A DNA stretch of 64,000 bases. It comes from a virus. The position numbers were made by a program, and so were the translations under genes. Below the pieces are notes generated by a model. The model worked only from the letters and a program-made list of their open reading frames with translations. It was not told the DNA's origin and made no database searches. The DNA lies in IMG/VR virus record IMGVR_UViG_3300001460_000016, positions 13,116 to 77,115 of that record, one strand, 5' to 3'. This document shows positions 1-64,000 of the stretch, one piece after another. Numbering within the stretch: position 1 is the first letter of the stretch; each line of letters opens with the position of its first letter.

Positions 1-706
1 TTATATTATCCTTAAAAAAATTATAATCGACAGGATTCAAAAAAGATTTCCAGTTTTTCTTTAAATCTGCGAAGGTCAAATTATCAATATCTAATCCCGA
101 CTCTGGTGCTTCGTTTTGTTCAAATTCATCTCTCTTCTTGTCTAGAATCACACTACAACAAGAAGTTACCACCGAGAACGATGTTAGTTCTGGGTAATTG
201 CTTCGTGTATAAGTTAATGCTTTCCACGCATCTCCATTCTGTCCCACAATAGGCGTGTGGTTGGTCTGTTCCCTGAAGGAATAATTATTCTTGTTGATGC
301 TACTATAGAAATTTTCAAAATCGGCGGGAAGAACACACTGAACAATTTCATTTCTCGGTGCAGTATCGTGCAACACAATACTACCTCCTGGCTTTAGTAT
401 TTTTAATGACTCCTTTATTTCCGCAACAACAATGTCTGAAATATGGCAACCATCAATAAAAATAACATCATACTTGTTTTTATATTCTCTTTTGTTTAGT
501 GCAAAAAACACCATCGAAGGCATCCTGTGCGTAATACTAGGACACCCTCCATATGGGTCAACTCCGTGTTTTTTGTTTTTGGCATTTACCTTTTGAAAGG
601 TTGAACCTTCATCAACACCAATTTCTAAATAATCAATCGGATTCAATTTAGAAATAATATCAATTGGGTCTTCTGAATATAGATTTGTTAGTTTACCATC
701 ATACAT
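1..706 (-). CDS. Class I SAM-dependent methyltransferase (Methyltransf_24-like), runs off the window edge
   Basis: Not in the ORF track; translated by hand from ATG at 706: MYDGKLTNLYSEDPIDIISKLNPIDYLEIGVDEGST...YDVIFIDGCH...LKPGGSIVLHD. Has the YLEIGV motif I and the DVIFIDG.H and LKPGG..VLHD motifs. Confidence 0.8.
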   Translation of the reverse strand, partial: MYDGKLTNLYSEDPIDIISKLNPIDYLEIGVDEGSTFQKVNAKNKKHGVDPYGGCPSITHRMPSMVFFALNKREYKNKYDVIFIDGCHISDIVVAEIKESLKILKPGGSIVLHDTAPRNEIVQCVLPADFENFYSSINKNNYSFREQTNHTPIVGQNGDAWKALTYTRSNYPELTSFSVVTSCCSVILDKKRDEFEQNEAPESGLDIDNLTFADLKKNWKSFLNPVDYNFFKDNI

Positions 707-1304
707 TTTTATTAAATACCGTAAACTCTCTCAAGTCTCGGTAACCTCCTTCTTCAATAAGATCTGGTACGTTCTCTGGGTAGTTCTGCATCAGTGCAAG
801 ACCATGTGACGCCTGTTGTGGAGTCATATACATGTTCCATCCGAGCATCGTAATATCATCTTCCTTGTATGGTACTGCGTGTCGTCCTTCGTATCGTGCA
901 ACACGAAGCCAGTCAACAATATCTTTGTTGTCTGTCAGTACCATACCACCCTTACCAATCGGAAGATGTTTTTTGATATGAAAAGACAGACACATGTTTG
1001 TGCCTTCGATATACATGTTAGAAGTAAGTCGTTTGGCGGAATCATAAATTGGATATGGTTTGAGTTGGTATATACCTTCCCATTCATCGTTAGTAAACTT
1101 CACTGTACCACCCGAATGAATGATGGACTGGGGTACTGAGAGATAAGTCTTTGCAGGTATCTCAACCTCCCCAACACCAAAATACTTACAACAAAGAAAC
1201 AGAGCATCGGTGCAGGACGTAACCGCAACGGCATACGGCGCACCTGTATAATCAGCGACTGTCTCTTCAAACATATCTACAATTTTAAAAGGGTTATGTT
1301 TCAC
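699..1304 (-). CDS. DegT/DnrJ/EryC1/StrS family PLP-dependent sugar aminotransferase, short form (201 aa)
   Basis: Motifs FEETVADYTGAPYAVAVTSCTDAL, DSA, SFHIKKHLPIGKGGMVLTD, GWNMYMT. Confidence 0.85.
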   Translation of the reverse strand: MKHNPFKIVDMFEETVADYTGAPYAVAVTSCTDALFLCCKYFGVGEVEIPAKTYLSVPQSIIHSGGTVKFTNDEWEGIYQLKPYPIYDSAKRLTSNMYIEGTNMCLSFHIKKHLPIGKGGMVLTDNKDIVDWLRVARYEGRHAVPYKEDDITMLGWNMYMTPQQASHGLALMQNYPENVPDLIEEGGYRDLREFTVFNKNV

Positions 1305-2134
1305 AGAAATTTCTTTCTCAATAAAGTAAAATCAACATCATCACTAACAACATCAAGGAGTCCAGACCCACACACAACCGTTGGGATTCCTTTTTCAATT
1401 TTCCAGAACTTACCAGCGTTTTTGTGTGGGTCTAATATATTTAGGGGAGCAGATACACTCGATTCTTTTATGTGAATCAATTTACCATCATACCATGTTG
1501 TTGCACCATCATAAGGATATCCATTAGCACATATTTTTCTATGAATATTTTCTGCTGAGTCTGTCCAGTCTATTCTCAAATCTTCTTCATTTTTCCAAAC
1601 AGAAAAAGAACTCTTACTAAAATCTACATCAATTGGTTGCTCTCCATTGACTAAGATTTCCTCAATCAAAGACACATACATCTCGGCAATAAAATCAAAT
1701 GCTTTTTTTATCTTTATGGGGTGAGTGATAGCCTTTTTACATCTACCAAAAACAGTTCCATAGTCGGGTCCGTGACCTTCGATGGGTCTAAATGCACTAA
1801 CACCTATGTAATCTGCACCGTCTATTAATGCAGATACGGTTGGACAAAACCCTCTTCTCTCTGGAAGATATGAGTCATGTAAAACAATATATTTTTCTAA
1901 GTCTCCCCTGATAAGATACTGCCAACCCACCATGAATACTTTGTCTACGGTTTTTTCTACATCATCTTTCCTATTGTAGAACTTTATACCATCTGAATTA
2001 CAGAACTTTTGAATTTCTTCGTATATATTTTTTTCTTTATTATCATACGAAACAACAAACTCAGGAGTAACACTTAGACTCTCCAGAAGTTTTAGTCCTT
2101 TATATCCAACCAACATCAATCCAAATTTCACCAT
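1301..2134 (-). CDS. Formyltransferase (Fmt / nucleotide-sugar N-formyltransferase fold)
   Basis: HDSYLPERRGFCP matches the HxSxLPxxRG motif; C-terminal IDW..SAENIHRKICA...PYDGA and VVCGSGLL. Confidence 0.8.
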   Translation of the reverse strand: MVKFGLMLVGYKGLKLLESLSVTPEFVVSYDNKEKNIYEEIQKFCNSDGIKFYNRKDDVEKTVDKVFMVGWQYLIRGDLEKYIVLHDSYLPERRGFCPTVSALIDGADYIGVSAFRPIEGHGPDYGTVFGRCKKAITHPIKIKKAFDFIAEMYVSLIEEILVNGEQPIDVDFSKSSFSVWKNEEDLRIDWTDSAENIHRKICANGYPYDGATTWYDGKLIHIKESSVSAPLNILDPHKNAGKFWKIEKGIPTVVCGSGLLDVVSDDVDFTLLRKKFL

Positions 2135-2904
2135 GACTCATTTCTCACAAGATAACTGGACATGTCCCACATGCCCCTTTGTTTAACTCCAGCCCAAGCA
2201 GACAAATATCCCCTGTCAATTCCCAATTCAAGATCGGGATTTAGAGCAGAACCCAAGTCAAGATATGTGTTGTTTGGTGCAATTGCATGCAGTTTATGAA
2301 TGCAAATATTTCCAAGACTACTTGCACAAAACAAAAACAATTTACCTTCTGGTTTAGTCTCTCGGGTATATTCAACTATCTCTTCTATCTTATCATCATT
2401 GTTTATGATACAGTTTGATCCGACTCTAAAATCTTTTATGACATTCTTGAATTTATCTAACTTCGAATTTTCGTTACACATAATAACAATTTCATACTCA
2501 TCAAATGTGGGTAAAACCTTTTCACGAAAATCATAATAGTTAGAGTTAATAAACAAATTGGCAAAAGTTATATTCTCAATATCAGAACCACTGTTATCAA
2601 TCATCCAATCCCTTGGACTGTATCCGACTATTCCCGCATCAGAATTTGTGGTTATACCTATGTGATAAGCTTCGGACTTGTACCGAAAGGCATCCCACAA
2701 CTTATCATGATGAAACTTATGAGTTTCCGAATTAAATTCTTTTTGATCTTCTGGGTTTAGATACCCATGAGAAGTAGGACTTAGAGAATAAGATTTATTC
2801 TCAAGAATCCAAAGTTCACCATCTGCCCATCTACTAAATGCGAAAGGTTCATGTAGTTGTAACTTTGCTAGATACTTATAAAATTCTTGTTTAAAATCTT
2901 TCAT
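2128..2904 (-). CDS. Putative GT-D-fold (DUF1792-like) glycosyltransferase
   Basis: N-terminal FAFSRWADGE resembles the GT-D SxxRFGDGE motif; C-terminal LFCASSLG...YLDLGS; lies within a glyco cluster. Confidence 0.55.
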   Translation of the reverse strand: MKDFKQEFYKYLAKLQLHEPFAFSRWADGELWILENKSYSLSPTSHGYLNPEDQKEFNSETHKFHHDKLWDAFRYKSEAYHIGITTNSDAGIVGYSPRDWMIDNSGSDIENITFANLFINSNYYDFREKVLPTFDEYEIVIMCNENSKLDKFKNVIKDFRVGSNCIINNDDKIEEIVEYTRETKPEGKLFLFCASSLGNICIHKLHAIAPNNTYLDLGSALNPDLELGIDRGYLSAWAGVKQRGMWDMSSYLVRNESW

Positions 2905-3659
2905 TCTGCTTCCAACATTTTGAAACCATCATCAACAGCCCTAGCAAGACAAATGCCCATCAACTGACCAGCTCTATATGGTTTACCATTTGGCCCTTGG
3001 AAGGTAGTCATTGAGATCCCTTCTTCACTGTGACCATATTCAGAACCTTTCGTACTACCCCACATAGAAAGATCATCCTTTGGGTGAGGAGGAACATAGG
3101 TTGCAAAGTCCGTATACTTCTGAATCATATGAGAGAAATGAATGTCTTCACCTACAATTGGCGGAATATCAACATGAGGCAGTTCTCTCCACAGAACACT
3201 TAGAAGTTCTCTTGGGAAGAACCAAGAGTGACCAACAATATCTACCTTTGCAGTTTCTTCGTTTGGATCACACCATCCAACCCTTCTGAGTTTTTGCCAT
3301 GAGTAGTGTTTGTCACCAAACAAAACACCGACAGTTCCGAGAAGACCGGGAGTCTTTTCCATAGTGTCCAGACAATTTTGTATCCAGTTTTCACCGGGAA
3401 TAGTATCGTCATCTAGGACGCAAATATAATCAGCCTTTGAGTTAAGAGCGTAAGCAAATCTAGACCAGACTCCAAGATTGTAATTACAATCTGCAAAGAT
3501 CAGTTGTTTCTTTATTTCATCTGGAACTTCTTGTTCACTATTGTTTCGCCAAGCATAGATCCCAGACACATCAACACTCTGGTTGTTTACGGCTTCTATC
3601 TGTTCTGGTAGCCAACGTGTTCTTCTATAACAATTTAAAAATACATCAATCGTCACCAT
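2901..3659 (-). CDS. Glycosyltransferase family 2 (GT-A fold)
   Basis: N-terminal LNCYRR, ADYICVLDDD (DxD), GEDIHFS. Confidence 0.75.
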   Translation of the reverse strand: MVTIDVFLNCYRRTRWLPEQIEAVNNQSVDVSGIYAWRNNSEQEVPDEIKKQLIFADCNYNLGVWSRFAYALNSKADYICVLDDDTIPGENWIQNCLDTMEKTPGLLGTVGVLFGDKHYSWQKLRRVGWCDPNEETAKVDIVGHSWFFPRELLSVLWRELPHVDIPPIVGEDIHFSHMIQKYTDFATYVPPHPKDDLSMWGSTKGSEYGHSEEGISMTTFQGPNGKPYRAGQLMGICLARAVDDGFKMLEAE

Positions 3660-4296
3660 ATGTCATTCCCATCTTACCTTGCATAGTCTCGGTACTACCC
3701 CAATACTGTTCGGAATAGATCTTATCATTACCCTTATATTCTACACCAGTATAATGTTTTGGCAAGAAGTAATGTGAGGGATAAATTTTTATCTTATCAT
3801 AACCAGTTTTCTTAGTCATTTCTGTAAGAAATACAGGTCCAACAGTTTTCCATGCGGTAAGATTTGGTAACTTGGAAAGTTCTTCCGGATTCATCTCACG
3901 GATTCTCCAAACCATGTCATCCAACAACTTGTTGTTCTTCGAACATGCAAGGTATCCATTGCACATCAACCCCTCGCGGACTTCTTCGTTTTCCCAACAA
4001 CAGAATGCTTCATTCTCTACGAAGAAATCATCGAGTGGATTTACACAGATAGAATCAGCATCAATGAAAAACCCACCGTAGTTATAAAGCAGTTCATACC
4101 GAAGTATGTCTGCCTTACCGGCGAGTTCATTCATAGCATCAAACTGTGCTTGGTTTCTTAGTTTCGGCATGTTCTCTTCAGACCAAAACCGATAGTCCCA
4201 AGTTGGGTTCTTTTCTTTCCAAGTCTCCATCATTTCGACGGGACGTTTAGACTGATCACCCACCCATATCTGGTGGATAATTTTTGGAATACTCAT
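3646..4296 (-). CDS. Glycosyltransferase family 32 (Och1/Gly_transf_sug-like)
   Basis: IPKIIHQIW, KADILRYELLYNYGGFFIDAD, TVGPVFLT. Confidence 0.9.
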   Translation of the reverse strand: MSIPKIIHQIWVGDQSKRPVEMMETWKEKNPTWDYRFWSEENMPKLRNQAQFDAMNELAGKADILRYELLYNYGGFFIDADSICVNPLDDFFVENEAFCCWENEEVREGLMCNGYLACSKNNKLLDDMVWRIREMNPEELSKLPNLTAWKTVGPVFLTEMTKKTGYDKIKIYPSHYFLPKHYTGVEYKGNDKIYSEQYWGSTETMQGKMGMTYGDD

Positions 4297-4320
4297 AATA
4301 TAAATCTTTCACTAGTTGTA

Positions 4321-4728
4321 TTATTTACGTTTACCGATATGGTATTTAGGTATTAATTCCCACTCACTTTTCTCACGATGAGGAATTATCTTAATATGAT
4401 TGATTGGAACTTTGTCTTCAGCTTTGGAAGGATCTACTATTTTTAATAGATCCCATTCTGCAAGAAGACTTGCAATCATATTTCTTCTTGAAACATCACT
4501 TTCGGAAAGATTACTTGGTAGACCGTCTAGAGCAAACAACTCTTTAAAGTGTACGATATAATACTTTCCCTTCTTGTGTAAAATATGACAAGACTGCCAT
4601 AGTTTATTTTCTGTCCTAGAAGATACGCCTATTCTTGTTAAGGTTTCTCTCACTTTGAGAAAGTCATCCTTTTCACTGAGCGTAACTTCTAACAAATCTT
4701 CTACGCCTATATCAATATATTCTTCCAT
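4321..4728 (-). CDS. regA: Translational repressor RegA
   Basis: DDFLKVRETLTRIGVSSR...LWQSCHILHKKGKYYIVHFKELFALDG. Confidence 0.97.
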   Translation of the reverse strand: MEEYIDIGVEDLLEVTLSEKDDFLKVRETLTRIGVSSRTENKLWQSCHILHKKGKYYIVHFKELFALDGLPSNLSESDVSRRNMIASLLAEWDLLKIVDPSKAEDKVPINHIKIIPHREKSEWELIPKYHIGKRK

Positions 4729-4763
4729 GTCATAACACCTTTTTTATTAAACAAAAGACGTTA

Positions 4764-4771
4764 TATTTAGG
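4764..4771 (-). promoter_or_regulatory. T4-type late promoter (CCTAAATA) upstream of regA and the glyco cluster
   Basis: Intergenic xxTAAATA, the same motif found before the structural genes. Confidence 0.65.
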
Positions 4772-4784
4772 ATTTTACTCGTTT

Positions 4785-5162
4785 TCAACCCCCGTATTGA
4801 TACAAGGAACGGATGTCTTCAATCTGATTTGGGGTAAGAACCCTAAGCACCTCGGTGGCTCTCTGATTAGAGTAGTTATAATGGTCCTTAATCAACTGCA
4901 AATCGTCTTCTTCTTGTGACTTAATCCACTTACTGAATCGTTTTCTTGGACGAAGAGACAGTCGGAGATAGTCGAACTGCATCTTCTTGTCTAATTGATT
5001 GTATCGGTTCACCTGATTCGCATATAAAATTGTATCGGGAAAGTAAGAAAGTGATCTGTTGATCACGAATGGGACATACGATTTTTCCTGAAGATCATCT
5101 TCTAGAAGAGGCGTTTTGTCGTGGTTGATTGCATTTAGGACTTCGGATAGGTTCATTTTCAT
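4785..5162 (-). CDS. 62: Clamp loader small subunit gp62
   Basis: YVPFVINRSLSYFPDTILYAN...RPRKRFSKW...YNYS; directly upstream of regA. Confidence 0.93.
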   Translation of the reverse strand: MKMNLSEVLNAINHDKTPLLEDDLQEKSYVPFVINRSLSYFPDTILYANQVNRYNQLDKKMQFDYLRLSLRPRKRFSKWIKSQEEDDLQLIKDHYNYSNQRATEVLRVLTPNQIEDIRSLYQYGG

Positions 5163-6268
5163 CGGATAATATCAATCGAATCTAGGTTGTCGGACTTCCA
5201 GACTTCCATCTCATGTCGTATTCTACCATCTGCATTTAGATTGTCAAATCTTTTCTGGGCCTTCTTCTTCCACCAATTGATTGCATTTTCTAGTTCATAG
5301 TTGTCGTAGTTTGGTTTCTTAATCAGTGCGTCAGTTTTACCATTTACATAATCAACTACATTCTCAAAACCATAGTTTGAAAAGTATTGCAGTTTCTGTG
5401 TATTGAGGTCAATTGCCTTCTTGATGAAGTCGTTGAAGTCCGCCAGATCCGTCGTACGTCCCTGTGAACGAAGACTGGCCTTAATGATTGCAATCATCTT
5501 GGTCTGTGTCTTTAGTTTACGACTGGACGCATCTTTTTTGATCAGGTGTTCTCCGCCATTGCGATTGATGAACCACTCGTTCAATTCAGCATACCATTTG
5601 TCAGCCATAGTAAGAAGAAACTTACTGTCAGTAAGTCCCACATTTCTCAAGTAAGGTTTCATTCCATCATACTGACTACACCCCTTAATATTACCATATA
5701 AAGAAGTAGTTTCAAAGGCACAAATTTCTACTCCATACTTCTTGTTTAGATACCGTCGTGTAAAATGCGAACAACAAATCATAGTAAGCAGTTTACCTCC
5801 GAGGTAATTAAAACCAAAGGGTTGGACAGGAACAATATGAAACCCCATGATGAAATTACGATTCAACGCAGTAAGATCAGGTAAGTTACCTAACATTTTA
5901 TTACGAGGCGCACTATTAATCGTGGGAGAACCGAGACGGACAAACCCGGCAATCGTGTTGGTGTTTGTCTCCTTGATCAAAAACCGAACATTCTTGCCGG
6001 GGTTGTCGTCTGCGGGAAACGATGAAACCTGACAGAAAAGATTATCGTAAACTTCTTTAGAAGTTTCTGTTACGGCAAAATTCATATCCATGGGGTTCAT
6101 CGTAAAGTCGTTAAAGAACTCATTCTCAACGGGAAAGAGAGAAGGAGTGACCCCCTCCAGTCTCTCCTTCTTTCGATCCCGAAAGTAACCGTCAATGCGA
6201 TCAAAGTTTTCGTAATAATCACGAACCCTTGACATAGCATAATTAGTGTCACTTTGATTGAGAATCAA
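5159..6268 (-). CDS. DUF4338 / Druantia DruA-like protein
   Basis: PGKNVRFLIKE...GFVRLGSP...IVPVQPFGFNYLGGKLL...FETTSLYG...SQY. Start placed at TTG 6268, just after the upstream stop; the track gives 6310. Confidence 0.6.
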   Translation of the reverse strand: MILNQSDTNYAMSRVRDYYENFDRIDGYFRDRKKERLEGVTPSLFPVENEFFNDFTMNPMDMNFAVTETSKEVYDNLFCQVSSFPADDNPGKNVRFLIKETNTNTIAGFVRLGSPTINSAPRNKMLGNLPDLTALNRNFIMGFHIVPVQPFGFNYLGGKLLTMICCSHFTRRYLNKKYGVEICAFETTSLYGNIKGCSQYDGMKPYLRNVGLTDSKFLLTMADKWYAELNEWFINRNGGEHLIKKDASSRKLKTQTKMIAIIKASLRSQGRTTDLADFNDFIKKAIDLNTQKLQYFSNYGFENVVDYVNGKTDALIKKPNYDNYELENAINWWKKKAQKRFDNLNADGRIRHEMEVWKSDNLDSIDIIR

Positions 6269-6269
6269 T

Positions 6270-6563
6270 TCAGCCAATCTTGGTTTCTCCATCCAAGACT
6301 GCAACGACACTTGATTGACTCATCATAACAAAATCTCCAAAGAACTGAAAATCTTTTCGATTCTCATAAGCGACTCTTTGTCCTTCACAAAAATCTGGAA
6401 TCAGTTCTTTTCCATTCTCCATTATAACAGGTTTTCCTATACTGGCAACAAGTCCTGTACCATATAGACCATTATTTTTCTCTTCATAGATAATCGGACC
6501 TTCAGCTTGTCGGGTTCCTTCTACCTTGATGGCAACTTTGCCTCTTGTTGGATAAAATTTCAT
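6270..6563 (-). CDS. GroES/Cpn10-like co-chaperonin
   Basis: 97 aa; P..GKVAIK, G.II mobile-loop position, G.VASIG, GQRV.Y, SVVAVL. Confidence 0.7.
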   Translation of the reverse strand: MKFYPTRGKVAIKVEGTRQAEGPIIYEEKNNGLYGTGLVASIGKPVIMENGKELIPDFCEGQRVAYENRKDFQFFGDFVMMSQSSVVAVLDGETKIG

Positions 6564-6781
6564 TGGAAAAATACCTCAATGCAAATAACATTTTTGTCGT
6601 TAATCATTATCATACTTCCGTCTTCTCTTTCTATCTTTGTAAACTGACCTTGTTTAATATTTTCGGTTAATATATCTGTGAATGTTCTCTTTTCTCCACC
6701 AGAAAAATGAATAATCTGTGTGCAAAGTTTAGAGTTATAAGAGAGTGTTGACTTCGTATTAGTTTTCATACCATTGATCAT
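6560..6781 (-). CDS. Hypothetical protein
   Basis: ORF coupled by ATGA overlaps to gp44 and to the GroES-like gene. Confidence 0.6.
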   Translation of the reverse strand: MINGMKTNTKSTLSYNSKLCTQIIHFSGGEKRTFTDILTENIKQGQFTKIEREDGSMIMINDKNVICIEVFFQ

Positions 6782-7722
6782 TTGAATTCGCACTCCATCA
6801 TAATTTCAATAAGACATGCTGTAAGATTGATCTCCGCGTCGGCTACGAATGCAGCCTTGTACTGATACTCGGCGATCACAAGAATTGCCTGCGGAATACT
6901 GTGCGATGTAAGATTATCATAGAGAGAATCATACAACTTACGAAAGATTTGCACTGGGTCATTGTCTAGATTCTCAACGACCCACTTTCTGACATTGGTG
7001 AAGTCCTTACTCTTCATAGACTCCATCAGATTCTTGATATTTACTTCACCGATCTGGGTTAGAATACCCTCGTCGATTTGACCCGAAACAGAATACCGTT
7101 GAAGTTCATTTAGAATTCTACGGAAGTCTGGGAAGTGCTTGATAACCAGTTCACCAAGGGCCTTTTCTTTGAACGGAACTTCTTCGTCCTTTAGGATGTT
7201 ACTACACCTATCGAAGAATTGTTTACCAAGTTTTGGTTTGTCAACTGACTCAATCTTAAATTCGATGTTAGTACATCGTGAGTGAATAGGTTCAATGATT
7301 CTATTCTTGTAGTTACAAGTCAAGACAAACCTACAGTTCTTGGAAAACTCTTCGATGAAACCACGAAGTGCCGGTTGAGTAGACTGGGCATTCGAGTAAT
7401 CAAACTCGTCCAGAATCACCACCTTCTTCTGGTCACTGAATGAAACTGTGCTTGCGAAGTTTCGAATCTTAGTTCGGAGTGTGTCGATGTTTCCATCTTC
7501 CGAACAGTTGATTAGAATATTTTCACAACCAAGTTCATTACACAAGGCACGGGCAACGGTAGTCTTACCGCACCCAGCCTTGCCGGAGAGAAGTAGGTTC
7601 TGCATCTCTCCTGAATTTACAATGTCCTGAAATGTACTCTTGATAGAGACAGGAAGAACACACTCTTCAATTGTTCTGGGACGATACTTCTCGACCCACA
7701 AATGTTCTCGATTCACGTTCAA
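6778..7722 (-). CDS. 44: Clamp loader large subunit gp44 (AAA+)
   Basis: LWVEKYRP, GKAGCGKTT Walker A, ILDEFD Walker B, SRC motif. Confidence 0.97.
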   Translation of the reverse strand: MNVNREHLWVEKYRPRTIEECVLPVSIKSTFQDIVNSGEMQNLLLSGKAGCGKTTVARALCNELGCENILINCSEDGNIDTLRTKIRNFASTVSFSDQKKVVILDEFDYSNAQSTQPALRGFIEEFSKNCRFVLTCNYKNRIIEPIHSRCTNIEFKIESVDKPKLGKQFFDRCSNILKDEEVPFKEKALGELVIKHFPDFRRILNELQRYSVSGQIDEGILTQIGEVNIKNLMESMKSKDFTNVRKWVVENLDNDPVQIFRKLYDSLYDNLTSHSIPQAILVIAEYQYKAAFVADAEINLTACLIEIMMECEFK

Positions 7723-8396
7723 CCCTCATACTTAGAAGTGTTATCTAATGCGATCCAGTATGTTACATCAATATTTTTGTTTGTCAACTGACTTACAAAC
7801 TTATCTGTGATGTCAACATCGTAATCACCGGCGATCATCTTCATGTTCTCGGTTTTGTAGTTGAAGGTGAATCGCCCACCGGGATTATCACCCAGTGTAA
7901 CACTGTAAGTATTACAACTCGAATCCTTAAGATCCAGAGCAACGAGTTCAATCTCAGATTCATCTTCCGAAGATCGAACGGCAAGATCGGGAAGTCCAAG
8001 AACAGAAGCTGCCTTAAGAACCTGAGAAAGATCCTTGTTATAAAGAACAAAGGAAACTACTGGATCTGGCATCTGCACATCCTTGTCCACACTGGAGATC
8101 AGTGATGACTCGGCGTACCGGTACTTAGTCTTTGACTTTCCATTCTCTTCCGAGATAATTACATGATCATCCCGAAACTCAAACACGGGTTTATCGTAAA
8201 GAGAAACCGTTCCAAGGAACTTGTTGAGATCCCAGATCGAAACCTGAGTGTCAAACGTCTCCTCGATACTCGTCTTCGACATGATGTTCTTCATTGGCGA
8301 AAGAGTTTTGATTGTAGAACCAGCTTCGATCTTGATGTTACAATTGATCGTTGAATAGTTCTTCAGTATTTCCAATGTTTCTCTTGATAATTTCAT
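7719..8396 (-). CDS. 45: Sliding clamp gp45
   Basis: MKLSRETLEILKNYSTIN...IWDLNKFL...GDYDV...YWIALD; start reassigned to ATG 8396. Confidence 0.95.
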   Translation of the reverse strand: MKLSRETLEILKNYSTINCNIKIEAGSTIKTLSPMKNIMSKTSIEETFDTQVSIWDLNKFLGTVSLYDKPVFEFRDDHVIISEENGKSKTKYRYAESSLISSVDKDVQMPDPVVSFVLYNKDLSQVLKAASVLGLPDLAVRSSEDESEIELVALDLKDSSCNTYSVTLGDNPGGRFTFNYKTENMKMIAGDYDVDITDKFVSQLTNKNIDVTYWIALDNTSKYEG

Positions 8397-8400
8397 AATA

Positions 8401-9099
8401 TCAACTTTCACTGCTGTCATTAGTGTCTCCATTTGTTTTGACAGGATCATATGCAGGTGGAATTTCGATTCCTCGGGCAGTAAGAACAACTTCTGTTAAA
8501 TGTTTTCTCTTCATACCTTCGGGTAACTTATCGATTTCCTCTTGCGTTTCTTCAGAGAAGGGTTTGTAATCTCCAAACCCGGGCATTCTAACTGGGCAAG
8601 AAACCCACGGATAATCCAATTTGGTGTAAGCACCACTATTGTCTGGATCATTTAAGAACGCTCTTGGTTTATCACCGCATCCACATGCAGTGCAGAAGTA
8701 CGCACCTTCTCTGTTATTACTTGCACTTCTATATGGACATGCTACCATTTCATCATCACCATGGCAAGAGAGAACTCGTAACTTAATTAACTTCTCATCA
8801 GCCTTACCTTGAGTAACTCTAGAAGCAACAGACTTGCCGAAGTTCTTCACCTTATTAATCATAGATGGAGATTCGGGTGTTGCAATTTCTTTTGGTGTTG
8901 ATTCTCTTTCAGTATCCAAAGTAGTTTGAGTATTTGCACGATTTCGCCTATCCACAGATAACTGCGGAATAGACGGAAAAGTAGGTTGATTTAAACTGGG
9001 ATCAGGTTCTATTTTTTTTTCCTGAACTTTTTTCAAATTAGCAGAAGCTCTGGCCGAATCTGGACTAGAACTTTTATTTTTACCGCATCCACATCCCAT
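8401..9099 (-). CDS. Cys-containing hypothetical protein (MGCGCG start, CxxCGC domain; probably binds metal)
   Basis: GAGGAG RBS before ATG 9099; RVLSC..CP..CTACGC..SCP. Confidence 0.7.
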   Translation of the reverse strand: MGCGCGKNKSSSPDSARASANLKKVQEKKIEPDPSLNQPTFPSIPQLSVDRRNRANTQTTLDTERESTPKEIATPESPSMINKVKNFGKSVASRVTQGKADEKLIKLRVLSCHGDDEMVACPYRSASNNREGAYFCTACGCGDKPRAFLNDPDNSGAYTKLDYPWVSCPVRMPGFGDYKPFSEETQEEIDKLPEGMKRKHLTEVVLTARGIEIPPAYDPVKTNGDTNDSSES

Positions 9100-9100
9100 A

Positions 9101-9283
9101 TCACCACTCCTCTTCGAATTGAGAGTCCCATTTATCTTCAATATCATCTTCTGAAAGATTCTTAAGATCTTTAAGGGACTGTTTTTCGTTGTGTCGTTTA
9201 CTCTTTTTTTTATTCTTTTTGATAGACCGCGAACCTATATCACGGGTATCATCGTACTCTTCGTAATAGTATTGTTTTTTCAT
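9101..9283 (-). CDS. Small charged hypothetical protein
   Basis: Fills the gap after rnh; ATG 9283; Lys-rich then acidic. Confidence 0.6.
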   Translation of the reverse strand: MKKQYYYEEYDDTRDIGSRSIKKNKKKSKRHNEKQSLKDLKNLSEDDIEDKWDSQFEEEW

Positions 9284-9284
9284 C

Positions 9285-10121
9285 TCAGAATTCCTGTATA
9301 TCTCCCATGAGATTTTTGAGTTTGTGTTCGATAAAGTAATTAAATACTTTAGACTTAGAACCGACAATAGGACTATCCCACTCTTGCACTACCAGATTTA
9401 CAATATCGTCTGGAATTTTATCTAGGTTGATAAGTATATCATTCCTATTCCAATTGTCAGTGCAAGCAACGGGTTCAAGATTTTCCATTAAGGAATTAAT
9501 TTTCTTTTCGCCACATGGCTTTTGTCGTTTATCTTCACAGACAAATACATCGTCTTCAGATAAAACATTCGGAATACCATCACTGGCATCCCCCTTGATA
9601 ATGTGATAAATTAAAAACTTCTCAGGGTCATCACATTCGATCATGTTCTTTTGAACAGGTGAATACTGGTGAACATTCGGAAACTTCTGCAACTGTTTGA
9701 AGTCTTTGTCACCAGAAACAATCATGATAGGTTCCTTGTCGTGAAACTTTCGAGTCAGAACGGCGATGATATCATCAGCCTCTGTTCGAGGAATCCTCAT
9801 GTTCTTATATGGAAAAGTATCTCGAATTTCATTCCGAACCTTGGTCAATGTATCATATACTGAAGACCAATCAACGTCGGACTTATTCTGATTCTTCTTC
9901 CTGTTCGCCTTGTAAAGAGGAAAGTGATCCTTACGCCAACAGTTACTAGAATCTTCACAGATTACTAGTTCGCCGAACTTAGAGGAAAACTTATTCTTAA
10001 AATTTCGATAGGCATTGAGAGTCATGTGGCGAACAAGAGACTCATCAATTCCGTTTGTACTGCCCTTTGTCTGGGCAAAGATACTAGAAAGTATCACTTG
10101 ACTGTTATCAATTAAAATCAT
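9285..10121 (-). CDS. rnh: T4-type RNase H (5'-3' exonuclease, FEN family)
   Basis: MILIDNSQ, WRKDHFPLYKANR, EADDIIA, SGDKDFKQL, KGDASDGIPN. Confidence 0.95.
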   Translation of the reverse strand: MILIDNSQVILSSIFAQTKGSTNGIDESLVRHMTLNAYRNFKNKFSSKFGELVICEDSSNCWRKDHFPLYKANRKKNQNKSDVDWSSVYDTLTKVRNEIRDTFPYKNMRIPRTEADDIIAVLTRKFHDKEPIMIVSGDKDFKQLQKFPNVHQYSPVQKNMIECDDPEKFLIYHIIKGDASDGIPNVLSEDDVFVCEDKRQKPCGEKKINSLMENLEPVACTDNWNRNDILINLDKIPDDIVNLVVQEWDSPIVGSKSKVFNYFIEHKLKNLMGDIQEF

Positions 10122-11248
10122 TTGAACGCCTGTAGAATCACAACATTACTATTTAGTCGTGGACTTGGAACAGATTCCTTATTTTTAAGATTTTTATATG
10201 CGTTAGTGATTGATCTAATTCCACTGGAACTAGCAACCTTTACGATGGATTTATCCTTACCTACCCTCTTACAGACAGACTTTTCATTGTCTACACCCAC
10301 AATGGTTGTACCCTTAATAGAAAGTCCATCAACCATTCTAGTTTTTTCATAGATGGAGAACTGATCTGTTTTGGTGTTGTAAGTAATAACTTTGATTGCA
10401 CCGATAATCTGTTTTGGATCAACAGACTGTACCTTACCATCTTCGGTTTGAATCATATATTTAACATTTCTGACAAGACTGGCCTTAGTCTGTAACTTCT
10501 TACGACGAGGTTTACGAGTCTTCTTGAGAACCGTAGAATACTCTTCACAAGTGGTAACAATGTTCTTAACAAAGTCTCGATATTTCTTCAACTGTGGGCG
10601 AGAAAGAAAACTCCATCCTTCCATCAGTTGTTTATCTTCCTTATTGTAGACCATATTTAGTTCTTCAAGAAGTGATGTAAATTCAAGAGAAATCATTCCC
10701 GATTGAATCGACTTAACTTCATTATCCTTTAACCACTTTACAACATCCAACTGTGGTTTTTTCTTTGCAAGGATTTCATCCAGACTGGTATCAAGTATAA
10801 TATTAATATCACCAGAGTATTCGATCACCTGTTCCTTCATTCTGTCCTGAACAGAAATCTTAGGTTTCTCGACAACTTCGGTATTGACTTTCTTTGACCT
10901 AGAACCCAACGTGATCATTTCTCTAATATGAACCTTGGTCTTCTCTATGAGAATTTCTGGAAGAGGAACTTGGTTACTCAACATTCTACAGTTGTGACCA
11001 AACAGAAAAGTTCGATAATCAACACGGCTGACTTTACTGATGTCTTCCTTGTCATAATTATTTTCTTTCATCCACTCAAGGCACCAGTTCTTGTAATGCT
11101 TAAGATTGGACATAGCATTATACCAAGCATAAGATCGCAGGAGAAAGCTATCAATATCCAGATCCCCCAATTCATCCCAACTCGGTTCCTCACCATAGTG
11201 AATTTTTTCAATAGTGGCGCCACGTTTAATTTTTCTTTTAGTTTTCAT
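10118..11248 (-). CDS. Hypothetical protein of T4-like phages
   Basis: 376-aa ORF coupled to rnh; GLSIKGTTI and RLNSNVVIL resemble an uncharacterised family I recognise from marine T4-like phages. Confidence 0.75.
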   Translation of the reverse strand: MKTKRKIKRGATIEKIHYGEEPSWDELGDLDIDSFLLRSYAWYNAMSNLKHYKNWCLEWMKENNYDKEDISKVSRVDYRTFLFGHNCRMLSNQVPLPEILIEKTKVHIREMITLGSRSKKVNTEVVEKPKISVQDRMKEQVIEYSGDINIILDTSLDEILAKKKPQLDVVKWLKDNEVKSIQSGMISLEFTSLLEELNMVYNKEDKQLMEGWSFLSRPQLKKYRDFVKNIVTTCEEYSTVLKKTRKPRRKKLQTKASLVRNVKYMIQTEDGKVQSVDPKQIIGAIKVITYNTKTDQFSIYEKTRMVDGLSIKGTTIVGVDNEKSVCKRVGKDKSIVKVASSSGIRSITNAYKNLKNKESVPSPRLNSNVVILQAFK

Positions 11249-11249
11249 T

Positions 11250-12026
11250 TCAAATCCACTCGGAGTAAACTTCTTCTCGAATTCCTTCTTGTAGGGGGAA
11301 CTTATAAAATATCTTCTTCAATCGAATTTCATCTTTCAGAAGAGAGTTCTTTCTCTCGGATTGGGTTAAATCAGTAACTTTCATGTCATCAGTATACCTT
11401 ACTTCTTCGTGGATGGCAAGTGTGTAATGAGAATCATTTTTCCAAGAGATGAATTCCTCGTAAGGAAAGTTTATTCTCTCACCAATTTCCTTCCATGGCA
11501 AGTCCATAACATCAGAAAATTTATAAAATCTTATTTCTCTGTATTCTAATTTATCTTTTGGTTTATGTTTAACGTAACCCTCAACGGCAATAACTTTGGC
11601 ATTTTCGGAGGTGTGCAATTTCTGCCAACAGAATTCTATACCCCGTTGAGACTTCTCACTAATAAAAGATCTGGCTTTAGATGTGTTCAACTGAACAACA
11701 GTTCTAGCCTGATTGTCTTCTGCACAGAGAAGATAATCAAACCCATCTTCGTGATTCTCCACGAAGAGATAGGGAAAGTCAGGAGCATTTCGATGGACGT
11801 TGAATATCATCTTACCATCTTGGTAAACAGTACCAATGGTATAAATGTATTTCGTTTTCTTATTTCTAAATCTAAATTCTACTGGAGTCACTACCACAGT
11901 ATATTTACCCGAAGGTGATTTATACTTTTTAACCCTATTGGATAAAGGTTTGGCAATTTTAAAATGATCCATAATTTTTTTCCGGTGCTGAGAATACCAA
12001 TCTTCCCGAACATTGTTTATGGTCAT
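11250..12026 (-). CDS. Hypothetical protein
   Basis: 258-aa ORF with AGAGGA RBS, tightly packed with its neighbours. Confidence 0.75.
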   Translation of the reverse strand: MTINNVREDWYSQHRKKIMDHFKIAKPLSNRVKKYKSPSGKYTVVVTPVEFRFRNKKTKYIYTIGTVYQDGKMIFNVHRNAPDFPYLFVENHEDGFDYLLCAEDNQARTVVQLNTSKARSFISEKSQRGIEFCWQKLHTSENAKVIAVEGYVKHKPKDKLEYREIRFYKFSDVMDLPWKEIGERINFPYEEFISWKNDSHYTLAIHEEVRYTDDMKVTDLTQSERKNSLLKDEIRLKKIFYKFPLQEGIREEVYSEWI

Positions 12027-12038
12027 CGGATTCCTCTT

Positions 12039-13760
12039 TTAAGTTCGAATGATTCGACTGAAATTGTTCTTCTTCTCAAAGGTGATCGTATGTTCAAACT
12101 TGTCTGACAGTTGATCTGTTCTATGAGAAATGATGAATACATTTACTTTCTTACCCAGATTATATAGCAGTTTCATAAACTCATCTGTACCCATACTGTC
12201 CAAAGATGAATCAAAAACTTCATCTAAAATAAGGAGATTAGTATTTGCACTATTTTTTAGTCGTGCAACTTCTCTCCAAGATAGAAGCAAAGCTAAATCG
12301 ATTCTCATCTTTTCACCTTCACTAAAACTCATGTAACTGAATTCGTCGCGGTGTCTAGACTTAATTGTTTCGTTGAAGTTTTCATCCAAATGAAATTGTG
12401 CAAAGAAGTCCATCGATCCAAGATACTTATTAATCAACCTATTCATGATAGGCAAATAATACTTAATGATCTTTGACTTAATTCCACTGTCTTTTAACAA
12501 CCCAGATACAATCCCGTAGTCGTGCATCTGAGATGTGTTAGACTCCTTCACCGAATCTAAATCAGCAAGTTCCTTTACTAATTCTTTGAGTCTTTCGTTC
12601 TCTTGCGTGTCGTCTGTATCCTTGGACTTTATACTGTTAATTCTTTTGTTTGCAGTTTCAATACGATCCTTCTTGATAGAAAGTTCTGTATTTAACTCGG
12701 AAAATTGTTTTTCCTTTTCTGCAATGTCAGATAATATTAAAGTAATACAATTGAGTTCGTCAGTTAGAGTTTCTAGTTTCAAATTAATTTGCGATAATCC
12801 TTCGTTATATTCGACTATCTTTTTCTTTTTATTATCAATCATTTCATGACGATGGTCGTCTTGGATATTCTGATGACATGTTGGGCAATTTGTATTGTCC
12901 ACATAAAACTCTATATTACTTTCCGTCGTCTTGATATTTTTATCAATGTTATCTTTTAGTTTATTGATCTTATTCAAAGAGGAAGACAACGAATCTTGAT
13001 TGGTTATTTGTTCTTTCAATTCATTAATTTGTGACTGAATTGAACTCATAGAAGTAGTTACTTCTTGAGCTTCACCAATTATCGTCTTGATGTCTTCTTG
13101 AATTTCATTAATCGACTCTTGACTCTTATCCTGTAATTTTTTGATATGCTTGTTCTGTATGTCGATTTTTTCTTTCGCAATACTAATTTCATATCCCAAT
13201 TCTCTTTCTTCTTCTTTTAATGTTAGTACTCTCGTCTTTAGGATTCCATTCATGAGAGAGAATACATTAATATCAAGAATGTCTTCAATGACACTTCTTC
13301 TGTCAGCGGCCGTCAACTGCATGAAAGGTACAAAAGAAGAACTACCAAGAATCACCACCTGAGTAAATGACTTATAGTTCATCTTGAGAATCTGTTCTTC
13401 AAGCATTCGCTGATAATCTTTTGACGTTGCAGACTGATCAATTAACTTACCATCTTTAAATATCTCAAAGATTTTTGGCTTTAGTCCTCGTTTAATTTTA
13501 TATTCGTCGTTACCAATGCTAAATTCAACTTCGGTCATACAATCTTTTTGGTTGACACTGTTAGTTAGTTGAGGAATATTAATCTTTCTGAATGGTTTAC
13601 CAAACAAAGCAAACGTAATAGAATCCAATAACGCAAATGACTTTCCGTGTCCGTTATTTCCAGACACCAAAACAAAGTTATGTTTGTTCAAATCAATTTC
13701 AGTATCAGTATTACCGAAAGACCCGAAGTTTCGGAACCTAACGGTTTTAAAATTTATCAT
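12039..13760 (-). CDS. 46: Recombination endonuclease ATPase subunit gp46 (Rad50/SbcC-like)
   Basis: GNNGHGKS Walker A, CPTC zinc hook, FSEGEK signature, LILDEVFDSSLD. Confidence 0.97.
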   Translation of the reverse strand: MINFKTVRFRNFGSFGNTDTEIDLNKHNFVLVSGNNGHGKSFALLDSITFALFGKPFRKINIPQLTNSVNQKDCMTEVEFSIGNDEYKIKRGLKPKIFEIFKDGKLIDQSATSKDYQRMLEEQILKMNYKSFTQVVILGSSSFVPFMQLTAADRRSVIEDILDINVFSLMNGILKTRVLTLKEEERELGYEISIAKEKIDIQNKHIKKLQDKSQESINEIQEDIKTIIGEAQEVTTSMSSIQSQINELKEQITNQDSLSSSLNKINKLKDNIDKNIKTTESNIEFYVDNTNCPTCHQNIQDDHRHEMIDNKKKKIVEYNEGLSQINLKLETLTDELNCITLILSDIAEKEKQFSELNTELSIKKDRIETANKRINSIKSKDTDDTQENERLKELVKELADLDSVKESNTSQMHDYGIVSGLLKDSGIKSKIIKYYLPIMNRLINKYLGSMDFFAQFHLDENFNETIKSRHRDEFSYMSFSEGEKMRIDLALLLSWREVARLKNSANTNLLILDEVFDSSLDSMGTDEFMKLLYNLGKKVNVFIISHRTDQLSDKFEHTITFEKKNNFSRIIRT

Positions 13761-14323
13761 ACTGGAATCTCCTCCACGATCGACCACCAATCTGGTACAA
13801 GTCGATTAGTCCATTTAGCAAATCCATTTTTTTCACCCATGTAATACTTACGATAAGCTTGAGGTGCATCTCCATTCACTTTGTACTCATCAGGCATCGC
13901 CTGTGCAAACTCGGTGATATGAAACCCATAAAGAGTCTTAGGATAATTACGAATAAACCAATTAATCAAACCTTCGGTTTTATGTTCTCGTCCATATCGG
14001 TGTGTATATTCTCGGCACAAATGCAGTGCATGAGAAGACAACCAACAGTAATTACCAAGAGATTTTCTAGTCCAAATTGTACACGGGTGATTAAGCATAA
14101 CCGACTTAAATAATTTCATTTCAGAGTTAGCTAGATCAGTTTCATGACTCCATCGCTTGATGCGACGACCATTCTTACTGTAAGAAATATACTCATGACC
14201 ATCCATGTAACGATGTACAGTCGAAAGCATTTGAGCTGACTCGACAATCATTTTCACAACGTGCTTATCACACATCATTTCTGCTGAGATTTTAGGATCT
14301 TTGTCCAATACAAAGATATTCAT
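13757..14323 (-). CDS. Pyrimidine-dimer DNA glycosylase / endonuclease V-like protein
   Basis: MNIFVLD...CDKHVVKMIVESAQMLST...NHPCTIW...EYTHRYG...FAQAMPD...AYRKYY. Confidence 0.8.
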   Translation of the reverse strand: MNIFVLDKDPKISAEMMCDKHVVKMIVESAQMLSTVHRYMDGHEYISYSKNGRRIKRWSHETDLANSEMKLFKSVMLNHPCTIWTRKSLGNYCWLSSHALHLCREYTHRYGREHKTEGLINWFIRNYPKTLYGFHITEFAQAMPDEYKVNGDAPQAYRKYYMGEKNGFAKWTNRLVPDWWSIVEEIPV

Positions 14324-15372
14324 AACGAAAGACTTTCCATATAGAGTTCACGCATTAAAGTTTTAATTCTTGACCTTTGATCATTTGGAACATTAGTCAT
14401 TGTATCTACTTCATCATTTATAATTGAAACGGTGTCCTTGGATATGTCCAAGGAATCTTCTTCGGTGTGATCTACACCCATATCCTCAATGACTGTTAGA
14501 TTTGCAACCTTCACATCATACAGTTTGTCCAAGAACTTGTCAAACATATACGGATTATTTTTCTCAAAAACATACACCTTGACATATGAGTTTTCATACT
14601 TAGAATAATCGCGTTCCAACATATCCCCGTCTTCTTCGTATGTAATGGCGTGGAAGACGTTCACGGGGTTCTCAACGAACCTCAGATCTCTTGTCTCAGT
14701 GTCCAGTACATGGAAACCTTTCTTGACGTTTAGATCGTTAAAGGTTAACTGATACTGGGTTCCAAGATAATGTACATTGTTCTTACTATGTTTAATATGA
14801 AAGTGTCCAGAGAGAACCATTTCACATCGACTGAACAATTTATCATCCATACCACCATCATACTGCACTCCACGCAGAACCTCATACCCATCAAGTTCAA
14901 AATGACCAGCCATAATTGGACAGGTCGAGTTCTTGATGAAGTCAATACACTGATCTGTGTTGTTCTTGTTTATCCACGGAACCATTCCAATACAAAGTCC
15001 ACCGAACTCCAGTTCGACTGGATCTTCATACAAATGAAAGTTATCAGTATCAGAAAACAACTCACGAATTGAATTGATTCTGTTTGTGTTTCGATAGTAT
15101 GTGTCGTGGTTTCCGAGAATACAGTGTACTTGTATTCCGTACTCGTTAATCTTGTCGATAAATCGAGTGCGTACCTGCGAAAGAGTGTTAAAGTTCACAA
15201 ACTTTCTACGATCAAGGAAGTCTCCAAGATGCAGAACCGTTGTGATGTTGTTCTCTTTACAGTACGGAAAAAACTGTTCTTCAAAAAACTTGAATGACTG
15301 ATCCAAAAACAACTGTGAATCATTTCTTGCACCAAAGTGCGTATCATTTATTATAGCAAGCTTCAATTTCAA
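14320..15372 (-). CDS. 47: Recombination endonuclease subunit gp47 (Mre11/SbcD-like)
   Basis: DTHFG, HLGDFLDRRK, GNHD, GHFE, SGHFH phosphoesterase motifs. Confidence 0.97.
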   Translation of the reverse strand: MKLKLAIINDTHFGARNDSQLFLDQSFKFFEEQFFPYCKENNITTVLHLGDFLDRRKFVNFNTLSQVRTRFIDKINEYGIQVHCILGNHDTYYRNTNRINSIRELFSDTDNFHLYEDPVELEFGGLCIGMVPWINKNNTDQCIDFIKNSTCPIMAGHFELDGYEVLRGVQYDGGMDDKLFSRCEMVLSGHFHIKHSKNNVHYLGTQYQLTFNDLNVKKGFHVLDTETRDLRFVENPVNVFHAITYEEDGDMLERDYSKYENSYVKVYVFEKNNPYMFDKFLDKLYDVKVANLTVIEDMGVDHTEEDSLDISKDTVSIINDEVDTMTNVPNDQRSRIKTLMRELYMESLSL

Positions 15373-15941
15373 TCCTCAAAAAGTTTTCCTAATGTTCCAC
15401 CGTCGGTGGTATCTTCAGTTTTCTTTTTCTTCTTTTTTGGTTTGTATTTGTTTAAATCGTTATCTGAGAGTTTAAAATATTCAGCATAAGGATTCTTTGA
15501 ACTAGGATCCACTAATTCGTTATCGTTGGCCCACTTAGTGAATTTGTTCTCATGGTCTAACTTTTCCATCATCATATACTTAACGTATATTTGTTTCTTT
15601 TCTTTTTCTATTCTTCGTATAAAGGCATAGTATATCATTTGCGTGAAATACGAGAATGGATTCTTAGATTTTTCTGGGTTGAAGTTGTGAGCATACATCA
15701 AACAGTTTTCGATTGCATCTCCAATCATCTCATCCCTGAACGGGTAATTCATAAAATTTGGTTTATATGAAAGACGTTCAGAAATTTTCATGAAACACTC
15801 GCCCATGTAATGAGTTGCGGGAGGTTTCGGATCACCCAGTTCTTCTGCTTGGTTTATATCGTTTTTCCACTTTACCATCTCTTGAAAGAAAGCTTCATTA
15901 TCTATGTAATGATCTCCCTTTGTTGTTTTTCTTTTAGCCAT
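15369..15941 (-). CDS. 55: Late-transcription sigma factor gp55
   Basis: HYIDN..F, YKPNFMNY, EMIGDAIENC, NFNPEKSKNPFSYFTQ..YYAFIRRIEKEKKQ. Confidence 0.97.
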   Translation of the reverse strand: MAKRKTTKGDHYIDNEAFFQEMVKWKNDINQAEELGDPKPPATHYMGECFMKISERLSYKPNFMNYPFRDEMIGDAIENCLMYAHNFNPEKSKNPFSYFTQMIYYAFIRRIEKEKKQIYVKYMMMEKLDHENKFTKWANDNELVDPSSKNPYAEYFKLSDNDLNKYKPKKKKKKTEDTTDGGTLGKLFED

Positions 15942-15968
15942 AATGTTGTTCCCTTGAATTCATATGTA

Positions 15969-15997
15969 ATTATACATCATAAAACGAGTATTGTCAA
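15969..15997 (-). promoter_or_regulatory. Sigma70-type early promoter for gp55-47-46
   Basis: Perfect TTGACA-17 nt-TATAAT with an extended TG. Confidence 0.9.
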
Positions 15998-16026
15998 CCT
16001 TATAAGATATTTTTTAGATTTTCTAC

Positions 16027-16054
16027 TTGACAGATTTTTAATCCGGGTTACACT
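16027..16054 (+). promoter_or_regulatory. Possible divergent sigma70-type promoter
   Basis: TTGACA-16 nt-TACACT; no plus-strand gene downstream. Confidence 0.4.
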
Positions 16055-16097
16055 ATGTGTGCTAAGAAAGAAAGGGGTAGCTAGGCCTATAGAGGAC

Positions 16098-16727
16098 TCA
16101 GTTAGTGTAGTCGTCAGCATCCCCTGACCAGTCCGACCAATCGTTACCCCAATCGGGTTCTTCTTTAGAACGGTCGGTTTTTTCTTCTTCATCAAAATCA
16201 AAATCGTCAAGTGGAATTTCATCTTCGAGACCCATCTCATCGAAGAATCCTTCTTGCATCATTTTTTCGAACATTTTCTTAGACATAGCGAAGTTCATCA
16301 TGATCATTTCCTCCTCAGACGTAGGAGGTTTTGTTTTATCTTTTGTACTGTCAGCACTCATATCAATACCCAATTGTTTATAGAGGTCTTCTAAAATACT
16401 ATTTGGATCTATTGGATCTATACCAAGAGATGCAATCTCATCCTCTTTTAACTTTTTTGATTCGTATTGATCTATAATTTTTTGATTTGGTTCTATGGTA
16501 GTGACTACAAAATCAGATGGAATATCACAGGTAATTTCTTCACTGTTGTTCATCCAGTCCCTAAGTATCCACATTTCTTTTTTAATCTCACCAGTAATGG
16601 GGTCGTGCATTGTTGTCAATTTCATTTGCATAGGTCGATCTAGGACAATCTTTTTTGCACCAACTTGATTTACAATACTGATTAATTCTTCACCTGAACG
16701 AAGTTTTAGTATTTTGTATTCAACCAT
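16098..16727 (-). CDS. Hypothetical protein (Sm-like N-terminus, acidic tail), between uvsW and gp55
   Basis: YKILKLRSGEELI...P; GGAGGAG RBS; syntenic position in T4-like phages. Confidence 0.8.
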   Translation of the reverse strand: MVEYKILKLRSGEELISIVNQVGAKKIVLDRPMQMKLTTMHDPITGEIKKEMWILRDWMNNSEEITCDIPSDFVVTTIEPNQKIIDQYESKKLKEDEIASLGIDPIDPNSILEDLYKQLGIDMSADSTKDKTKPPTSEEEMIMMNFAMSKKMFEKMMQEGFFDEMGLEDEIPLDDFDFDEEEKTDRSKEEPDWGNDWSDWSGDADDYTN

Positions 16728-16739
16728 TGGATTCTCCTC

Positions 16740-18224
16740 CTATAGTTTTATCTTAATCGTCTTAAAAATAAATTCTTCTATCTTATATAGTTTGATTCGC
16801 TCGAAGAAATGACGAAGAGTATGATTCATTTTCTTTTTCCACTGAAGATTATCTCCGATATCAAATAGTTTGGCAATTGACTTACTCTCATGCTTTCGTA
16901 ATTGTCTTCCGATAGATTGAAGAATTCGAATCCGAGACTTGGACGGAGATGCGAAAATAATGTTATGAAGGTTCTTAATATTGATACCAGTTGAGAATGT
17001 TCCATAAGAAGCCACGATGACCGCATCCTTTTGTTTCTCGGCGAGGCCACGGACACGTTCACGGTCGTCTGTCTGGACGCCACCATGAATCAGAAACACT
17101 TTCTTATGTTGGTTCTCTAATTTAATTTTCTCATACAGTTGTTTTCCGTGATTCTCCACAAACTGAAAAAGTACTAATGTGTTACCTTTTGTCTTTCCAG
17201 CCAAAGTAGAAATAAATTTGTTTCTCTTGTTATTTGTAATGATCCATTTCATTTCTTCTGGATATTTTAAAGTCTTGACTAACTTCTTGTCTTCGTCACT
17301 ATAGTCAAGGAGGATGCAATCAATTTCTAATTTAGATAGAATGTCCTTCTCCATTAGTTCTTTCGTGGTAGTAACATCCTTCACTGGACCAAACAGTCCT
17401 TCAATAACTAACTTATGAGTAAGAGCCCCATCGAGTGTACCTGTAGTTCCAATTCTATATTTGGCGTTCTTTAGTTTCGACATGATAGAAGTCAACGACT
17501 TGGCTTTGAACAAGTGACATTCATCACCAAAGGCAATTTCAAAGTCTTCGAAGTATTTTGCCGGTAATTTGTACAAACTCTGCCATGTGGAAATAACGAT
17601 CTTTTTATCGGTGTTTTTATCTTGTCCTGCATAAATCTTATGACAGTTCTCTTCTACATTCCACCCGTTCATCTTGGAGTAATCCTCGAAGTCTGAATAC
17701 ATTTGAGAAACCAAACCAGTAGTAGGTACGATGATCAAAGTCTTCTTGTTCGTTTTTTCTATTAGATGACGAAGAAGACCGTAGATGATCAGACTCTTTC
17801 CTGATCCAGTAGGAGATAACAACAAACATCTTTCATGTTTAATTGCATGAGAAATGGCTCGTATCTGATGATCATGTGGTATGATTAGTTTACCACCCGC
17901 AGATATTTTTAAGGTATCTGTTAGGTATCGTTTGACTAAATCATCACTGACTTTATTATGTGGTGTATCAAAAGTTACCTGATAAGTGTAACCTCTTTCT
18001 TTGGCGAAAGTAGTTACATAGTCGAGTAACCCAGAGTGAATCTCTTGGGAGAACATGTTGTAGAGTTTTATAGTACCATCCCATACCTTATTGCGGTAGG
18101 CAGGCATAAATTTATGGCCGGGTACTTTGAAAGTAAAGAAGTCAGAGAGTTCTTTGGCGAAACTTCGTTCACAACGAACTCTAATGTTTACTTCATCAAT
18201 CTTTTCAATAACTAAGTCACTCAT
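16740..18224 (-). CDS. uvsW: SF2 helicase UvsW
   Basis: SPTGSGKS, DECH, TGT, FSTGINIKNLH, QSIGR.LR. Confidence 0.97.
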   Translation of the reverse strand: MSDLVIEKIDEVNIRVRCERSFAKELSDFFTFKVPGHKFMPAYRNKVWDGTIKLYNMFSQEIHSGLLDYVTTFAKERGYTYQVTFDTPHNKVSDDLVKRYLTDTLKISAGGKLIIPHDHQIRAISHAIKHERCLLLSPTGSGKSLIIYGLLRHLIEKTNKKTLIIVPTTGLVSQMYSDFEDYSKMNGWNVEENCHKIYAGQDKNTDKKIVISTWQSLYKLPAKYFEDFEIAFGDECHLFKAKSLTSIMSKLKNAKYRIGTTGTLDGALTHKLVIEGLFGPVKDVTTTKELMEKDILSKLEIDCILLDYSDEDKKLVKTLKYPEEMKWIITNNKRNKFISTLAGKTKGNTLVLFQFVENHGKQLYEKIKLENQHKKVFLIHGGVQTDDRERVRGLAEKQKDAVIVASYGTFSTGINIKNLHNIIFASPSKSRIRILQSIGRQLRKHESKSIAKLFDIGDNLQWKKKMNHTLRHFFERIKLYKIEEFIFKTIKIKL

Positions 18225-18228
18225 TCTC

Positions 18229-18236
18229 TATTTAGG
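18229..18236 (-). promoter_or_regulatory. Late promoter (CCTAAATA) of uvsW
   Basis: Motif 4 nt upstream of the uvsW ATG; uvsW is a late gene in T4. Confidence 0.65.
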
Positions 18237-18337
18237 AGAGAGGTGAAACCATGCCATTATAAGTAAGTAAAAAATTGATGAAATGTAAAACAGTATCATC
18301 ATTAATTCTGAAGCAATAAAGTCTAGTATCTTTTCTA

Positions 18338-18772
18338 TTAAGAACCTGATACAAACTTTCTCCACTCGATTGCGTTGCGAATTTCCCAATTTCTCTGACT
18401 GATTTCTTTAATTATAGATTCAAGATAGAATACTTTTTCTTCTTGATATGTTATCTTCTGTTTCATCAGAATCATATCGTTATCAGAATCAAGGTACATG
18501 TCGATATCTGACTTCAGAATCTTAAGATTAAAAGGTTCCCACCCCTTTTCTTCAAGATCCTCTTCGGATATCTTACCTGTATAGTATTCCCACTTTGATC
18601 TTCGTAGGGAAGCAAAGTCAAAACCCATCTTCTTTAGATTGAATCGTTCTTCTTGGAGAAAGTTGAGATACTTATTATGGAGTTGTGGAATCTTAAGAGA
18701 CTCCAGATCCAACTGAGTATCATCGACTTTCATATCTCGTTCGGTATGTCGTTTTAAATCTTCAAAGTTCAT
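18338..18772 (-). CDS. uvsY: Recombination mediator UvsY
   Basis: LDLESLKIPQLHNKYL...WEYYTGK...YLDSD...RNWEIRNAIEWRKF; start reassigned to 18772. Confidence 0.93.
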   Translation of the reverse strand: MNFEDLKRHTERDMKVDDTQLDLESLKIPQLHNKYLNFLQEERFNLKKMGFDFASLRRSKWEYYTGKISEEDLEEKGWEPFNLKILKSDIDMYLDSDNDMILMKQKITYQEEKVFYLESIIKEISQRNWEIRNAIEWRKFVSGS

Positions 18773-18778
18773 ACTGTA

Positions 18779-18807
18779 ATTATACACCACATAGGCAAGT
18801 AAGTCAA
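18779..18807 (-). promoter_or_regulatory. Sigma70-type promoter of uvsY
   Basis: TTGACT-17 nt-TATAAT with TG extension. Confidence 0.85.
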
Positions 18808-19397
18808 TACACTGTTACCTCATAATCTCGGTATTGTAGAGTGAGGCTACAAGTTACTGGAGAAGCTTCGCCGTCGGAAGCATTTAGGTCAAGTTCTCCT
18901 AGACTGCTTGGGTAGAGATCTTTAAATGTTATGGAAGCCTGTGGTAAAGATTTACTGTTCAGTAAGACTAATGTACCATCGACTTGGTAATCTGAAGGAT
19001 CACCGGGTTTAGACAGACCACTGAAAGGATCTTCTGAGTTATATACTCCACTACTTGCAATTTCTGATCTATTTCTTGGTTGTACTTTTTCATCATGGAT
19101 AGTAAAAAATCTCATCCAGTTGTATATCTCCATCCAGTTGCCCATATCTTCATTTACTAAGAATGATAGAGTAAGCGGATCGTAATTTAATTTGGGATCA
19201 GCAAAGTGAAGAGTAGGGTGTTTACTTAAGACTGGGGTATCTATTACACTAATAGATGGAACAGACGCACTCTGACAGAAATATACAACTTCTGGTGCCT
19301 TTGTCATCACGAACCTAAATGAAGTTGTCTGTAATAGATTTTCGTTGTCTGGTTGTCGGTCAAGTGCATACTTAACATACTGGTTATAACTTGGCAT
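18804..19397 (-). CDS. 3: Tail tube terminator / tail completion protein gp3
   Basis: YFCQSASVPSIS, YDPLTLSFLVNEDMGNWMEIYNW, FKDLYPSSLG; lies between gp23 and uvsY. Confidence 0.9.
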   Translation of the reverse strand: MPSYNQYVKYALDRQPDNENLLQTTSFRFVMTKAPEVVYFCQSASVPSISVIDTPVLSKHPTLHFADPKLNYDPLTLSFLVNEDMGNWMEIYNWMRFFTIHDEKVQPRNRSEIASSGVYNSEDPFSGLSKPGDPSDYQVDGTLVLLNSKSLPQASITFKDLYPSSLGELDLNASDGEASPVTCSLTLQYRDYEVTVY

Positions 19398-19412
19398 AGT
19401 GTTTCTCCAATA

Positions 19413-19420
19413 TATTTATA
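19413..19420 (-). promoter_or_regulatory. Late promoter TATAAATA (gp3)
   Basis: Exact T4 late consensus. Confidence 0.85.
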
Positions 19421-19423
19421 TAC

Positions 19424-19458
19424 AAAAAGAAACAGGGGAGACCGAAGTCTCCCCTGTT
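19424..19458 (-). terminator. Rho-independent terminator after gp23
   Basis: AACAGGGGAGAC-TTCG-GTCTCCCCTGTT followed by a U-rich tail; cUUCGg tetraloop. Confidence 0.92.
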
Positions 19459-19494
19459 CCTAGTGTCGGATCAAGTCCGAGTTTTAGTTATCTA

Positions 19495-20940
19495 TCACTG
19501 AGTTGCACCACTACCAGAGTTGATACCGTGAAGGTTATCAATTCTGAAGATACGGTAGTACTGGTTGAGGCGAGCACCGAGGTTCTCACCGTCGGCACCA
19601 CCGGCCGTACCGGGAACGAATGGGTTAGAGACAAGACCGTAACGGGTCTTGAATCCGATCTTGGGCTGGAAGGTATTCTCACCAACCGCACGAACCATCT
19701 GTAGTGGAACGTATGGGCAGTAGAAGAGTCCGGCGTCATACTGACTGGAACCCTTATAACCTACGACGCAGTAGTTGAAGTCGGCGTATGGGTCAATGTA
19801 GACCTTTAGGCGACCGTTGAGTGTACCGACAAAGGTGTTGCCTGTGTCGTCAACTTGGAGACTTCCGCCACCCATTGGGGTTGACTGAAGTGATCCACTG
19901 AGTGCGAGTGCAGCAGCGACATCTGAAGAACAGATGACGATGTTACCCTTACCGCGTCGAGTTTGTCGTGCGACAAGGTTGGCTTCACGTTCGATTTGGA
20001 AGAGCAGACCACGGAAGCGTTCTGCGGACCATCGACCGTCTGAGTCGGAGAGGATATTGTAGACACCACCGATACCGCCGGCGACACCGAAGGATACTCC
20101 AGCAGCGGCCTTACCGTGGAGGTCAAGTTGCTGACAACCAAGTTTGGAAACCTTGAGAATGGTACGAACAACTTCTCGGTTGATTTCCGCGAGGATTTCA
20201 GTTGAGAGGATGTTAGCGAGTTCGGTCTCGGCATCAAGTCCGTGAACAGCACGGAGGTCTTGAGCGAGTTCAGTTGAGTATTCGGCCTTGAGGGCACGAG
20301 TCTTCGCCTGAACTGCGGTTCTCTCGATGGAGAATGCCATTTGCTGGAATGCACTGGCACCAGATCCGTCGAGTGCTTCAGCATTCGGAGTGGTGAGTCC
20401 ACCGCTAACGAACCCGGTGATTGGATCACCCTGTGATGCTCCGGGCGCTGTTCCATCCAAGAAGACACTATCACTTGAGAGTGCTGGATCACCAGTTGTT
20501 AAACCACCAGCGTTTGTGGCGTAACCTGTACGAGCTTCGTCGAAGAGTGCTTCGTCACCACGAGCATCAGCTGCGGAAACGTAGTTGCTCTTCATTGCAA
20601 AGATAAGTCCGGTAGGACCAGTCATTGGCTGGACACCGCAGATATCATAAGCAATTAGGTTTGGCATGGAACGACGAACCAGTGAGATAAGCACTGGGTC
20701 GAAGGACTGAACATTCCCTTGACTGTGTGCGTTGTTACCAATACCATTAACCATACCAAGCTGCATACCGCTGTTTGGAACGGCTTCAGAGAGGTACTGT
20801 TCTTGGTTCTCAAGAAGAACGGCTGTGACATTCTTCTTGTATGAATCGGTAATTGTTGGCAGTTCTGGATGTTCCAGAATTGGTTGCCATTTTGATTTTA
20901 CTTGCTCAGCGAGCGAAGCAGTTTGATCGTAGTTAGACAT
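19495..20940 (-). CDS. 23: Major capsid protein gp23
   Basis: LLENQ, DPVLISLVRR.MPNLIAYDICGVQPM.GPTGLIFAM, RALKAEYS.ELAQDL.AVHGLDAE.EL, FQPKIGFKTRYG. Confidence 0.99.
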   Translation of the reverse strand: MSNYDQTASLAEQVKSKWQPILEHPELPTITDSYKKNVTAVLLENQEQYLSEAVPNSGMQLGMVNGIGNNAHSQGNVQSFDPVLISLVRRSMPNLIAYDICGVQPMTGPTGLIFAMKSNYVSAADARGDEALFDEARTGYATNAGGLTTGDPALSSDSVFLDGTAPGASQGDPITGFVSGGLTTPNAEALDGSGASAFQQMAFSIERTAVQAKTRALKAEYSTELAQDLRAVHGLDAETELANILSTEILAEINREVVRTILKVSKLGCQQLDLHGKAAAGVSFGVAGGIGGVYNILSDSDGRWSAERFRGLLFQIEREANLVARQTRRGKGNIVICSSDVAAALALSGSLQSTPMGGGSLQVDDTGNTFVGTLNGRLKVYIDPYADFNYCVVGYKGSSQYDAGLFYCPYVPLQMVRAVGENTFQPKIGFKTRYGLVSNPFVPGTAGGADGENLGARLNQYYRIFRIDNLHGINSGSGATQ

Positions 20941-20963
20941 CTAAAATCTCCTTTTGATTTAGA

Positions 20964-22100
20964 TTATTTTCTTGTTTGACGTGAAATTGCTTGGGCGTAG
21001 TAACTCATTGGACCAGTTGTTTCCTGAATGGAAGTTGGTTCCTCTGAATCTGATTCTTCTGTGATAAAGGTAACTTCATCCGAAGCGTTTGACTTGGTGA
21101 AGTAACCTTCTTTAAGAACTGCGAGTTTATCTGCGAATTGTTCGGCGTTATCAAAGTCAATGCCTTCTGCGAGTGAACGAAGTTTTTCGACATCAGTGTC
21201 TACTAGATCTTCGGTCATTTCGGTAAAGACACCTTCGACGTGAAGGCCTTCCATTTCGTTTCTCATTTCCATGTTTCGTTCAATCTCTTCGTTGAGTTTG
21301 GCGGTGAGGTCTTCGAGTTCCTCGGCCATACCTTCAACGACATCGAATTTCTCTTCAGGAATATCAATGTAGTGATTGGCGAATACACCGCGAAGATCTT
21401 CCATGAATGACTCAGCGACTTCAGCACGAATGCCTCGTTCGACTGCGAGTTCATTATCCTTCATCCAGTTCTCAACGACATATCCTAGATAGTCATCAAG
21501 TTCTTTAGTAAGGTTTTCTTCAATCTCTGCGGCTGTTTCCATAAGTCGTTCGTTGTAGTTCTCTTCGAGAGCTTCAGCGTATGTTCCTAATGAATCATTA
21601 ATAGCAGCTTCGAAGATTACAGTTGCCTTCTCCTTGAAGTCTTCTGTTAGTTCTTCGCCTGCGAAAAGAGCATCCATGTGTTCTTTCATATGAGGCTTCT
21701 CGATTTTGGGAGAAGCAGCAGATGATTTAGCACTGATTGATTTCTTGTTTGTTTTATCTTTGCCCTCAGTTCCGGCCTCAGTACCAATGACTGGACCCTT
21801 ACCTGTGGCATCGAATGCGGACTTACCGGTGGCGTCTTTCTCGACAGCGGCGCCTTTTTCTCCGGCCATTGATGGTTTCTTAGGCTTCATTTCGGGTGAC
21901 TCCTCTTCTAAGTTGTCTTGATCCTCTTCGTCCTCGTCGAATTCCTCATAATCATTATCTTCGAGAGTGATAAATTCATCATTCTCGTCTTCTTCGATCG
22001 CAAGGCCTTCGACCAGTTCCGAAGCTTCGTCTTCTTTACGGTGTTTCTCGGCAAGAATGTTTCTTGCTGCCTCGATTGGGCTTAGGCTATCTGAACTCAT
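20964..22100 (-). CDS. 22: Prohead core scaffold gp22
   Basis: Acidic; LTEDFKEKATVIFEAA, DYLGYVVENWM.DN.LAVE.G; between gp21 and gp23. Confidence 0.95.
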   Translation of the reverse strand: MSSDSLSPIEAARNILAEKHRKEDEASELVEGLAIEEDENDEFITLEDNDYEEFDEDEEDQDNLEEESPEMKPKKPSMAGEKGAAVEKDATGKSAFDATGKGPVIGTEAGTEGKDKTNKKSISAKSSAASPKIEKPHMKEHMDALFAGEELTEDFKEKATVIFEAAINDSLGTYAEALEENYNERLMETAAEIEENLTKELDDYLGYVVENWMKDNELAVERGIRAEVAESFMEDLRGVFANHYIDIPEEKFDVVEGMAEELEDLTAKLNEEIERNMEMRNEMEGLHVEGVFTEMTEDLVDTDVEKLRSLAEGIDFDNAEQFADKLAVLKEGYFTKSNASDEVTFITEESDSEEPTSIQETTGPMSYYAQAISRQTRK

Positions 22101-22133
22101 TTAAGGACTCCTTTTGTTACCTTACAGTAGTAG

Positions 22134-22141
22134 TATTTAGT
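22134..22141 (-). promoter_or_regulatory. Late promoter ACTAAATA (gp22-23)
   Basis: Intergenic xxTAAATA. Confidence 0.7.
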
Positions 22142-22145
22142 AAAA

Positions 22146-22790
22146 TCATAATTTTGAAAGGAAATCTCGGAACATAATAAGTTTCTGTTCTTCGAGATTC
22201 TTTCGTTCAGCTTTGGTTATTGTTTTTCTATAGGTTTCGATTTCTCGTTCTTTGAGCATACCGTTATTCCATACCCATTCCTTACCTTCCATGATACCGT
22301 TTACAAAGGCATCAGGGGCAGATGGATCTGCAACAACGTCAACTGCGGTTAACATGAAGTCTTCCTTAACCATCTTGACTCCATTTTTCTCTTCAAGTGT
22401 TCCCATACCTCTTGTGGATACGCCAAGTTTTACCCCATCATCGATGAGACTCTTGACGATTTTTCCATAGGGTGTGTCGAGAATTTTTGCTTTACCCATT
22501 ACGTTGTCACCGTCGAAAGTCATTTCAACGATATTGTGACATACACGTTCGAGGTTTAGTGATGGTCCGTCTGGGTGTCCCAGTTCTCCCATTGCTCTAC
22601 TCTTTTGAACGTATTCTTTGTTGTAACGGTCAGCTTCGTTGAAGAGAATTTTTCTCTCATACATTCTACCGTTACGGTTTACTTTCTCTGACTGCATAAA
22701 GATACCTTCGATGAAATAATTCTTCTTTCCATCTTCGGTGGCTTCAGTGAGACATTGAATGTCATCGGTTTGTTCTGTTATTAGAAGCAT
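22146..22790 (-). CDS. 21: Prohead protease gp21
   Basis: IEGIFMQ, NRNGRMY, GELGHP, LGVSTRGMG, DVVADPSAPDAFV. Confidence 0.97.
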   Translation of the reverse strand: MLLITEQTDDIQCLTEATEDGKKNYFIEGIFMQSEKVNRNGRMYERKILFNEADRYNKEYVQKSRAMGELGHPDGPSLNLERVCHNIVEMTFDGDNVMGKAKILDTPYGKIVKSLIDDGVKLGVSTRGMGTLEEKNGVKMVKEDFMLTAVDVVADPSAPDAFVNGIMEGKEWVWNNGMLKEREIETYRKTITKAERKNLEEQKLIMFRDFLSKL

Positions 22791-22813
22791 AGTTCTTCTT
22801 TCTTGATGTTATG

Positions 22814-23227
22814 TCAGCGGGACTTCATCTTGTTAGCGATTGTTTTTCTTCGGTTCTTAAGATAACTGTCTGATGAATCTACATCACCGTCGTTGTCAAC
22901 ATCTTTGTCTTCTTTGCCAACTGCATCTAGACCTTCTTTAACTTTCTTTTTTGTCTTTACTTCCTCGTCTTCGTCTTCGTCCTCTTCCTCGTCTTCTTCT
23001 TCGTCTTTGTCTGCAAAGGACTGACCGGTTTCATCGGTCTCAAGTTCCTTTTCAAGATCTTCTTCTTTATCTTTCTTTTTCTCATCGAGAATAGCAGAAG
23101 CAATTTCTTCTCTTGCAATCTCAAGTCGATCGGCAAGTTTACTCATGAGAGTATCCTCGATAGCTTGCTTTACTTCTGATGGGTTTTCTTCGATTAACCC
23201 TTCAATAATTTTGTTAACGTGTGACAT
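22814..23227 (-). CDS. Prohead core protein (gp67/gp68 position)
   Basis: Acidic 137-aa protein immediately upstream of gp21; AAGGAG RBS; late promoter. Confidence 0.7.
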
Positions 23228-23252
23228 TTTAAGTCTCCTTAGAGTTCTTGTA

Positions 23253-23260
23253 TATTTATA
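23253..23260 (-). promoter_or_regulatory. Late promoter TATAAATA
   Basis: Exact consensus, intergenic. Confidence 0.85.
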
Positions 23261-23271
23261 AAAACGTGTTT

Positions 23272-24639
23272 TTATCCAGCAGATGGTGGATATAATGTAC
23301 CGCCGAAGTCTGTTTGGTAATCTTCTGGTAATCCTCCATCAGATTCTTGTCCACAAGAAGAAGATGTTCTTGTTTGACAATCAGTAGCAGGTGAATATTT
23401 GGGCCCGCCGAATGGAAGTCCTATAGGTACGGGTGTTGGTATGTTATATTTACCACCAAATCCTTCGTCTCGCAATTCTATTTTACTCCAAGAATAAGTT
23501 ATGCGTGGAACTTTAATACACTCGGAAAAATGTGTACCTTGTGGGCATGTTAAAATACCATAACACGCATATTGATAATAGGTTGTGCTTCCACTTTGAC
23601 ATCCGTTTGTGGTAGTCTCCGGTAAAAGATCTTCCAACGGTTCGCAAATAAATCCTTCTCCATAACCACATCCAAGTAAACATGGTATTCCACCGTATGA
23701 AATTGAAGAAGCTTGGTCTTGCGGACATGAATCAAATGCTCCGGGAACCTCGGGATCCTCTGATGTAATATTTTCAGTATGTTGTAGTCCAGAACCTAAA
23801 TTTCCGGGAATGAACGAACTTGTTTCAAAATCTAGGAAAGCTGTTGTACCATCACTTGCTGTAAATTTCATTCGTCCATCATCTTCAAGTCCGTCACTTG
23901 GTGACCAACATGCTCTTACAGTTTTAGTTTCACATGTTTTAAATTCCACACTAGGTTCTCTTCTAGGTATTGAACATGGACAGTAACAATATTCATTTGG
24001 ATTGTAATCATTATCACAATCACAATCACATGTCGGACAAGTACAACCATTAAATCCTGCACACGAATCTGGAAGTTGAGATTCTGGCGGAGCACATTGC
24101 CTTACAATAAAACCTGACTTATATGAAGTAATTTCTATGCAGTGTTCTACATTTCCGCAAAAGCAACACTCTTCACTACAAGAATCTCCAAGCCGACCAT
24201 AACGAGTTATGTTTGACGGACAAGTATCTTCTTCTTCTTCTTGTTCACCCTCATCTTCAAATCCCGGTATTGGAATAACAGGAGGTCTAGGAATTGGTGG
24301 TAGGGGAGGTGGGATAATTGGCGGCGGAAGAAAAATGGGAGTTCTTACCGGAGGTGAATTAATAGTAATAGGACCGGAATCAATGTCACATAAATCCTGA
24401 CCACAACATTGGTCTATACCTCTACCATCTAAACATGGAGTACACGGTTCTGGCATAAAATATTTACTATTATAGTCATCATAGAAGTAATGGTTTTTCT
24501 TATCTCTAATAGTTAAATCTAAAACTATTTCATCTCTTCTACGAGAAAGACTTAACGAATTTCCGCCCGTTAGAAGAACACTTTCAGTTGGTTTTATAAT
24601 CTTTATATAACCAGTTATTTTTTGATTACTACCTTCCAT
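23272..24639 (-). CDS. Cys-rich, Pro-rich hypothetical protein
   Basis: 455-aa ORF, about 33 Cys by hand count, polyproline stretch followed by an acidic run. Confidence 0.75.
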
Positions 24640-24644
24640 AATTA

Positions 24645-25562
24645 TTATCCAATACTTATCGGGTTGGTTTGACCGGTTATATCACATGGATCAGCAAAAA
24701 TTGTTACGTTTATTCTACCCTTTGGTAATTCAAACATTGATTCGTCTATTTCATATCTTTTATTGGTTTCTAAGTAAGAAGTTTGTTGTTCAATATATCT
24801 AGAAAGAATAAGAGAATTCATTTTAGGAATTTGAACAAACCAACCCCCATCATTGACAATTGCACTATAGTCCATTGTGTTTAGTCCATGTCGTATTTCT
24901 AGATAATATCTAGATCCAGATAACCACCACTGACCCTTATATCCAAATCTGGCGATATTTAAACCTTCATCGTTTCGCTGATCTGGTACAATTAAAGGTT
25001 GAAATATTGTGGCAGATGGACAAGAACCAGAATTATCCATACCTCTCGACCAGTGAACATCAATTATTGCATCATATGTTGGATTGAAGTCTGTAGTTTG
25101 TGTAAGAGAAAACGATATAGCAGAAACTACTTGGACATTATTACCAGTTCCACTGGCAGAATATTTTTTTGTTCCAAAATCTGTATTAAGAATATTAGTA
25201 CCATTAATATAATCACCGTTCGGATCTCTATTTAAAAATTGATCATCATGTAAAACTGGTGATCTAAATTGATTAAAGAATTTTTGTTTCCCTACAGGTG
25301 TGTTGCATTCCTGAATGGGAATTTGTAATCCGCTGAGGTCAATAGAGAAAAAAGGTCTTCTAGATGGATCTTGTTTAAATCCAGAAAGACATTGATTGGT
25401 TCCCATACCAACACTAATAGCTCCACTGGGAACTGCTGGATTTGATGTTTCCGGTAAAAATTCATCATCAATTTTATTTACAGAAACTCTGTACAAATTG
25501 ATAAAACTACCACCAAAATTTGCTACTTTAAATCCAGTGGTGCTTAGTACCCTCAGTGGCAT
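24645..25562 (-). CDS. Hypothetical protein
   Basis: 305-aa ORF with GGAGG RBS. Confidence 0.75.
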   Translation of the reverse strand: MPLRVLSTTGFKVANFGGSFINLYRVSVNKIDDEFLPETSNPAVPSGAISVGMGTNQCLSGFKQDPSRRPFFSIDLSGLQIPIQECNTPVGKQKFFNQFRSPVLHDDQFLNRDPNGDYINGTNILNTDFGTKKYSASGTGNNVQVVSAISFSLTQTTDFNPTYDAIIDVHWSRGMDNSGSCPSATIFQPLIVPDQRNDEGLNIARFGYKGQWWLSGSRYYLEIRHGLNTMDYSAIVNDGGWFVQIPKMNSLILSRYIEQQTSYLETNKRYEIDESMFELPKGRINVTIFADPCDITGQTNPISIG

Positions 25563-25565
25563 AAA

Positions 25566-26069
25566 TTAACCTCCGAAATTTGGATCTGTTATGGTGGGAG
25601 ATATAATGAATTTACCGGATATTAGTTTTTCTGCGAGAGCATCACCCGTGGTTCCACTTGATATTCCTCGATCATCGTATAGAAAAAGATCAAACATTGA
25701 TGATCCAGATGCAAGTTGTGTGGATATTTCTTTAGAAAAAGATAGTGAAATTTGACCGGTTACTCCACTACTAGTGGCACCTTCTCCTGTATCACTATAG
25801 ACGTACTCACCGTTTAAAGAAATATGTCCGGCGGTGGCACCCTTATTTGGTGATATAGATCCTGTTACACCATATGTGTTTGTAGTTGAAAATCGTAACT
25901 TTAGTGTATCATTGTTAGTATCGAGTTCGTATCTTTGTCCTCTAACATCCATCCTTGCCCAATAACCATAACTAAGATCAATAGGAACACCTGAATCATC
26001 ATAATAGTTTATGTTGAGGACAAAGTTGGTTCCCTGTTCGTGTGAAATGTCGTAATTTGCTGAAGCCAT
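25566..26069 (-). CDS. Probable virion accessory beta-sandwich protein
   Basis: YDISHEQGTNF...PIDLS.Y.ARMDVR...GQISLS...FDL...KLISGKFIISP.IT, a pattern typical of small phage adaptor domains; CAGGAG RBS. Confidence 0.7.
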   Translation of the reverse strand: MASANYDISHEQGTNFVLNINYYDDSGVPIDLSYGYWARMDVRGQRYELDTNNDTLKLRFSTTNTYGVTGSISPNKGATAGHISLNGEYVYSDTGEGATSSGVTGQISLSFSKEISTQLASGSSMFDLFLYDDRGISSGTTGDALAEKLISGKFIISPTITDPNFGG

Positions 26070-26072
26070 TTA

Positions 26073-27635
26073 CTACTCCTGATTGTCTTGATCTGCATTA
26101 ATATCTATGTCGCCACTTTTCTCTTCTGCTCGAATTTGTGTTTCCATATCTTTAATTTCTTCTTCGGTCTGACGAAGAACATTCTTGCGAACAAAATCTC
26201 TTGAATAGTAAGTACCAATAAACTCTTCCATTTGTTGTAGGATCTCAAGTCGTTCTTTCATCATTTCAGCATTTTTCAATTCTGTGAAGTAAGAATCACG
26301 GATATAATCGAAACGAATATCCTGTTCTAGAGCCCTCCACTCTTCTTCTCGCATAATACCCTTGAGAATAACTTGAGTCTTAAGAAGATTAATAAACAGT
26401 TGAGAGAAAGCAGAACGTAACTTGTCTACGAATTTGGAGAACTTAAGTTCATCTCTTGTGATCTCTGATGCTCTGCCCATATTAAAACCACTGTCCGGTT
26501 CAAGTCGAGTAACAGGAACATTGAGGGCTCTGTAGAGTTTCTTCTTGAAGTATTCTACATCTTCCATCTCGCCTAGATTCTGACCACCGTCCAATGTACT
26601 TATCTCGGTTCCTCTACCACCTTCTCGTCGAGGCAACCAGAAGTCTTCAAGCATTGTCATGTGCTTCTTGTCATCTTTGAGTTCACCTGTAGACGCATCA
26701 TAAACTAATTTGTTTCTATACTTGTTCATAATCTCTCGAAGATACTGTTCTGCTTTGGTCTTCGGTAATGAACCAACGTCAATATAAAAGATTCTTCGTT
26801 CGGGAGCTCTAGAGATACGGTAGATTACTACAGCATCTTCGATCATCCTAAGTTGGTTGAGTGGTTTGATTGCCTTCTGAAGATAACCAGTTACTCGTTT
26901 GTTTTCGAAGTCATACATTCCAGATGGAACATAACATATTGCTTCCTTTGCAATCTTAATACCATCAATACCTTGGTTATTTACCACAGACATACCGCCG
27001 CCACCGTAACGATCCATGTATGCTTTATCATAATAAATGTAAAAGTCCTCGACTTTAGTTACGATAGGAACCTGCGTCGATGGGTCTTTTACCTTATCAA
27101 TTTTCTTAATCTTTTTAATCTTTACCGCATCAACTGCACGAAGTTCCTTGATACCCTTTTTGGTAGCAGCAGGATCTACGATGATGTGATAATACAATCG
27201 ACCATCGATATACCATCGCCTGAAGATTTCATAACCCTTGTTTGCAAAATTCAGTAACCGAAGAACCGTATTAAACTCTTCGGTCACTTTATCCTTGATT
27301 GTATCTGTTAGATTAGACTGATCAAGTCTAAGTTTTACGGCGGGATAATCCAACTCATAAACGATAGCTTCGTTTAGAATATCTTCCATTGCCATTTCAA
27401 TTTCAGCATGAGCTGTCATTGAACGATACTTAATTATCATCTCAGCATCATTACGAACTGCACCATCTAGATCTAGATACTGTCCGTAATGTCCACCGCC
27501 ACCAACAACAGTAGACCCATCATCGACCTCTGGTGGGACAAATGATGGGTTTACTAGTGTACCATCGGGTTGGATGATGGAACTATCTAAATCTTTATTG
27601 TTTTTCCCGAATGAGAAACCAAATAGGTTCGGCAT
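26073..27635 (-). CDS. 20: Portal protein gp20
   Basis: FRRWYIDGR, KAIKPLNQLRMIEDAVVIYRISRAPERRIFYIDVG, EDFWLPRREGGRGTEI. Confidence 0.99.
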   Translation of the reverse strand: MPNLFGFSFGKNNKDLDSSIIQPDGTLVNPSFVPPEVDDGSTVVGGGGHYGQYLDLDGAVRNDAEMIIKYRSMTAHAEIEMAMEDILNEAIVYELDYPAVKLRLDQSNLTDTIKDKVTEEFNTVLRLLNFANKGYEIFRRWYIDGRLYYHIIVDPAATKKGIKELRAVDAVKIKKIKKIDKVKDPSTQVPIVTKVEDFYIYYDKAYMDRYGGGGMSVVNNQGIDGIKIAKEAICYVPSGMYDFENKRVTGYLQKAIKPLNQLRMIEDAVVIYRISRAPERRIFYIDVGSLPKTKAEQYLREIMNKYRNKLVYDASTGELKDDKKHMTMLEDFWLPRREGGRGTEISTLDGGQNLGEMEDVEYFKKKLYRALNVPVTRLEPDSGFNMGRASEITRDELKFSKFVDKLRSAFSQLFINLLKTQVILKGIMREEEWRALEQDIRFDYIRDSYFTELKNAEMMKERLEILQQMEEFIGTYYSRDFVRKNVLRQTEEEIKDMETQIRAEEKSGDIDINADQDNQE

Positions 27636-27660
27636 ATCACTTCCTTCATGTTAAAATATA

Positions 27661-28248
27661 TCAAAGACCGGCGTTGTTGACATCAATGTTGGGACCATCA
27701 GTAAACGGTTGATGTGTCCAGTACTGGTACTGCCAAGTAACGGAGAACTCTGATAAGGCACCTTCTGCATCATTGGAGAGATCGATTGCACTGATGTCTG
27801 ATGGCCAACAGTCTTGGAGTACCCAAGGTTGTCCGATGATTTCTCCTGCCATATTCAGTTGACGAATTTCAACAATACCAAACAGTGTGCTTGGATCTTG
27901 TTGACCTACGTTTGAAGCAAACCCCTTCATGGAGTTTGCCCATTGTTCAAAGAATCCACGAATCTGCATCTCTTGATCGTTATAAACGGTCATTGTCCAT
28001 GGTTCGAATGTTCTCTCACCAATTGTCTTGAATCGGGTTCCACGGAATGGAACTTCGATTGGTGCAATAGTAGAGGCTGGGATTTGACCAGCTCTCACAA
28101 GAACAGAAAGGTTCTGTCCGTTGTCACCGAACGGCAGGGCAGGAACATTAATTCCTGAAGCCGTTCTGTTAACGGTGATTTGGAAGAGATTACTTCTTAC
28201 ACCACCCTTAAGAACTTGTTTAATCTGATCGACTTTTAATGAGGGCAT
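27661..28248 (-). CDS. 19: Tail tube protein gp19
   Basis: GGVRSNLF, IPAST...VPFRG...GERTFEPWT.TVYND, WPSDISAIDL, EFSVTWQYQYW. Confidence 0.96.
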   Translation of the reverse strand: MPSLKVDQIKQVLKGGVRSNLFQITVNRTASGINVPALPFGDNGQNLSVLVRAGQIPASTIAPIEVPFRGTRFKTIGERTFEPWTMTVYNDQEMQIRGFFEQWANSMKGFASNVGQQDPSTLFGIVEIRQLNMAGEIIGQPWVLQDCWPSDISAIDLSNDAEGALSEFSVTWQYQYWTHQPFTDGPNIDVNNAGL

Positions 28249-28274
28249 TTGGGACTCCTAGTTTCTTTCTACTC

Positions 28275-28282
28275 TATTTATA
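28275..28282 (-). promoter_or_regulatory. Late promoter TATAAATA (gp19)
   Basis: Exact consensus. Confidence 0.85.
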
Positions 28283-28296
28283 CGAGATTTTTAAAA

Positions 28297-30126
28297 TCAA
28301 GCACCAATTTCTTCAAAGTCTACACCAGTTGGGGTAGCGATAAAGCTCAGAGTAATAAAGTTGATGGAACGAGCTGGTTTGATGTAGATGTCTGCAACAA
28401 ATTCGTTTCTATCAATCACGACTGGTGTGTTGTTTGATTCGTCACAAACAACCTTGAAGTCAAAGATACCTCTTCTTGCTTGAACGTCTCTGAGGAATGG
28501 TTCGACCAAGTTACGGAAGGACGCTCTTGTAAACTCATCGTTGAATTCAAAGAGTGAGAACTTCGCAGCAGTGGCGATTGATTTCTCAAGAACATTGAAC
28601 AGACGACGAACATTGATTCGGTCGAATGCACTTGGTTTCGCAAGCATGGTCTTATCACCAAAGAGGACTACACCTTCTGATTCGAAGGCAACGACTGGGT
28701 TTACTCCCTTGACGTAGAGAGCATCGCGGTCAACCTTGTTGGGACTGTATGCAAGTTTAATTACGTTTCTTAGTCTACCACGGTTAAAACCGGCAGGGGA
28801 GAACCAAGGTTCTGAATCCTGATCAGATGCAACCATGAGACCGGCGATGTCACCGTTTAGTGGGACATATCGGTATACATCGTTGTATGGATCGTAAACT
28901 AGTTTCCATCCACTGTCCATGACAGCGAAGGAAGACTTAGTTGTGACGGCAGCTGCATCGGCGAGAATCGCAGTTGCTTGTCCAGAACTCTTCTCAACAA
29001 CCGCATCGGAATCTGGTGATAGAGTTACGATACAATCCTTTCGGTTTTCTGCAATAGCAACGAGACTGTTCTTTAGTGCGGTATCAGCTGGGCCGGAGAT
29101 AAGGAAGGATACGTCTCTTTCTTCTGCGTTATTGAAGATAGCGTCGTACTGAAGAGTAATTTCACTCGTAACACCGATCTCACCACCAGTGGCAGTACCA
29201 CCTGCGAACTGTTTACCGTTACGGAGTTCACGACTGGCCGTTGCACCGGCTGCGGCACCGGTGGCCGGATCGAAGAACGCACCGAACGAATTACCGGAGT
29301 TACCATTGTAAACTTCGCCAATTGTTTGGTTTAGACCAGTTGGTGTAGTTTGTTCAACTGCCTTTGTAACTACGATATATTCCGAAAGATTGTTGATTCG
29401 GTTGCGATAGTAGTTCGTGGATCCGTCTGGAAGTTTGGCGTCTGTTGCTTTAGAAACAGCTTCATAAATTTCTAGTGGAGTATTCTTTGTTCCAGTAAGT
29501 TTACCGTCGGCATCAAAGACCAGAACGTGAATTTCGTCATTGAAACCGGTTGCAATTCCAGTGGCGTTCTGTGCAGCCTGTGATGTGTCTGGTGTTTCTC
29601 GGAAGTAAGATGCCCATGTTCCGGTAGCTCCCACAATACCCCATCCTGCAAATGTACCACCGTCCGCACCACCGGTTGCTGTTGCGGCACTATCCCAAAC
29701 GGCAACACCGATTGAGTTACCGAGTTTACCGGGATATCTTGCAACGAATGTTCCGGAATTATAGTCTGAACTTTGTATAGCACCAGTTGTCGATGCAAGT
29801 TTATCTGTGAGTGGGAAACATCCAGATACACCAGATGAAACACCATGACCGGCATTTAGTGATCCAGCTGGTTCTGCACGAACGACTTGGAGGTTACTTC
29901 CGTAACGAAGGAAACTCGCGGCGGTCCACCAGTGTGCAGCGTTTGCATCATTTGGTTCGCCGTAGAGTTCTCTCAGTTCGTTCTCAGAAGAAACAGTGGC
30001 CACTTCATTTGCAGGCCCCCATGAGAATAATCCAACGAAACCTGCTGGTGTCGTGGCAATAGTAGGGACGATTGTGGTCAGATCTAATTCTTTTACTTGT
30101 ACGCCGGGACTTACTTGAAAGGCCAT
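28297..30126 (-). CDS. 18: Tail sheath protein gp18
   Basis: SPGVQVKELDLT, PWFSPAGFNRG, FDRINVRRLF, IKPARSINFI. Confidence 0.99.
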   Translation of the reverse strand: MAFQVSPGVQVKELDLTTIVPTIATTPAGFVGLFSWGPANEVATVSSENELRELYGEPNDANAAHWWTAASFLRYGSNLQVVRAEPAGSLNAGHGVSSGVSGCFPLTDKLASTTGAIQSSDYNSGTFVARYPGKLGNSIGVAVWDSAATATGGADGGTFAGWGIVGATGTWASYFRETPDTSQAAQNATGIATGFNDEIHVLVFDADGKLTGTKNTPLEIYEAVSKATDAKLPDGSTNYYRNRINNLSEYIVVTKAVEQTTPTGLNQTIGEVYNGNSGNSFGAFFDPATGAAAGATASRELRNGKQFAGGTATGGEIGVTSEITLQYDAIFNNAEERDVSFLISGPADTALKNSLVAIAENRKDCIVTLSPDSDAVVEKSSGQATAILADAAAVTTKSSFAVMDSGWKLVYDPYNDVYRYVPLNGDIAGLMVASDQDSEPWFSPAGFNRGRLRNVIKLAYSPNKVDRDALYVKGVNPVVAFESEGVVLFGDKTMLAKPSAFDRINVRRLFNVLEKSIATAAKFSLFEFNDEFTRASFRNLVEPFLRDVQARRGIFDFKVVCDESNNTPVVIDRNEFVADIYIKPARSINFITLSFIATPTGVDFEEIGA

Positions 30127-30165
30127 TGTGCTCTCCTTTGTGAGAATATCTCAATATAGTCATGA

Positions 30166-30173
30166 TATTTAGT
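30166..30173 (-). promoter_or_regulatory. Late promoter ACTAAATA (gp18)
   Basis: Intergenic xxTAAATA. Confidence 0.7.
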
Positions 30174-30185
30174 AAAATCAGTTTT

Positions 30186-32240
<2,055 letters not shown>

Positions 32241-32244
<4 letters not shown>

Positions 32245-33146
32245 ACAGTTTCTCCTCCTCCATCTATCACATCACCAGTTCCAGATCCAACCGGGTTATT
32301 AAACTGGTATTCCGTTTGTGTAAACGTATAAGGTGGTATGGCAGATGGATCCGTTTGAGAACCATCAATAAAGATTCCAGTACCACCTGATATTCCAATA
32401 TCAATTCTTGCCACCGCTCCAGTTGCTCCGCAGAGTCCTGCGACCTGTCCTGAAGTCAATCCATCCCCGAGATCAAACAAAGTAGACTTTGTGTATATAA
32501 TTGTTTTGTCTCTTCTGACTGGTCCATAAAGATAACTCTTTACATTAAATGTTAATGTCCAGTTCAGTAATCTTCTAGTTTCCATTTCGCCGAGAAAATC
32601 ATAATCTAGGTTTACGCCTTCTAGAACAATAGGCAAGTCAATCTTGGTATTGATGTCCGATGTTCCGCCCGCCGTCTGAAAAGTTACGTTAAATTCTGGA
32701 GTGAAGTATGGAACAATCTGTTCTACAATCTGTAATCCATCTTCAAACGTAGACGCATAAACACCGAGTTCAAATCCCATGTTATATGGTACTTCGGCAT
32801 ACTGATATGATAATTGTCCTTGCGTATTTTCAATATCCTTTACCCGGCGGCGGTGAATAGTATTCCTCTTTCGACTCGCATCATAATTCAAAGATGTCAT
32901 ATTAAAAGACATTCTAGGTAGAGTCATCTGAACATGAGCGTTTGGATACTCGTCGTCATTCAAACGACTATCTTCTTTGAGTCGTTGAATATATTTTTCC
33001 CTTGCAGCATAAGCGAGTGGGACTTGAATACTTACTCGTTCAGTACCATCGGCGTTTAACTTCTGTACCTTGATATTATCGAACAACGTACCGAAAGCTA
33101 CAACGGTATTTCTTATCGTCTCATGGTAGAAATGTGATTTAAACAT
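32241..33146 (-). CDS. 15: Tail sheath stabiliser / completion protein gp15
   Basis: FYHETIR..VVAFGTLF, VPLAY, LPRMSF, QIVEQIVPYFTP. Confidence 0.95.
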
Positions 33147-33799
33147 CAGTAGTCACCCTCCGAAAATGGATCATTCTCCGAGAAGTCCAGAATAGAATCA
33201 CCCTCAGTCTTGATGTTGGAGTTTGTACCATATCCATCCTGTGGGATAATATCTCCAGAGGCACCAGTGACGCCATCAATCGCATCTTCTAGACCATCGA
33301 TTGCAGACCAACCTGTATCCAGTTTTTCGTGTGAGTAACGGAAGAGTTCGCAGGATAATCTGTATGTGTAGAGTTTGCCTAACTGGTAGAATGGATTTTC
33401 GTGTTCTACAAATTTAATCTCAAAAATATATCGGGACATTGGGAAGTAAATCAAATCACCTTCCTGTGGGTGAATTTGCGTAGAACCAGAACCAACAAAG
33501 TTGTCGCGGAAAACTCTTTTTGCAACCACAAGATCTACGGTATCTTGAATTTCAAAACCGAATTGTGTAATCTGATCTCCACCACCGAACCCATCGATGG
33601 AATCGATATACATTTCCATTTGCATACCATCCGAGAAGATAGAGGCATTGTCTTCGCCAAAGATGGTGTCTTCTCTAACGAGTGTTCGTGGAAGGTATAC
33701 CATATCTCGACCATACATTCGAATGGTTTCGACGGTGAGATCTTCTAGAACACTTGAAGAAGTGTGTGGTTTTTTATTGAAGAACGGATTAGTTCCCAT
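33146..33799 (-). CDS. 14: Neck protein gp14
   Basis: G.DMVYLPR, PQEGDLIYFP, FEIKFVEHE.PFYQLGK, FSENDPF. Confidence 0.95.
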   Translation of the reverse strand: MGTNPFFNKKPHTSSSVLEDLTVETIRMYGRDMVYLPRTLVREDTIFGEDNASIFSDGMQMEMYIDSIDGFGGGDQITQFGFEIQDTVDLVVAKRVFRDNFVGSGSTQIHPQEGDLIYFPMSRYIFEIKFVEHENPFYQLGKLYTYRLSCELFRYSHEKLDTGWSAIDGLEDAIDGVTGASGDIIPQDGYGTNSNIKTEGDSILDFSENDPFSEGDY

Positions 33800-33802
33800 T
33801 TA

Positions 33803-34552
33803 TCATCCCGTCATAAAATCTGGTGGAAGTTCAAACTTGAGAGACATCTCATCTTCGAGTCTTCGAATTTCTTCTTGTGCATCCTGAAACATCTGTTGTC
33901 CGTTGAATTGCACGCCACCGGGCAACTGCATTCCCTCAAACTTCGAAAGATTAGAACCCCACTGTCTTTTGATGAGGGCAGCGGAATATTCTTTCAAGAA
34001 ACGATCATTGTAAAGTTCTTTGTAAGTCTCACCATCAACGGCAACATAACACTCAAACATGAGATAGTCACCTACCGTGACCTCTTCCGACCAGTCCATG
34101 TCGAGATATAATTTATTAGTTACTCGATTAAAACGAATCTTCTTTTCTGGTGTTAGGTAGTCTGAGATCATTTGCATGTGTCTCATTGCTTGATCATAAT
34201 ATTGAATTGTACCACCGTTACGAAGACCATAGAAGTCATTGAATGCCATTTGGTATTTGACACCCATAAAGTTCCCTGCGGCTCCACTTCCGAATTGAAA
34301 AGCACGAACAACGGAAACCACACTCGGATCTACCAGATCCATGTTCAAATAACCATTAGTTATATCATCTGCAACAATTTGATGTTTGAGATATCGAGTT
34401 TCCACTCCATCGAAGTGGTACTCCGTGAAGTGTTCGATAGCATCATCAATTCGATCTTCTACTTGTTGATCATCTACATTAATTTCAACGACTGGATAAC
34501 CTAGCTTTCGCAAGCAGTATTCTTTGAGTTCTTCTCTTGATGTTACGCTCAT
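33803..34552 (-). CDS. 13: Neck protein gp13
   Basis: EYCLRKLGYPVVEINVDD.Q, KRQWGSNLSKFEGMQLPGGV. Confidence 0.96.
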   Translation of the reverse strand: MSVTSREELKEYCLRKLGYPVVEINVDDQQVEDRIDDAIEHFTEYHFDGVETRYLKHQIVADDITNGYLNMDLVDPSVVSVVRAFQFGSGAAGNFMGVKYQMAFNDFYGLRNGGTIQYYDQAMRHMQMISDYLTPEKKIRFNRVTNKLYLDMDWSEEVTVGDYLMFECYVAVDGETYKELYNDRFLKEYSAALIKRQWGSNLSKFEGMQLPGGVQFNGQQMFQDAQEEIRRLEDEMSLKFELPPDFMTG

Positions 34553-34571
34553 CCATGCACCTCCGTTATAC

Positions 34572-34579
34572 TATGTATA
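34572..34579 (-). promoter_or_regulatory. Probable late promoter variant TATACATA (gp13)
   Basis: One mismatch from consensus; intergenic, upstream of a GGAGG RBS. Confidence 0.55.
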
Positions 34580-34588
34580 AACGGAAGA

Positions 34589-34870
34589 CTAACCCGTTTG
34601 GACATTGAAAGAAGATTCTATTATACTATGACCACACAGAGCTTGACTACCTTGTTTGAGAATAGGACTTCCGTTTGCAAGAACTCTTGGATTTCCTGTT
34701 CCGATGAAGGTAGAAGTAATGGTACTTTGACCATGTTGGTGTGGGGTCAAGAAAGAATTACCTTCAGTAGCAATTGATTGACCGTTCACAAAAACATTGG
34801 TAGATCCGGGTTTTGGACCCACCTTTGCTTCTGAATTTGTACCGTCTCCTATTCTTGCGACTCCCGGCAT
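34589..34870 (-). CDS. PAAR-repeat spike tip protein (gp5.4-like)
   Basis: PGVARIGD, GSTNVFVNG, H-x-H, CGH, terminal NV; 93 aa. Confidence 0.8.
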   Translation of the reverse strand: MPGVARIGDGTNSEAKVGPKPGSTNVFVNGQSIATEGNSFLTPHQHGQSTITSTFIGTGNPRVLANGSPILKQGSQALCGHSIIESSFNVQTG

Positions 34871-34873
34871 AGA

Positions 34874-37417
34874 TTATGGTCCCGTATAGACTGGATATCC
34901 ACCATCACCGGAACAGCCGAATGTTCCTGTGTAGTAGACCAAGTGATTCTTCTGTGATCCGGAAACAGTACCGAACCACTTCTTGTGAAGATCTTCCTGT
35001 GCATTGACAAAGATTGAGATCGAAGCATCAATACCACTAATAGGAGTAGTTGGTGGCGATCCGACAGAGGCCTGGGAGCTCGATCCGAACAAGTAACTGT
35101 ACTGATAACCACCACCAAGTCCTGTCGCAGTCACTCCTGATGTACAACCATCGAACGTAGCACCTGATCTTCCGAGTGGGACATTCAAACCAAACCCATA
35201 GTAGAATGTATGTCCACCCGTTCCGTATATTTGAATATAACCTTCAGATGTATTGCCTATAATTCCCTCTGTAGTTAAACCTTGAGGGTTTACACCGCCC
35301 ACACCCTGAGCGGTGGGTTGTCCACTACCAAATCCGGGCGATCCATCACTACCATATGTACCACCGTGGTGAGGAGGTGGTAGGAATTCTGGACATGTTC
35401 CATCTGGACATGGAGCTGATTCGAATGTATATCCAAGTGAACCGGAACTATATGTTGCTCCGAACATTGCATAGAACCAAGAAGGTCCGTCAAGTCCGCC
35501 GGTGAAGTTACCCGTATATCCAAATGACGATGCGTCACTGGGGTTGGCTAGTAAATTAACCGAACCATCCCAGTATACGGCACATGTTGCACCAATTTGT
35601 TGTTCTGCTTGTGGGTTAGACAATGGTCGTAACGAATCTAATTGTGAAGAAGAACTAGCAATAGAAATTGCAATTCTTGGAGCAGATGCCTGTTCAGCAT
35701 TCTGAGCTCTAACTGTGATTGCACCATCAGTGTCAACTGACGTATCTAACGGATGAAGTCCCTTATGACCAACAAAGAAAAGATCAGAACCACTAGATCC
35801 AAATCTACCTTCTGCTGAAGCACCAGAAAGTCCCTGTGTGTACCACAGGTACGGGGGAAGACCAGTTGGAATAGTTTCCATATCTTGCGTGAGTGATGCA
35901 ATTCCTAGGTAAGCAGAAGGTGTAAACGGAGATCCAACCCCAGTGCTTTCTCCCTCGGGGGCTAGTTCAAATCCATTCAGTCCAAACATATCAGAAGAAC
36001 CTTGACTGGTACTAGCATTGGTATGTGTAATAATAATATCATCACCCAATAATCCCTGATCGGTTATACCAACGTCTTTCAGTGGATCTATCACCGAACC
36101 AACACTGAACCAAGCAGCAGGAATAATTTCACTAGCAAGATAATACCAACCGGGAGATAGAGTAAATCCTGATCCTAATCCCAATTCACCATTTGACTCG
36201 GGGTAAAGTGCAACTGGTCCAGTTCTGCCCGGAGTTACCTCTCTAACATAATCACCAGTCCATGATCCATATGAAATACCATCAACATCAAAATTCGAAT
36301 CAGTCACCGAGATAGCAACTCCGCCTGAGTTTAATGCAGATCCCTGTGGTCTGAATAAGTATGCACATGTTGATCCATCAACGAATCCATCAAAGTTTGT
36401 GGATTCACTGGATGGAGTTCCCACTGGAAAACTCTGCATTGGAATCATACCAAACCAACCGTAGGTTCCCCTTCTCTTCGAAAGGTTACCCGCAGTTGCG
36501 GTTGCCCCTCCAGTATAACCAGAAATGTACATGAGATACTTATCTACTGTGCAATAATTAGCAACATAGATTGGTTGAAGTTTTGTTGTTGGGAAATACT
36601 TCATACGGTTCCAGTAGAATCCGGGAGGTCCGTCTAGTGTTTCTCCAGTACAAGAACCAGTTGTGAAGTAATTGGATTCAAATGGTCTTGTAGATTCTAA
36701 GAAGTTTAGTACTTTTATACCAGCTGTCAACCCGTCGTCATAACCCTGTGTATATCCATCCATCTGTAGGGCAACTGAGTATAATCCCTTGGCACCCTCC
36801 TGAGAGACGCCGGGCCCTGTGTGAACCTCTGAGAGATAATAGTTAGTTGACCAACGAGGATATAAGTCTCTAGCGAGATTATCTTGAGAAATACCAATAC
36901 CGAAAATTAAGTCTCCGGTTCCTGCTTCAAATCCACCAATTTGACCGGGATGCGATCTCGAAAGACTGGTAATGTCAGACCATTCTGTATCTCGATCAGT
37001 GTTTGAGGCTTTGATTAGTGCATAACCAACATTTCCGCCGGTTGGAACTCCTTCACCCGCTGGACCTGAAGCTCCTGTATGACCAGTTGATCCTGCTGGA
37101 CCTACCGCTCCGGTTGTTCCAGTTGGACCCATAACATAACCAGCACTTATACCTAGACCACTATCAAGAGTAAGAACGAGATATCCATCTATTAGAGCTG
37201 CACCGGCAACAGCATCTCCGGTAGGACCGACTGCGGATCCGGCATCAAATATACTACCGTCGATTAATGTAATAATTAAATTATCACCAGAAAGACCAGC
37301 AGCTGAAACACCCTGTCCAGAGACAGAGTTTAGTTGTGCAATAATATCATTGGTCTTCGTGAACCAACCATAAAAGGTTTCGGTGATCCCTAAGTTAGAT
37401 AGTGTGTATCCGGGCAT
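34874..37417 (-). CDS. Putative tail fibre/whisker protein with a short collagen-like segment
   Basis: N-terminal TFYGWFTKTNDII virion-anchor-like motif; GPTGTTGAVGPAGSTGHTGASGPAG; Gly/Ser/Thr-rich; occupies the gp12/wac region. Confidence 0.65.
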   Translation of the reverse strand: MPGYTLSNLGITETFYGWFTKTNDIIAQLNSVSGQGVSAAGLSGDNLIITLIDGSIFDAGSAVGPTGDAVAGAALIDGYLVLTLDSGLGISAGYVMGPTGTTGAVGPAGSTGHTGASGPAGEGVPTGGNVGYALIKASNTDRDTEWSDITSLSRSHPGQIGGFEAGTGDLIFGIGISQDNLARDLYPRWSTNYYLSEVHTGPGVSQEGAKGLYSVALQMDGYTQGYDDGLTAGIKVLNFLESTRPFESNYFTTGSCTGETLDGPPGFYWNRMKYFPTTKLQPIYVANYCTVDKYLMYISGYTGGATATAGNLSKRRGTYGWFGMIPMQSFPVGTPSSESTNFDGFVDGSTCAYLFRPQGSALNSGGVAISVTDSNFDVDGISYGSWTGDYVREVTPGRTGPVALYPESNGELGLGSGFTLSPGWYYLASEIIPAAWFSVGSVIDPLKDVGITDQGLLGDDIIITHTNASTSQGSSDMFGLNGFELAPEGESTGVGSPFTPSAYLGIASLTQDMETIPTGLPPYLWYTQGLSGASAEGRFGSSGSDLFFVGHKGLHPLDTSVDTDGAITVRAQNAEQASAPRIAISIASSSSQLDSLRPLSNPQAEQQIGATCAVYWDGSVNLLANPSDASSFGYTGNFTGGLDGPSWFYAMFGATYSSGSLGYTFESAPCPDGTCPEFLPPPHHGGTYGSDGSPGFGSGQPTAQGVGGVNPQGLTTEGIIGNTSEGYIQIYGTGGHTFYYGFGLNVPLGRSGATFDGCTSGVTATGLGGGYQYSYLFGSSSQASVGSPPTTPISGIDASISIFVNAQEDLHKKWFGTVSGSQKNHLVYYTGTFGCSGDGGYPVYTGP

Positions 37418-37641
37418 TAATTATTTCCTCTAGTCAGTAATGTCTGTAACATGGATTTGATTTCACTCATTTCATGTTGCAAAGAATTTTGTTGCTCTTG
37501 TAGTTTTGTAATCTGATCTTTATCTTCACTTTTTTGCTTGTAAGCAAGAAGCGCTTCTTTATTTTGAGAAAGAACTGCGCCAGATTTTAGATCTCTGACC
37601 AAATCTTTTCTACCTTCAATATTTAGGAATCCTGAACTCAT
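37417..37641 (-). CDS. Small coiled-coil hypothetical protein
   Basis: DLVRD..SGAVL...EMSEIKSMLQTL, of the type that follows DUF4815 genes in T4-like phages. Confidence 0.75.
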   Translation of the reverse strand: MSSGFLNIEGRKDLVRDLKSGAVLSQNKEALLAYKQKSEDKDQITKLQEQQNSLQHEMSEIKSMLQTLLTRGNN

Positions 37642-40600
37642 GCGAGGGCAATCGTCCTTAAGTCTTTAACTCTTGGAACAACCGCAGTATTTAGTGGAGC
37701 TCCGTCGGCGTACATACAAACCTTGATTGTAAATTTACCCATTGCTTCCGTTAGGTCTGTGGGTAAGTTATACTCTACTTCTCTAAATCCATCAAATGTT
37801 CCTGTTGTTGATGCAGTCAACTGAACGTATGGTTCATTCTCGAACGGTGCATCTTCGCCCGCTGGTTGTTGTTTCAGAAACACCTGTATATCAGTGTTTT
37901 GTGGTTTATACTCGTTCAAGATTACTCTGATATTCTTAGACTCAAACCCGTCCGCGAGGTTTACCTGTCGTGAGATATAACGAGCTCTTGGAACTGATCC
38001 AGTTGAAACTGGTTTTGCCTGTGGATCTAGTTCACCATTGTTGTTGGACCCACCCGGCGTTAAGTCCTTGGCACCTTCAATAATGTTCTCAACTGATATA
38101 AGACTTATCTGATCCAGATCAAATACCGGCGACACATGATCATCTGTTCCAGAAATCGTAGCGTTTAGAATCAATGTTTCGTTCGTGTCAGATGCGTTAA
38201 GATTAATCTTACGAGAACTATCGAACGAGAATGATTCGTTCGTCGTTACTGCAAATTCTGTACTCGTTGCTGAGACATTTGATGGATTGTTTGGTGTAAA
38301 TCTCATCTTAATATCGAAACGACTTTCAGGCCAGTTTGTAACTTCAGCGTTCAAGTTACCCGTGTCGAGTTTAATTTCATCTGTGTAACCGCCAGAACCT
38401 TTTTCTTCCTTCAGGGTAAGAACATTCAAACCACCGGAAGTAAACTTACACTTACTTACCTGCATCATGAGATCCGCAGTCGTATCTGCTTCCCACTTAC
38501 CAGCATTTTCAGATCGGAAAAGTGATCCGAGATTTGGTTGTTCTGTAACAGGAATCTCGGTTCCAATCTGCTTGTCACCCATGACTGCAATGTATGTGGA
38601 GTATTCGTCACTGTTTGTCTTGAGCGATACAGCATGTTCACCGGGTAGTAGATATACTGGCGAAGAGAATGTGAATGTAGTGGCAGAACCAACACTCGCA
38701 ACATCTGGACTTTCAGTAATGTTTACTTCAGATGCGTTCTTAACCACTTCCGCAAACGGGTACACTATAGAAGAACTTGGGTATCCATTTGAAGTTGGTC
38801 GAAGTTGAAGAGTAACTGGTAGTGTGCTTGATTTACTCTTGAAGTAAATGCTTACCTTATCAACATAAACACCGTTAGGGTATTCTGATGGTGATACGAA
38901 GAATGTCTGTGATACTGGATTAGTTGGTGAACTTTCATTCACGAAGAGATCCGTGTCCGTATCAGTTATGATTCTTTCCTCATTTACACTCTTGCGAATT
39001 AGATTTGGTTTACGAGTTGTGATTGTAATATCTTCTCTCGTATCAACTAATCCCTCTACAGGATATATCATTTCCGCACTTGTGTTCGCGGCAGAAACAA
39101 CATTAGTTGCACTATCCGTGAGTCGGAATAGTTTCTCACCAACTCGGAATTGTCCAGTTGGAATGTTGAATGTCAAACTAACACTAGAAGGAATCGAACC
39201 GGTAGAATCTGTAATTAAATCAGCTTCGGTTAATCTGTAAGTATTACTACCACTTATGAATGTGCAGTGTTCGTCTACATTCGCTCCATCGAAGAATGCG
39301 TGAACCTTTGTATTTGGTCGAAGATTTGTAGCAGTGATTGCAATACTTTTCGATCTAACGAAAGGTACTACACTGAGATCTACGAACATACTTCCAATTT
39401 CTTTTACGATTCTTTCTGGAACCATTCGAGTTTCAATTCCAGTGCGAAGTTGCCTACTGGAGGTAACATCAGTTGTTCTTGAAATTCCCTTTGCATTCTT
39501 ATTCAGAATTGTATCGGACATTGACTCGGAACCAACCCAGTTCGTCTTCCAATCATTCCACTGAGTTCCAAATGCTTTTGATCCAAGAACCTTCCACGCA
39601 TCGTTTTCGCCTTCTATATTCACAAGAACATCTGGGTTCTGTGTGTCATCGTACCAGTTGTCTGATGGCGGAGTCAATTTAGCTCGACCTAACCAGTTTG
39701 TAACGGTAAACGGATTGAGATTTACTGTTGATGTGGACAATGGTTGAGTATTGAGTGATTCACTGGTAAATGGTAACATAACCAGATTATCTGATGTCTT
39801 ATGAAGACTGTTAAGTGTCTTCACATTAAAATCAACACTGCGTGAAGTAAATGGTGATCTTAGTTCTTGGTTCTCAAAGTCCATTGCAACATTATAATCT
39901 TCGTTCTTTACATCACCGATATTGTGACCAGAGAATTGATCAACAATGATACCGTTCTTGAATCTATCATTGCCATTTTCATCTTTGATAAACAGGGATT
40001 CTGTTTGTCTTTCGAGAAGAGAAAGTGTACTGTAGTATTCAATCTGTTGAATTCTTCGTTCAAGTCTACCAATATCTCGCATGGTAAATCTCTTGTTCTC
40101 GATGAATTTGGAGATTACATCTGTTGATTTGTATGTGTAGGCAGGAATATAGAACTTATAAAGTTCCATTGCATCGACAACCTTATCTGGGGTTGTGGGT
40201 TCTAGTGCGGGAACACCTTGAATTACCTTGAATTCTTTGTCTCTTGTAAGAACGAGTTTATCGATTCTTGGAAGGAAGTAAGAATATGAGATATTAAACG
40301 ACTGTCCACTTGCAGGTAAGAACACTGCATCGAAACTAGTTCCATTAAACGTCGGACGGAAATCAATAACCTTATTTAGATTAATCACTTCGCCACTATC
40401 GGGTGATGTGTATTCTGGAATGTCATCGAATGTGAATTTAATTTCACCGGAAGCAGGAGAGTCGTTGATGTATGATTCGGAAACGAATGGTCCAATACCA
40501 CTATGTTCGAAATACCTATACACTACACTAATAGGACCGGCGAGGTTTGCCTTTTTATCTTTAACATCCGCAACAGTTCCAGCTGATTCTAAACCATTAT

Positions 40601-43600
40601 TTGAGATGTACAATCTACCATTCTGGTAAAGATTATCTCGTTGTCCGTTGTCCAGTGAGAATAAGTTAAATACATCGGCGGTTGCTGAAATACCTCCATC
40701 GAAGGCAGAAACGAATGAGTAGATATCATTATTCGATAATTCGAAGTATTTCAATCCAGTGGCTGATGTTTTAATATCACCTGTTGCGAGTGTGGTTGAA
40801 ACTTCTTTTAGTTTCTTGAATCTAATTGGACTTGTGGTAATACTTTCACCCGGATTTACATCCAACATGGCAATAAGATCAAACTTGGTAGTATCTGGAT
40901 ATGTCCCAGTACCACCGCCAGTGTTCTTGGTTACAGTTAATTTGCCTAGGTCACCGAAATCTGTGTTGTTGGTTCTAAGTGTAAAGGCATCTGAGAACAG
41001 ATCCATAATCTTACCATTATTATCTACCATGATATAGTTGTTTAGATCAGTTCCATCTACTACACCACCAGAAACTCCACCTCCTACGAATCGAATATTA
41101 GAATTTCCGGAAGAAGCCTCGGCAGATAGATCACTAGGATTATCAAAGGTTATTGGGAATGACTTGATTACTCTGTAGTCAAGAGAATTAATTGTCTTGA
41201 CCACATCTCCTACTGGAACTGGGAAAACTAACTTGTTCTGATCAGGATTGAATACCTTACCAATATAAGTTGGATGAACATCAAACAGTTTACCGCCGGC
41301 GGATTGAACTAATCCAGCTCTGTTTGTTTGTTTTGCGAATCCATAAAAAGCTGAGTTCATTTCATTTAGGAAGAACTTAACACCGGATCTCTTGTTGCCC
41401 ATATTCACATCAAAGAGTGAAACTTGTTGAGCGTCATTTGATTGTTCTTGAATTTGCCTAATTCTTGCTGTACCAATAGTAACTGGAACCTGCGTTGTAG
41501 TATATTGATCCATAGAAGAACCAGCAGTACCAAGGAATCCATTGAAGTATGCACCGTTTAGTCCATAAGAATTCTGAACGGTCGTGACTTTACCTGTTGG
41601 ACTTGGAACAAATCCAGTTACACCAGATGATACCGAGAGAGTTCCTTCTAAAATTGGTTTTGCATTTGCACCAACCTCGAAAGAAGCACCATTAGTTGAA
41701 TCTAACTCAATGAGAAGTGTTGTGTCTTGAACGTCAGCAGAATTTCCTGAGTTCCTTGCCGTGAAATTTACCACCGTACCAGTTGCGTATTTGGTTGGTT
41801 GTGATCCCGGAACATTCTGAGTAACTTTCTCACCGACCGAATAGAATCGACCGGGAACAAAATTACTCTTGGACTGTAGAAGTTGAGTTCCTGTTTCACC
41901 TTCAGTATATGAACCAAAACCATTGAAATTAGCAGTTGTAATATTATAAGGTCCAGCCACATCAACGATATTACTAAAGTTTTCTGAAACGTCACTATTT
42001 GAATTTATACCATTTCCACCATATCCAACGAAAGCCATATCACATGATGTATCTCTAAGACCATATATATAACCAAGATCGCGTTGGAATCCTTGGAAAC
42101 CTGTGCAGATTTCTAATAGGAGTCTGTTTTGACTATTATCCCAACTGATTACGTTACCCTTATTGATTATGTTTGGGTCACCAATATAATTATTATAATC
42201 AATTCTCGAATTGTCCCAGTCATTATATGTAAACTGAACGACTAGTTGTCCGTGCTTATACGAAGTAGAAACAGTTCCACTGTCAATCAATCCCGACGCA
42301 GTTTGATTGTCAACCGCAGCTGATCCGGCATTGAAGTCTGCATCAACTTTACCTTCGTCCTGAAGTACATTTAGATATCCATCACCAACAATACCGGGAT
42401 CGTCTGATTCGAATCTGATCTCTTGTACTGACATGTCAGCAGTAAAACCTGGCCTCAATCCATAATGGAATTGGTAATCTACGGTTGCTCCACTTGAAGG
42501 AGCAGAAGTGGAAACTAAGTCTATAAGACCATTAAATCCAACGGTACAACCAGCTCCGAAACAACCATCACATGTATTACCAAATGCGTAGTTAGGAAGA
42601 ACTCCGGGATAGGAAAGACTACTAAAACCACAAGATGCTGCAAAGTTTACACCTGATACCTGTTCGGCATAAAGAATAGGACCATTTACAGTTAGTACCC
42701 AACCAACAACTTCAGCTATTGCTTCTGACAAATTATTTGGATCAGTGTAAGCATATCCACCACCAGAAGCACCGAGTGTAAAACCTCCGGCCGCCGGACT
42801 TCCGGTTGCTCCATATTGGAATTGTCTCACTACATCACCAATTGCAAAGTTAGATGCAGAGTTGTAACCATTCTGACCAGTAACATAAGCATCCGCAACT
42901 GGAAATGCGTATATATTTTTATTAATGATGGAGTTGATACTAGACCCATATGAAACTGGACTGCAACTTTGAGTTGAACCACTAATTCCAGCCCAACCCT
43001 GTTGAATAACACCACCGGATTTCTCAAACCCTCCGGTCCCTGCTGATTGTAGAATCATCGAACTGCCAGATCTAAAGGTAACAGACTCCGCTGGAACCCA
43101 TCGTCTAGCAACACCACCAGCTCTAACGTAAGCATTTGGTCCGTTTCCTGCACCAAGATCGCCGTCAATATTACCCATAAAAACCTGTCGAACAAACGAA
43201 CAAGTAGCACCGGGAGTTCCTATTTGACCTTTAAAGGAAGCATACTCATTTAAATTGGGTGCAATTCCTCGACCTATATTGTAGTTTACACCACTTCTAT
43301 AATTCTGCCGAAAAGTTATTTTTTGTAGAAAACGGTCTGCACTTGCACCGGGAGAATTTGCACCGGAACTAACATAACCACCTTGATTGTCAATTGCAGT
43401 CGGCAGATAATATGCGGATGATGCGGATCCCACAATTAAAGACGTATCTGATGATTCCATAGTAGCGGAAGCAAAATTATCGATAACAAGAGCACTATCG
43501 AATGAACCGTCATGTTCTGTGGCAAACAAAGGAGCCCAATATCTAATGGTAGCTGTTCCTGCTTCATTGGCCCTATATGGAATGTTGACTTGAATGAACT

Positions 43601-45245
43601 TACCTTTAAGATCTACTTTGGGTAAATTGTTATATTCAAAGGGGCCATCTGTTCCTAATATAGAAACACCAGAATCGAATGGGTAACTGTCAAATCTATT
43701 TCCAGAATATTTGATTGCTACATCATTGACGGGGAGTGCATCTGTCTCTGCAACGATAAAATTGCCTAAATTAGCATTTAGATTAGCACCAATTAAAGAC
43801 TCGTCTGTTCTTGCTCTGTCCGAAGAGATATTTGTTTTAGATTGTGTTTCAAATTCATAACCAAAAACATAAGCCTTACCGGGATTTATGGATACGGCCA
43901 ACTTAGATGCAGTACCACCTTGTTCTGTACTGTAAATACCTGTCGAATCTGGCAAGAACGATATTGCGCTTACAGTTCCGGTAGCTGGATCTGGACTTCC
44001 ATTGTTGGTCATGCTGATACCAGTTGCAAATCTCCCAGAATCCATGTCTACGATTAATCTCTGTGCGGTAGAACCGATGAAGTTTGTTCGATCTAATACA
44101 TTGAGAACCTCAGCAGTAACACCATTATTGCTAACATTATCTCCAATACCAAAAGTTGCCGCGGCCGAACTTAGGGTAACATCTACTTGATACTTGTCAA
44201 TTCTAAGATTGTTTAGAATAGTAGCATTGAATGGTGTAACGGTATAGTTACCAGATTCGTCGAATGTTCTTCTTGCAAGTGTCTTTTCTAATTCAGCATA
44301 TTGTGTCTTGCTATATCGTTTAGTAATCTTACCGTTTTCAACTCGAAGGACATCTACGAAGTCTTCGTCAATAAATTCAGACGGAGTATTCGTGGTAATG
44401 TTCAGAACCTTGGAACTGAAAACAGGATCTACTTGATACCGATCGGCACCGGGTGCAGAGTAGTTATAAGAACCCTTGGCAGGATCGACAAGAGTAGGAT
44501 CGTCGATGTTGTCAATAATCTTCTTGTTAATTTGAAGACCGACTCGGTTGGTTGGGAATTGATAAAGACGAACGCCCGCTGATGCACCTGCCGCAGTTCC
44601 TTCTTCACCAGAAGATGGACTTTCAATTTGATTGGCTGTCGATAATCTAAAAGGTAAATTAGTTTGTGGGTTGATGTAAACGAAGAAACCGTCAACGTAG
44701 AACACACCAGTATCGATGGAACATGCCAGTGCATCGCCTGTTGGTGCAACTAAATCGGATGTTGTTGATTTTACTGCAAAGTTTATATTCTGAGTTTCAC
44801 TGTAAATTTGATCACCCAGACCGAATGAATCAGCAGCAGTTCCACCACCACTTAAATATTGAAGAAACACAACGGGGAAAGTATCTACACCAGTAGAGAG
44901 AGGAGCTTCTGTTGAAATTACTCTCGCTCGTAGATTTGATTTATCACCTGTACCAGTTAAGAAGTCACCGGCAATAAGAGCTCTGTTTGCTTCACTTAAA
45001 CCTGTGGTGCGAACATAACCTACGTTCTTTTCTGTCAGACCAGAACCGAGAACCGGAGTTCCGTTCTTAAAGACATGATCTCCAAAACGCTCAATCTGTG
45101 TTTGAAGGGCGGTTTGGAGTTGAGTGAGTTCTCTTGCTTGAACGGCGAATCCTGGCTTGAAAAGAATCTTAAGATAATTCTTTGTCTTGTCAAAATCGTC
45201 GTAGTATGGATCTCCCGATGTTAATTCAGGGTCATATGAAGGCAT
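37638..45245 (-). CDS. Very large virion structural protein (DUF4815 / VrlC-like, baseplate-associated)
   Basis: PYYDDFD..KNYLKILFKPG.AVQARELTQLQ, APGADR, LARRTFDESGNY, FTMRDIGRLE.RI..IEYY..LSLLE, DRFKNG..VD.F, P.VKDLR.IALA. Confidence 0.88.
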   Translation of the reverse strand: MPSYDPELTSGDPYYDDFDKTKNYLKILFKPGFAVQARELTQLQTALQTQIERFGDHVFKNGTPVLGSGLTEKNVGYVRTTGLSEANRALIAGDFLTGTGDKSNLRARVISTEAPLSTGVDTFPVVFLQYLSGGGTAADSFGLGDQIYSETQNINFAVKSTTSDLVAPTGDALACSIDTGVFYVDGFFVYINPQTNLPFRLSTANQIESPSSGEEGTAAGASAGVRLYQFPTNRVGLQINKKIIDNIDDPTLVDPAKGSYNYSAPGADRYQVDPVFSSKVLNITTNTPSEFIDEDFVDVLRVENGKITKRYSKTQYAELEKTLARRTFDESGNYTVTPFNATILNNLRIDKYQVDVTLSSAAATFGIGDNVSNNGVTAEVLNVLDRTNFIGSTAQRLIVDMDSGRFATGISMTNNGSPDPATGTVSAISFLPDSTGIYSTEQGGTASKLAVSINPGKAYVFGYEFETQSKTNISSDRARTDESLIGANLNANLGNFIVAETDALPVNDVAIKYSGNRFDSYPFDSGVSILGTDGPFEYNNLPKVDLKGKFIQVNIPYRANEAGTATIRYWAPLFATEHDGSFDSALVIDNFASATMESSDTSLIVGSASSAYYLPTAIDNQGGYVSSGANSPGASADRFLQKITFRQNYRSGVNYNIGRGIAPNLNEYASFKGQIGTPGATCSFVRQVFMGNIDGDLGAGNGPNAYVRAGGVARRWVPAESVTFRSGSSMILQSAGTGGFEKSGGVIQQGWAGISGSTQSCSPVSYGSSINSIINKNIYAFPVADAYVTGQNGYNSASNFAIGDVVRQFQYGATGSPAAGGFTLGASGGGYAYTDPNNLSEAIAEVVGWVLTVNGPILYAEQVSGVNFAASCGFSSLSYPGVLPNYAFGNTCDGCFGAGCTVGFNGLIDLVSTSAPSSGATVDYQFHYGLRPGFTADMSVQEIRFESDDPGIVGDGYLNVLQDEGKVDADFNAGSAAVDNQTASGLIDSGTVSTSYKHGQLVVQFTYNDWDNSRIDYNNYIGDPNIINKGNVISWDNSQNRLLLEICTGFQGFQRDLGYIYGLRDTSCDMAFVGYGGNGINSNSDVSENFSNIVDVAGPYNITTANFNGFGSYTEGETGTQLLQSKSNFVPGRFYSVGEKVTQNVPGSQPTKYATGTVVNFTARNSGNSADVQDTTLLIELDSTNGASFEVGANAKPILEGTLSVSSGVTGFVPSPTGKVTTVQNSYGLNGAYFNGFLGTAGSSMDQYTTTQVPVTIGTARIRQIQEQSNDAQQVSLFDVNMGNKRSGVKFFLNEMNSAFYGFAKQTNRAGLVQSAGGKLFDVHPTYIGKVFNPDQNKLVFPVPVGDVVKTINSLDYRVIKSFPITFDNPSDLSAEASSGNSNIRFVGGGVSGGVVDGTDLNNYIMVDNNGKIMDLFSDAFTLRTNNTDFGDLGKLTVTKNTGGGTGTYPDTTKFDLIAMLDVNPGESITTSPIRFKKLKEVSTTLATGDIKTSATGLKYFELSNNDIYSFVSAFDGGISATADVFNLFSLDNGQRDNLYQNGRLYISNNGLESAGTVADVKDKKANLAGPISVVYRYFEHSGIGPFVSESYINDSPASGEIKFTFDDIPEYTSPDSGEVINLNKVIDFRPTFNGTSFDAVFLPASGQSFNISYSYFLPRIDKLVLTRDKEFKVIQGVPALEPTTPDKVVDAMELYKFYIPAYTYKSTDVISKFIENKRFTMRDIGRLERRIQQIEYYSTLSLLERQTESLFIKDENGNDRFKNGIIVDQFSGHNIGDVKNEDYNVAMDFENQELRSPFTSRSVDFNVKTLNSLHKTSDNLVMLPFTSESLNTQPLSTSTVNLNPFTVTNWLGRAKLTPPSDNWYDDTQNPDVLVNIEGENDAWKVLGSKAFGTQWNDWKTNWVGSESMSDTILNKNAKGISRTTDVTSSRQLRTGIETRMVPERIVKEIGSMFVDLSVVPFVRSKSIAITATNLRPNTKVHAFFDGANVDEHCTFISGSNTYRLTEADLITDSTGSIPSSVSLTFNIPTGQFRVGEKLFRLTDSATNVVSAANTSAEMIYPVEGLVDTREDITITTRKPNLIRKSVNEERIITDTDTDLFVNESSPTNPVSQTFFVSPSEYPNGVYVDKVSIYFKSKSSTLPVTLQLRPTSNGYPSSSIVYPFAEVVKNASEVNITESPDVASVGSATTFTFSSPVYLLPGEHAVSLKTNSDEYSTYIAVMGDKQIGTEIPVTEQPNLGSLFRSENAGKWEADTTADLMMQVSKCKFTSGGLNVLTLKEEKGSGGYTDEIKLDTGNLNAEVTNWPESRFDIKMRFTPNNPSNVSATSTEFAVTTNESFSFDSSRKINLNASDTNETLILNATISGTDDHVSPVFDLDQISLISVENIIEGAKDLTPGGSNNNGELDPQAKPVSTGSVPRARYISRQVNLADGFESKNIRVILNEYKPQNTDIQVFLKQQPAGEDAPFENEPYVQLTASTTGTFDGFREVEYNLPTDLTEAMGKFTIKVCMYADGAPLNTAVVPRVKDLRTIALA

Positions 45246-45259
45246 GTTTCTATTACTCC

Positions 45260-47728
45260 CTAAAAGTCAATTACGACTTTGATTTCTTCGTCTTGATCTG
45301 GATTTCTTTGCACTGGTCTTACGTTCTCTATGTATAACACTTGTCCGGTATTTCTGAGGAATTCCGGTATAGTTGTTCCTAGAACTTCACCAGTAAAACC
45401 ATTCAGTGAAATTACATTTCCTGCTGTCAGTGAACCAATTGTAGATGTTAGGAACATGTCTACGGTACTTCCGGCCGGTCCTGAAGTTGTTCCTGTTGCA
45501 TAACCAAAACTTACTAGTGTAGAACTAAACTGGTTTGCGTTTGCGTTAACGGATAAGTCAAGAAGACTTGCACTAAGTTGGAATTGCGGACTAGTAAAGA
45601 ACGACTGTACCTTAGTTGTAAGTCTATGTGACTCATCAATATTTACTGGTTGACTTTCAGTTTTGGTAATAGTTCCTACTGGAGAATTGCTTAGTTGAAC
45701 TGTGCCATCTTCTAATAGTGATCGGAAACCAAATACCTTTTCGCCATCTAGTTGAGTTCCGAGTGCAACGCGAGGAGCAATAAACGAACCAACTTTATTC
45801 GTGAGTGTCATAGTTCCTCGTTCACCATCTGCATCAGCAACGAATCGAGTTACTTTGGCAGTAGAACCGGAGTCCATACCGTACACAATAGATCCGATTG
45901 GGAATGATTCATTGACGAATGTCTTACTATGTGTTACGGAATCTACAAAACCACCGAAACTATTTCCGTCTCCGCCAAATGTGTAACCGGTTCCTGTTGT
46001 TTCTCCATAGAAAATTCTACCGGAGGTAACGGAACTTGGTCGTTCATCTGGAATTACACAAGCTCTAAATGACCCGTTATCTACAGACACGGTTAGTTTA
46101 CCGGCGGTATCTGGAATCCAATTAGTCACTGTTCCTCTTGCCTGTGTTGTGCTGTATTCACCTTGATGAATCTTTTGTCCAACAACAAATGCGTCTACTG
46201 GGTGAGTCATTCCCGGTGTTCCCACTGTATGGAAATCTATAACAGCAGTATTATTTTCGTTTCGTATTCTTACATCGGTAAAGTTCGGTGTTGCAGTTCC
46301 CGCAACGAATCCAGCAGTAACTCCCGCAGTCCATCCTGCAAGTTGTGGGTTCTTAATGATTGAGAATTTTCTAAAATCATTAAGAACATCAAACGCTCCA
46401 CCTTCCGAACCCTTCAACAGTGTTCGAATCATTACTTTGTTTGCACCTAATTCGTATGGGGCATTGGAACCATGTCCACCTAGTGGCGAACCAACTGCGG
46501 AAGCTTGGAATCCAATTCCAGCAGCAGTGGAACCTGATGGAGTCAACATCTGAATTGAGGGATCAGTAATACCGGATCCGGGATCAAGAACTCGAATGTC
46601 AGTTATTACCTTCGTAGTGTCTACAATACCATCGGTATCTCTAGGTATACTAACATCAGTAGAGAAAGAAATTCCCTGAAACACTGGATAGACAACAGCG
46701 TTCTGTTCAGATGTATTCCCAGTTCCACTTGCAACATAGATGTAAGGTACAATATTAAAATACGCCGGGGTACTGGAACTTGGTACAAACGATGGGGTAT
46801 TTTCAAACCTTGTAGTGAAAACATCTCCACCAGATGTTCCGAGAATTTTCTTATAGAAACCTATTTTAGTATAGGAAGTTGGATTATTCGGTACATTATC
46901 TGTTCCCATATCAAGATCAGTTAGTGCCCAGTCTGTATACTGTCCGGCGGCATATGAATTGTTTACTGTCCATTTGCAAGCATCTACGTCTCCGAGTGGA
47001 GTAGGGAATACTGATGTGTTATCCAAACCATAAACTGAATGCTTTATGTAGAATGTTCCATCAGAACTATTTCCCTTCCTCATTATTTCTGATCCGGACC
47101 AGTAACTTCCAGAACGATCTAGTTTAACTCCGAATACTCCACCATTCGAGGCATTTTCCTGAACCTCTCGTTGAAGGTATTCGATTGTTCCAATCTTGGT
47201 AGTGGAACCTGCAACCGAAACGGGAATATAATCGTCGGTGACAAAATCTAAATCTTCTTCTTTGAGTTGATACATGAACTGCCAAGAATAACCATCGGCA
47301 CCGGGAGTTTGATAATCTGGATAAGTATGTGTTGGTTGAACTGTAGACGCAGTAGAACCTGCATTATTATCAAGACACTTATAGACTCGATACTGTGGTG
47401 TCATTACATAGAACGGTTTTGATTCGTATGTCGCAGATCGAAAGATCTCATTCGTATCTGAGAATTGAGAATATGTTACTCCAGATGTCCAGTCGTATCT
47501 TTTTGCTACGAGTCTCGCATCTTTACTTGTAATTTTCTTTGCAGCGATAGCAGAAGACCAAGAACTAAATTGGTTACTAGACGTATCCATAGAAGTTGGT
47601 GGTGTGTTTTCGTTTGGCCATGTTTCTGGCCGAGAAATCATCAGAAAGAAAGAATCCGAGTCACTTGAAAAGTCATCAAGAAACGATTCTGCTGCTGATA
47701 CATTGAAAGAAAATTGCAAGTTGGACAT
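45260..47728 (-). CDS. 8: Baseplate wedge subunit gp8-like (extended)
   Basis: RYDWTSG..Y, FYVMT...VYKCLDN, DGYSWQFMY, GGHGSN...ELGA, NDFR...IIKNP, G.VLYIEN..P..R...Q.EEIKVVI.F. Confidence 0.85.
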   Translation of the reverse strand: MSNLQFSFNVSAAESFLDDFSSDSDSFFLMISRPETWPNENTPPTSMDTSSNQFSSWSSAIAAKKITSKDARLVAKRYDWTSGVTYSQFSDTNEIFRSATYESKPFYVMTPQYRVYKCLDNNAGSTASTVQPTHTYPDYQTPGADGYSWQFMYQLKEEDLDFVTDDYIPVSVAGSTTKIGTIEYLQREVQENASNGGVFGVKLDRSGSYWSGSEIMRKGNSSDGTFYIKHSVYGLDNTSVFPTPLGDVDACKWTVNNSYAAGQYTDWALTDLDMGTDNVPNNPTSYTKIGFYKKILGTSGGDVFTTRFENTPSFVPSSSTPAYFNIVPYIYVASGTGNTSEQNAVVYPVFQGISFSTDVSIPRDTDGIVDTTKVITDIRVLDPGSGITDPSIQMLTPSGSTAAGIGFQASAVGSPLGGHGSNAPYELGANKVMIRTLLKGSEGGAFDVLNDFRKFSIIKNPQLAGWTAGVTAGFVAGTATPNFTDVRIRNENNTAVIDFHTVGTPGMTHPVDAFVVGQKIHQGEYSTTQARGTVTNWIPDTAGKLTVSVDNGSFRACVIPDERPSSVTSGRIFYGETTGTGYTFGGDGNSFGGFVDSVTHSKTFVNESFPIGSIVYGMDSGSTAKVTRFVADADGERGTMTLTNKVGSFIAPRVALGTQLDGEKVFGFRSLLEDGTVQLSNSPVGTITKTESQPVNIDESHRLTTKVQSFFTSPQFQLSASLLDLSVNANANQFSSTLVSFGYATGTTSGPAGSTVDMFLTSTIGSLTAGNVISLNGFTGEVLGTTIPEFLRNTGQVLYIENVRPVQRNPDQDEEIKVVIDF

Positions 47729-47744
47729 TTATTATTCCTTAGTT

Positions 47745-47752
47745 TATTTATA
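47745..47752 (-). promoter_or_regulatory. Late promoter TATAAATA (gp8)
   Basis: Exact consensus. Confidence 0.85.
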
Positions 47753-49546
47753 CTACAAGTCTTGCCCGTAATTGTTCGGTACGTCTATAGAACCCTGTGT
47801 TCCCTGAGAACTATAACTGGATCCGGCCACGGGAGGTGAGGTTAATATGTATGGACCTAATATAAAGTCCTGCAATCTAATTGCACCCCATGTCACACCA
47901 TTACCATATGTTGACCTAACTCCTCCATGCCATGTGTTTGGATGTGGGTGAACAATCCACCAATCTATGTTGTTGGATGGCCATCCCGGCATGGTAGATC
48001 CGGTATACTCTCCGTCATCGAATTGACCAAAAAATTCTTGCGTAGCACCAATTCCACCAAACCTGCGAAAGTTTTGACTACTCCACCCAGAAGAAATTCC
48101 AGCACCCAAATCAGAGGCCGCGGTTCTTGTGTTTCCTTGTATATCATATGAATTTGCCGTGTCATAACCATATGGAAAATAATCAATAAGAAAACCATCT
48201 AGAATTGCACTACCCGCTAGATTATCTACAACCACTCCTCGCAAATCAAAATTCGAAGGCAACACACCAGTTGATGCTAATGATGATGTACATGTGACTC
48301 CATTTGAATTATTACCTGCAAGAGCGATAGTATATGGAAAATAATTTGCAAATTGAGGCATCTCATCACGCAGTAGTCCAAACCCACCAACATCTGCTGT
48401 TGCACTTTCCTTTCGGTATACAAAATAATCACCCAGTACAAGTTTACCACTTGGGTGTGCAAATTCTTTTAAGGTGTCTTTGTATTCACTTAAATTTGCT
48501 TCTGTTCTTACCACATATGAATGAATCTGATATCGATAGTTATCTTGTAACTTTTCGGTAGAAGAAACCTTACCATCATTGTTGGTCCAGTATCCCGGTC
48601 TAGTTACTTTTGAATTTTTAATTACTGACAACCCACTTACACCTGTACCAGTTTTTGAATCTACTGTTACTGTGTATGCTACAGGAATTTCAACATAATT
48701 TAAACCGGGATCATCAATCCGAATGGATCTAATTGTTCCGGTTTTTGTTACTGACTCTACAGAAGCTTTGGCTCCTTTTCCAGATAATCCAGAAGACGTT
48801 TTAATAATCACAAGATCATCAGGTTGGTAATTTAATCCGCCGTTAGAGAATGTTATTCCAGATATCATACTCAATAGAGCAGAAGAAAATTGAATTGGTT
48901 GATCAGGTCTAGAAACAACTTTTCCGGGATATGGTGTTGTTCCAATCACCGAGGTCAGTTCCAATTCTAGAATCGGAGTACCATCTTTCTTAAACTGATT
49001 TAAATCTACAATAGTAGCAGAACCTTGCTCGACTGAATTTGAATCAACAAACAGAACTCTCGTATTTCTAAGTGTTCTACTTCTTTCAGGATCTCCATCA
49101 ATACATCTTACGATAGTTGGTTGAATCCATCGACCACCGGAAGCATTAAGTATATCAGTTGAAGGAATGTAAACTTCAGAATATACATCAAACAAAGCTC
49201 TCAGTAAAAACCTAATGGATGATTCTGTACCCTTTGCTAGATAAAAAGATCGAACTCGTTTTAAGACCGATCTCATATCCAGAGTATCTCCCTTTACGGA
49301 AGTGTAATTGTCTGGAAAACCTTTGAATACTTCACTCTTGAAATACTTCACGAAGTCATCAGTAGTCTGATCGATGTCAACCGTACCAAGTAAACTCATT
49401 GGTGCGAAGTAAGAATTGTCCTGTGATTCTAACCACTTATAATATTCTTCGACAAACGTAACAAACAGAGGGTGGTCCTGAACAACAAAGTCAGGAAGAT
49501 TCTCTGAGACTACATCTGAAATTTTATTTCGTGGGTATCTTGGCAT
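47753..49546 (-). CDS. Baseplate wedge protein gp7-like
   Basis: LPDFV..DHP.FV.F...YY.WLE, FY.AKGT..SI.FL.R.LF, LQDNY.YQ..SYVV, HPSG; between gp6 and gp8. Confidence 0.8.
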   Translation of the reverse strand: MPRYPRNKISDVVSENLPDFVVQDHPLFVTFVEEYYKWLESQDNSYFAPMSLLGTVDIDQTTDDFVKYFKSEVFKGFPDNYTSVKGDTLDMRSVLKRVRSFYLAKGTESSIRFLLRALFDVYSEVYIPSTDILNASGGRWIQPTIVRCIDGDPERSRTLRNTRVLFVDSNSVEQGSATIVDLNQFKKDGTPILELELTSVIGTTPYPGKVVSRPDQPIQFSSALLSMISGITFSNGGLNYQPDDLVIIKTSSGLSGKGAKASVESVTKTGTIRSIRIDDPGLNYVEIPVAYTVTVDSKTGTGVSGLSVIKNSKVTRPGYWTNNDGKVSSTEKLQDNYRYQIHSYVVRTEANLSEYKDTLKEFAHPSGKLVLGDYFVYRKESATADVGGFGLLRDEMPQFANYFPYTIALAGNNSNGVTCTSSLASTGVLPSNFDLRGVVVDNLAGSAILDGFLIDYFPYGYDTANSYDIQGNTRTAASDLGAGISSGWSSQNFRRFGGIGATQEFFGQFDDGEYTGSTMPGWPSNNIDWWIVHPHPNTWHGGVRSTYGNGVTWGAIRLQDFILGPYILTSPPVAGSSYSSQGTQGSIDVPNNYGQDL

Positions 49547-49554
49547 TTATTTTC

Positions 49555-51408
49555 TCAGGCAGGAGTATCGTTTGATAGACCCATGTTTATGGTAACTGAA
49601 GTTGTATCCGTTTCGTCAATAACAAGAATTTGATTTCTATTTACTTCTACATCGTTGTTTGTCGATGAAGCGTATACTCGAATAAAAGAATCGTTTGGAA
49701 TACTCTGTACGTTTAGTTGTTTAATATCTATTTTACCAGTTGTATAATTTATAGTGCCGATATTAGTATCAGAAATTATTCTCTTACCGGAAACGTCCAG
49801 TGTGTAAAGTTGAAGCGTACCCTTTGTATCATCTTGAATGTATGTGTTAACACCATTCACAACAAAGGCATTACTTTCAATACTAGATTTTCCTGTTACT
49901 TGTAAAACACCACCGGGAAATGTCACTGTATAATCTTTCGGCGTGCCGAAGAAATCTGTAGGATCAATTCTTTTTTCTATATCAATTGTTAAATTGACAG
50001 AAACTATAGACGGATTGACGGCAATAATATTTTTAATTATAGTAGAACCTCGGAAATTTTCACCAAAGTCTTCTAACTGATTATCTGTATAGTCTTGTAC
50101 TGATTGTCTGACTAATGATTTCACGGCAAGTGAAGAAAGTTCTGTGTATGCGTTATTGATTAACACATCAATAGTAGGCCTTACATAACTATAATCGGCA
50201 TCAACAAACTCAGGAATAATTCCCACGATGTTTTTTGTTTTAATGATGTTTGTGATAATATCATTCTTTTCCACATCAGAAAGTCCCACAGAGTTCTTGG
50301 TATTACCTACAACGAAAACTTTTCCATACTGTGGTGGGTCTGCATCTTCACCACCGTAAACTAAAACTGACTTTAACTGTTGAAATCGTTTTAATATTTC
50401 AGTTCTATAATCTTCGGAGGTTACCAATCTATTCTGTGATTGAAAAGATCTCGGACCAATCTTCTTGGAGAAAGAAGACTGTTCTCTTTCACCACCACCT
50501 GTAGCTACATTTGACACTATCACTTCGAATGTTCCATTGTCACCACTGTGGGAGAACACTCTTGATCCTACCGCATCTCCGCCGCCGATACCGTTTGCGC
50601 TTTGACCTTTTGATCTAAGGTATTGAATAGAAATGATGTTTCCATCATCCGGCCTCTTTCCAATTACATTATCACCAAATTCTATTTCGTAATATCGGTT
50701 CAATCCGATTTGAAGGAAATATGTTTCTGTGGTGTCACTGACATTTAAGATAGTGTCAGACTTAAACCACTCGTTGCTTGTTGTACTGTCTTCTGTTTGA
50801 GAATCCTTAACAAACACTTTGAGGAATCGATTGTCAACACTCAATTCTGGAATCACATATCCACTCTCGTTTAATGAATCATAAACCAAATCATATGTGA
50901 AGAATGCACCTTCATAAATATCTACTTCGCCGGTAATCCATTCGGTTGGATCGCCGGCGTTATTGTAAGCACATGCCTTAAATTCTGCTGCGTCTGGATT
51001 CTTAAACGTAAAGTTAGTATCACCGACTGTTGCAGAAAATGTAGATTTGTCTGGTAGTATACCGTCATCGTAAGGAATAGTTCCGGCCGAAGTTGGTCTG
51101 AAGATAACCTTTACAGTTGCCTTCGCGGAAGTTCTAGACTGCGGTGTGTAGTTTAAAAGTTTTAGTAATGAGTTAATTGAGTCTGGTTTGATTGCACTAT
51201 CTATGAACGACTCTGATATTGCCATGTTGTTATAGAAGGCTTGGTAGTGCGTATTGTAGGCAAGAATATCAAGAAGAATATTGAGACCCGAACCCTCAAA
51301 GTTGTAACCAGAAAACACTGACTGTGAAGACAGATATGATTTTAGATTGTCCTTGATATCATTGAAGTCAAGGCTGTCGATTGGTAGTGATGTATTTTTA
51401 GAAGACAT
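49555..51408 (-). CDS. 6: Baseplate wedge subunit gp6
   Basis: LDFNDIKDNLK.YL, YNFEGSGL.ILLDILAYNTHY, QNRLVT.EDY, GGEDADPPQYGKVF. Confidence 0.95.
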   Translation of the reverse strand: MSSKNTSLPIDSLDFNDIKDNLKSYLSSQSVFSGYNFEGSGLNILLDILAYNTHYQAFYNNMAISESFIDSAIKPDSINSLLKLLNYTPQSRTSAKATVKVIFRPTSAGTIPYDDGILPDKSTFSATVGDTNFTFKNPDAAEFKACAYNNAGDPTEWITGEVDIYEGAFFTYDLVYDSLNESGYVIPELSVDNRFLKVFVKDSQTEDSTTSNEWFKSDTILNVSDTTETYFLQIGLNRYYEIEFGDNVIGKRPDDGNIISIQYLRSKGQSANGIGGGDAVGSRVFSHSGDNGTFEVIVSNVATGGGEREQSSFSKKIGPRSFQSQNRLVTSEDYRTEILKRFQQLKSVLVYGGEDADPPQYGKVFVVGNTKNSVGLSDVEKNDIITNIIKTKNIVGIIPEFVDADYSYVRPTIDVLINNAYTELSSLAVKSLVRQSVQDYTDNQLEDFGENFRGSTIIKNIIAVNPSIVSVNLTIDIEKRIDPTDFFGTPKDYTVTFPGGVLQVTGKSSIESNAFVVNGVNTYIQDDTKGTLQLYTLDVSGKRIISDTNIGTINYTTGKIDIKQLNVQSIPNDSFIRVYASSTNNDVEVNRNQILVIDETDTTSVTINMGLSNDTPA

Positions 51409-51794
51409 TATCGTACTCTCTTGATTGTGACAGTTGTACCGTCTATGTTATCTTGACCGGAAACGGAAAAATAAATCGTTAGATCCAACGAGTTCTTATC
51501 GAATCTGTTTTCGTCAAATTTGAGTCGATTTAAAGTGACTCTGGGTTCATACTTTTCAATCAGTGTTTTTAATCGTTCCTCTATATCTAGTTGAATAAAA
51601 GGATCGTTCAATTCGAAAAGTAAAGATCGAAGTCCCGCATCTATCTGAGGGTTGAACGGTTTTTCTAGTAGGTTGAAAAACACTAGGTTCTTAAGACTTC
51701 TCTTTATGGCATTATTATTAATCAATAATGAAACGTCCGATGTAATCGGATTCTTCGAAAAGTTTAAATCTAAATCTACTGTTCTTAAAGGCAT
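51408..51794 (-). CDS. 25: Baseplate wedge subunit gp25
   Basis: DLDLNF..NP.T.D, AIKRSLKNL, EKPFNP, IEKYEPRV. Confidence 0.93.
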   Translation of the reverse strand: MPLRTVDLDLNFSKNPITSDVSLLINNNAIKRSLKNLVFFNLLEKPFNPQIDAGLRSLLFELNDPFIQLDIEERLKTLIEKYEPRVTLNRLKFDENRFDKNSLDLTIYFSVSGQDNIDGTTVTIKRVR

Positions 51795-51813
51795 ATTTTC
51801 TCCCTACTATGTA

Positions 51814-52803
51814 TCAGTCTAGAAGACCACCAAAGCTTGGAATTTCTGGTATGGTTGCAGGATTAGTGATAGCTTGCGTGAGTTTACATGGATCACAAAG
51901 ACTGAGAACATCCTGAATGAATCGGAACAACTCAAACACAGCACCCTTGATAATTTCTTGTATGGTTATGAATATAGTATTCAGTTTTGCAAATGCACCA
52001 ATCAGAACTGCACTGGTAGCTGCAATTGTTTCTCTGGTTTTTGAACCAATATTATTTAGACCCAAATCAAAATTCAGATCGGCAAAGAACTTAGAAAGGC
52101 AGTTCAAGATTCTCATGATACATCTACCCAAGAATCCAGTTGCTAGATTTACAAGGTCAAAGAACGCATATGCAAACTGGCCAACTTGAGTTGCGAATAG
52201 TTGAAATCCATTTACAACATTCTGAACAGTTGCAAAGGGATTCAAAAACTCTACACCACAGATGTCATCAAATTCCTCGATAAAATTACAAGATGGAATT
52301 CCGGGGAATGGTGGAATGTTAATGTCCCCCGGAAAATCACAAAACTGACATCCTAAATTTAATCTACAATTTCCTACCTTGAGTAATGTCGAGAATGAAA
52401 GGGGATTTACCCAATCCATACCAAATGGAATTTTTATTTCAAAACCATCAAATATATTTTCACAATCATCTGATTTATTTTGGACTCGTTGGTTTATCTC
52501 TTCTGATCTTTGTGTAATTTCATTTACAATGTTTTCTAAATTACTTTCTAGATCATCAAAGATAACACCAATTTCCAAATTTAAACCATCTGCTTGTTCG
52601 TCTGTAAGATAAATTCCCGGTTGAACTTTTCCAAACCGCTTACCTATATTACGAACAGCATTCGAAACATATGATATGGCATCCAAGCCAACAGTTGTGG
52701 GACCAACCGCAGATTCTTCGTTACCTAGTAAACCAGTACCATCGGAACAGTTCTGATCTACTGTTCTATCGGGGAATTTGTTTTCGCAATCTTCGCAAGC
52801 CAT
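51814..52803 (-). CDS. Hypothetical Cys-containing protein with hydrophobic/amphipathic C-terminal helices
   Basis: 329-aa ORF between gp5 and gp25; AAGGA RBS. Confidence 0.75.
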   Translation of the reverse strand: MACEDCENKFPDRTVDQNCSDGTGLLGNEESAVGPTTVGLDAISYVSNAVRNIGKRFGKVQPGIYLTDEQADGLNLEIGVIFDDLESNLENIVNEITQRSEEINQRVQNKSDDCENIFDGFEIKIPFGMDWVNPLSFSTLLKVGNCRLNLGCQFCDFPGDINIPPFPGIPSCNFIEEFDDICGVEFLNPFATVQNVVNGFQLFATQVGQFAYAFFDLVNLATGFLGRCIMRILNCLSKFFADLNFDLGLNNIGSKTRETIAATSAVLIGAFAKLNTIFITIQEIIKGAVFELFRFIQDVLSLCDPCKLTQAITNPATIPEIPSFGGLLD

Positions 52804-52815
52804 ATAGTTTCCTTA

Positions 52816-54465
52816 TCAGTTAAGGTTTAGAGTTCCGCCGGTTGTTAGACTCATACTAGCACTAGAATTCAGTCTCATCCCACCATTCGATCCCATGAAG
52901 TATTCACCTTCGGATTTGAAGTTAATATTGGTAGTAAATACCTCTGATAAATCATCTCCAGATACCATTCTAGTTGATGTACTTATTACTTCAAAATCAG
53001 TTCCTCTGGCGTAATTTGGTACTTTGTGAAAATGTACACTGTCCACTAATGTGTCTAGATTTCCAAATCTCTGAGTGCATAATGCAGATGTTTGATATGT
53101 TTGGTTCATCCCAGAAATTACATCAAGTGTAGTTGCAGCATTTACCACCATTTCCCCTGCTGATGTTTTCATCAACATGGAACGGTTTGCTAAAAGACTC
53201 AAACCACCCTCTTGAGCATTTAGAGCCACGCTACCATTTGTCGATATGATATTTAAATTCTGGCGAGATGTAGCAGAGATTGAACTTCCCGCATTAATGA
53301 ATATGTTACCACTCTTAACACCGGGAAAGGCACTGCTGATTGGATGTGGGACAGAGTGAAGTCCAATGTTACCACCGATAGTCATTATCTGTATGTTCTT
53401 GGTACTGTCGATTGATACTTCATCTTCGGAATATCTTTTACTCTTTCCTCTAGTATGGAAAAGTTCGTTGAAACACTCGACGGTCATGTCACCATTAATC
53501 GATTCGGCATAAGAACCAGAAACACCTATTGTTCTGTCTCCGTTCACGAACGTGTCGTAGTTTCCTCGAATAGATTCTCTTACACTTCCGTTTATTTGTC
53601 TTTCAACATTACCCTGAATAAACTCATATACATCACCTTCAATATTCAAGAACAGATTACCACCCAAGGAACCTTCGTCACTTGGAATTAGTTTCTTGAT
53701 GTTGATATAGTTGTCACCCAATACAAATTCGTAGTTGTCTCTAACAATCTTGGCAACCTTTGTTCCAAACGGATGTACTTCTGTAAATGTTCCGGACCTA
53801 TGGTAGTCGTGTGTACGTTCTTTGCCGGGTGTGTCATCTCGTTCAACGATATGACCAGACTCGCTTGTGATTACATGGTTATATGGATACTTTGCATCAA
53901 AAGGAGTCGGAGGTTCACTGTATGAACCATGCCCGTTTGCAACTGGAACATTCTTCACTCTATTATCTATTTTGTTTTTGACTACGGCCGGTAGTTCTTC
54001 TTCTGTTTGTTCTGTACCGTCTTCATCTTCCCATCGGTGACGAGCAAGTCGAGTGACATCAGATTCGTTTAATCCATGCTCTTCTGAGTCCAGTGGGTAT
54101 TTTTCATTCGGATCTTGGTAACCGGCTTTAGACGGATCACTGACATCTGCTGCGTCTTCTGGAATACCGGGAATAGTTCCCATTATAACTGGCATCTGTG
54201 CGTTTTCGCCGTCGCGGAAGAATCCGAAAACGTGAGTACCGGGAACTGGTCCAACTGGTGTTTCGCCGATACCACTGGTCGAAGCAGAATTCACAGGCGT
54301 TACTGGAGAGGCCCAAGGTAACTGAGCCGTGGGAATAAGATTTTTATCTTTATCATGATAACCGAAGACTCGAACCCTACACCTACCAAGTCGTTGCGGA
54401 TCTTTTCTATCTTCCACAACACCTTGCCACCATACAAAAGAATTTGACTTAAAAAGTTCGTGCAT
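52816..54465 (-). CDS. 5: Baseplate central spike gp5 (OB fold plus beta-helix, no obvious lysozyme domain)
   Basis: WWQGVVEDR.DP..LGRCRVR.FG.H, LPWA, GFFRDG..AQ.P, YPYNHV..SESGH..E.DDTPG.ER. Confidence 0.93.
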   Translation of the reverse strand: MHELFKSNSFVWWQGVVEDRKDPQRLGRCRVRVFGYHDKDKNLIPTAQLPWASPVTPVNSASTSGIGETPVGPVPGTHVFGFFRDGENAQMPVIMGTIPGIPEDAADVSDPSKAGYQDPNEKYPLDSEEHGLNESDVTRLARHRWEDEDGTEQTEEELPAVVKNKIDNRVKNVPVANGHGSYSEPPTPFDAKYPYNHVITSESGHIVERDDTPGKERTHDYHRSGTFTEVHPFGTKVAKIVRDNYEFVLGDNYINIKKLIPSDEGSLGGNLFLNIEGDVYEFIQGNVERQINGSVRESIRGNYDTFVNGDRTIGVSGSYAESINGDMTVECFNELFHTRGKSKRYSEDEVSIDSTKNIQIMTIGGNIGLHSVPHPISSAFPGVKSGNIFINAGSSISATSRQNLNIISTNGSVALNAQEGGLSLLANRSMLMKTSAGEMVVNAATTLDVISGMNQTYQTSALCTQRFGNLDTLVDSVHFHKVPNYARGTDFEVISTSTRMVSGDDLSEVFTTNINFKSEGEYFMGSNGGMRLNSSASMSLTTGGTLNLN

Positions 54466-55904
54466 TATTTGGGAGCTCCATCTCGCATCAATGTAAGTTT
54501 GGTGTTGTATTCCTGATTAACAGAAGTAGATTCAAATATAAACTGATGTTCGATATCAGAGATTAAATACTTACCACCTAGAGATCTTCCTTCTTCGTCA
54601 TGCGAAGTATAAGACCTTGCTTCTTTCGTTAAGTTTCTGACTTGCATGTCAGAGAACATCACGCATTCTCCTACTCTACGATTAGTATCTCCTACTATAT
54701 TTATTTCAAGTGGAAAGTAAATATTCAGGTTTCGTTGAGTGTATACTAAATCTAACCAATCTTCTTTCTTGTCAATACCTTTATTTCCTTCATCGTCACT
54801 GAACAGATATTTTTGTTTCGGCACAAATGACTTAAAGGATTGGGGAGAACCTAATCTACTTGTAATAATATCGTTATCTTCTTCGATGAATTTTTTGGTG
54901 TTGGAATCTACAAATGGTTCAGGTGAATCATTTATATAGTTATACACTTTCTCAAAATACTTTTTACGAGTTTGGTCATAGAAATATATTGTACCTCCCC
55001 AAGCACCAAACGCATTGTATTTGGCACTGTTCATGTCTGGAATCGAAAAATTGCCTTTTATAGTTCTTCGTTCTCGTACATAAGCGTCTATTGGATCTTC
55101 AGCGTCATACAGTATATCAATGATGTAACCTGAACTCTTATCATTCTCCACTCCAACTACAGGTTCTTTAATCATATCCGTAAAAGAAGTAAAAACAGAT
55201 TCCACTCTACCTCTATCATTAAACCTCTGAAAGAAAAAGAAGTTTGCACAATCTTCATTCTTAGAGTCTATTGATCCATTGGTTAACCATGATATACATT
55301 TTGATGGACTCCAGTTTGGCAAAACACATGAAAAATCAGAGCCCAGAGTTTCAGTTACGAAACCCAGATTACCAGAACCGGCATCTAATCTCTTATCTTC
55401 GAGAATGTAATCAGTGTAAATACTTTTTACAATATCTGATCTTTTCTTTTTGCTAAATGATTTTACCACGCGAGTAGTTGAATCTTTGAAACCCTCTGGG
55501 GTAACTATGTCCAGTCTGTACCTTGTGGTTTTTTCACTACTGGAAGATTTGGATGCGTTGTAAATGATAAAGCTTTCTAATATATCTTTGCCGGGAATTG
55601 CCTCAGTTTTTTCTATAGAAATGAATGTACTGATGTCCATAATTAAAACATCTTGAGATGTAATCCTAGTTTTATTTTCTTCTAGGTATCCATTTGGAAT
55701 ATCGAGAATAACCGTACCGACAATAAATGGTTGGAAGATACTTTCGTTTAAAGTGATACTTACAATTCTTGGTTCTGCACTTTGACCAGTTTTGATAATA
55801 CTTTCATTGTCTTCAGCAGAAATAATATTAATAGACGCCCCTTTGAATTTACCAACGGGTACTGTCATAATTGTTTTTCGAAGTTTATTGGATACGGTTG
55901 CCAT
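54465..55904 (-). CDS. Putative baseplate hub protein (gp27-like position)
   Basis: Between gp53 and gp5; ESIF, PNWSP...I.WL, FFFFQ, GD...VG, GKYLI..I.H. Confidence 0.6.
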   Translation of the reverse strand: MATVSNKLRKTIMTVPVGKFKGASINIISAEDNESIIKTGQSAEPRIVSITLNESIFQPFIVGTVILDIPNGYLEENKTRITSQDVLIMDISTFISIEKTEAIPGKDILESFIIYNASKSSSSEKTTRYRLDIVTPEGFKDSTTRVVKSFSKKKRSDIVKSIYTDYILEDKRLDAGSGNLGFVTETLGSDFSCVLPNWSPSKCISWLTNGSIDSKNEDCANFFFFQRFNDRGRVESVFTSFTDMIKEPVVGVENDKSSGYIIDILYDAEDPIDAYVRERRTIKGNFSIPDMNSAKYNAFGAWGGTIYFYDQTRKKYFEKVYNYINDSPEPFVDSNTKKFIEEDNDIITSRLGSPQSFKSFVPKQKYLFSDDEGNKGIDKKEDWLDLVYTQRNLNIYFPLEINIVGDTNRRVGECVMFSDMQVRNLTKEARSYTSHDEEGRSLGGKYLISDIEHQFIFESTSVNQEYNTKLTLMRDGAPK

Positions 55905-56749
55905 TATAGATTAATGACCTCTTTTAATTTGTCTTGTATGGTCTTTACTACCGCTGGACTGTATATTCTAATTGTTCTATTTCTATCGTTTATTTCTGTT
56001 TCAAATTTTTCATTCGTGATTACACTTGACCCGTCGTTTGTAATTGCAGTAACCGAACCACTCAAGTAGACATCAATATAACGAGCGGCACCTATCAGGG
56101 TAAGGGGTGAACGATATACGTCAACTGAATTTGTTTCTGAGGATAATTCTATGTCTCTAAAATGGTGAAGTGATAATCTCGATTGGTCTATCTTTCTCCC
56201 GACATATACCTTCTTAGATCCAACACTGTCAGTAACGTACCAACTAGAAACCGTTTCACCAATAAGATCATCCGCGTCACTTAGTCGCATGTGTCCAGTG
56301 GTTCTATCGTAATCTTTAATAGTTGCAGTATCAAGTAACGTATCACTTCCATTGTATATTTTCACTGTTTCGTCTATGGAGTATGAACTTGTTGCAGATT
56401 GCGTATCCATAGTAAGACCGTTTGAGTTCTCCGTAACATAAAGAGAAACACCTGCATACTTGGACTCTATTCGTTTGTTTAATTTTTCGTAACTGGCAGG
56501 CCAATCATGGAATGGATTAATCAAACGATTTGTAATAAAGAATGACCAGTATAAACTGACATCATTGTAGTATTTTATCGCAACACTCTGGGGTGTTTCA
56601 CCATCAACAATTGTAAAAAGATTATATTCATTTGTATTCAATAACTGATTTGTTATGTCAGTTCTTCGCAGAATATCCACCGACTTTTTTAATATGCCGG
56701 GAGTATATTCAAAATCAATTACTGGAAAGTTTTCAAAGTAAAATGACAT
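55904..56749 (-). CDS. 53: Baseplate wedge protein gp53
   Basis: YFENFP...Y, I.DGETPQSVA.KYY....YW, NPFHDWP, E.EIND..R.I. Confidence 0.9.
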   Translation of the reverse strand: MSFYFENFPVIDFEYTPGILKKSVDILRRTDITNQLLNTNEYNLFTIVDGETPQSVAIKYYNDVSLYWSFFITNRLINPFHDWPASYEKLNKRIESKYAGVSLYVTENSNGLTMDTQSATSSYSIDETVKIYNGSDTLLDTATIKDYDRTTGHMRLSDADDLIGETVSSWYVTDSVGSKKVYVGRKIDQSRLSLHHFRDIELSSETNSVDVYRSPLTLIGAARYIDVYLSGSVTAITNDGSSVITNEKFETEINDRNRTIRIYSPAVVKTIQDKLKEVINL

Positions 56750-57765
56750 TATCTATTCTCCCTTTCTCGCCGCAATCTCTCGGCAATTCCTTGATCGATA
56801 TTGACATCATCATTATCGGTCACCCCAAGAAAGTCTGTGACACTCTGTAGACTTTCGCCGAATTCTTCTGGTGCTCTGTTTATAACAGACTGAGTTGGAT
56901 TTGATGTATCACTGAAGTTGCCAAATTTCTCTGTGGTCCCTAAGTCAATTCTCTTTATCATTTCTCTACTGTTTGGATGAACCTCCCTCATCTCAACTGA
57001 AAAGGCCATGTTACCTGGCTGACCATCACTGAAGTATGATGGAGCTCCAGCATTGTGATAGTTTACATCCAGACTACTAATAAAACAAAATGAAGTTGAA
57101 AACACTTTTCGATTTACATTGTCGGTACTAAAACCATCTTCTCCTTTAATTGAGTCTCGGAAAAGAAAATCTACTTTTACTCTAGCCGGGTTCATGAAAA
57201 ACAGTGACTTATTTTTTTCATTCTCAGCGCCATCCACCTTGGATATTTCTTTATTTAATGGTGGGTGCATTGCAATCTTGAAGGTATTCACGATAGCTTG
57301 AATAACATCGGATTCTTCTTTGTTGGAAGGAACCAACTGAAATCTCATATTAAAACTTCTATTCTGTGGTTTGTTAACAACCAGTTCATTTCTTTTATTT
57401 TTCCCACCACCGACTGCTCGTCGAACAAATTCGGCGTTAGCAAAGAGTGATCCAACTAGAGTAGCTCCAGCTCCTGTGATTGCTCCAAATCCGGCAGCAA
57501 GTTTATCCTCAATCGAATCATTCGATGAGAACGAAGCCGCTATATCAGATCCCGCATCGATAATCTCGGTAGCTGCTATCTCAAGTAATCCTGCTTCTAG
57601 ATCATCGAAAGAAACATTATAATTGTTACTTAATCCAACAGGAGCTGGTAAAATTATAGTAGAAGTTGGTGCGTCTGGATTTAATTCTGTACTATCGTAA
57701 AAACGAAAACGTATCATAGCCGGCGATGTAGTTGTTATAGTAGATGGAAAAGATAGTGTGTTCAT
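56749..57765 (-). CDS. 48: Baseplate tail-tube cap gp48
   Basis: P..RSF...FQLVP....ES..I..IV..FK.AMHP, CFISSLDVNY, FSDG.P. Confidence 0.8.
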   Translation of the reverse strand: MNTLSFPSTITTTSPAMIRFRFYDSTELNPDAPTSTIILPAPVGLSNNYNVSFDDLEAGLLEIAATEIIDAGSDIAASFSSNDSIEDKLAAGFGAITGAGATLVGSLFANAEFVRRAVGGGKNKRNELVVNKPQNRSFNMRFQLVPSNKEESDVIQAIVNTFKIAMHPPLNKEISKVDGAENEKNKSLFFMNPARVKVDFLFRDSIKGEDGFSTDNVNRKVFSTSFCFISSLDVNYHNAGAPSYFSDGQPGNMAFSVEMREVHPNSREMIKRIDLGTTEKFGNFSDTSNPTQSVINRAPEEFGESLQSVTDFLGVTDNDDVNIDQGIAERLRRERENR

Positions 57766-57776
57766 TTATTTTTTTC

Positions 57777-58520
57777 CTAGTTACCTATCTGTTGTGGATT
57801 GTTACTTGGTGAAATTTCCCCACCAGATTTAATTAAACCCGGCCCTAAAGTTCCCGGAAGTGTAGTACCATCATAAGTAGATGTCGAAAAATCTCTGTAA
57901 CATAAAACAACATTATATACTAAAGCCTCATTGGCAGATTCATTTGACATTTGAATTTGTCCAATGGTCTCACACCAAACTTTAGTTAGACTATACATTA
58001 TTGTTGGACTTCCGGGTATACCAAGATCAGATGAAGCGGAGACAGGACCAACACCCTGTTTAGACACCGAACGAATTAGTAATTGCATATCCATAGTATA
58101 GTCATCTTGATATTCAAGTGTATTTGTGTTTCCGGGAATTGCCAAAGATTGCCAGGCATGTAAGGCATATAATAGTGGGTCATCTCTTCTCATCAGTAGA
58201 GTCATATTAATTTCACCATCATATGTTGAGATATATGGAAACTGTTGAAGAGGACCACCATAATACACTGATTGTTTAGAAGAAGTTCGTGATGGTAAAG
58301 TAAAAGAACGCACTGCCACATTCATGTCCAATACGTTCTGTTTAGAGAACCCAAATTTTCTATTCAATCCTTCTCGTTGTCTTATCGATTCGCGCCGTTC
58401 CGGGGCTGAAGTTGTAGTAAATCCGCCGGTTGGTAAAATGATTTCAAAATCATAGGGGTGAACAATACTCTGTCCCCTTGCGATAGTATTTTTCATTAAA
58501 TCTACTTTTGGTGAAATCAT
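57777..58520 (-). CDS. Tail-tube initiator gp54-like (gp19 superfamily)
   Basis: SFTLPSR, GP...FPY...Y, EYQDDY; adjacent to gp48. Confidence 0.65.
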   Translation of the reverse strand: MISPKVDLMKNTIARGQSIVHPYDFEIILPTGGFTTTSAPERRESIRQREGLNRKFGFSKQNVLDMNVAVRSFTLPSRTSSKQSVYYGGPLQQFPYISTYDGEINMTLLMRRDDPLLYALHAWQSLAIPGNTNTLEYQDDYTMDMQLLIRSVSKQGVGPVSASSDLGIPGSPTIMYSLTKVWCETIGQIQMSNESANEALVYNVVLCYRDFSTSTYDGTTLPGTLGPGLIKSGGEISPSNNPQQIGN

Positions 58521-59161
58521 CTGTTTGATTCTCCTAGAAGTTTTCGTATCTTCTTACTAGTTTCCGTCTGTATAACGTGCGACTTCTTCTTTATGAAATG
58601 TTCTGTAGGCAAAGCTAAAGCGGTTTCCCAATATTTAGGGTTTATTTCGTATACCCTCGAACGTATTCTATTTGTCTTATATTCCTTTAAACCGGCAAGT
58701 CCTCTTATGTATTTCTTACTTTCGGATATTATCCGATAATACATTCTAAATCTTGCTTGCTCTCCAAGATTTCTATCTGTAAGCAACGGCCACATTGAAT
58801 AAAAGGTTCTCATTCTGTCCTGTATGGAATAGTAATGTAGATTGACTCCAATCACTGTGTCCTTGTCTGGAACCTCTACAATAAGAATCAACGGTTGTGC
58901 ATCAAAGTATGGAAGAGTCTTATATTTCTGTGGAAAATAACGAAAGGTAATCATCTTTCCGACTTCTTTGAGTACGGGTTTGAATTCAGTCTTACCATAG
59001 ATTCGATTGGAATATGATTCAAATACGTCTGGAGTGTATAGAGCAGTTCCCAATTCCTGCCTTGCCTCCGTGTACATCTTTTTGGCATTAGCGGGTGAAG
59101 GGTTCTTGGTAACTTTGAATTTTTCGAGGATCGATATTGGATCTTTTTGTTTTTTAGCCAT
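58517..59161 (-). CDS. 2: DNA end protector gp2
   Basis: GKM..F.Y.P....TLPYFD..PLI, GVNLHY, W.TA..LPTE.F.K. Confidence 0.88.
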   Translation of the reverse strand: MAKKQKDPISILEKFKVTKNPSPANAKKMYTEARQELGTALYTPDVFESYSNRIYGKTEFKPVLKEVGKMITFRYFPQKYKTLPYFDAQPLILIVEVPDKDTVIGVNLHYYSIQDRMRTFYSMWPLLTDRNLGEQARFRMYYRIISESKKYIRGLAGLKEYKTNRIRSRVYEINPKYWETALALPTEHFIKKKSHVIQTETSKKIRKLLGESNR

Positions 59162-59603
59162 CTGTTTCCTTCTTGAACAAAGTGTCCTCGGTTATGATCA
59201 TAAACTTCCATCCCCTAGACTCACAGACCCTCTCAGCTGCATCCCACTTTGCTTTGTTCACTGAGTACGTTTTTACCTCGTTGATAAATGTCTTAGTTTT
59301 TTTCTTGGGTTTCACTGGTGGTTTCGTCTGTTTCTTTGGTTTGACCTCTATCAGAAAGGTTTTAATTTCTTTATTCTTGTTCTGCACTTCCATAATGAAG
59401 TCAACGTAATAACGATGTCGTTTGCCATCGACCGGCGAAACGTACATCACAATTGTTTCCTCTGAACCCCATCTAAAAACAGACGGATTGTTATCCATCC
59501 AATTCATCATTTTTCTTTCCCACAACGAACGATAAATAACTTTGGTGGGATTCCCGATGTACTTGGAGGGATTTTTTGGTGTATACTTTCCTTTGTATGC
59601 CAT
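59154..59603 (-). CDS. 4: Head completion nuclease gp4
   Basis: MAYKGKY.PKNP.KY.G.P...IYRSLWE, W.SEE, HRYYVDF, IEVKP, N.AKW.AA; start reassigned to 59603. Confidence 0.95.
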   Translation of the reverse strand: MAYKGKYTPKNPSKYIGNPTKVIYRSLWERKMMNWMDNNPSVFRWGSEETIVMYVSPVDGKRHRYYVDFIMEVQNKNKEIKTFLIEVKPKKQTKPPVKPKKKTKTFINEVKTYSVNKAKWDAAERVCESRGWKFMIITEDTLFKKETDG

Positions 59604-59610
59604 CTTTTCC

Positions 59611-59618
59611 CCTAAATA
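59611..59618 (+). promoter_or_regulatory. Late promoter CCTAAATA (gp26)
   Basis: In the divergent gp4/gp26 gap, upstream of a GGAG RBS. Confidence 0.7.
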
Positions 59619-59643
59619 TATATGTTCATTTTGGAGAAATATA

Positions 59644-60372
59644 ATGACATTACCGAAAATTGCAGTGAAGACGTACAGTGTAAAATTGCCGATATGTAAC
59701 AAGACGATAAAGATTCGGCCGTTTACAGTGAAAGAACAAAAGACATTATTGATGACTGCCACTGAAGTGGGTGAAGAGGTAACGGGTGAAAGTAGAAGTC
59801 ACCTAATATCTAATTTCTTAGAAGTATTACAGTCTTGTGTTCATGGTAATCATGATCTAACCACGTTGACTGTAACCGACTTTATTTTTCTTATGGTAAA
59901 ACTCCGAGAGTTCTCTGTCGGAGAGGATATTAAACTTGCATACAAGTGTCCCTGTGGCGAGTCTGTGACCCCTGTGATGTCTTTGAAGAGTATAAAGGTA
60001 AAGAACATCAAGAAAGGTTCAGATTACGAGAAAGAATTGAAAATCACACCAGAGGTAGTAATAAAACTTCGACCACCTACAGTAAAAGAATCTATGATGA
60101 TGACCGAGGTAAAAGATGAAAATGATTTAAGCGTAACAATTCTTGCAAGTTGTATTAAAGAAATTTCAGACAGTGAGACTGTATATGATACGTCCGAGTA
60201 CACTATAAAAGAATTAAATGAATTTGTTGACGGATTTCCCGTTGAAAAACTAAAGGATATTCAACAATACTTTGAGAGTCTTCCATACCCATACATCAAG
60301 ATAACCGCCGAATGTCCAGATCCAGCCGGTAAAATTGATGTGGAGGTGAAAGACATTTTTGATTTTTTTTGA
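59644..60372 (+). CDS. 26: Baseplate hub assembly protein gp26
   Basis: MTLPKI....Y...LP......IRPFTVKEQK.LL, LR..SVGE, CPC, ends DFF. Confidence 0.9.
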   Translation: MTLPKIAVKTYSVKLPICNKTIKIRPFTVKEQKTLLMTATEVGEEVTGESRSHLISNFLEVLQSCVHGNHDLTTLTVTDFIFLMVKLREFSVGEDIKLAYKCPCGESVTPVMSLKSIKVKNIKKGSDYEKELKITPEVVIKLRPPTVKESMMMTEVKDENDLSVTILASCIKEISDSETVYDTSEYTIKELNEFVDGFPVEKLKDIQQYFESLPYPYIKITAECPDPAGKIDVEVKDIFDFF

Positions 60373-60569
60373 TGTTGATGTCTCACGATGAACTAGTAAA
60401 TTACTATAAAACAAATTTTGCTCTAATGAAATTTCATAACTATACATTAGAGGACTTGGAAAATATGTTACCGTGGGAACGAGAACTCTATATCATAATG
60501 GTTGAGAATTGGGTCAAGGAACAAAACGACGAGGCTAGAGAACGTCAATCCAAACAAAGAGGAAAGTAA
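60369..60569 (+). CDS. 51: Baseplate hub assembly chaperone gp51-like
   Basis: L.NYYKTNFALM..H.Y.L..LENMLPWERELY. Confidence 0.9.
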   Translation: MMLMSHDELVNYYKTNFALMKFHNYTLEDLENMLPWERELYIIMVENWVKEQNDEARERQSKQRGK

Positions 60570-61931
60570 ATGCTTCCAAGATTACTAGGCGCGGGATTAA
60601 AAGGAATGGGATCTTCAGTCGGCGGCGCTATACAGAATTCTGTTAGTGGAGGTGCCAAAGCATTAGGAGCAATAGCTTTATCTCAAACAGAACCAGAAGT
60701 TTTAGCTACAATGGCTGGTGGTAAAGCACTACTGAGTAAGCTTAAAAGAACACCAACCGTTCGATCTCCTCAATTAAATACATCTGATGAAGTAGAAGAT
60801 TTTAGTTCACCGGTAACAGACGGAAATCTAGAAAAAGCCATCGAGGACATGGGTAAGTCTATTACAGGTAGACTCTCTAAAATGGAAGATGTGTTAAGTG
60901 ACGACCTCTTCAGTATTAATTTTACAACAGGTATAATGTCTACCGCGTTGGAAGAAATTGCAGGGACCGTCTCTATGATTTTGGGATCACTACCAGACTT
61001 GGAAAGTAGAAGAGAAAAAAGTAGACGAAATAGAGAAACATCAAAGTTTCAAAATAAAAACATTAAATTGTTAACACGAATATCATCCGGATCTGGAAGT
61101 GGAGACTCCGGTGGAAGTGGATTAATGTCAATGTTAGCTCCATTACTCATACCATTAATACCAATCGTGCTAAAAATTGTTGGTATCATTACTCTAGCTG
61201 TCATTGGACTTGCAACTCAAATAACGATAGCAGCGAAGTTATTCGAGAAATTTAAAAAACCAATCATGGATTTTATCAATTTTTTCAAGGATTTTCCTTA
61301 CAAAAAACTATTAGATGACTTTCTTGGACGAAATTCTCGTATCCCCGGCCGCGCCGCTCCAGCTGAGACTGTTTCATCCTTCAACCCCGACGGCACCAGA
61401 AAAACCGAAAGACAAATAGATGAAGAACAACTGAAGGCGAACGCGGAAAAGAAATTAAACCATGGTATAGGTTTAGTAGAGAGTTCATTGCAAGCAAGAA
61501 GAACGAAAAATATTTTAGACAATGGTGGAACAATGGAAGATGTTACCACCAAGAGAATAGAGGAAATGCACGATCGATTTGGAGTCCGGCGTAAAGTAGA
61601 TCCGAATGAAGAGATTGATCAAGTCCCATTGTTTCGTAAAGATGATCCCAATGTACTCTTCGAGACTCCAGTTCGTTTAACTCCAAAAAATGTTAAACCT
61701 AGTGATTTGAATCCAACTAATGCTCCCCAACGTGAACTAACTCCAGAAAGGGCCAAGGAGGCCGCGGACAGATTTCAAGATATTATTGGTGGTGATTCTG
61801 GATTCAAGGGCGGAGATAAGGTTTTACCCACAAAGGTTTCCTCTGTAACAAATATCTTTAATCCAGTAGAACCACGATCTCCCTTTCGAGACTTTATTAC
61901 CGGTTACCCTACTGGCATAGGTTTTGCATAA
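60570..61931 (+). CDS. Putative tape-measure / hub protein (gp29 position)
   Basis: Follows gp26-gp51; helical, with a long hydrophobic segment (LAPLLIPLIPIVLKIVGIITLAVIGLA); assigned by position. Confidence 0.5.
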   Translation: MLPRLLGAGLKGMGSSVGGAIQNSVSGGAKALGAIALSQTEPEVLATMAGGKALLSKLKRTPTVRSPQLNTSDEVEDFSSPVTDGNLEKAIEDMGKSITGRLSKMEDVLSDDLFSINFTTGIMSTALEEIAGTVSMILGSLPDLESRREKSRRNRETSKFQNKNIKLLTRISSGSGSGDSGGSGLMSMLAPLLIPLIPIVLKIVGIITLAVIGLATQITIAAKLFEKFKKPIMDFINFFKDFPYKKLLDDFLGRNSRIPGRAAPAETVSSFNPDGTRKTERQIDEEQLKANAEKKLNHGIGLVESSLQARRTKNILDNGGTMEDVTTKRIEEMHDRFGVRRKVDPNEEIDQVPLFRKDDPNVLFETPVRLTPKNVKPSDLNPTNAPQRELTPERAKEAADRFQDIIGGDSGFKGGDKVLPTKVSSVTNIFNPVEPRSPFRDFITGYPTGIGFA

Positions 61932-61932
61932 T

Positions 61933-61959
61933 AAAAAAGTGGGGTCCGAAGACCCCACT
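61933..61959 (-). terminator. Rho-independent terminator after gp32, between convergent genes
   Basis: AGTGGGGTC-TTCG-GACCCCACT followed by a T run on the minus strand. Confidence 0.9.
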
Positions 61960-61981
61960 CTCTCAAACTCTTTAATTAATT

Positions 61982-62866
61982 TCAACCTTCGTTAGCGAGA
62001 CGCTCGAAGTACGACATTGCGTCGTCCTCTTGCTCAGGCGCGACGGCTGCAGCCTTCTCCGGTGCAGGAGTAGGAGTTCGTTCCTCGTAGGAAACCGTAG
62101 TCTCCTCCGCAGTCGAAGTGTTCTCCGTACCAGAGAGAACCCGATCAAGCTTGGTCTTCAGTTCATCGTAAGACTTGAAGTTGCTCTTGTCACTGAATTC
62201 GGAAAGATCGTACTGCTTGTTGTAAAGCGTTTCGAGTTCCGTATCATCACCACCGAGAAGTTCAGAAGGCTGTTCGAATTCTGACTTGTCGTAGTTGGTG
62301 TAACCAGCAACCTTGCGAACCTTAAGACGGAAGTTAGCACCCTTCCAGAAGTCGAACGGATTGATTGCCGCTTCGTCTTCAAACTCAGGGTTCATGGCTT
62401 CGTTGATCTTGTCGAAGATCTTCTTACCATACTTGTAAAGGAAAATCTTTCCTTCGTTCTCGGGGTTGGATGGATCACTGACAACGTAGATGTTGCTGAT
62501 GTAACTAAGCTTACGCTTTCGTTCACGAGCGATATCCTTATCAGATTCCATACCAGAGTTCCACAGACGAGTGTTCATCTCTGAAACGGGATCCTTATCA
62601 CCGAGGGTGGTACGAGAGTTCTCGATGTACCAGCCACCGGGGCCCTTGAAGGCGTGATTGAACAGACGTACCCATGGGATGTCCTGAGACTCGCCTGGCG
62701 GGAGGAAGCGGACAACGGCGTATCCATTCCCCGATTGATCCTGAGTTGCACGCCAGAATCGATCGTCCTTGTAGGACTTACTACCCTTGCTCATCTTCTC
62801 CATCTCGGCGTTAAGACGAGCGGTCATGTCTGCGGTTGAATTGTTCTTTAGGTCTTTGAATGACAT
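61982..62866 (-). CDS. 32: Single-stranded DNA-binding protein gp32
   Basis: DDRFW, GNGYAVVRFLP, GGWYIENS.TTLG..DPV, YKYGKKIFDKI, PFDFWKGANF.LK, FKSYDELK. Confidence 0.98.
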   Translation of the reverse strand: MSFKDLKNNSTADMTARLNAEMEKMSKGSKSYKDDRFWRATQDQSGNGYAVVRFLPPGESQDIPWVRLFNHAFKGPGGWYIENSRTTLGDKDPVSEMNTRLWNSGMESDKDIARERKRKLSYISNIYVVSDPSNPENEGKIFLYKYGKKIFDKINEAMNPEFEDEAAINPFDFWKGANFRLKVRKVAGYTNYDKSEFEQPSELLGGDDTELETLYNKQYDLSEFSDKSNFKSYDELKTKLDRVLSGTENTSTAEETTVSYEERTPTPAPEKAAAVAPEQEDDAMSYFERLANEG

Positions 62867-62893
62867 TATATGTCTCCTTGTTTTGTGTACTTT

Positions 62894-62922
62894 AGTATAC
62901 TAGATGTTTTGTGTGTTGTCAA
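62894..62922 (-). promoter_or_regulatory. Sigma70-type promoter of gp32
   Basis: TTGACA-17 nt-TATACT. Confidence 0.85.
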
Positions 62923-62924
62923 TA

Positions 62925-63146
62925 TTAAAACGGTAATTTAGTTTTCTTTGGTAATAGATTGTTGTTTGCGCCCTCCACTTCTATCTTTTCAATAATTGGC
63001 TTGGATAAATGCTTTGCAGCAAGTTTTGGTTCAATACTCATCTCTTCACAAAGTTCTACTACTGCTTCCATATACTCGCAGTTGTTCTTGCGAACCTTGT
63101 CTTCTACTTGTTTGGAGAATGAACTCTCCGTCATTTCAAAAATCAT
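62925..63146 (-). CDS. 33: Late transcription co-activator gp33
   Basis: FS..VE..V......YMEAVV..CEE..IEP...AK.LSKPI.EKI..E....NLL. Confidence 0.88.
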   Translation of the reverse strand: MIFEMTESSFSKQVEDKVRKNNCEYMEAVVELCEEMSIEPKLAAKHLSKPIIEKIEVEGANNNLLPKKTKLPF

Positions 63147-63521
63147 TTAATACTCCAGTTTTACGACACCTTCAGGCATCGTGTAGTAAATCGAATCAAA
63201 ATACATTTTACACCAAGGCATACACAGTTGGCAAGGCCTTGCGATTCGCATTTCTCCGAATCGGTTAAAACGTAAGTTAAACAGTGTAAGGTTCTTTTTA
63301 TACTTGCACTTCAGAACCGCGTCAAGTTCCGAGTGAACCTCGTCGTATCGGTAACCGATACGTTTGGCTTCAGGGTGTGTCTTGCCCATACCATTGACAC
63401 CAGCAGACACAATCTGATTCTTGTAGACGATAAGAGAACAATGTTTCTTCGATCGTTCGATGGAAAGACACTGATCTTTACCGGTCTCAAGAAATTTATC
63501 TAATCGTTTTTGCGTAATCAT
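63147..63521 (-). CDS. Zinc-dependent cytidine/dCMP deaminase-fold protein
   Basis: HSE...RPCQLC zinc motif; H...IV....IVS.G.N. Confidence 0.8.
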   Translation of the reverse strand: MITQKRLDKFLETGKDQCLSIERSKKHCSLIVYKNQIVSAGVNGMGKTHPEAKRIGYRYDEVHSELDAVLKCKYKKNLTLFNLRFNRFGEMRIARPCQLCMPWCKMYFDSIYYTMPEGVVKLEY

Positions 63522-63529
63522 AATCTAAA

Positions 63530-63602
63530 CTCCCCCGGTTGGACTCGAACCAACGACATGCGAGTTAACAGCTCGCCACTCTACCAACTGAGTTACAGGG
63601 GA
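63530..63602 (-). tRNA. tRNA-Asn (GTT)
   Basis: Cloverleaf TCCCCTG/CGGGGGA, anticodon loop CTGTTAA, TTCGAGT T-loop; CCA not encoded. Confidence 0.95.
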
Positions 63603-63608
63603 AAAAAT

Positions 63609-63681
63609 AGCCACCAACAGGACTCGAACCTGCGACCTGAGCTTTACAAAAGCTCTGCTCTGCCAACTGAGCTACGGTGGC
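63609..63681 (-). tRNA. tRNA-Thr (TGT)
   Basis: GCCACCG/TGGTGGC acceptor stem, anticodon loop TTTGTAA, GGTTCGAGTCC. Confidence 0.95.
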
Positions 63682-63691
63682 GATCACTCAA

Positions 63692-63832
63692 TCACTCGCT
63701 TGACTTGTTCCAAGGAAGAAGTCCACCGAGCCAACCGAAAAACTTAGGACCAGCAAGTGCGCCGGCGACAAAAACTACTACGGTAAAAAATGCGGTTCCG
63801 AGAACCTCTGATGTGGTAATATCTTCAAACAT
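63692..63832 (-). CDS. 46-aa membrane protein
   Basis: Translated by hand: MFEDITTSEVLGTAFFTVVVFVAGALAGPKFFGWLGGLLPWNKSSE; AAGGAG RBS; CCTAAATA at 63868-63875. Confidence 0.75.
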   Translation of the reverse strand: MFEDITTSEVLGTAFFTVVVFVAGALAGPKFFGWLGGLLPWNKSSE

Positions 63833-63879
63833 GTTTATCTCCTTATGTGAAAAGAATTCGACCATTCTATTTAGGTAAG

Positions 63880-63953
<74 letters not shown>

Positions 63954-64000
63954 AATAGGCAAGACTGCCGTAAGTCCTTATGTGGCAAGGACTTGTTGAT

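What the first reader, a model, noticed from the sequence alone, without database searches (positions are those of the whole stretch)
19495..49546. A recurring G-x-[S/T] motif across surface-exposed virion proteins: a possible glycosylation sequon
Seen: GAT/GVT/GIS/GLT/GYT tripeptides, often in tandem, cluster in loops, insertions and termini of otherwise conserved proteins. Examples: gp23 (GGLTTG, GASQG, GVSFG, C-terminal GSGATQ), gp18 (GVSSGVSG, GATG, AGATAS, GGTATGG), gp15 tail (GLTSG, GATG, GISGGTG), gp14 (GVTGASG), the 167-aa protein (7 copies), the 847-aa fibre (about 40 by hand count), gp8 (GWTAGVTAG, GETTGTGYT), gp7 tail (GVTC, GISSG, GATQ, GVTW) and the DUF4815 protein. They are sparse in gp21, gp22, gp20, gp2 and the replication proteins. 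Inference: the same short motif in many unrelated outer proteins suggests an enzyme recognition site, e.g. O-glycosylation of Ser/Thr by the phage GTs, giving a whole-particle glycan coat. Caveat: these proteins are G/S/T-rich anyway.
Basis: partly seen in the sequence, partly recalled or inferred. Interest (0 to 1): 0.8.

Follow-up and report, generated by a model that had tools for sequence, protein, structure and literature searches.

The report
Gly-x-Ser/Thr motif on phage surface proteins
A short Gly–small residue–Thr/Ser motif is only weakly over-represented in this one phage, but it is about 1.8-fold over-represented in the exposed virion proteins of its whole clade of uncultured marine T4-like phages, all sampled members of which carry a protein-glycosyltransferase-like gene next to collagen-like fibre genes, so virion glycosylation is a credible but unproven idea.

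Summary
Every quoted string and count is in the sequence. In this window alone the broad G-x-[S/T] motif is not above composition, except in the 847-aa fibre (43 vs 28). Without the fibre the named set gives 113 vs 98, and the control dipeptide [S/T]-G is more enriched.

Comparison rescues the idea. Eight other T4-like contigs with a homologue of the contig's GT2-TPR gene show the motif in gp18, gp23, gp15 and gp14: 160 observed vs 94 expected (10-aa-block shuffles). The reverse motif gives 95 vs 95. Eight complete phages without that gene give 71 vs 72.

At clade level the enrichment is specific for Gly, for an uncharged middle residue and for Thr/Ser. It is absent from inner and non-virion proteins, and most sites sit at different alignment positions in each phage.

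The GT2-TPR gene resembles the flagellin O-GlcNAc transferase GmaR. In 46 of 67 viral loci a collagen-like fibre gene follows it.

Caveats: all motif-rich phages form one clade, exposure was not computed, and no glycan has been shown.

The parts
19495..20940 (-). gp23 major capsid protein (481 aa). It has 10 G-x-[ST], of which 6 are G-hydrophobic-[ST], at aa 146, 167, 181, 194, 281 and 478.
   Evidence: phrog_138 E 7e-148. Motif counts: 6 vs 3.0 expected. Sites 146-194 align to the indel-rich region after the T4-type gp23 I-domain linker. In T4 the I-domain forms protrusions on the capsid surface (PMC9546572). GAT at 478 lies in a C-terminal extension that S-SM1 and a T4-like phage lack.
25566..26069 (-). 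167-aa Ig-like beta-sandwich protein. It is a paralogue of the ~150-aa gene that sits between GT2-TPR and the collagen fibre gene. It has 7 G-x-[ST] and 5 G-hydrophobic-[ST].
   Evidence: phrog_1084. 29% identical to the contig's 149-aa protein (E 8e-10). AF2 with 27 homologues: pLDDT 73.5, pTM 0.72. Best Foldseek matches are ~140-aa chains in the T5 tail-tip and DT57C baseplate structures (8hqz_Q E 2.6e-6; 7qg9_L and 7qg9_J). The motif sites fall in or next to loops 70-78, 89-99 and 133-144. The family has a conserved G-V-T-G-G-G-S-T-G loop.
28297..30126 (-). gp18 tail sheath (609 aa). It has 11 G-x-[ST] and 5 G-hydrophobic-[ST], all within aa 95-318.
   Evidence: phrog_23 E 2e-123. 5 vs 3.6 expected, which is not significant on its own. 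The loop at aa 95-102 keeps a G-[VAI]-[ST] through indels in relatives.
32241..33146 (-). gp15 tail sheath stabiliser (301 aa). G-hydrophobic-[ST] at aa 229, 240 and 251, in the C-terminal tail beyond the family profile.
   Evidence: phrog_227 covers aa 1-218 only. 3 vs 1.6 expected. G-[LF]-T at 229 and G-I-S at 251 are partly kept in relatives, and distant relatives have a new G-[VA]-T at the extreme C-terminus.
33146..33799 (-). gp14 neck protein (217 aa). G-W-S at 163 and G-V-T-G-A-S at 176-181, in the C-terminal part.
   Evidence: phrog_460 and phrog_679. 3 vs 1.2 expected. Conservation is shown.
34874..37417 (-). 847-aa fibre with no known family. It is the one protein in the window with a clear excess: 43 G-x-[ST] vs 28.2, and 24 G-hydrophobic-[ST] vs 10.3.
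   Evidence: No Pfam or PHROG hit. 26 homologues exist at 42-100% identity; the 24 aligned are all enriched (z 1.5-6.1). Six motif positions are kept in at least 20 of 24 (aa 3, 36, 41, 229, 304, 529). The remainder is near chance level.
37037..37135 (-). Collagen-like tract inside the fibre (aa 95-127): 11 consecutive G-X-Y triplets, 6 of them with Thr or Ser at Y.
   Evidence: Sequence read. The nine Gly of the tract are invariant in 24 homologues. Pfam Collagen gives only weak sub-threshold hits on homologues.
47753..49546 (-). gp7-like baseplate wedge protein (597 aa). It has 9 G-hydrophobic-[ST], all in aa 230-550.
   Evidence: phrog_17744 and Pfam Baseplate_wedge match the N-terminal part. 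9 vs 3.9 expected, p 0.012.
37638..47728 (-). The DUF4815 2535-aa protein and gp8.
   Evidence: DUF4815: G-x-[ST] 38 vs 41.6; G-hydrophobic-[ST] 21 vs 15.5; 13-22 vs 13-16 in six relatives. gp8: 9 vs 6.3.
2..4296 (-). The window's end of a roughly 13.5-kb sugar operon: methyltransferase, short DegT-type aminotransferase, formyltransferase, an unknown ORF, a GT2 and a DXD glycosyltransferase. The operon continues upstream on the contig to the GT2-TPR gene, the 149-aa Ig-like gene and two collagen-repeat fibre genes.
   Evidence: Pfam hits. Contig layout. GT2-TPR lies at contig 3915-5171 (-). Its best solved relatives are GmaR (4.6e-12) and SunS-family enzymes. The fibre at contig 1445-3406 matches Pfam Collagen at E 6.6e-14 and has 13 consecutive G-X-T triplets.

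Best explanation
G-[A/V/I/N/S/T/G]-[T/S] is a short linear motif kept at raised density in the outward-facing parts of the virion proteins of one deep clade of uncultured marine T4-like phages. The affected proteins are the collagen-like and other fibres, the capsid region equivalent to the T4 I-domain, the variable part of the sheath, and the tails of neck proteins gp14 and gp15.

The most economical mechanism is that the motif is the acceptor site of a phage-encoded cytoplasmic protein O-glycosyltransferase. The candidate initiating enzyme is the GT2-TPR protein encoded beside the fibre genes. Its primary substrates would be the (G-X-T)n collagen tracts of the fibres, as with Clostridioides difficile SgtA acting on BclA3. 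Isolated G-x-T/S units in flexible loops of other virion proteins would be secondary substrates. The other glycosyltransferases and nucleotide-sugar enzymes of the 13.5-kb operon would then extend the glycan.

Shown here: Inferred only: that any of these proteins is glycosylated, that GT2-TPR is the enzyme, and that the motif is what it reads.

Within this window alone the signal is weak. It is carried mostly by the 847-aa fibre, gp7 and the 167-aa protein.
For: 1. Replication on unseen genomes. In eight other GT2-TPR+ contigs, gp18+gp23+gp15+gp14 hold 160 G-hydrophobic-[ST] vs 94.3 expected from 10-aa-block shuffles (z 7.4). The reverse motif gives 95 vs 95.5. Broad G-x-[ST] gives 322 vs 234.6 (z 7.3). 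Non-tandem sites give 104 vs 71.5 (z 4.1). Eight GT2-TPR-free complete phages give 71 vs 72.3. Per-phage ratios are 1.36-2.31 against 0.44-1.39. Four further GT2-TPR+ contigs give 44 vs 29.2.
2. Inner and non-virion orthologues (gp13, 17, 19, 20, 21, 22, 3, UvsW, gp46, gp47) give 78 vs 91.6 in the same phages.
3. Residue specificity. G-h-X is enriched only for T (102 vs 47, z 8.6) and S (75 vs 45, z 4.9), not for A, N, D or G. X-h-[ST] is strongly enriched only for G (177 vs 91, z 9.7; Trp and Pro are marginal, z about 3). The middle residue favours A, V, I, N, S, T, G and disfavours D, E, K, R, Q. None of this appears in the control phages.
4. Sites are not inherited. gp18 has 61 motif columns among 9 phages, 52 of them private. 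gp23 has 38, with 32 private. Sites found in at most two phages number 136, against a whole-protein expectation of 90.8.
5. The effect is at protein level. Codon use inside the motif equals overall use, and 85 sites use 75 different 9-mers.
6. The enzyme. It has a GT2 domain plus TPR and an invariant DxD region. Its best solved relative is GmaR (E 4.6e-12), which I know as the Listeria flagellin O-GlcNAc transferase, followed by SunS-type peptide S-glycosyltransferases. The GT-A plus TPR architecture matches SgtA, which adds O-GlcNAc to Thr, and also Ser, of GPT collagen peptides and is encoded next to its substrate gene (PMC7157674).
7. Synteny. A collagen-like ORF starts within 3 kb downstream of the GT2-TPR homologue in 46 of 67 viral loci, against 0 of 74 upstream. 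26 of 47 loci with at least 6 kb downstream hold tracts with S/T-rich Y positions. The unrelated jumbo phage Tunturi_5 has a 34%-identical GT2 gene 3.7 kb from a tail fibre with (G-A/P-T)n tracts.
8. GT2-TPR presence and absence were checked with a profile on whole records, with positive controls.
Against: - No glycan, mass shift or expression timing has been observed.
- All 9 GT2-TPR+ phages placed on the tree form one clade (SH-aLRT 100); the other 4 were not placed. The gene and the motif therefore correlate through a single phylogenetic event, and any other clade-specific cause would fit equally well.
- The excess is only 1.4- to 1.9-fold, so about half the sites are expected by chance.
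- In this window alone, gp23, gp18, gp8 and DUF4815 are not individually significant.
- In about half of the loci the first collagen gene after GT2-TPR has Q, K or R rather than T or S at the Y position (25 of 50).
- In the fibre family, S/T at motif sites is no better conserved than other S/T (0.65 vs 0.57).
- The similarity to GmaR and SunS covers only the GT domain and is far below NCBIfam family cut-offs.
- Published interpretations of such clusters favour modification of host LPS (PMC7029224) or of the host cell surface and phage DNA (PMC12801897).
- Surface exposure could not be computed. The tool returns no coordinates, and the fibre model failed.
Confidence: 0.42

Rival explanations
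1. Clade-specific structural habit with no modification. The variable loops and tails of these phages' outer proteins are built from Gly-rich turn-plus-strand units or short collagen-like G-X-T units. These are either favoured for folding and trimer packing or repeatedly seeded from the abundant G-X-T fibre repeats. The sugar operon serves another purpose, such as altering the host envelope.
For: - The trait maps to one clade.
- True collagen tracts with Thr at Y occur in three fibres of this contig, and their X residues are the same set as in the dispersed motif.
- 24% of dispersed sites are followed by Gly at +3.
- Six motif positions in the fibre family, and the G-V-T-G-G loop of the 150-aa family, are conserved like structural residues.
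- G-M/L-T/A-T at gp23 aa 181 is shared even with a T4-like coliphage.
- Marine myophage GT clusters are usually read as host LPS or host cell-surface genes (PMC7029224, PMC12801897).
Against: - The usual turn-forming residues N, D and G are not enriched at position 3; only the hydroxyl residues are.
- Non-tandem sites are still enriched 1.45-fold.
- Gly at +4 is as enriched as Gly at +3, so there is no clear 3-residue periodicity.
- Most sites are private to one phage and lie in fast-evolving loops, where neutral remnants should decay.
- Orthologous proteins with the same folds in eight other T4-like phages show no excess.
Confidence: 0.33
2. The motif is read by something other than a glycosyltransferase. 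Candidates are another hydroxyl-directed modification (phosphorylation, acylation), an assembly chaperone, or a host or environmental ligand that binds G-x-T/S-rich surfaces.
For: Methyltransferases and a formyltransferase lie in the same operon.
Against: I found no kinase or other protein-modifying enzyme in the 77-kb contig. The only gene with relatives that act on proteins is GT2-TPR, and it is the gene that co-occurs with G-X-T fibres.
Confidence: 0.1
3. Nothing beyond composition and hand-picking. These are G/S/T-rich proteins, and the reader listed those where the tripeptide caught the eye.
For: In the window the broad motif is at expectation outside the fibre (113 vs 97.7). The control [ST]-G is more enriched. 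Three G/S/T-rich structural ORFs have no G-hydrophobic-[ST] site. Without the fibre, the whole module gives z 1.9.
Against: In the window itself, G-hydrophobic-[ST] ranks first of 251 class triplets in the named set.
Confidence: 0.07

Closest known systems
BclA / BclA3 exosporium collagen-like glycoproteins with the SgtA glycosyltransferase (Bacillus, Clostridioides difficile)
   Same: Surface fibres with (G-X-T)n collagen tracts. A GT-A domain plus TPR glycosyltransferase is encoded beside the substrate gene. SgtA adds O-GlcNAc to Thr, and also Ser, of short GPT peptides, so recognition is local (PMC7157674). The contig has 13 consecutive G-X-T triplets two genes from its GT2-TPR.
   Different: The context is a phage virion, not a spore. 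X is A, V, L or M here rather than Pro. Orthology to SgtA was not tested because no SgtA sequence was available. Half of the GT2-TPR-linked collagen genes in other phages have few Thr. The proposal extends to isolated motifs in non-collagen proteins, which is not known for BclA systems.
GmaR (Listeria flagellin O-GlcNAc transferase) and SunS/ThuS peptide S-glycosyltransferases
   Same: These are the closest solved relatives of the phage GT2-TPR (E 4.6e-12 and 1.2e-5; NCBIfam SunS family 6.5e-8). They are cytoplasmic GT2 enzymes with helical repeat domains that act on protein or peptide acceptors (my own knowledge for GmaR's function).
   Different: The similarity covers only about the first 115 residues and lies far below family cut-offs. 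The acceptors differ (flagellin, lantibiotic-like peptides). Membership in either family is not shown.
Mycobacteriophage virion glycosylation (Freeman et al. 2023, Cell Host Microbe; cited in PMC12582341 and PMC11256854)
   Same: Phage-encoded glycosyltransferases are reported to decorate virion proteins, so the general idea of a glycosylated tailed phage has precedent.
   Different: I could not read the paper, so its sites and enzymes were not compared. The hosts (actinobacteria) and phage type (siphoviruses) are different. I know of no report of a G-x-T/S motif or of collagen fibres there.
Giant-virus fibril glycosylation (Mimivirus, Megavirinae)
   Same: Virus-encoded nucleotide-sugar pathways for rare bacterial-type amino sugars, together with glycosyltransferases, decorate surface fibrils (PMC9614988, PMC10117803; titles and abstracts seen). 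The contig's operon likewise has aminotransferase, formyltransferase, C-methyltransferase and epimerase genes.
   Different: The hosts are eukaryotes and the virion architecture is unrelated. No sequence relationship was tested.
Glycosyltransferase clusters in the hypervariable fibre region of pelagimyophages and cyanomyophages
   Same: The genomic habit is the same: tail-fibre genes, collagen-repeat proteins and several GT and LPS-type sugar genes sit together (PMC7029224; PMC12801897).
   Different: Those papers read the clusters as modification of the host surface, or in one case phage DNA. The cultured members tested here (HTVC008M, Mosig, Melnitz, P-HM1, S-SM1) lack the GT2-TPR gene and lack the motif excess.

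Membership tests
Protein O-glycosylation acceptor motif (sequon) | The motif is over-represented against composition in the proposed substrate proteins, and not in non-substrates. | tested here: met
   At clade level: 160 vs 94.3 in gp18, gp23, gp15 and gp14 of eight unseen phages; inner and non-virion proteins 78 vs 91.6 (nine phages, window included). In the window alone the feature is met only for the fibre, gp7 and the 167-aa protein.
Protein O-glycosylation acceptor motif (sequon) | A hydroxyl residue is required at the acceptor position. | tested here: met
   In G-h-X only T (z 8.6) and S (z 4.9) are enriched. A, N, D and G are not. This is statistical evidence, not biochemical.
Protein O-glycosylation acceptor motif (sequon) | Acceptor sites are solvent-exposed in the assembled particle. 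| tested here: inconclusive
   Sites lie in the I-domain-equivalent region of gp23, in terminal tails, and in low-confidence loops of the 167-aa model. No accessibility could be computed, and the fibre model failed (pLDDT 33).
Protein O-glycosylation acceptor motif (sequon) | A cognate protein glycosyltransferase is present. | tested here: inconclusive
   The GT2-TPR has GmaR and SunS as nearest solved relatives and an SgtA-like architecture. It is present in all 13 motif-rich phages and absent from 8 controls. Its activity and acceptor are unknown.
Protein O-glycosylation acceptor motif (sequon) | A glycan is covalently attached at the motif. | not testable with these tools
   This needs mass spectrometry or glycan staining of virions or recombinant proteins.
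Collagen triple-helix repeat proteins (Pfam PF01391) | An uninterrupted run of G-X-Y triplets that matches the family profile. | tested here: met
   Met for the contig's upstream fibre (E 6.6e-14; tracts of 13 and more triplets). The 847-aa fibre inside the finding has only 11 triplets. It gave no Pfam family at E up to 0.01, and its homologues give only sub-threshold hits, but its tract Gly residues are invariant in 24 homologues.
BclA/SgtA-type collagen glycoprotein system | A GT-A plus TPR glycosyltransferase gene lies adjacent to a (G-X-T)n collagen-like surface protein gene. | tested here: met
   Contig order is GT2-TPR, 149-aa gene, collagen fibre. The same order occurs in 46 of 67 viral loci, with S/T-rich Y tracts in 26 of 47. 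It also occurs in Tunturi_5.
BclA/SgtA-type collagen glycoprotein system | Sequence orthology of the enzyme to SgtA, and O-GlcNAc on collagen Thr. | not tested
   No SgtA sequence was available to compare, and biochemistry is needed.
T4-like (Straboviridae/Kyanoviridae-type) structural module | gp23, gp20, gp18, gp19, gp17, gp13-15 and gp6-8 homologues in the conserved order. | tested here: met
   PHROG and Pfam hits. gp23 is at most 56% and gp18 about 51% identical to the listed cultured phages (one unlisted gp18 hit lies in the 60-80% band). The tree places the window in a distinct clade of uncultured contigs.

The most novel reading that the evidence does not exclude
A whole, deep clade of uncultured marine T4-like phages coats its particles with phage-made O-glycans. 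The coat would cover the collagen-like fibres, the capsid surface loops, the outer part of the sheath and the neck. A GmaR/SgtA-like GT2-TPR enzyme would start the glycan on G-[small or beta-branched]-[T/S] units. Selection would keep these units at about twice the chance density, while their positions drift freely. This would be a sequon-driven glycan shield analogous to those of enveloped animal viruses, but made in the bacterial cytoplasm by the phage's own 13.5-kb pathway.
Probability: 0.3. Interest if true: 0.85.

Novelty: new variant of a known kind. Interest (0 to 1): 0.66.

Why it matters
Virion glycosylation is established in tailed phages only for some mycobacteriophages, and no acceptor motif is known for a T4-like phage.

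If the motif is a sequon, three things follow.
- The sugar and glycosyltransferase clusters that fill the hypervariable regions of abundant ocean myophages would need re-reading, at least in this clade, as virion-decoration machinery rather than host-LPS genes.
- Phage capsids and sheaths would join fibres as glycan-bearing surfaces. That has consequences for adsorption, aggregation, grazing, stability and immune or lectin recognition.
- The motif density would give a sequence-only predictor of glycosylated phages in metagenomes.

The claim is directly testable without culturing the phage, by co-expressing GT2-TPR with a fibre fragment or gp23.

Even if no glycan is found, two results stand on their own. 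One is the conserved GT2-TPR / Ig-like adaptor / collagen-fibre module, with at least 549 relatives in IMG/VR. The other is the clade-wide, residue-specific motif bias. Both would still need an explanation.

Tried and rejected
- **DNA-level cause** (a repeated oligonucleotide or codon artefact): rejected. Codon use in the motif equals overall use, and 85 sites use 75 different 9-mers.
- **Generic property of T4-like structural proteins**: rejected. Overall ratios over all non-collagen ORFs are 0.94 for ECML-134, 0.67 for DLP_6, 0.61 for C48C1, 0.77 for HTVC008M, 0.92 for Melnitz, 1.23 for Mosig, 1.07 for P-HM1 and 1.11 for S-SM1.
- **The fibre's excess is due to its collagen tract**: rejected. 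Only 1 of its 24 G-hydrophobic-[ST] sites lies in the tract.
- **Extra conservation of motif Ser/Thr in the fibre family**: not found (0.65 vs 0.57). The fibre's excess splits into roughly 6-9 deeply conserved sites plus a near-chance background.
- **Structure of the 847-aa fibre**: the AF2 model was useless (pLDDT 33), so no fold search or exposure mapping was possible for it.
- **With/without-GT comparison among close relatives of the fibre**: failed, because those contigs are fragments. The one long contig (89 kb) has the same GT and collagen layout.
- **Freeman et al. 2023**: the paper could not be read.
- **Tunturi_5 sheath**: not located with Pfam PF04984, so its capsid and sheath were not tested.
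- **Late-promoter evidence for the sugar operon**: the four exact TATAAATA all precede structural genes. Only a 7-of-8 match (CCTAAATA) lies upstream of regA and the operon, which is too weak to use.
- **Literature search** for collagen-like + glycosyltransferase + tetratricopeptide + phage: no paper found.

Full report
**What the window is.** The window is 64 kb of a 77-kb viral contig. It carries a T4-type replication and structural module, almost all on the minus strand.
- gp23 at 19495-20940
- gp18 at 28297-30126
- gp15 at 32241-33146
- gp14 at 33146-33799
- a PAAR protein at 34589-34870
- an orphan 847-aa fibre at 34874-37417
- a 2535-aa DUF4815 protein at 37638-45245
- gp8 at 45260-47728
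- gp7 at 47753-49546

gp23 is at most 56% and gp18 about 51% identical to the listed cultured phages (one unlisted gp18 hit lies in the 60-80% band), so the lineage is uncultured. The left end of the window (2-4296) holds a methyltransferase, a short DegT aminotransferase, a formyltransferase, a GT2 and a DXD glycosyltransferase.

**Check of the observation in the window.** All quoted peptides exist. The fibre has 43 G-x-[ST] and the 167-aa protein has 7. I compared counts with 1000 composition-preserving shuffles per protein, both global and within 20-aa blocks.
- The broad motif exceeds expectation only in the fibre (43 vs 28.2, z 3.6).
- The other eight named proteins sum to 113 vs 97.7 (z 1.75 global, 1.45 local).
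- G-x-x-[ST] is flat, but the control [ST]-G is more enriched than the motif (172 vs 125, z 4.9).

- It gives 85 vs 47.5 in the named set (z 5.5).
- The reverse motif gives 46 vs 47.5, and proteins outside the region give 29 vs 30.8.
- It ranks first of 251 residue-class triplets.

Over every ORF of the structural module it is 107 vs 77 (z 3.6). Without the fibre it is 81 vs 66 (z 1.9, rank 22). Three other G/S/T-rich structural ORFs have no site at all. Codon use inside the motif equals overall use, and 85 sites use 75 different 9-mers, so the effect is at the protein level and not the DNA level.

**The fibre.** Twenty-six homologues exist at 42-100% identity, and I aligned 24 of them. All 24 are enriched (z 1.5-6.1).
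- Six motif positions are kept in at least 20 of 24. Distant members share 6-12 of the query's 24 sites and carry 7-14 others, which is about the chance number.
- Ser/Thr at motif sites is no better conserved than other Ser/Thr (0.65 vs 0.57).
- The fibre has an 11-triplet collagen-like tract (aa 95-127) whose Gly residues are invariant. Only one of its G-hydrophobic-[ST] sites lies in that tract.
- An AF2 model was unusable (pLDDT 33).

**Surroundings outside the finding.** The 13 kb of contig upstream of the window hold two fibre genes with genuine collagen repeats (Pfam Collagen E 6.6e-14). One tract is 13 consecutive G-X-T triplets with X = A, V, L or M. Next come a 149-aa gene, a GT2-TPR glycosyltransferase, and a run of nucleotide-sugar genes that joins the window's glycosyltransferases: UDP-GlcNAc 2-epimerase, an SDR, a cytidylyltransferase, a PfkB kinase, a C-methyltransferase and a GT1.

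The nearest solved relatives of GT2-TPR are GmaR (E 4.6e-12) and SunS-type peptide S-glycosyltransferases. From my own knowledge, GmaR is the Listeria flagellin O-GlcNAc transferase. The GT-A plus TPR layout is that of C. difficile SgtA. SgtA is encoded next to bclA3 and adds O-GlcNAc to Thr, and also Ser, of GPT collagen peptides (PMC7157674).

**A conserved module.** The GT2-TPR family is large: more than 5500 proteins at E below 1e-10, and at least 549 relatives in IMG/VR. I examined 80 viral loci with 41-94% identical homologues.
- A collagen-like ORF starts within 3 kb downstream on the same strand in 46 of 67 loci that have enough downstream DNA. None ends within 3 kb upstream in 74 loci.
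- The Y positions are bimodal. Among 50 first-downstream collagen ORFs, 23 have at least 40% S/T (GAT, GNT, GPT, GTT units) and 25 have at most 15% (charged GEQGLQGEK type).
- 26 of 47 loci with at least 6 kb downstream contain an S/T-rich tract.
- In 47 of 80 loci the locus holds a homologue of the contig's 149-aa protein, typically directly after the enzyme gene.
- The window's 167-aa protein is a paralogue of that 149-aa protein (29% identity). With 27 homologues it folds as a beta-sandwich (pLDDT 73.5). Its best matches are ~140-aa chains in the T5 tail-tip and DT57C baseplate structures, so I read it as an Ig-like fibre-docking adaptor. Its motif sites lie in or next to low-confidence loops.
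- The unrelated jumbo phage Tunturi_5 has a 34%-identical GT2 gene 3.7 kb from a 1469-aa tail fibre full of (G-A/P-T)n tracts (G-x-[ST] 97 vs 47, z 8.8).

I took the gp18 +/- 20 kb region of eight other GT2-TPR-bearing T4-like contigs, excluding ORFs with collagen tracts. I compared them with eight complete phages that lack the gene: ECML-134, S-SM1, P-HM1, DLP_6, C48C1, HTVC008M, Mosig and Melnitz. Absence was checked with a profile on the whole records, with positive controls.

| Measure (G-hydrophobic-[ST], observed/expected) | GT2-TPR+ | GT2-TPR-free |
|---|---|---|
| All ORFs, per-phage ratio | 1.21-1.66 | 0.61-1.23 |
| gp18+gp23+gp15+gp14, summed | 191 vs 100.7 | 73 vs 67.1 |
| gp18+gp23+gp15+gp14, per-phage ratio | 1.36-2.31 | 0.44-1.39 |
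| Inner and non-virion orthologues, summed | 78 vs 91.6 | 83 vs 73.2 |

These figures come and include the window among the nine GT2-TPR+ phages.

Leaving the window out and using 10-aa-block shuffles gives the following for the eight unseen GT2-TPR+ phages:
- G-hydrophobic-[ST]: 160 vs 94.3 (z 7.4)
- reverse motif: 95 vs 95.5
- broad G-x-[ST]: 322 vs 234.6 (z 7.3)
- non-tandem sites: 104 vs 71.5 (z 4.1)
- controls: 71 vs 72.3

Four more GT2-TPR+ contigs give 44 vs 29.2 for the same four proteins.

**Specificity and site positions.** In the enriched phages:
- G-h-X is raised only for X = T (102 vs 47) and S (75 vs 45), not for A, N, D or G.
- X-h-[ST] is strongly raised only for X = G (177 vs 91); Trp and Pro are marginal (z about 3).
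- The middle residue favours A, V, I, N, S, T and G, and disfavours D, E, K, R and Q.
- The control phages show only a shared G-G-[ST] excess.

The favoured middle residues are the same set found in the X positions of the G-X-T fibre tracts.

The sites are not inherited positions. gp18 has 61 motif columns among nine phages, 52 of them private. gp23 has 38, with 32 private. Sites found in at most two phages number 136, against a whole-protein expectation of 90.8; in the controls the figures are 55 vs 63.8. In gp23 the sites cluster at roughly aa 130-200 and around aa 280-290 in each phage. The first of these aligns to the indel-rich region of T4 gp23 that follows the I-domain linker. In T4 the I-domain forms the surface protrusions of the capsid (PMC9546572).

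**The main caveat.** A tree of gp20, gp17, gp23, gp21 and UvsW (2171 columns) puts all nine GT2-TPR+ phages in one clade (SH-aLRT 100). That clade is sister to the cyanophage / pelagimyophage / DLP_6 group. The co-occurrence of the enzyme and the motif bias is therefore a single phylogenetic event, and the Mann-Whitney p of 1.6e-4 ignores that. The changing site positions argue for a persistent pressure across the clade, but they do not say what exerts it. Alignment error in variable loops may also overstate the number of private sites.

**Reading.** The most economical explanation, which I hold at about 0.4, is that G-[small, uncharged]-[T/S] is the acceptor motif of a phage-encoded protein O-glycosyltransferase. 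GT2-TPR would be the initiating enzyme and the (G-X-T)n fibres its main substrates. Dispersed units in exposed loops of capsid, sheath and neck would be secondary substrates. This is a BclA/SgtA-like system transplanted to a T4-like virion.

The chief rival, at about 0.33, is an unmodified structural habit of the clade. The published view that such clusters alter the host surface, or phage DNA, remains possible for the rest of the operon (PMC7029224; PMC12801897).

These proteins are at expectation in the window and in relatives.

**Earlier notes of this scan.** Other first-stage notes on this genome had already proposed the operon as a virion-glycosylation system and the (G-X-T)n fibre plus TPR-GT2 as BclA-like. 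I treated them as leads. The synteny, fold and comparative tests reported above are my own.

Noticed in passing
contig upstream of the window (L001:1445-5171, minus strand) and loci L030-L109: There is a conserved three-gene module in viral contigs: GT2-TPR glycosyltransferase, then a ~150-aa Ig-like protein, then a collagen-like fibre. The collagen gene starts within 3 kb downstream in 46 of 67 loci and never lies upstream (0 of 74). A homologue of the 150-aa gene is present in 47 of 80 loci. The enzyme family has at least 549 relatives in IMG/VR.
   Followed up: yes
loci L030-L109, first collagen ORF after GT2-TPR: The collagen tracts fall into two types: Thr-rich at Y (GAT, GNT, GPT, GTT; 23 loci) and charged (GEQGLQGEKGDK; 25 loci). 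Several loci carry one gene of each type in tandem.
   Followed up: partly
L132 (Tunturiibacter phage Tunturi_5, PP885688.1 28905-38126): An unrelated soil jumbo phage has a 34%-identical GT2 homologue 3.7 kb from tail fibre gp29 (1469 aa). The fibre has eight (G-A/P-T)n tracts, and its G-x-[ST] count is 97 vs 47 expected.
   Followed up: partly
window 25566-26069 (-): The 167-aa protein lies between the portal gene and the prohead genes. It is an Ig-like beta-sandwich whose best structural matches are ~140-aa chains in the T5 tail-tip and DT57C baseplate structures. It is a second copy of the fibre-linked 150-aa family, which suggests a docking site for a collagen fibre near the neck or head.
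   Followed up: partly
window 19413-19420, 23253-23260, 28275-28282, 47745-47752 (-): The four exact TATAAATA motifs in the window are all on the gene strand and sit just upstream of gene starts (gp3-like, the 137-aa gene, gp19, gp8). This fits T4-type late promoters, although the count itself is at chance level (4 vs 3.8).
   Followed up: partly
window 699-1304 (-): The DegT/PseC-type aminotransferase ORF is only 201 aa, whereas the family profiles are about 360-390 positions long. It matches two separated profile stretches, so it may be internally deleted or a pseudogene within the sugar operon.
   Followed up: no
G013:C1:867-2099 (record behind L057): The GT2-TPR homologue of this contig has an in-frame TAA. 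The contig also has the lowest overall motif ratio of the nine GT2-TPR+ phages (1.21). It is a possible natural loss-of-function case for testing the link.
   Followed up: no
window 19495-49546, structural proteins: The dipeptide [S/T]-G is more over-represented than G-x-[S/T] in the named proteins (172 vs 125, z 4.9; DUF4815 59 vs 42, gp18 17 vs 9). This is unexplained.
   Followed up: no
window 5159-6310 (-): A DruA/DUF4338-like gene (Pfam DruA E 1.9e-7) lies among the clamp-loader genes. Pelagibacter phage Mosig also has an annotated DUF4338 protein in its replication region.
   Followed up: no
L110:17151-19901 and L111:913-2820 (G007): This relative carries two tandem gp18 sheath paralogues (916 and 635 aa). 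Both are enriched in the motif (11 vs 6.1 and 7 vs 3.6).
   Followed up: no
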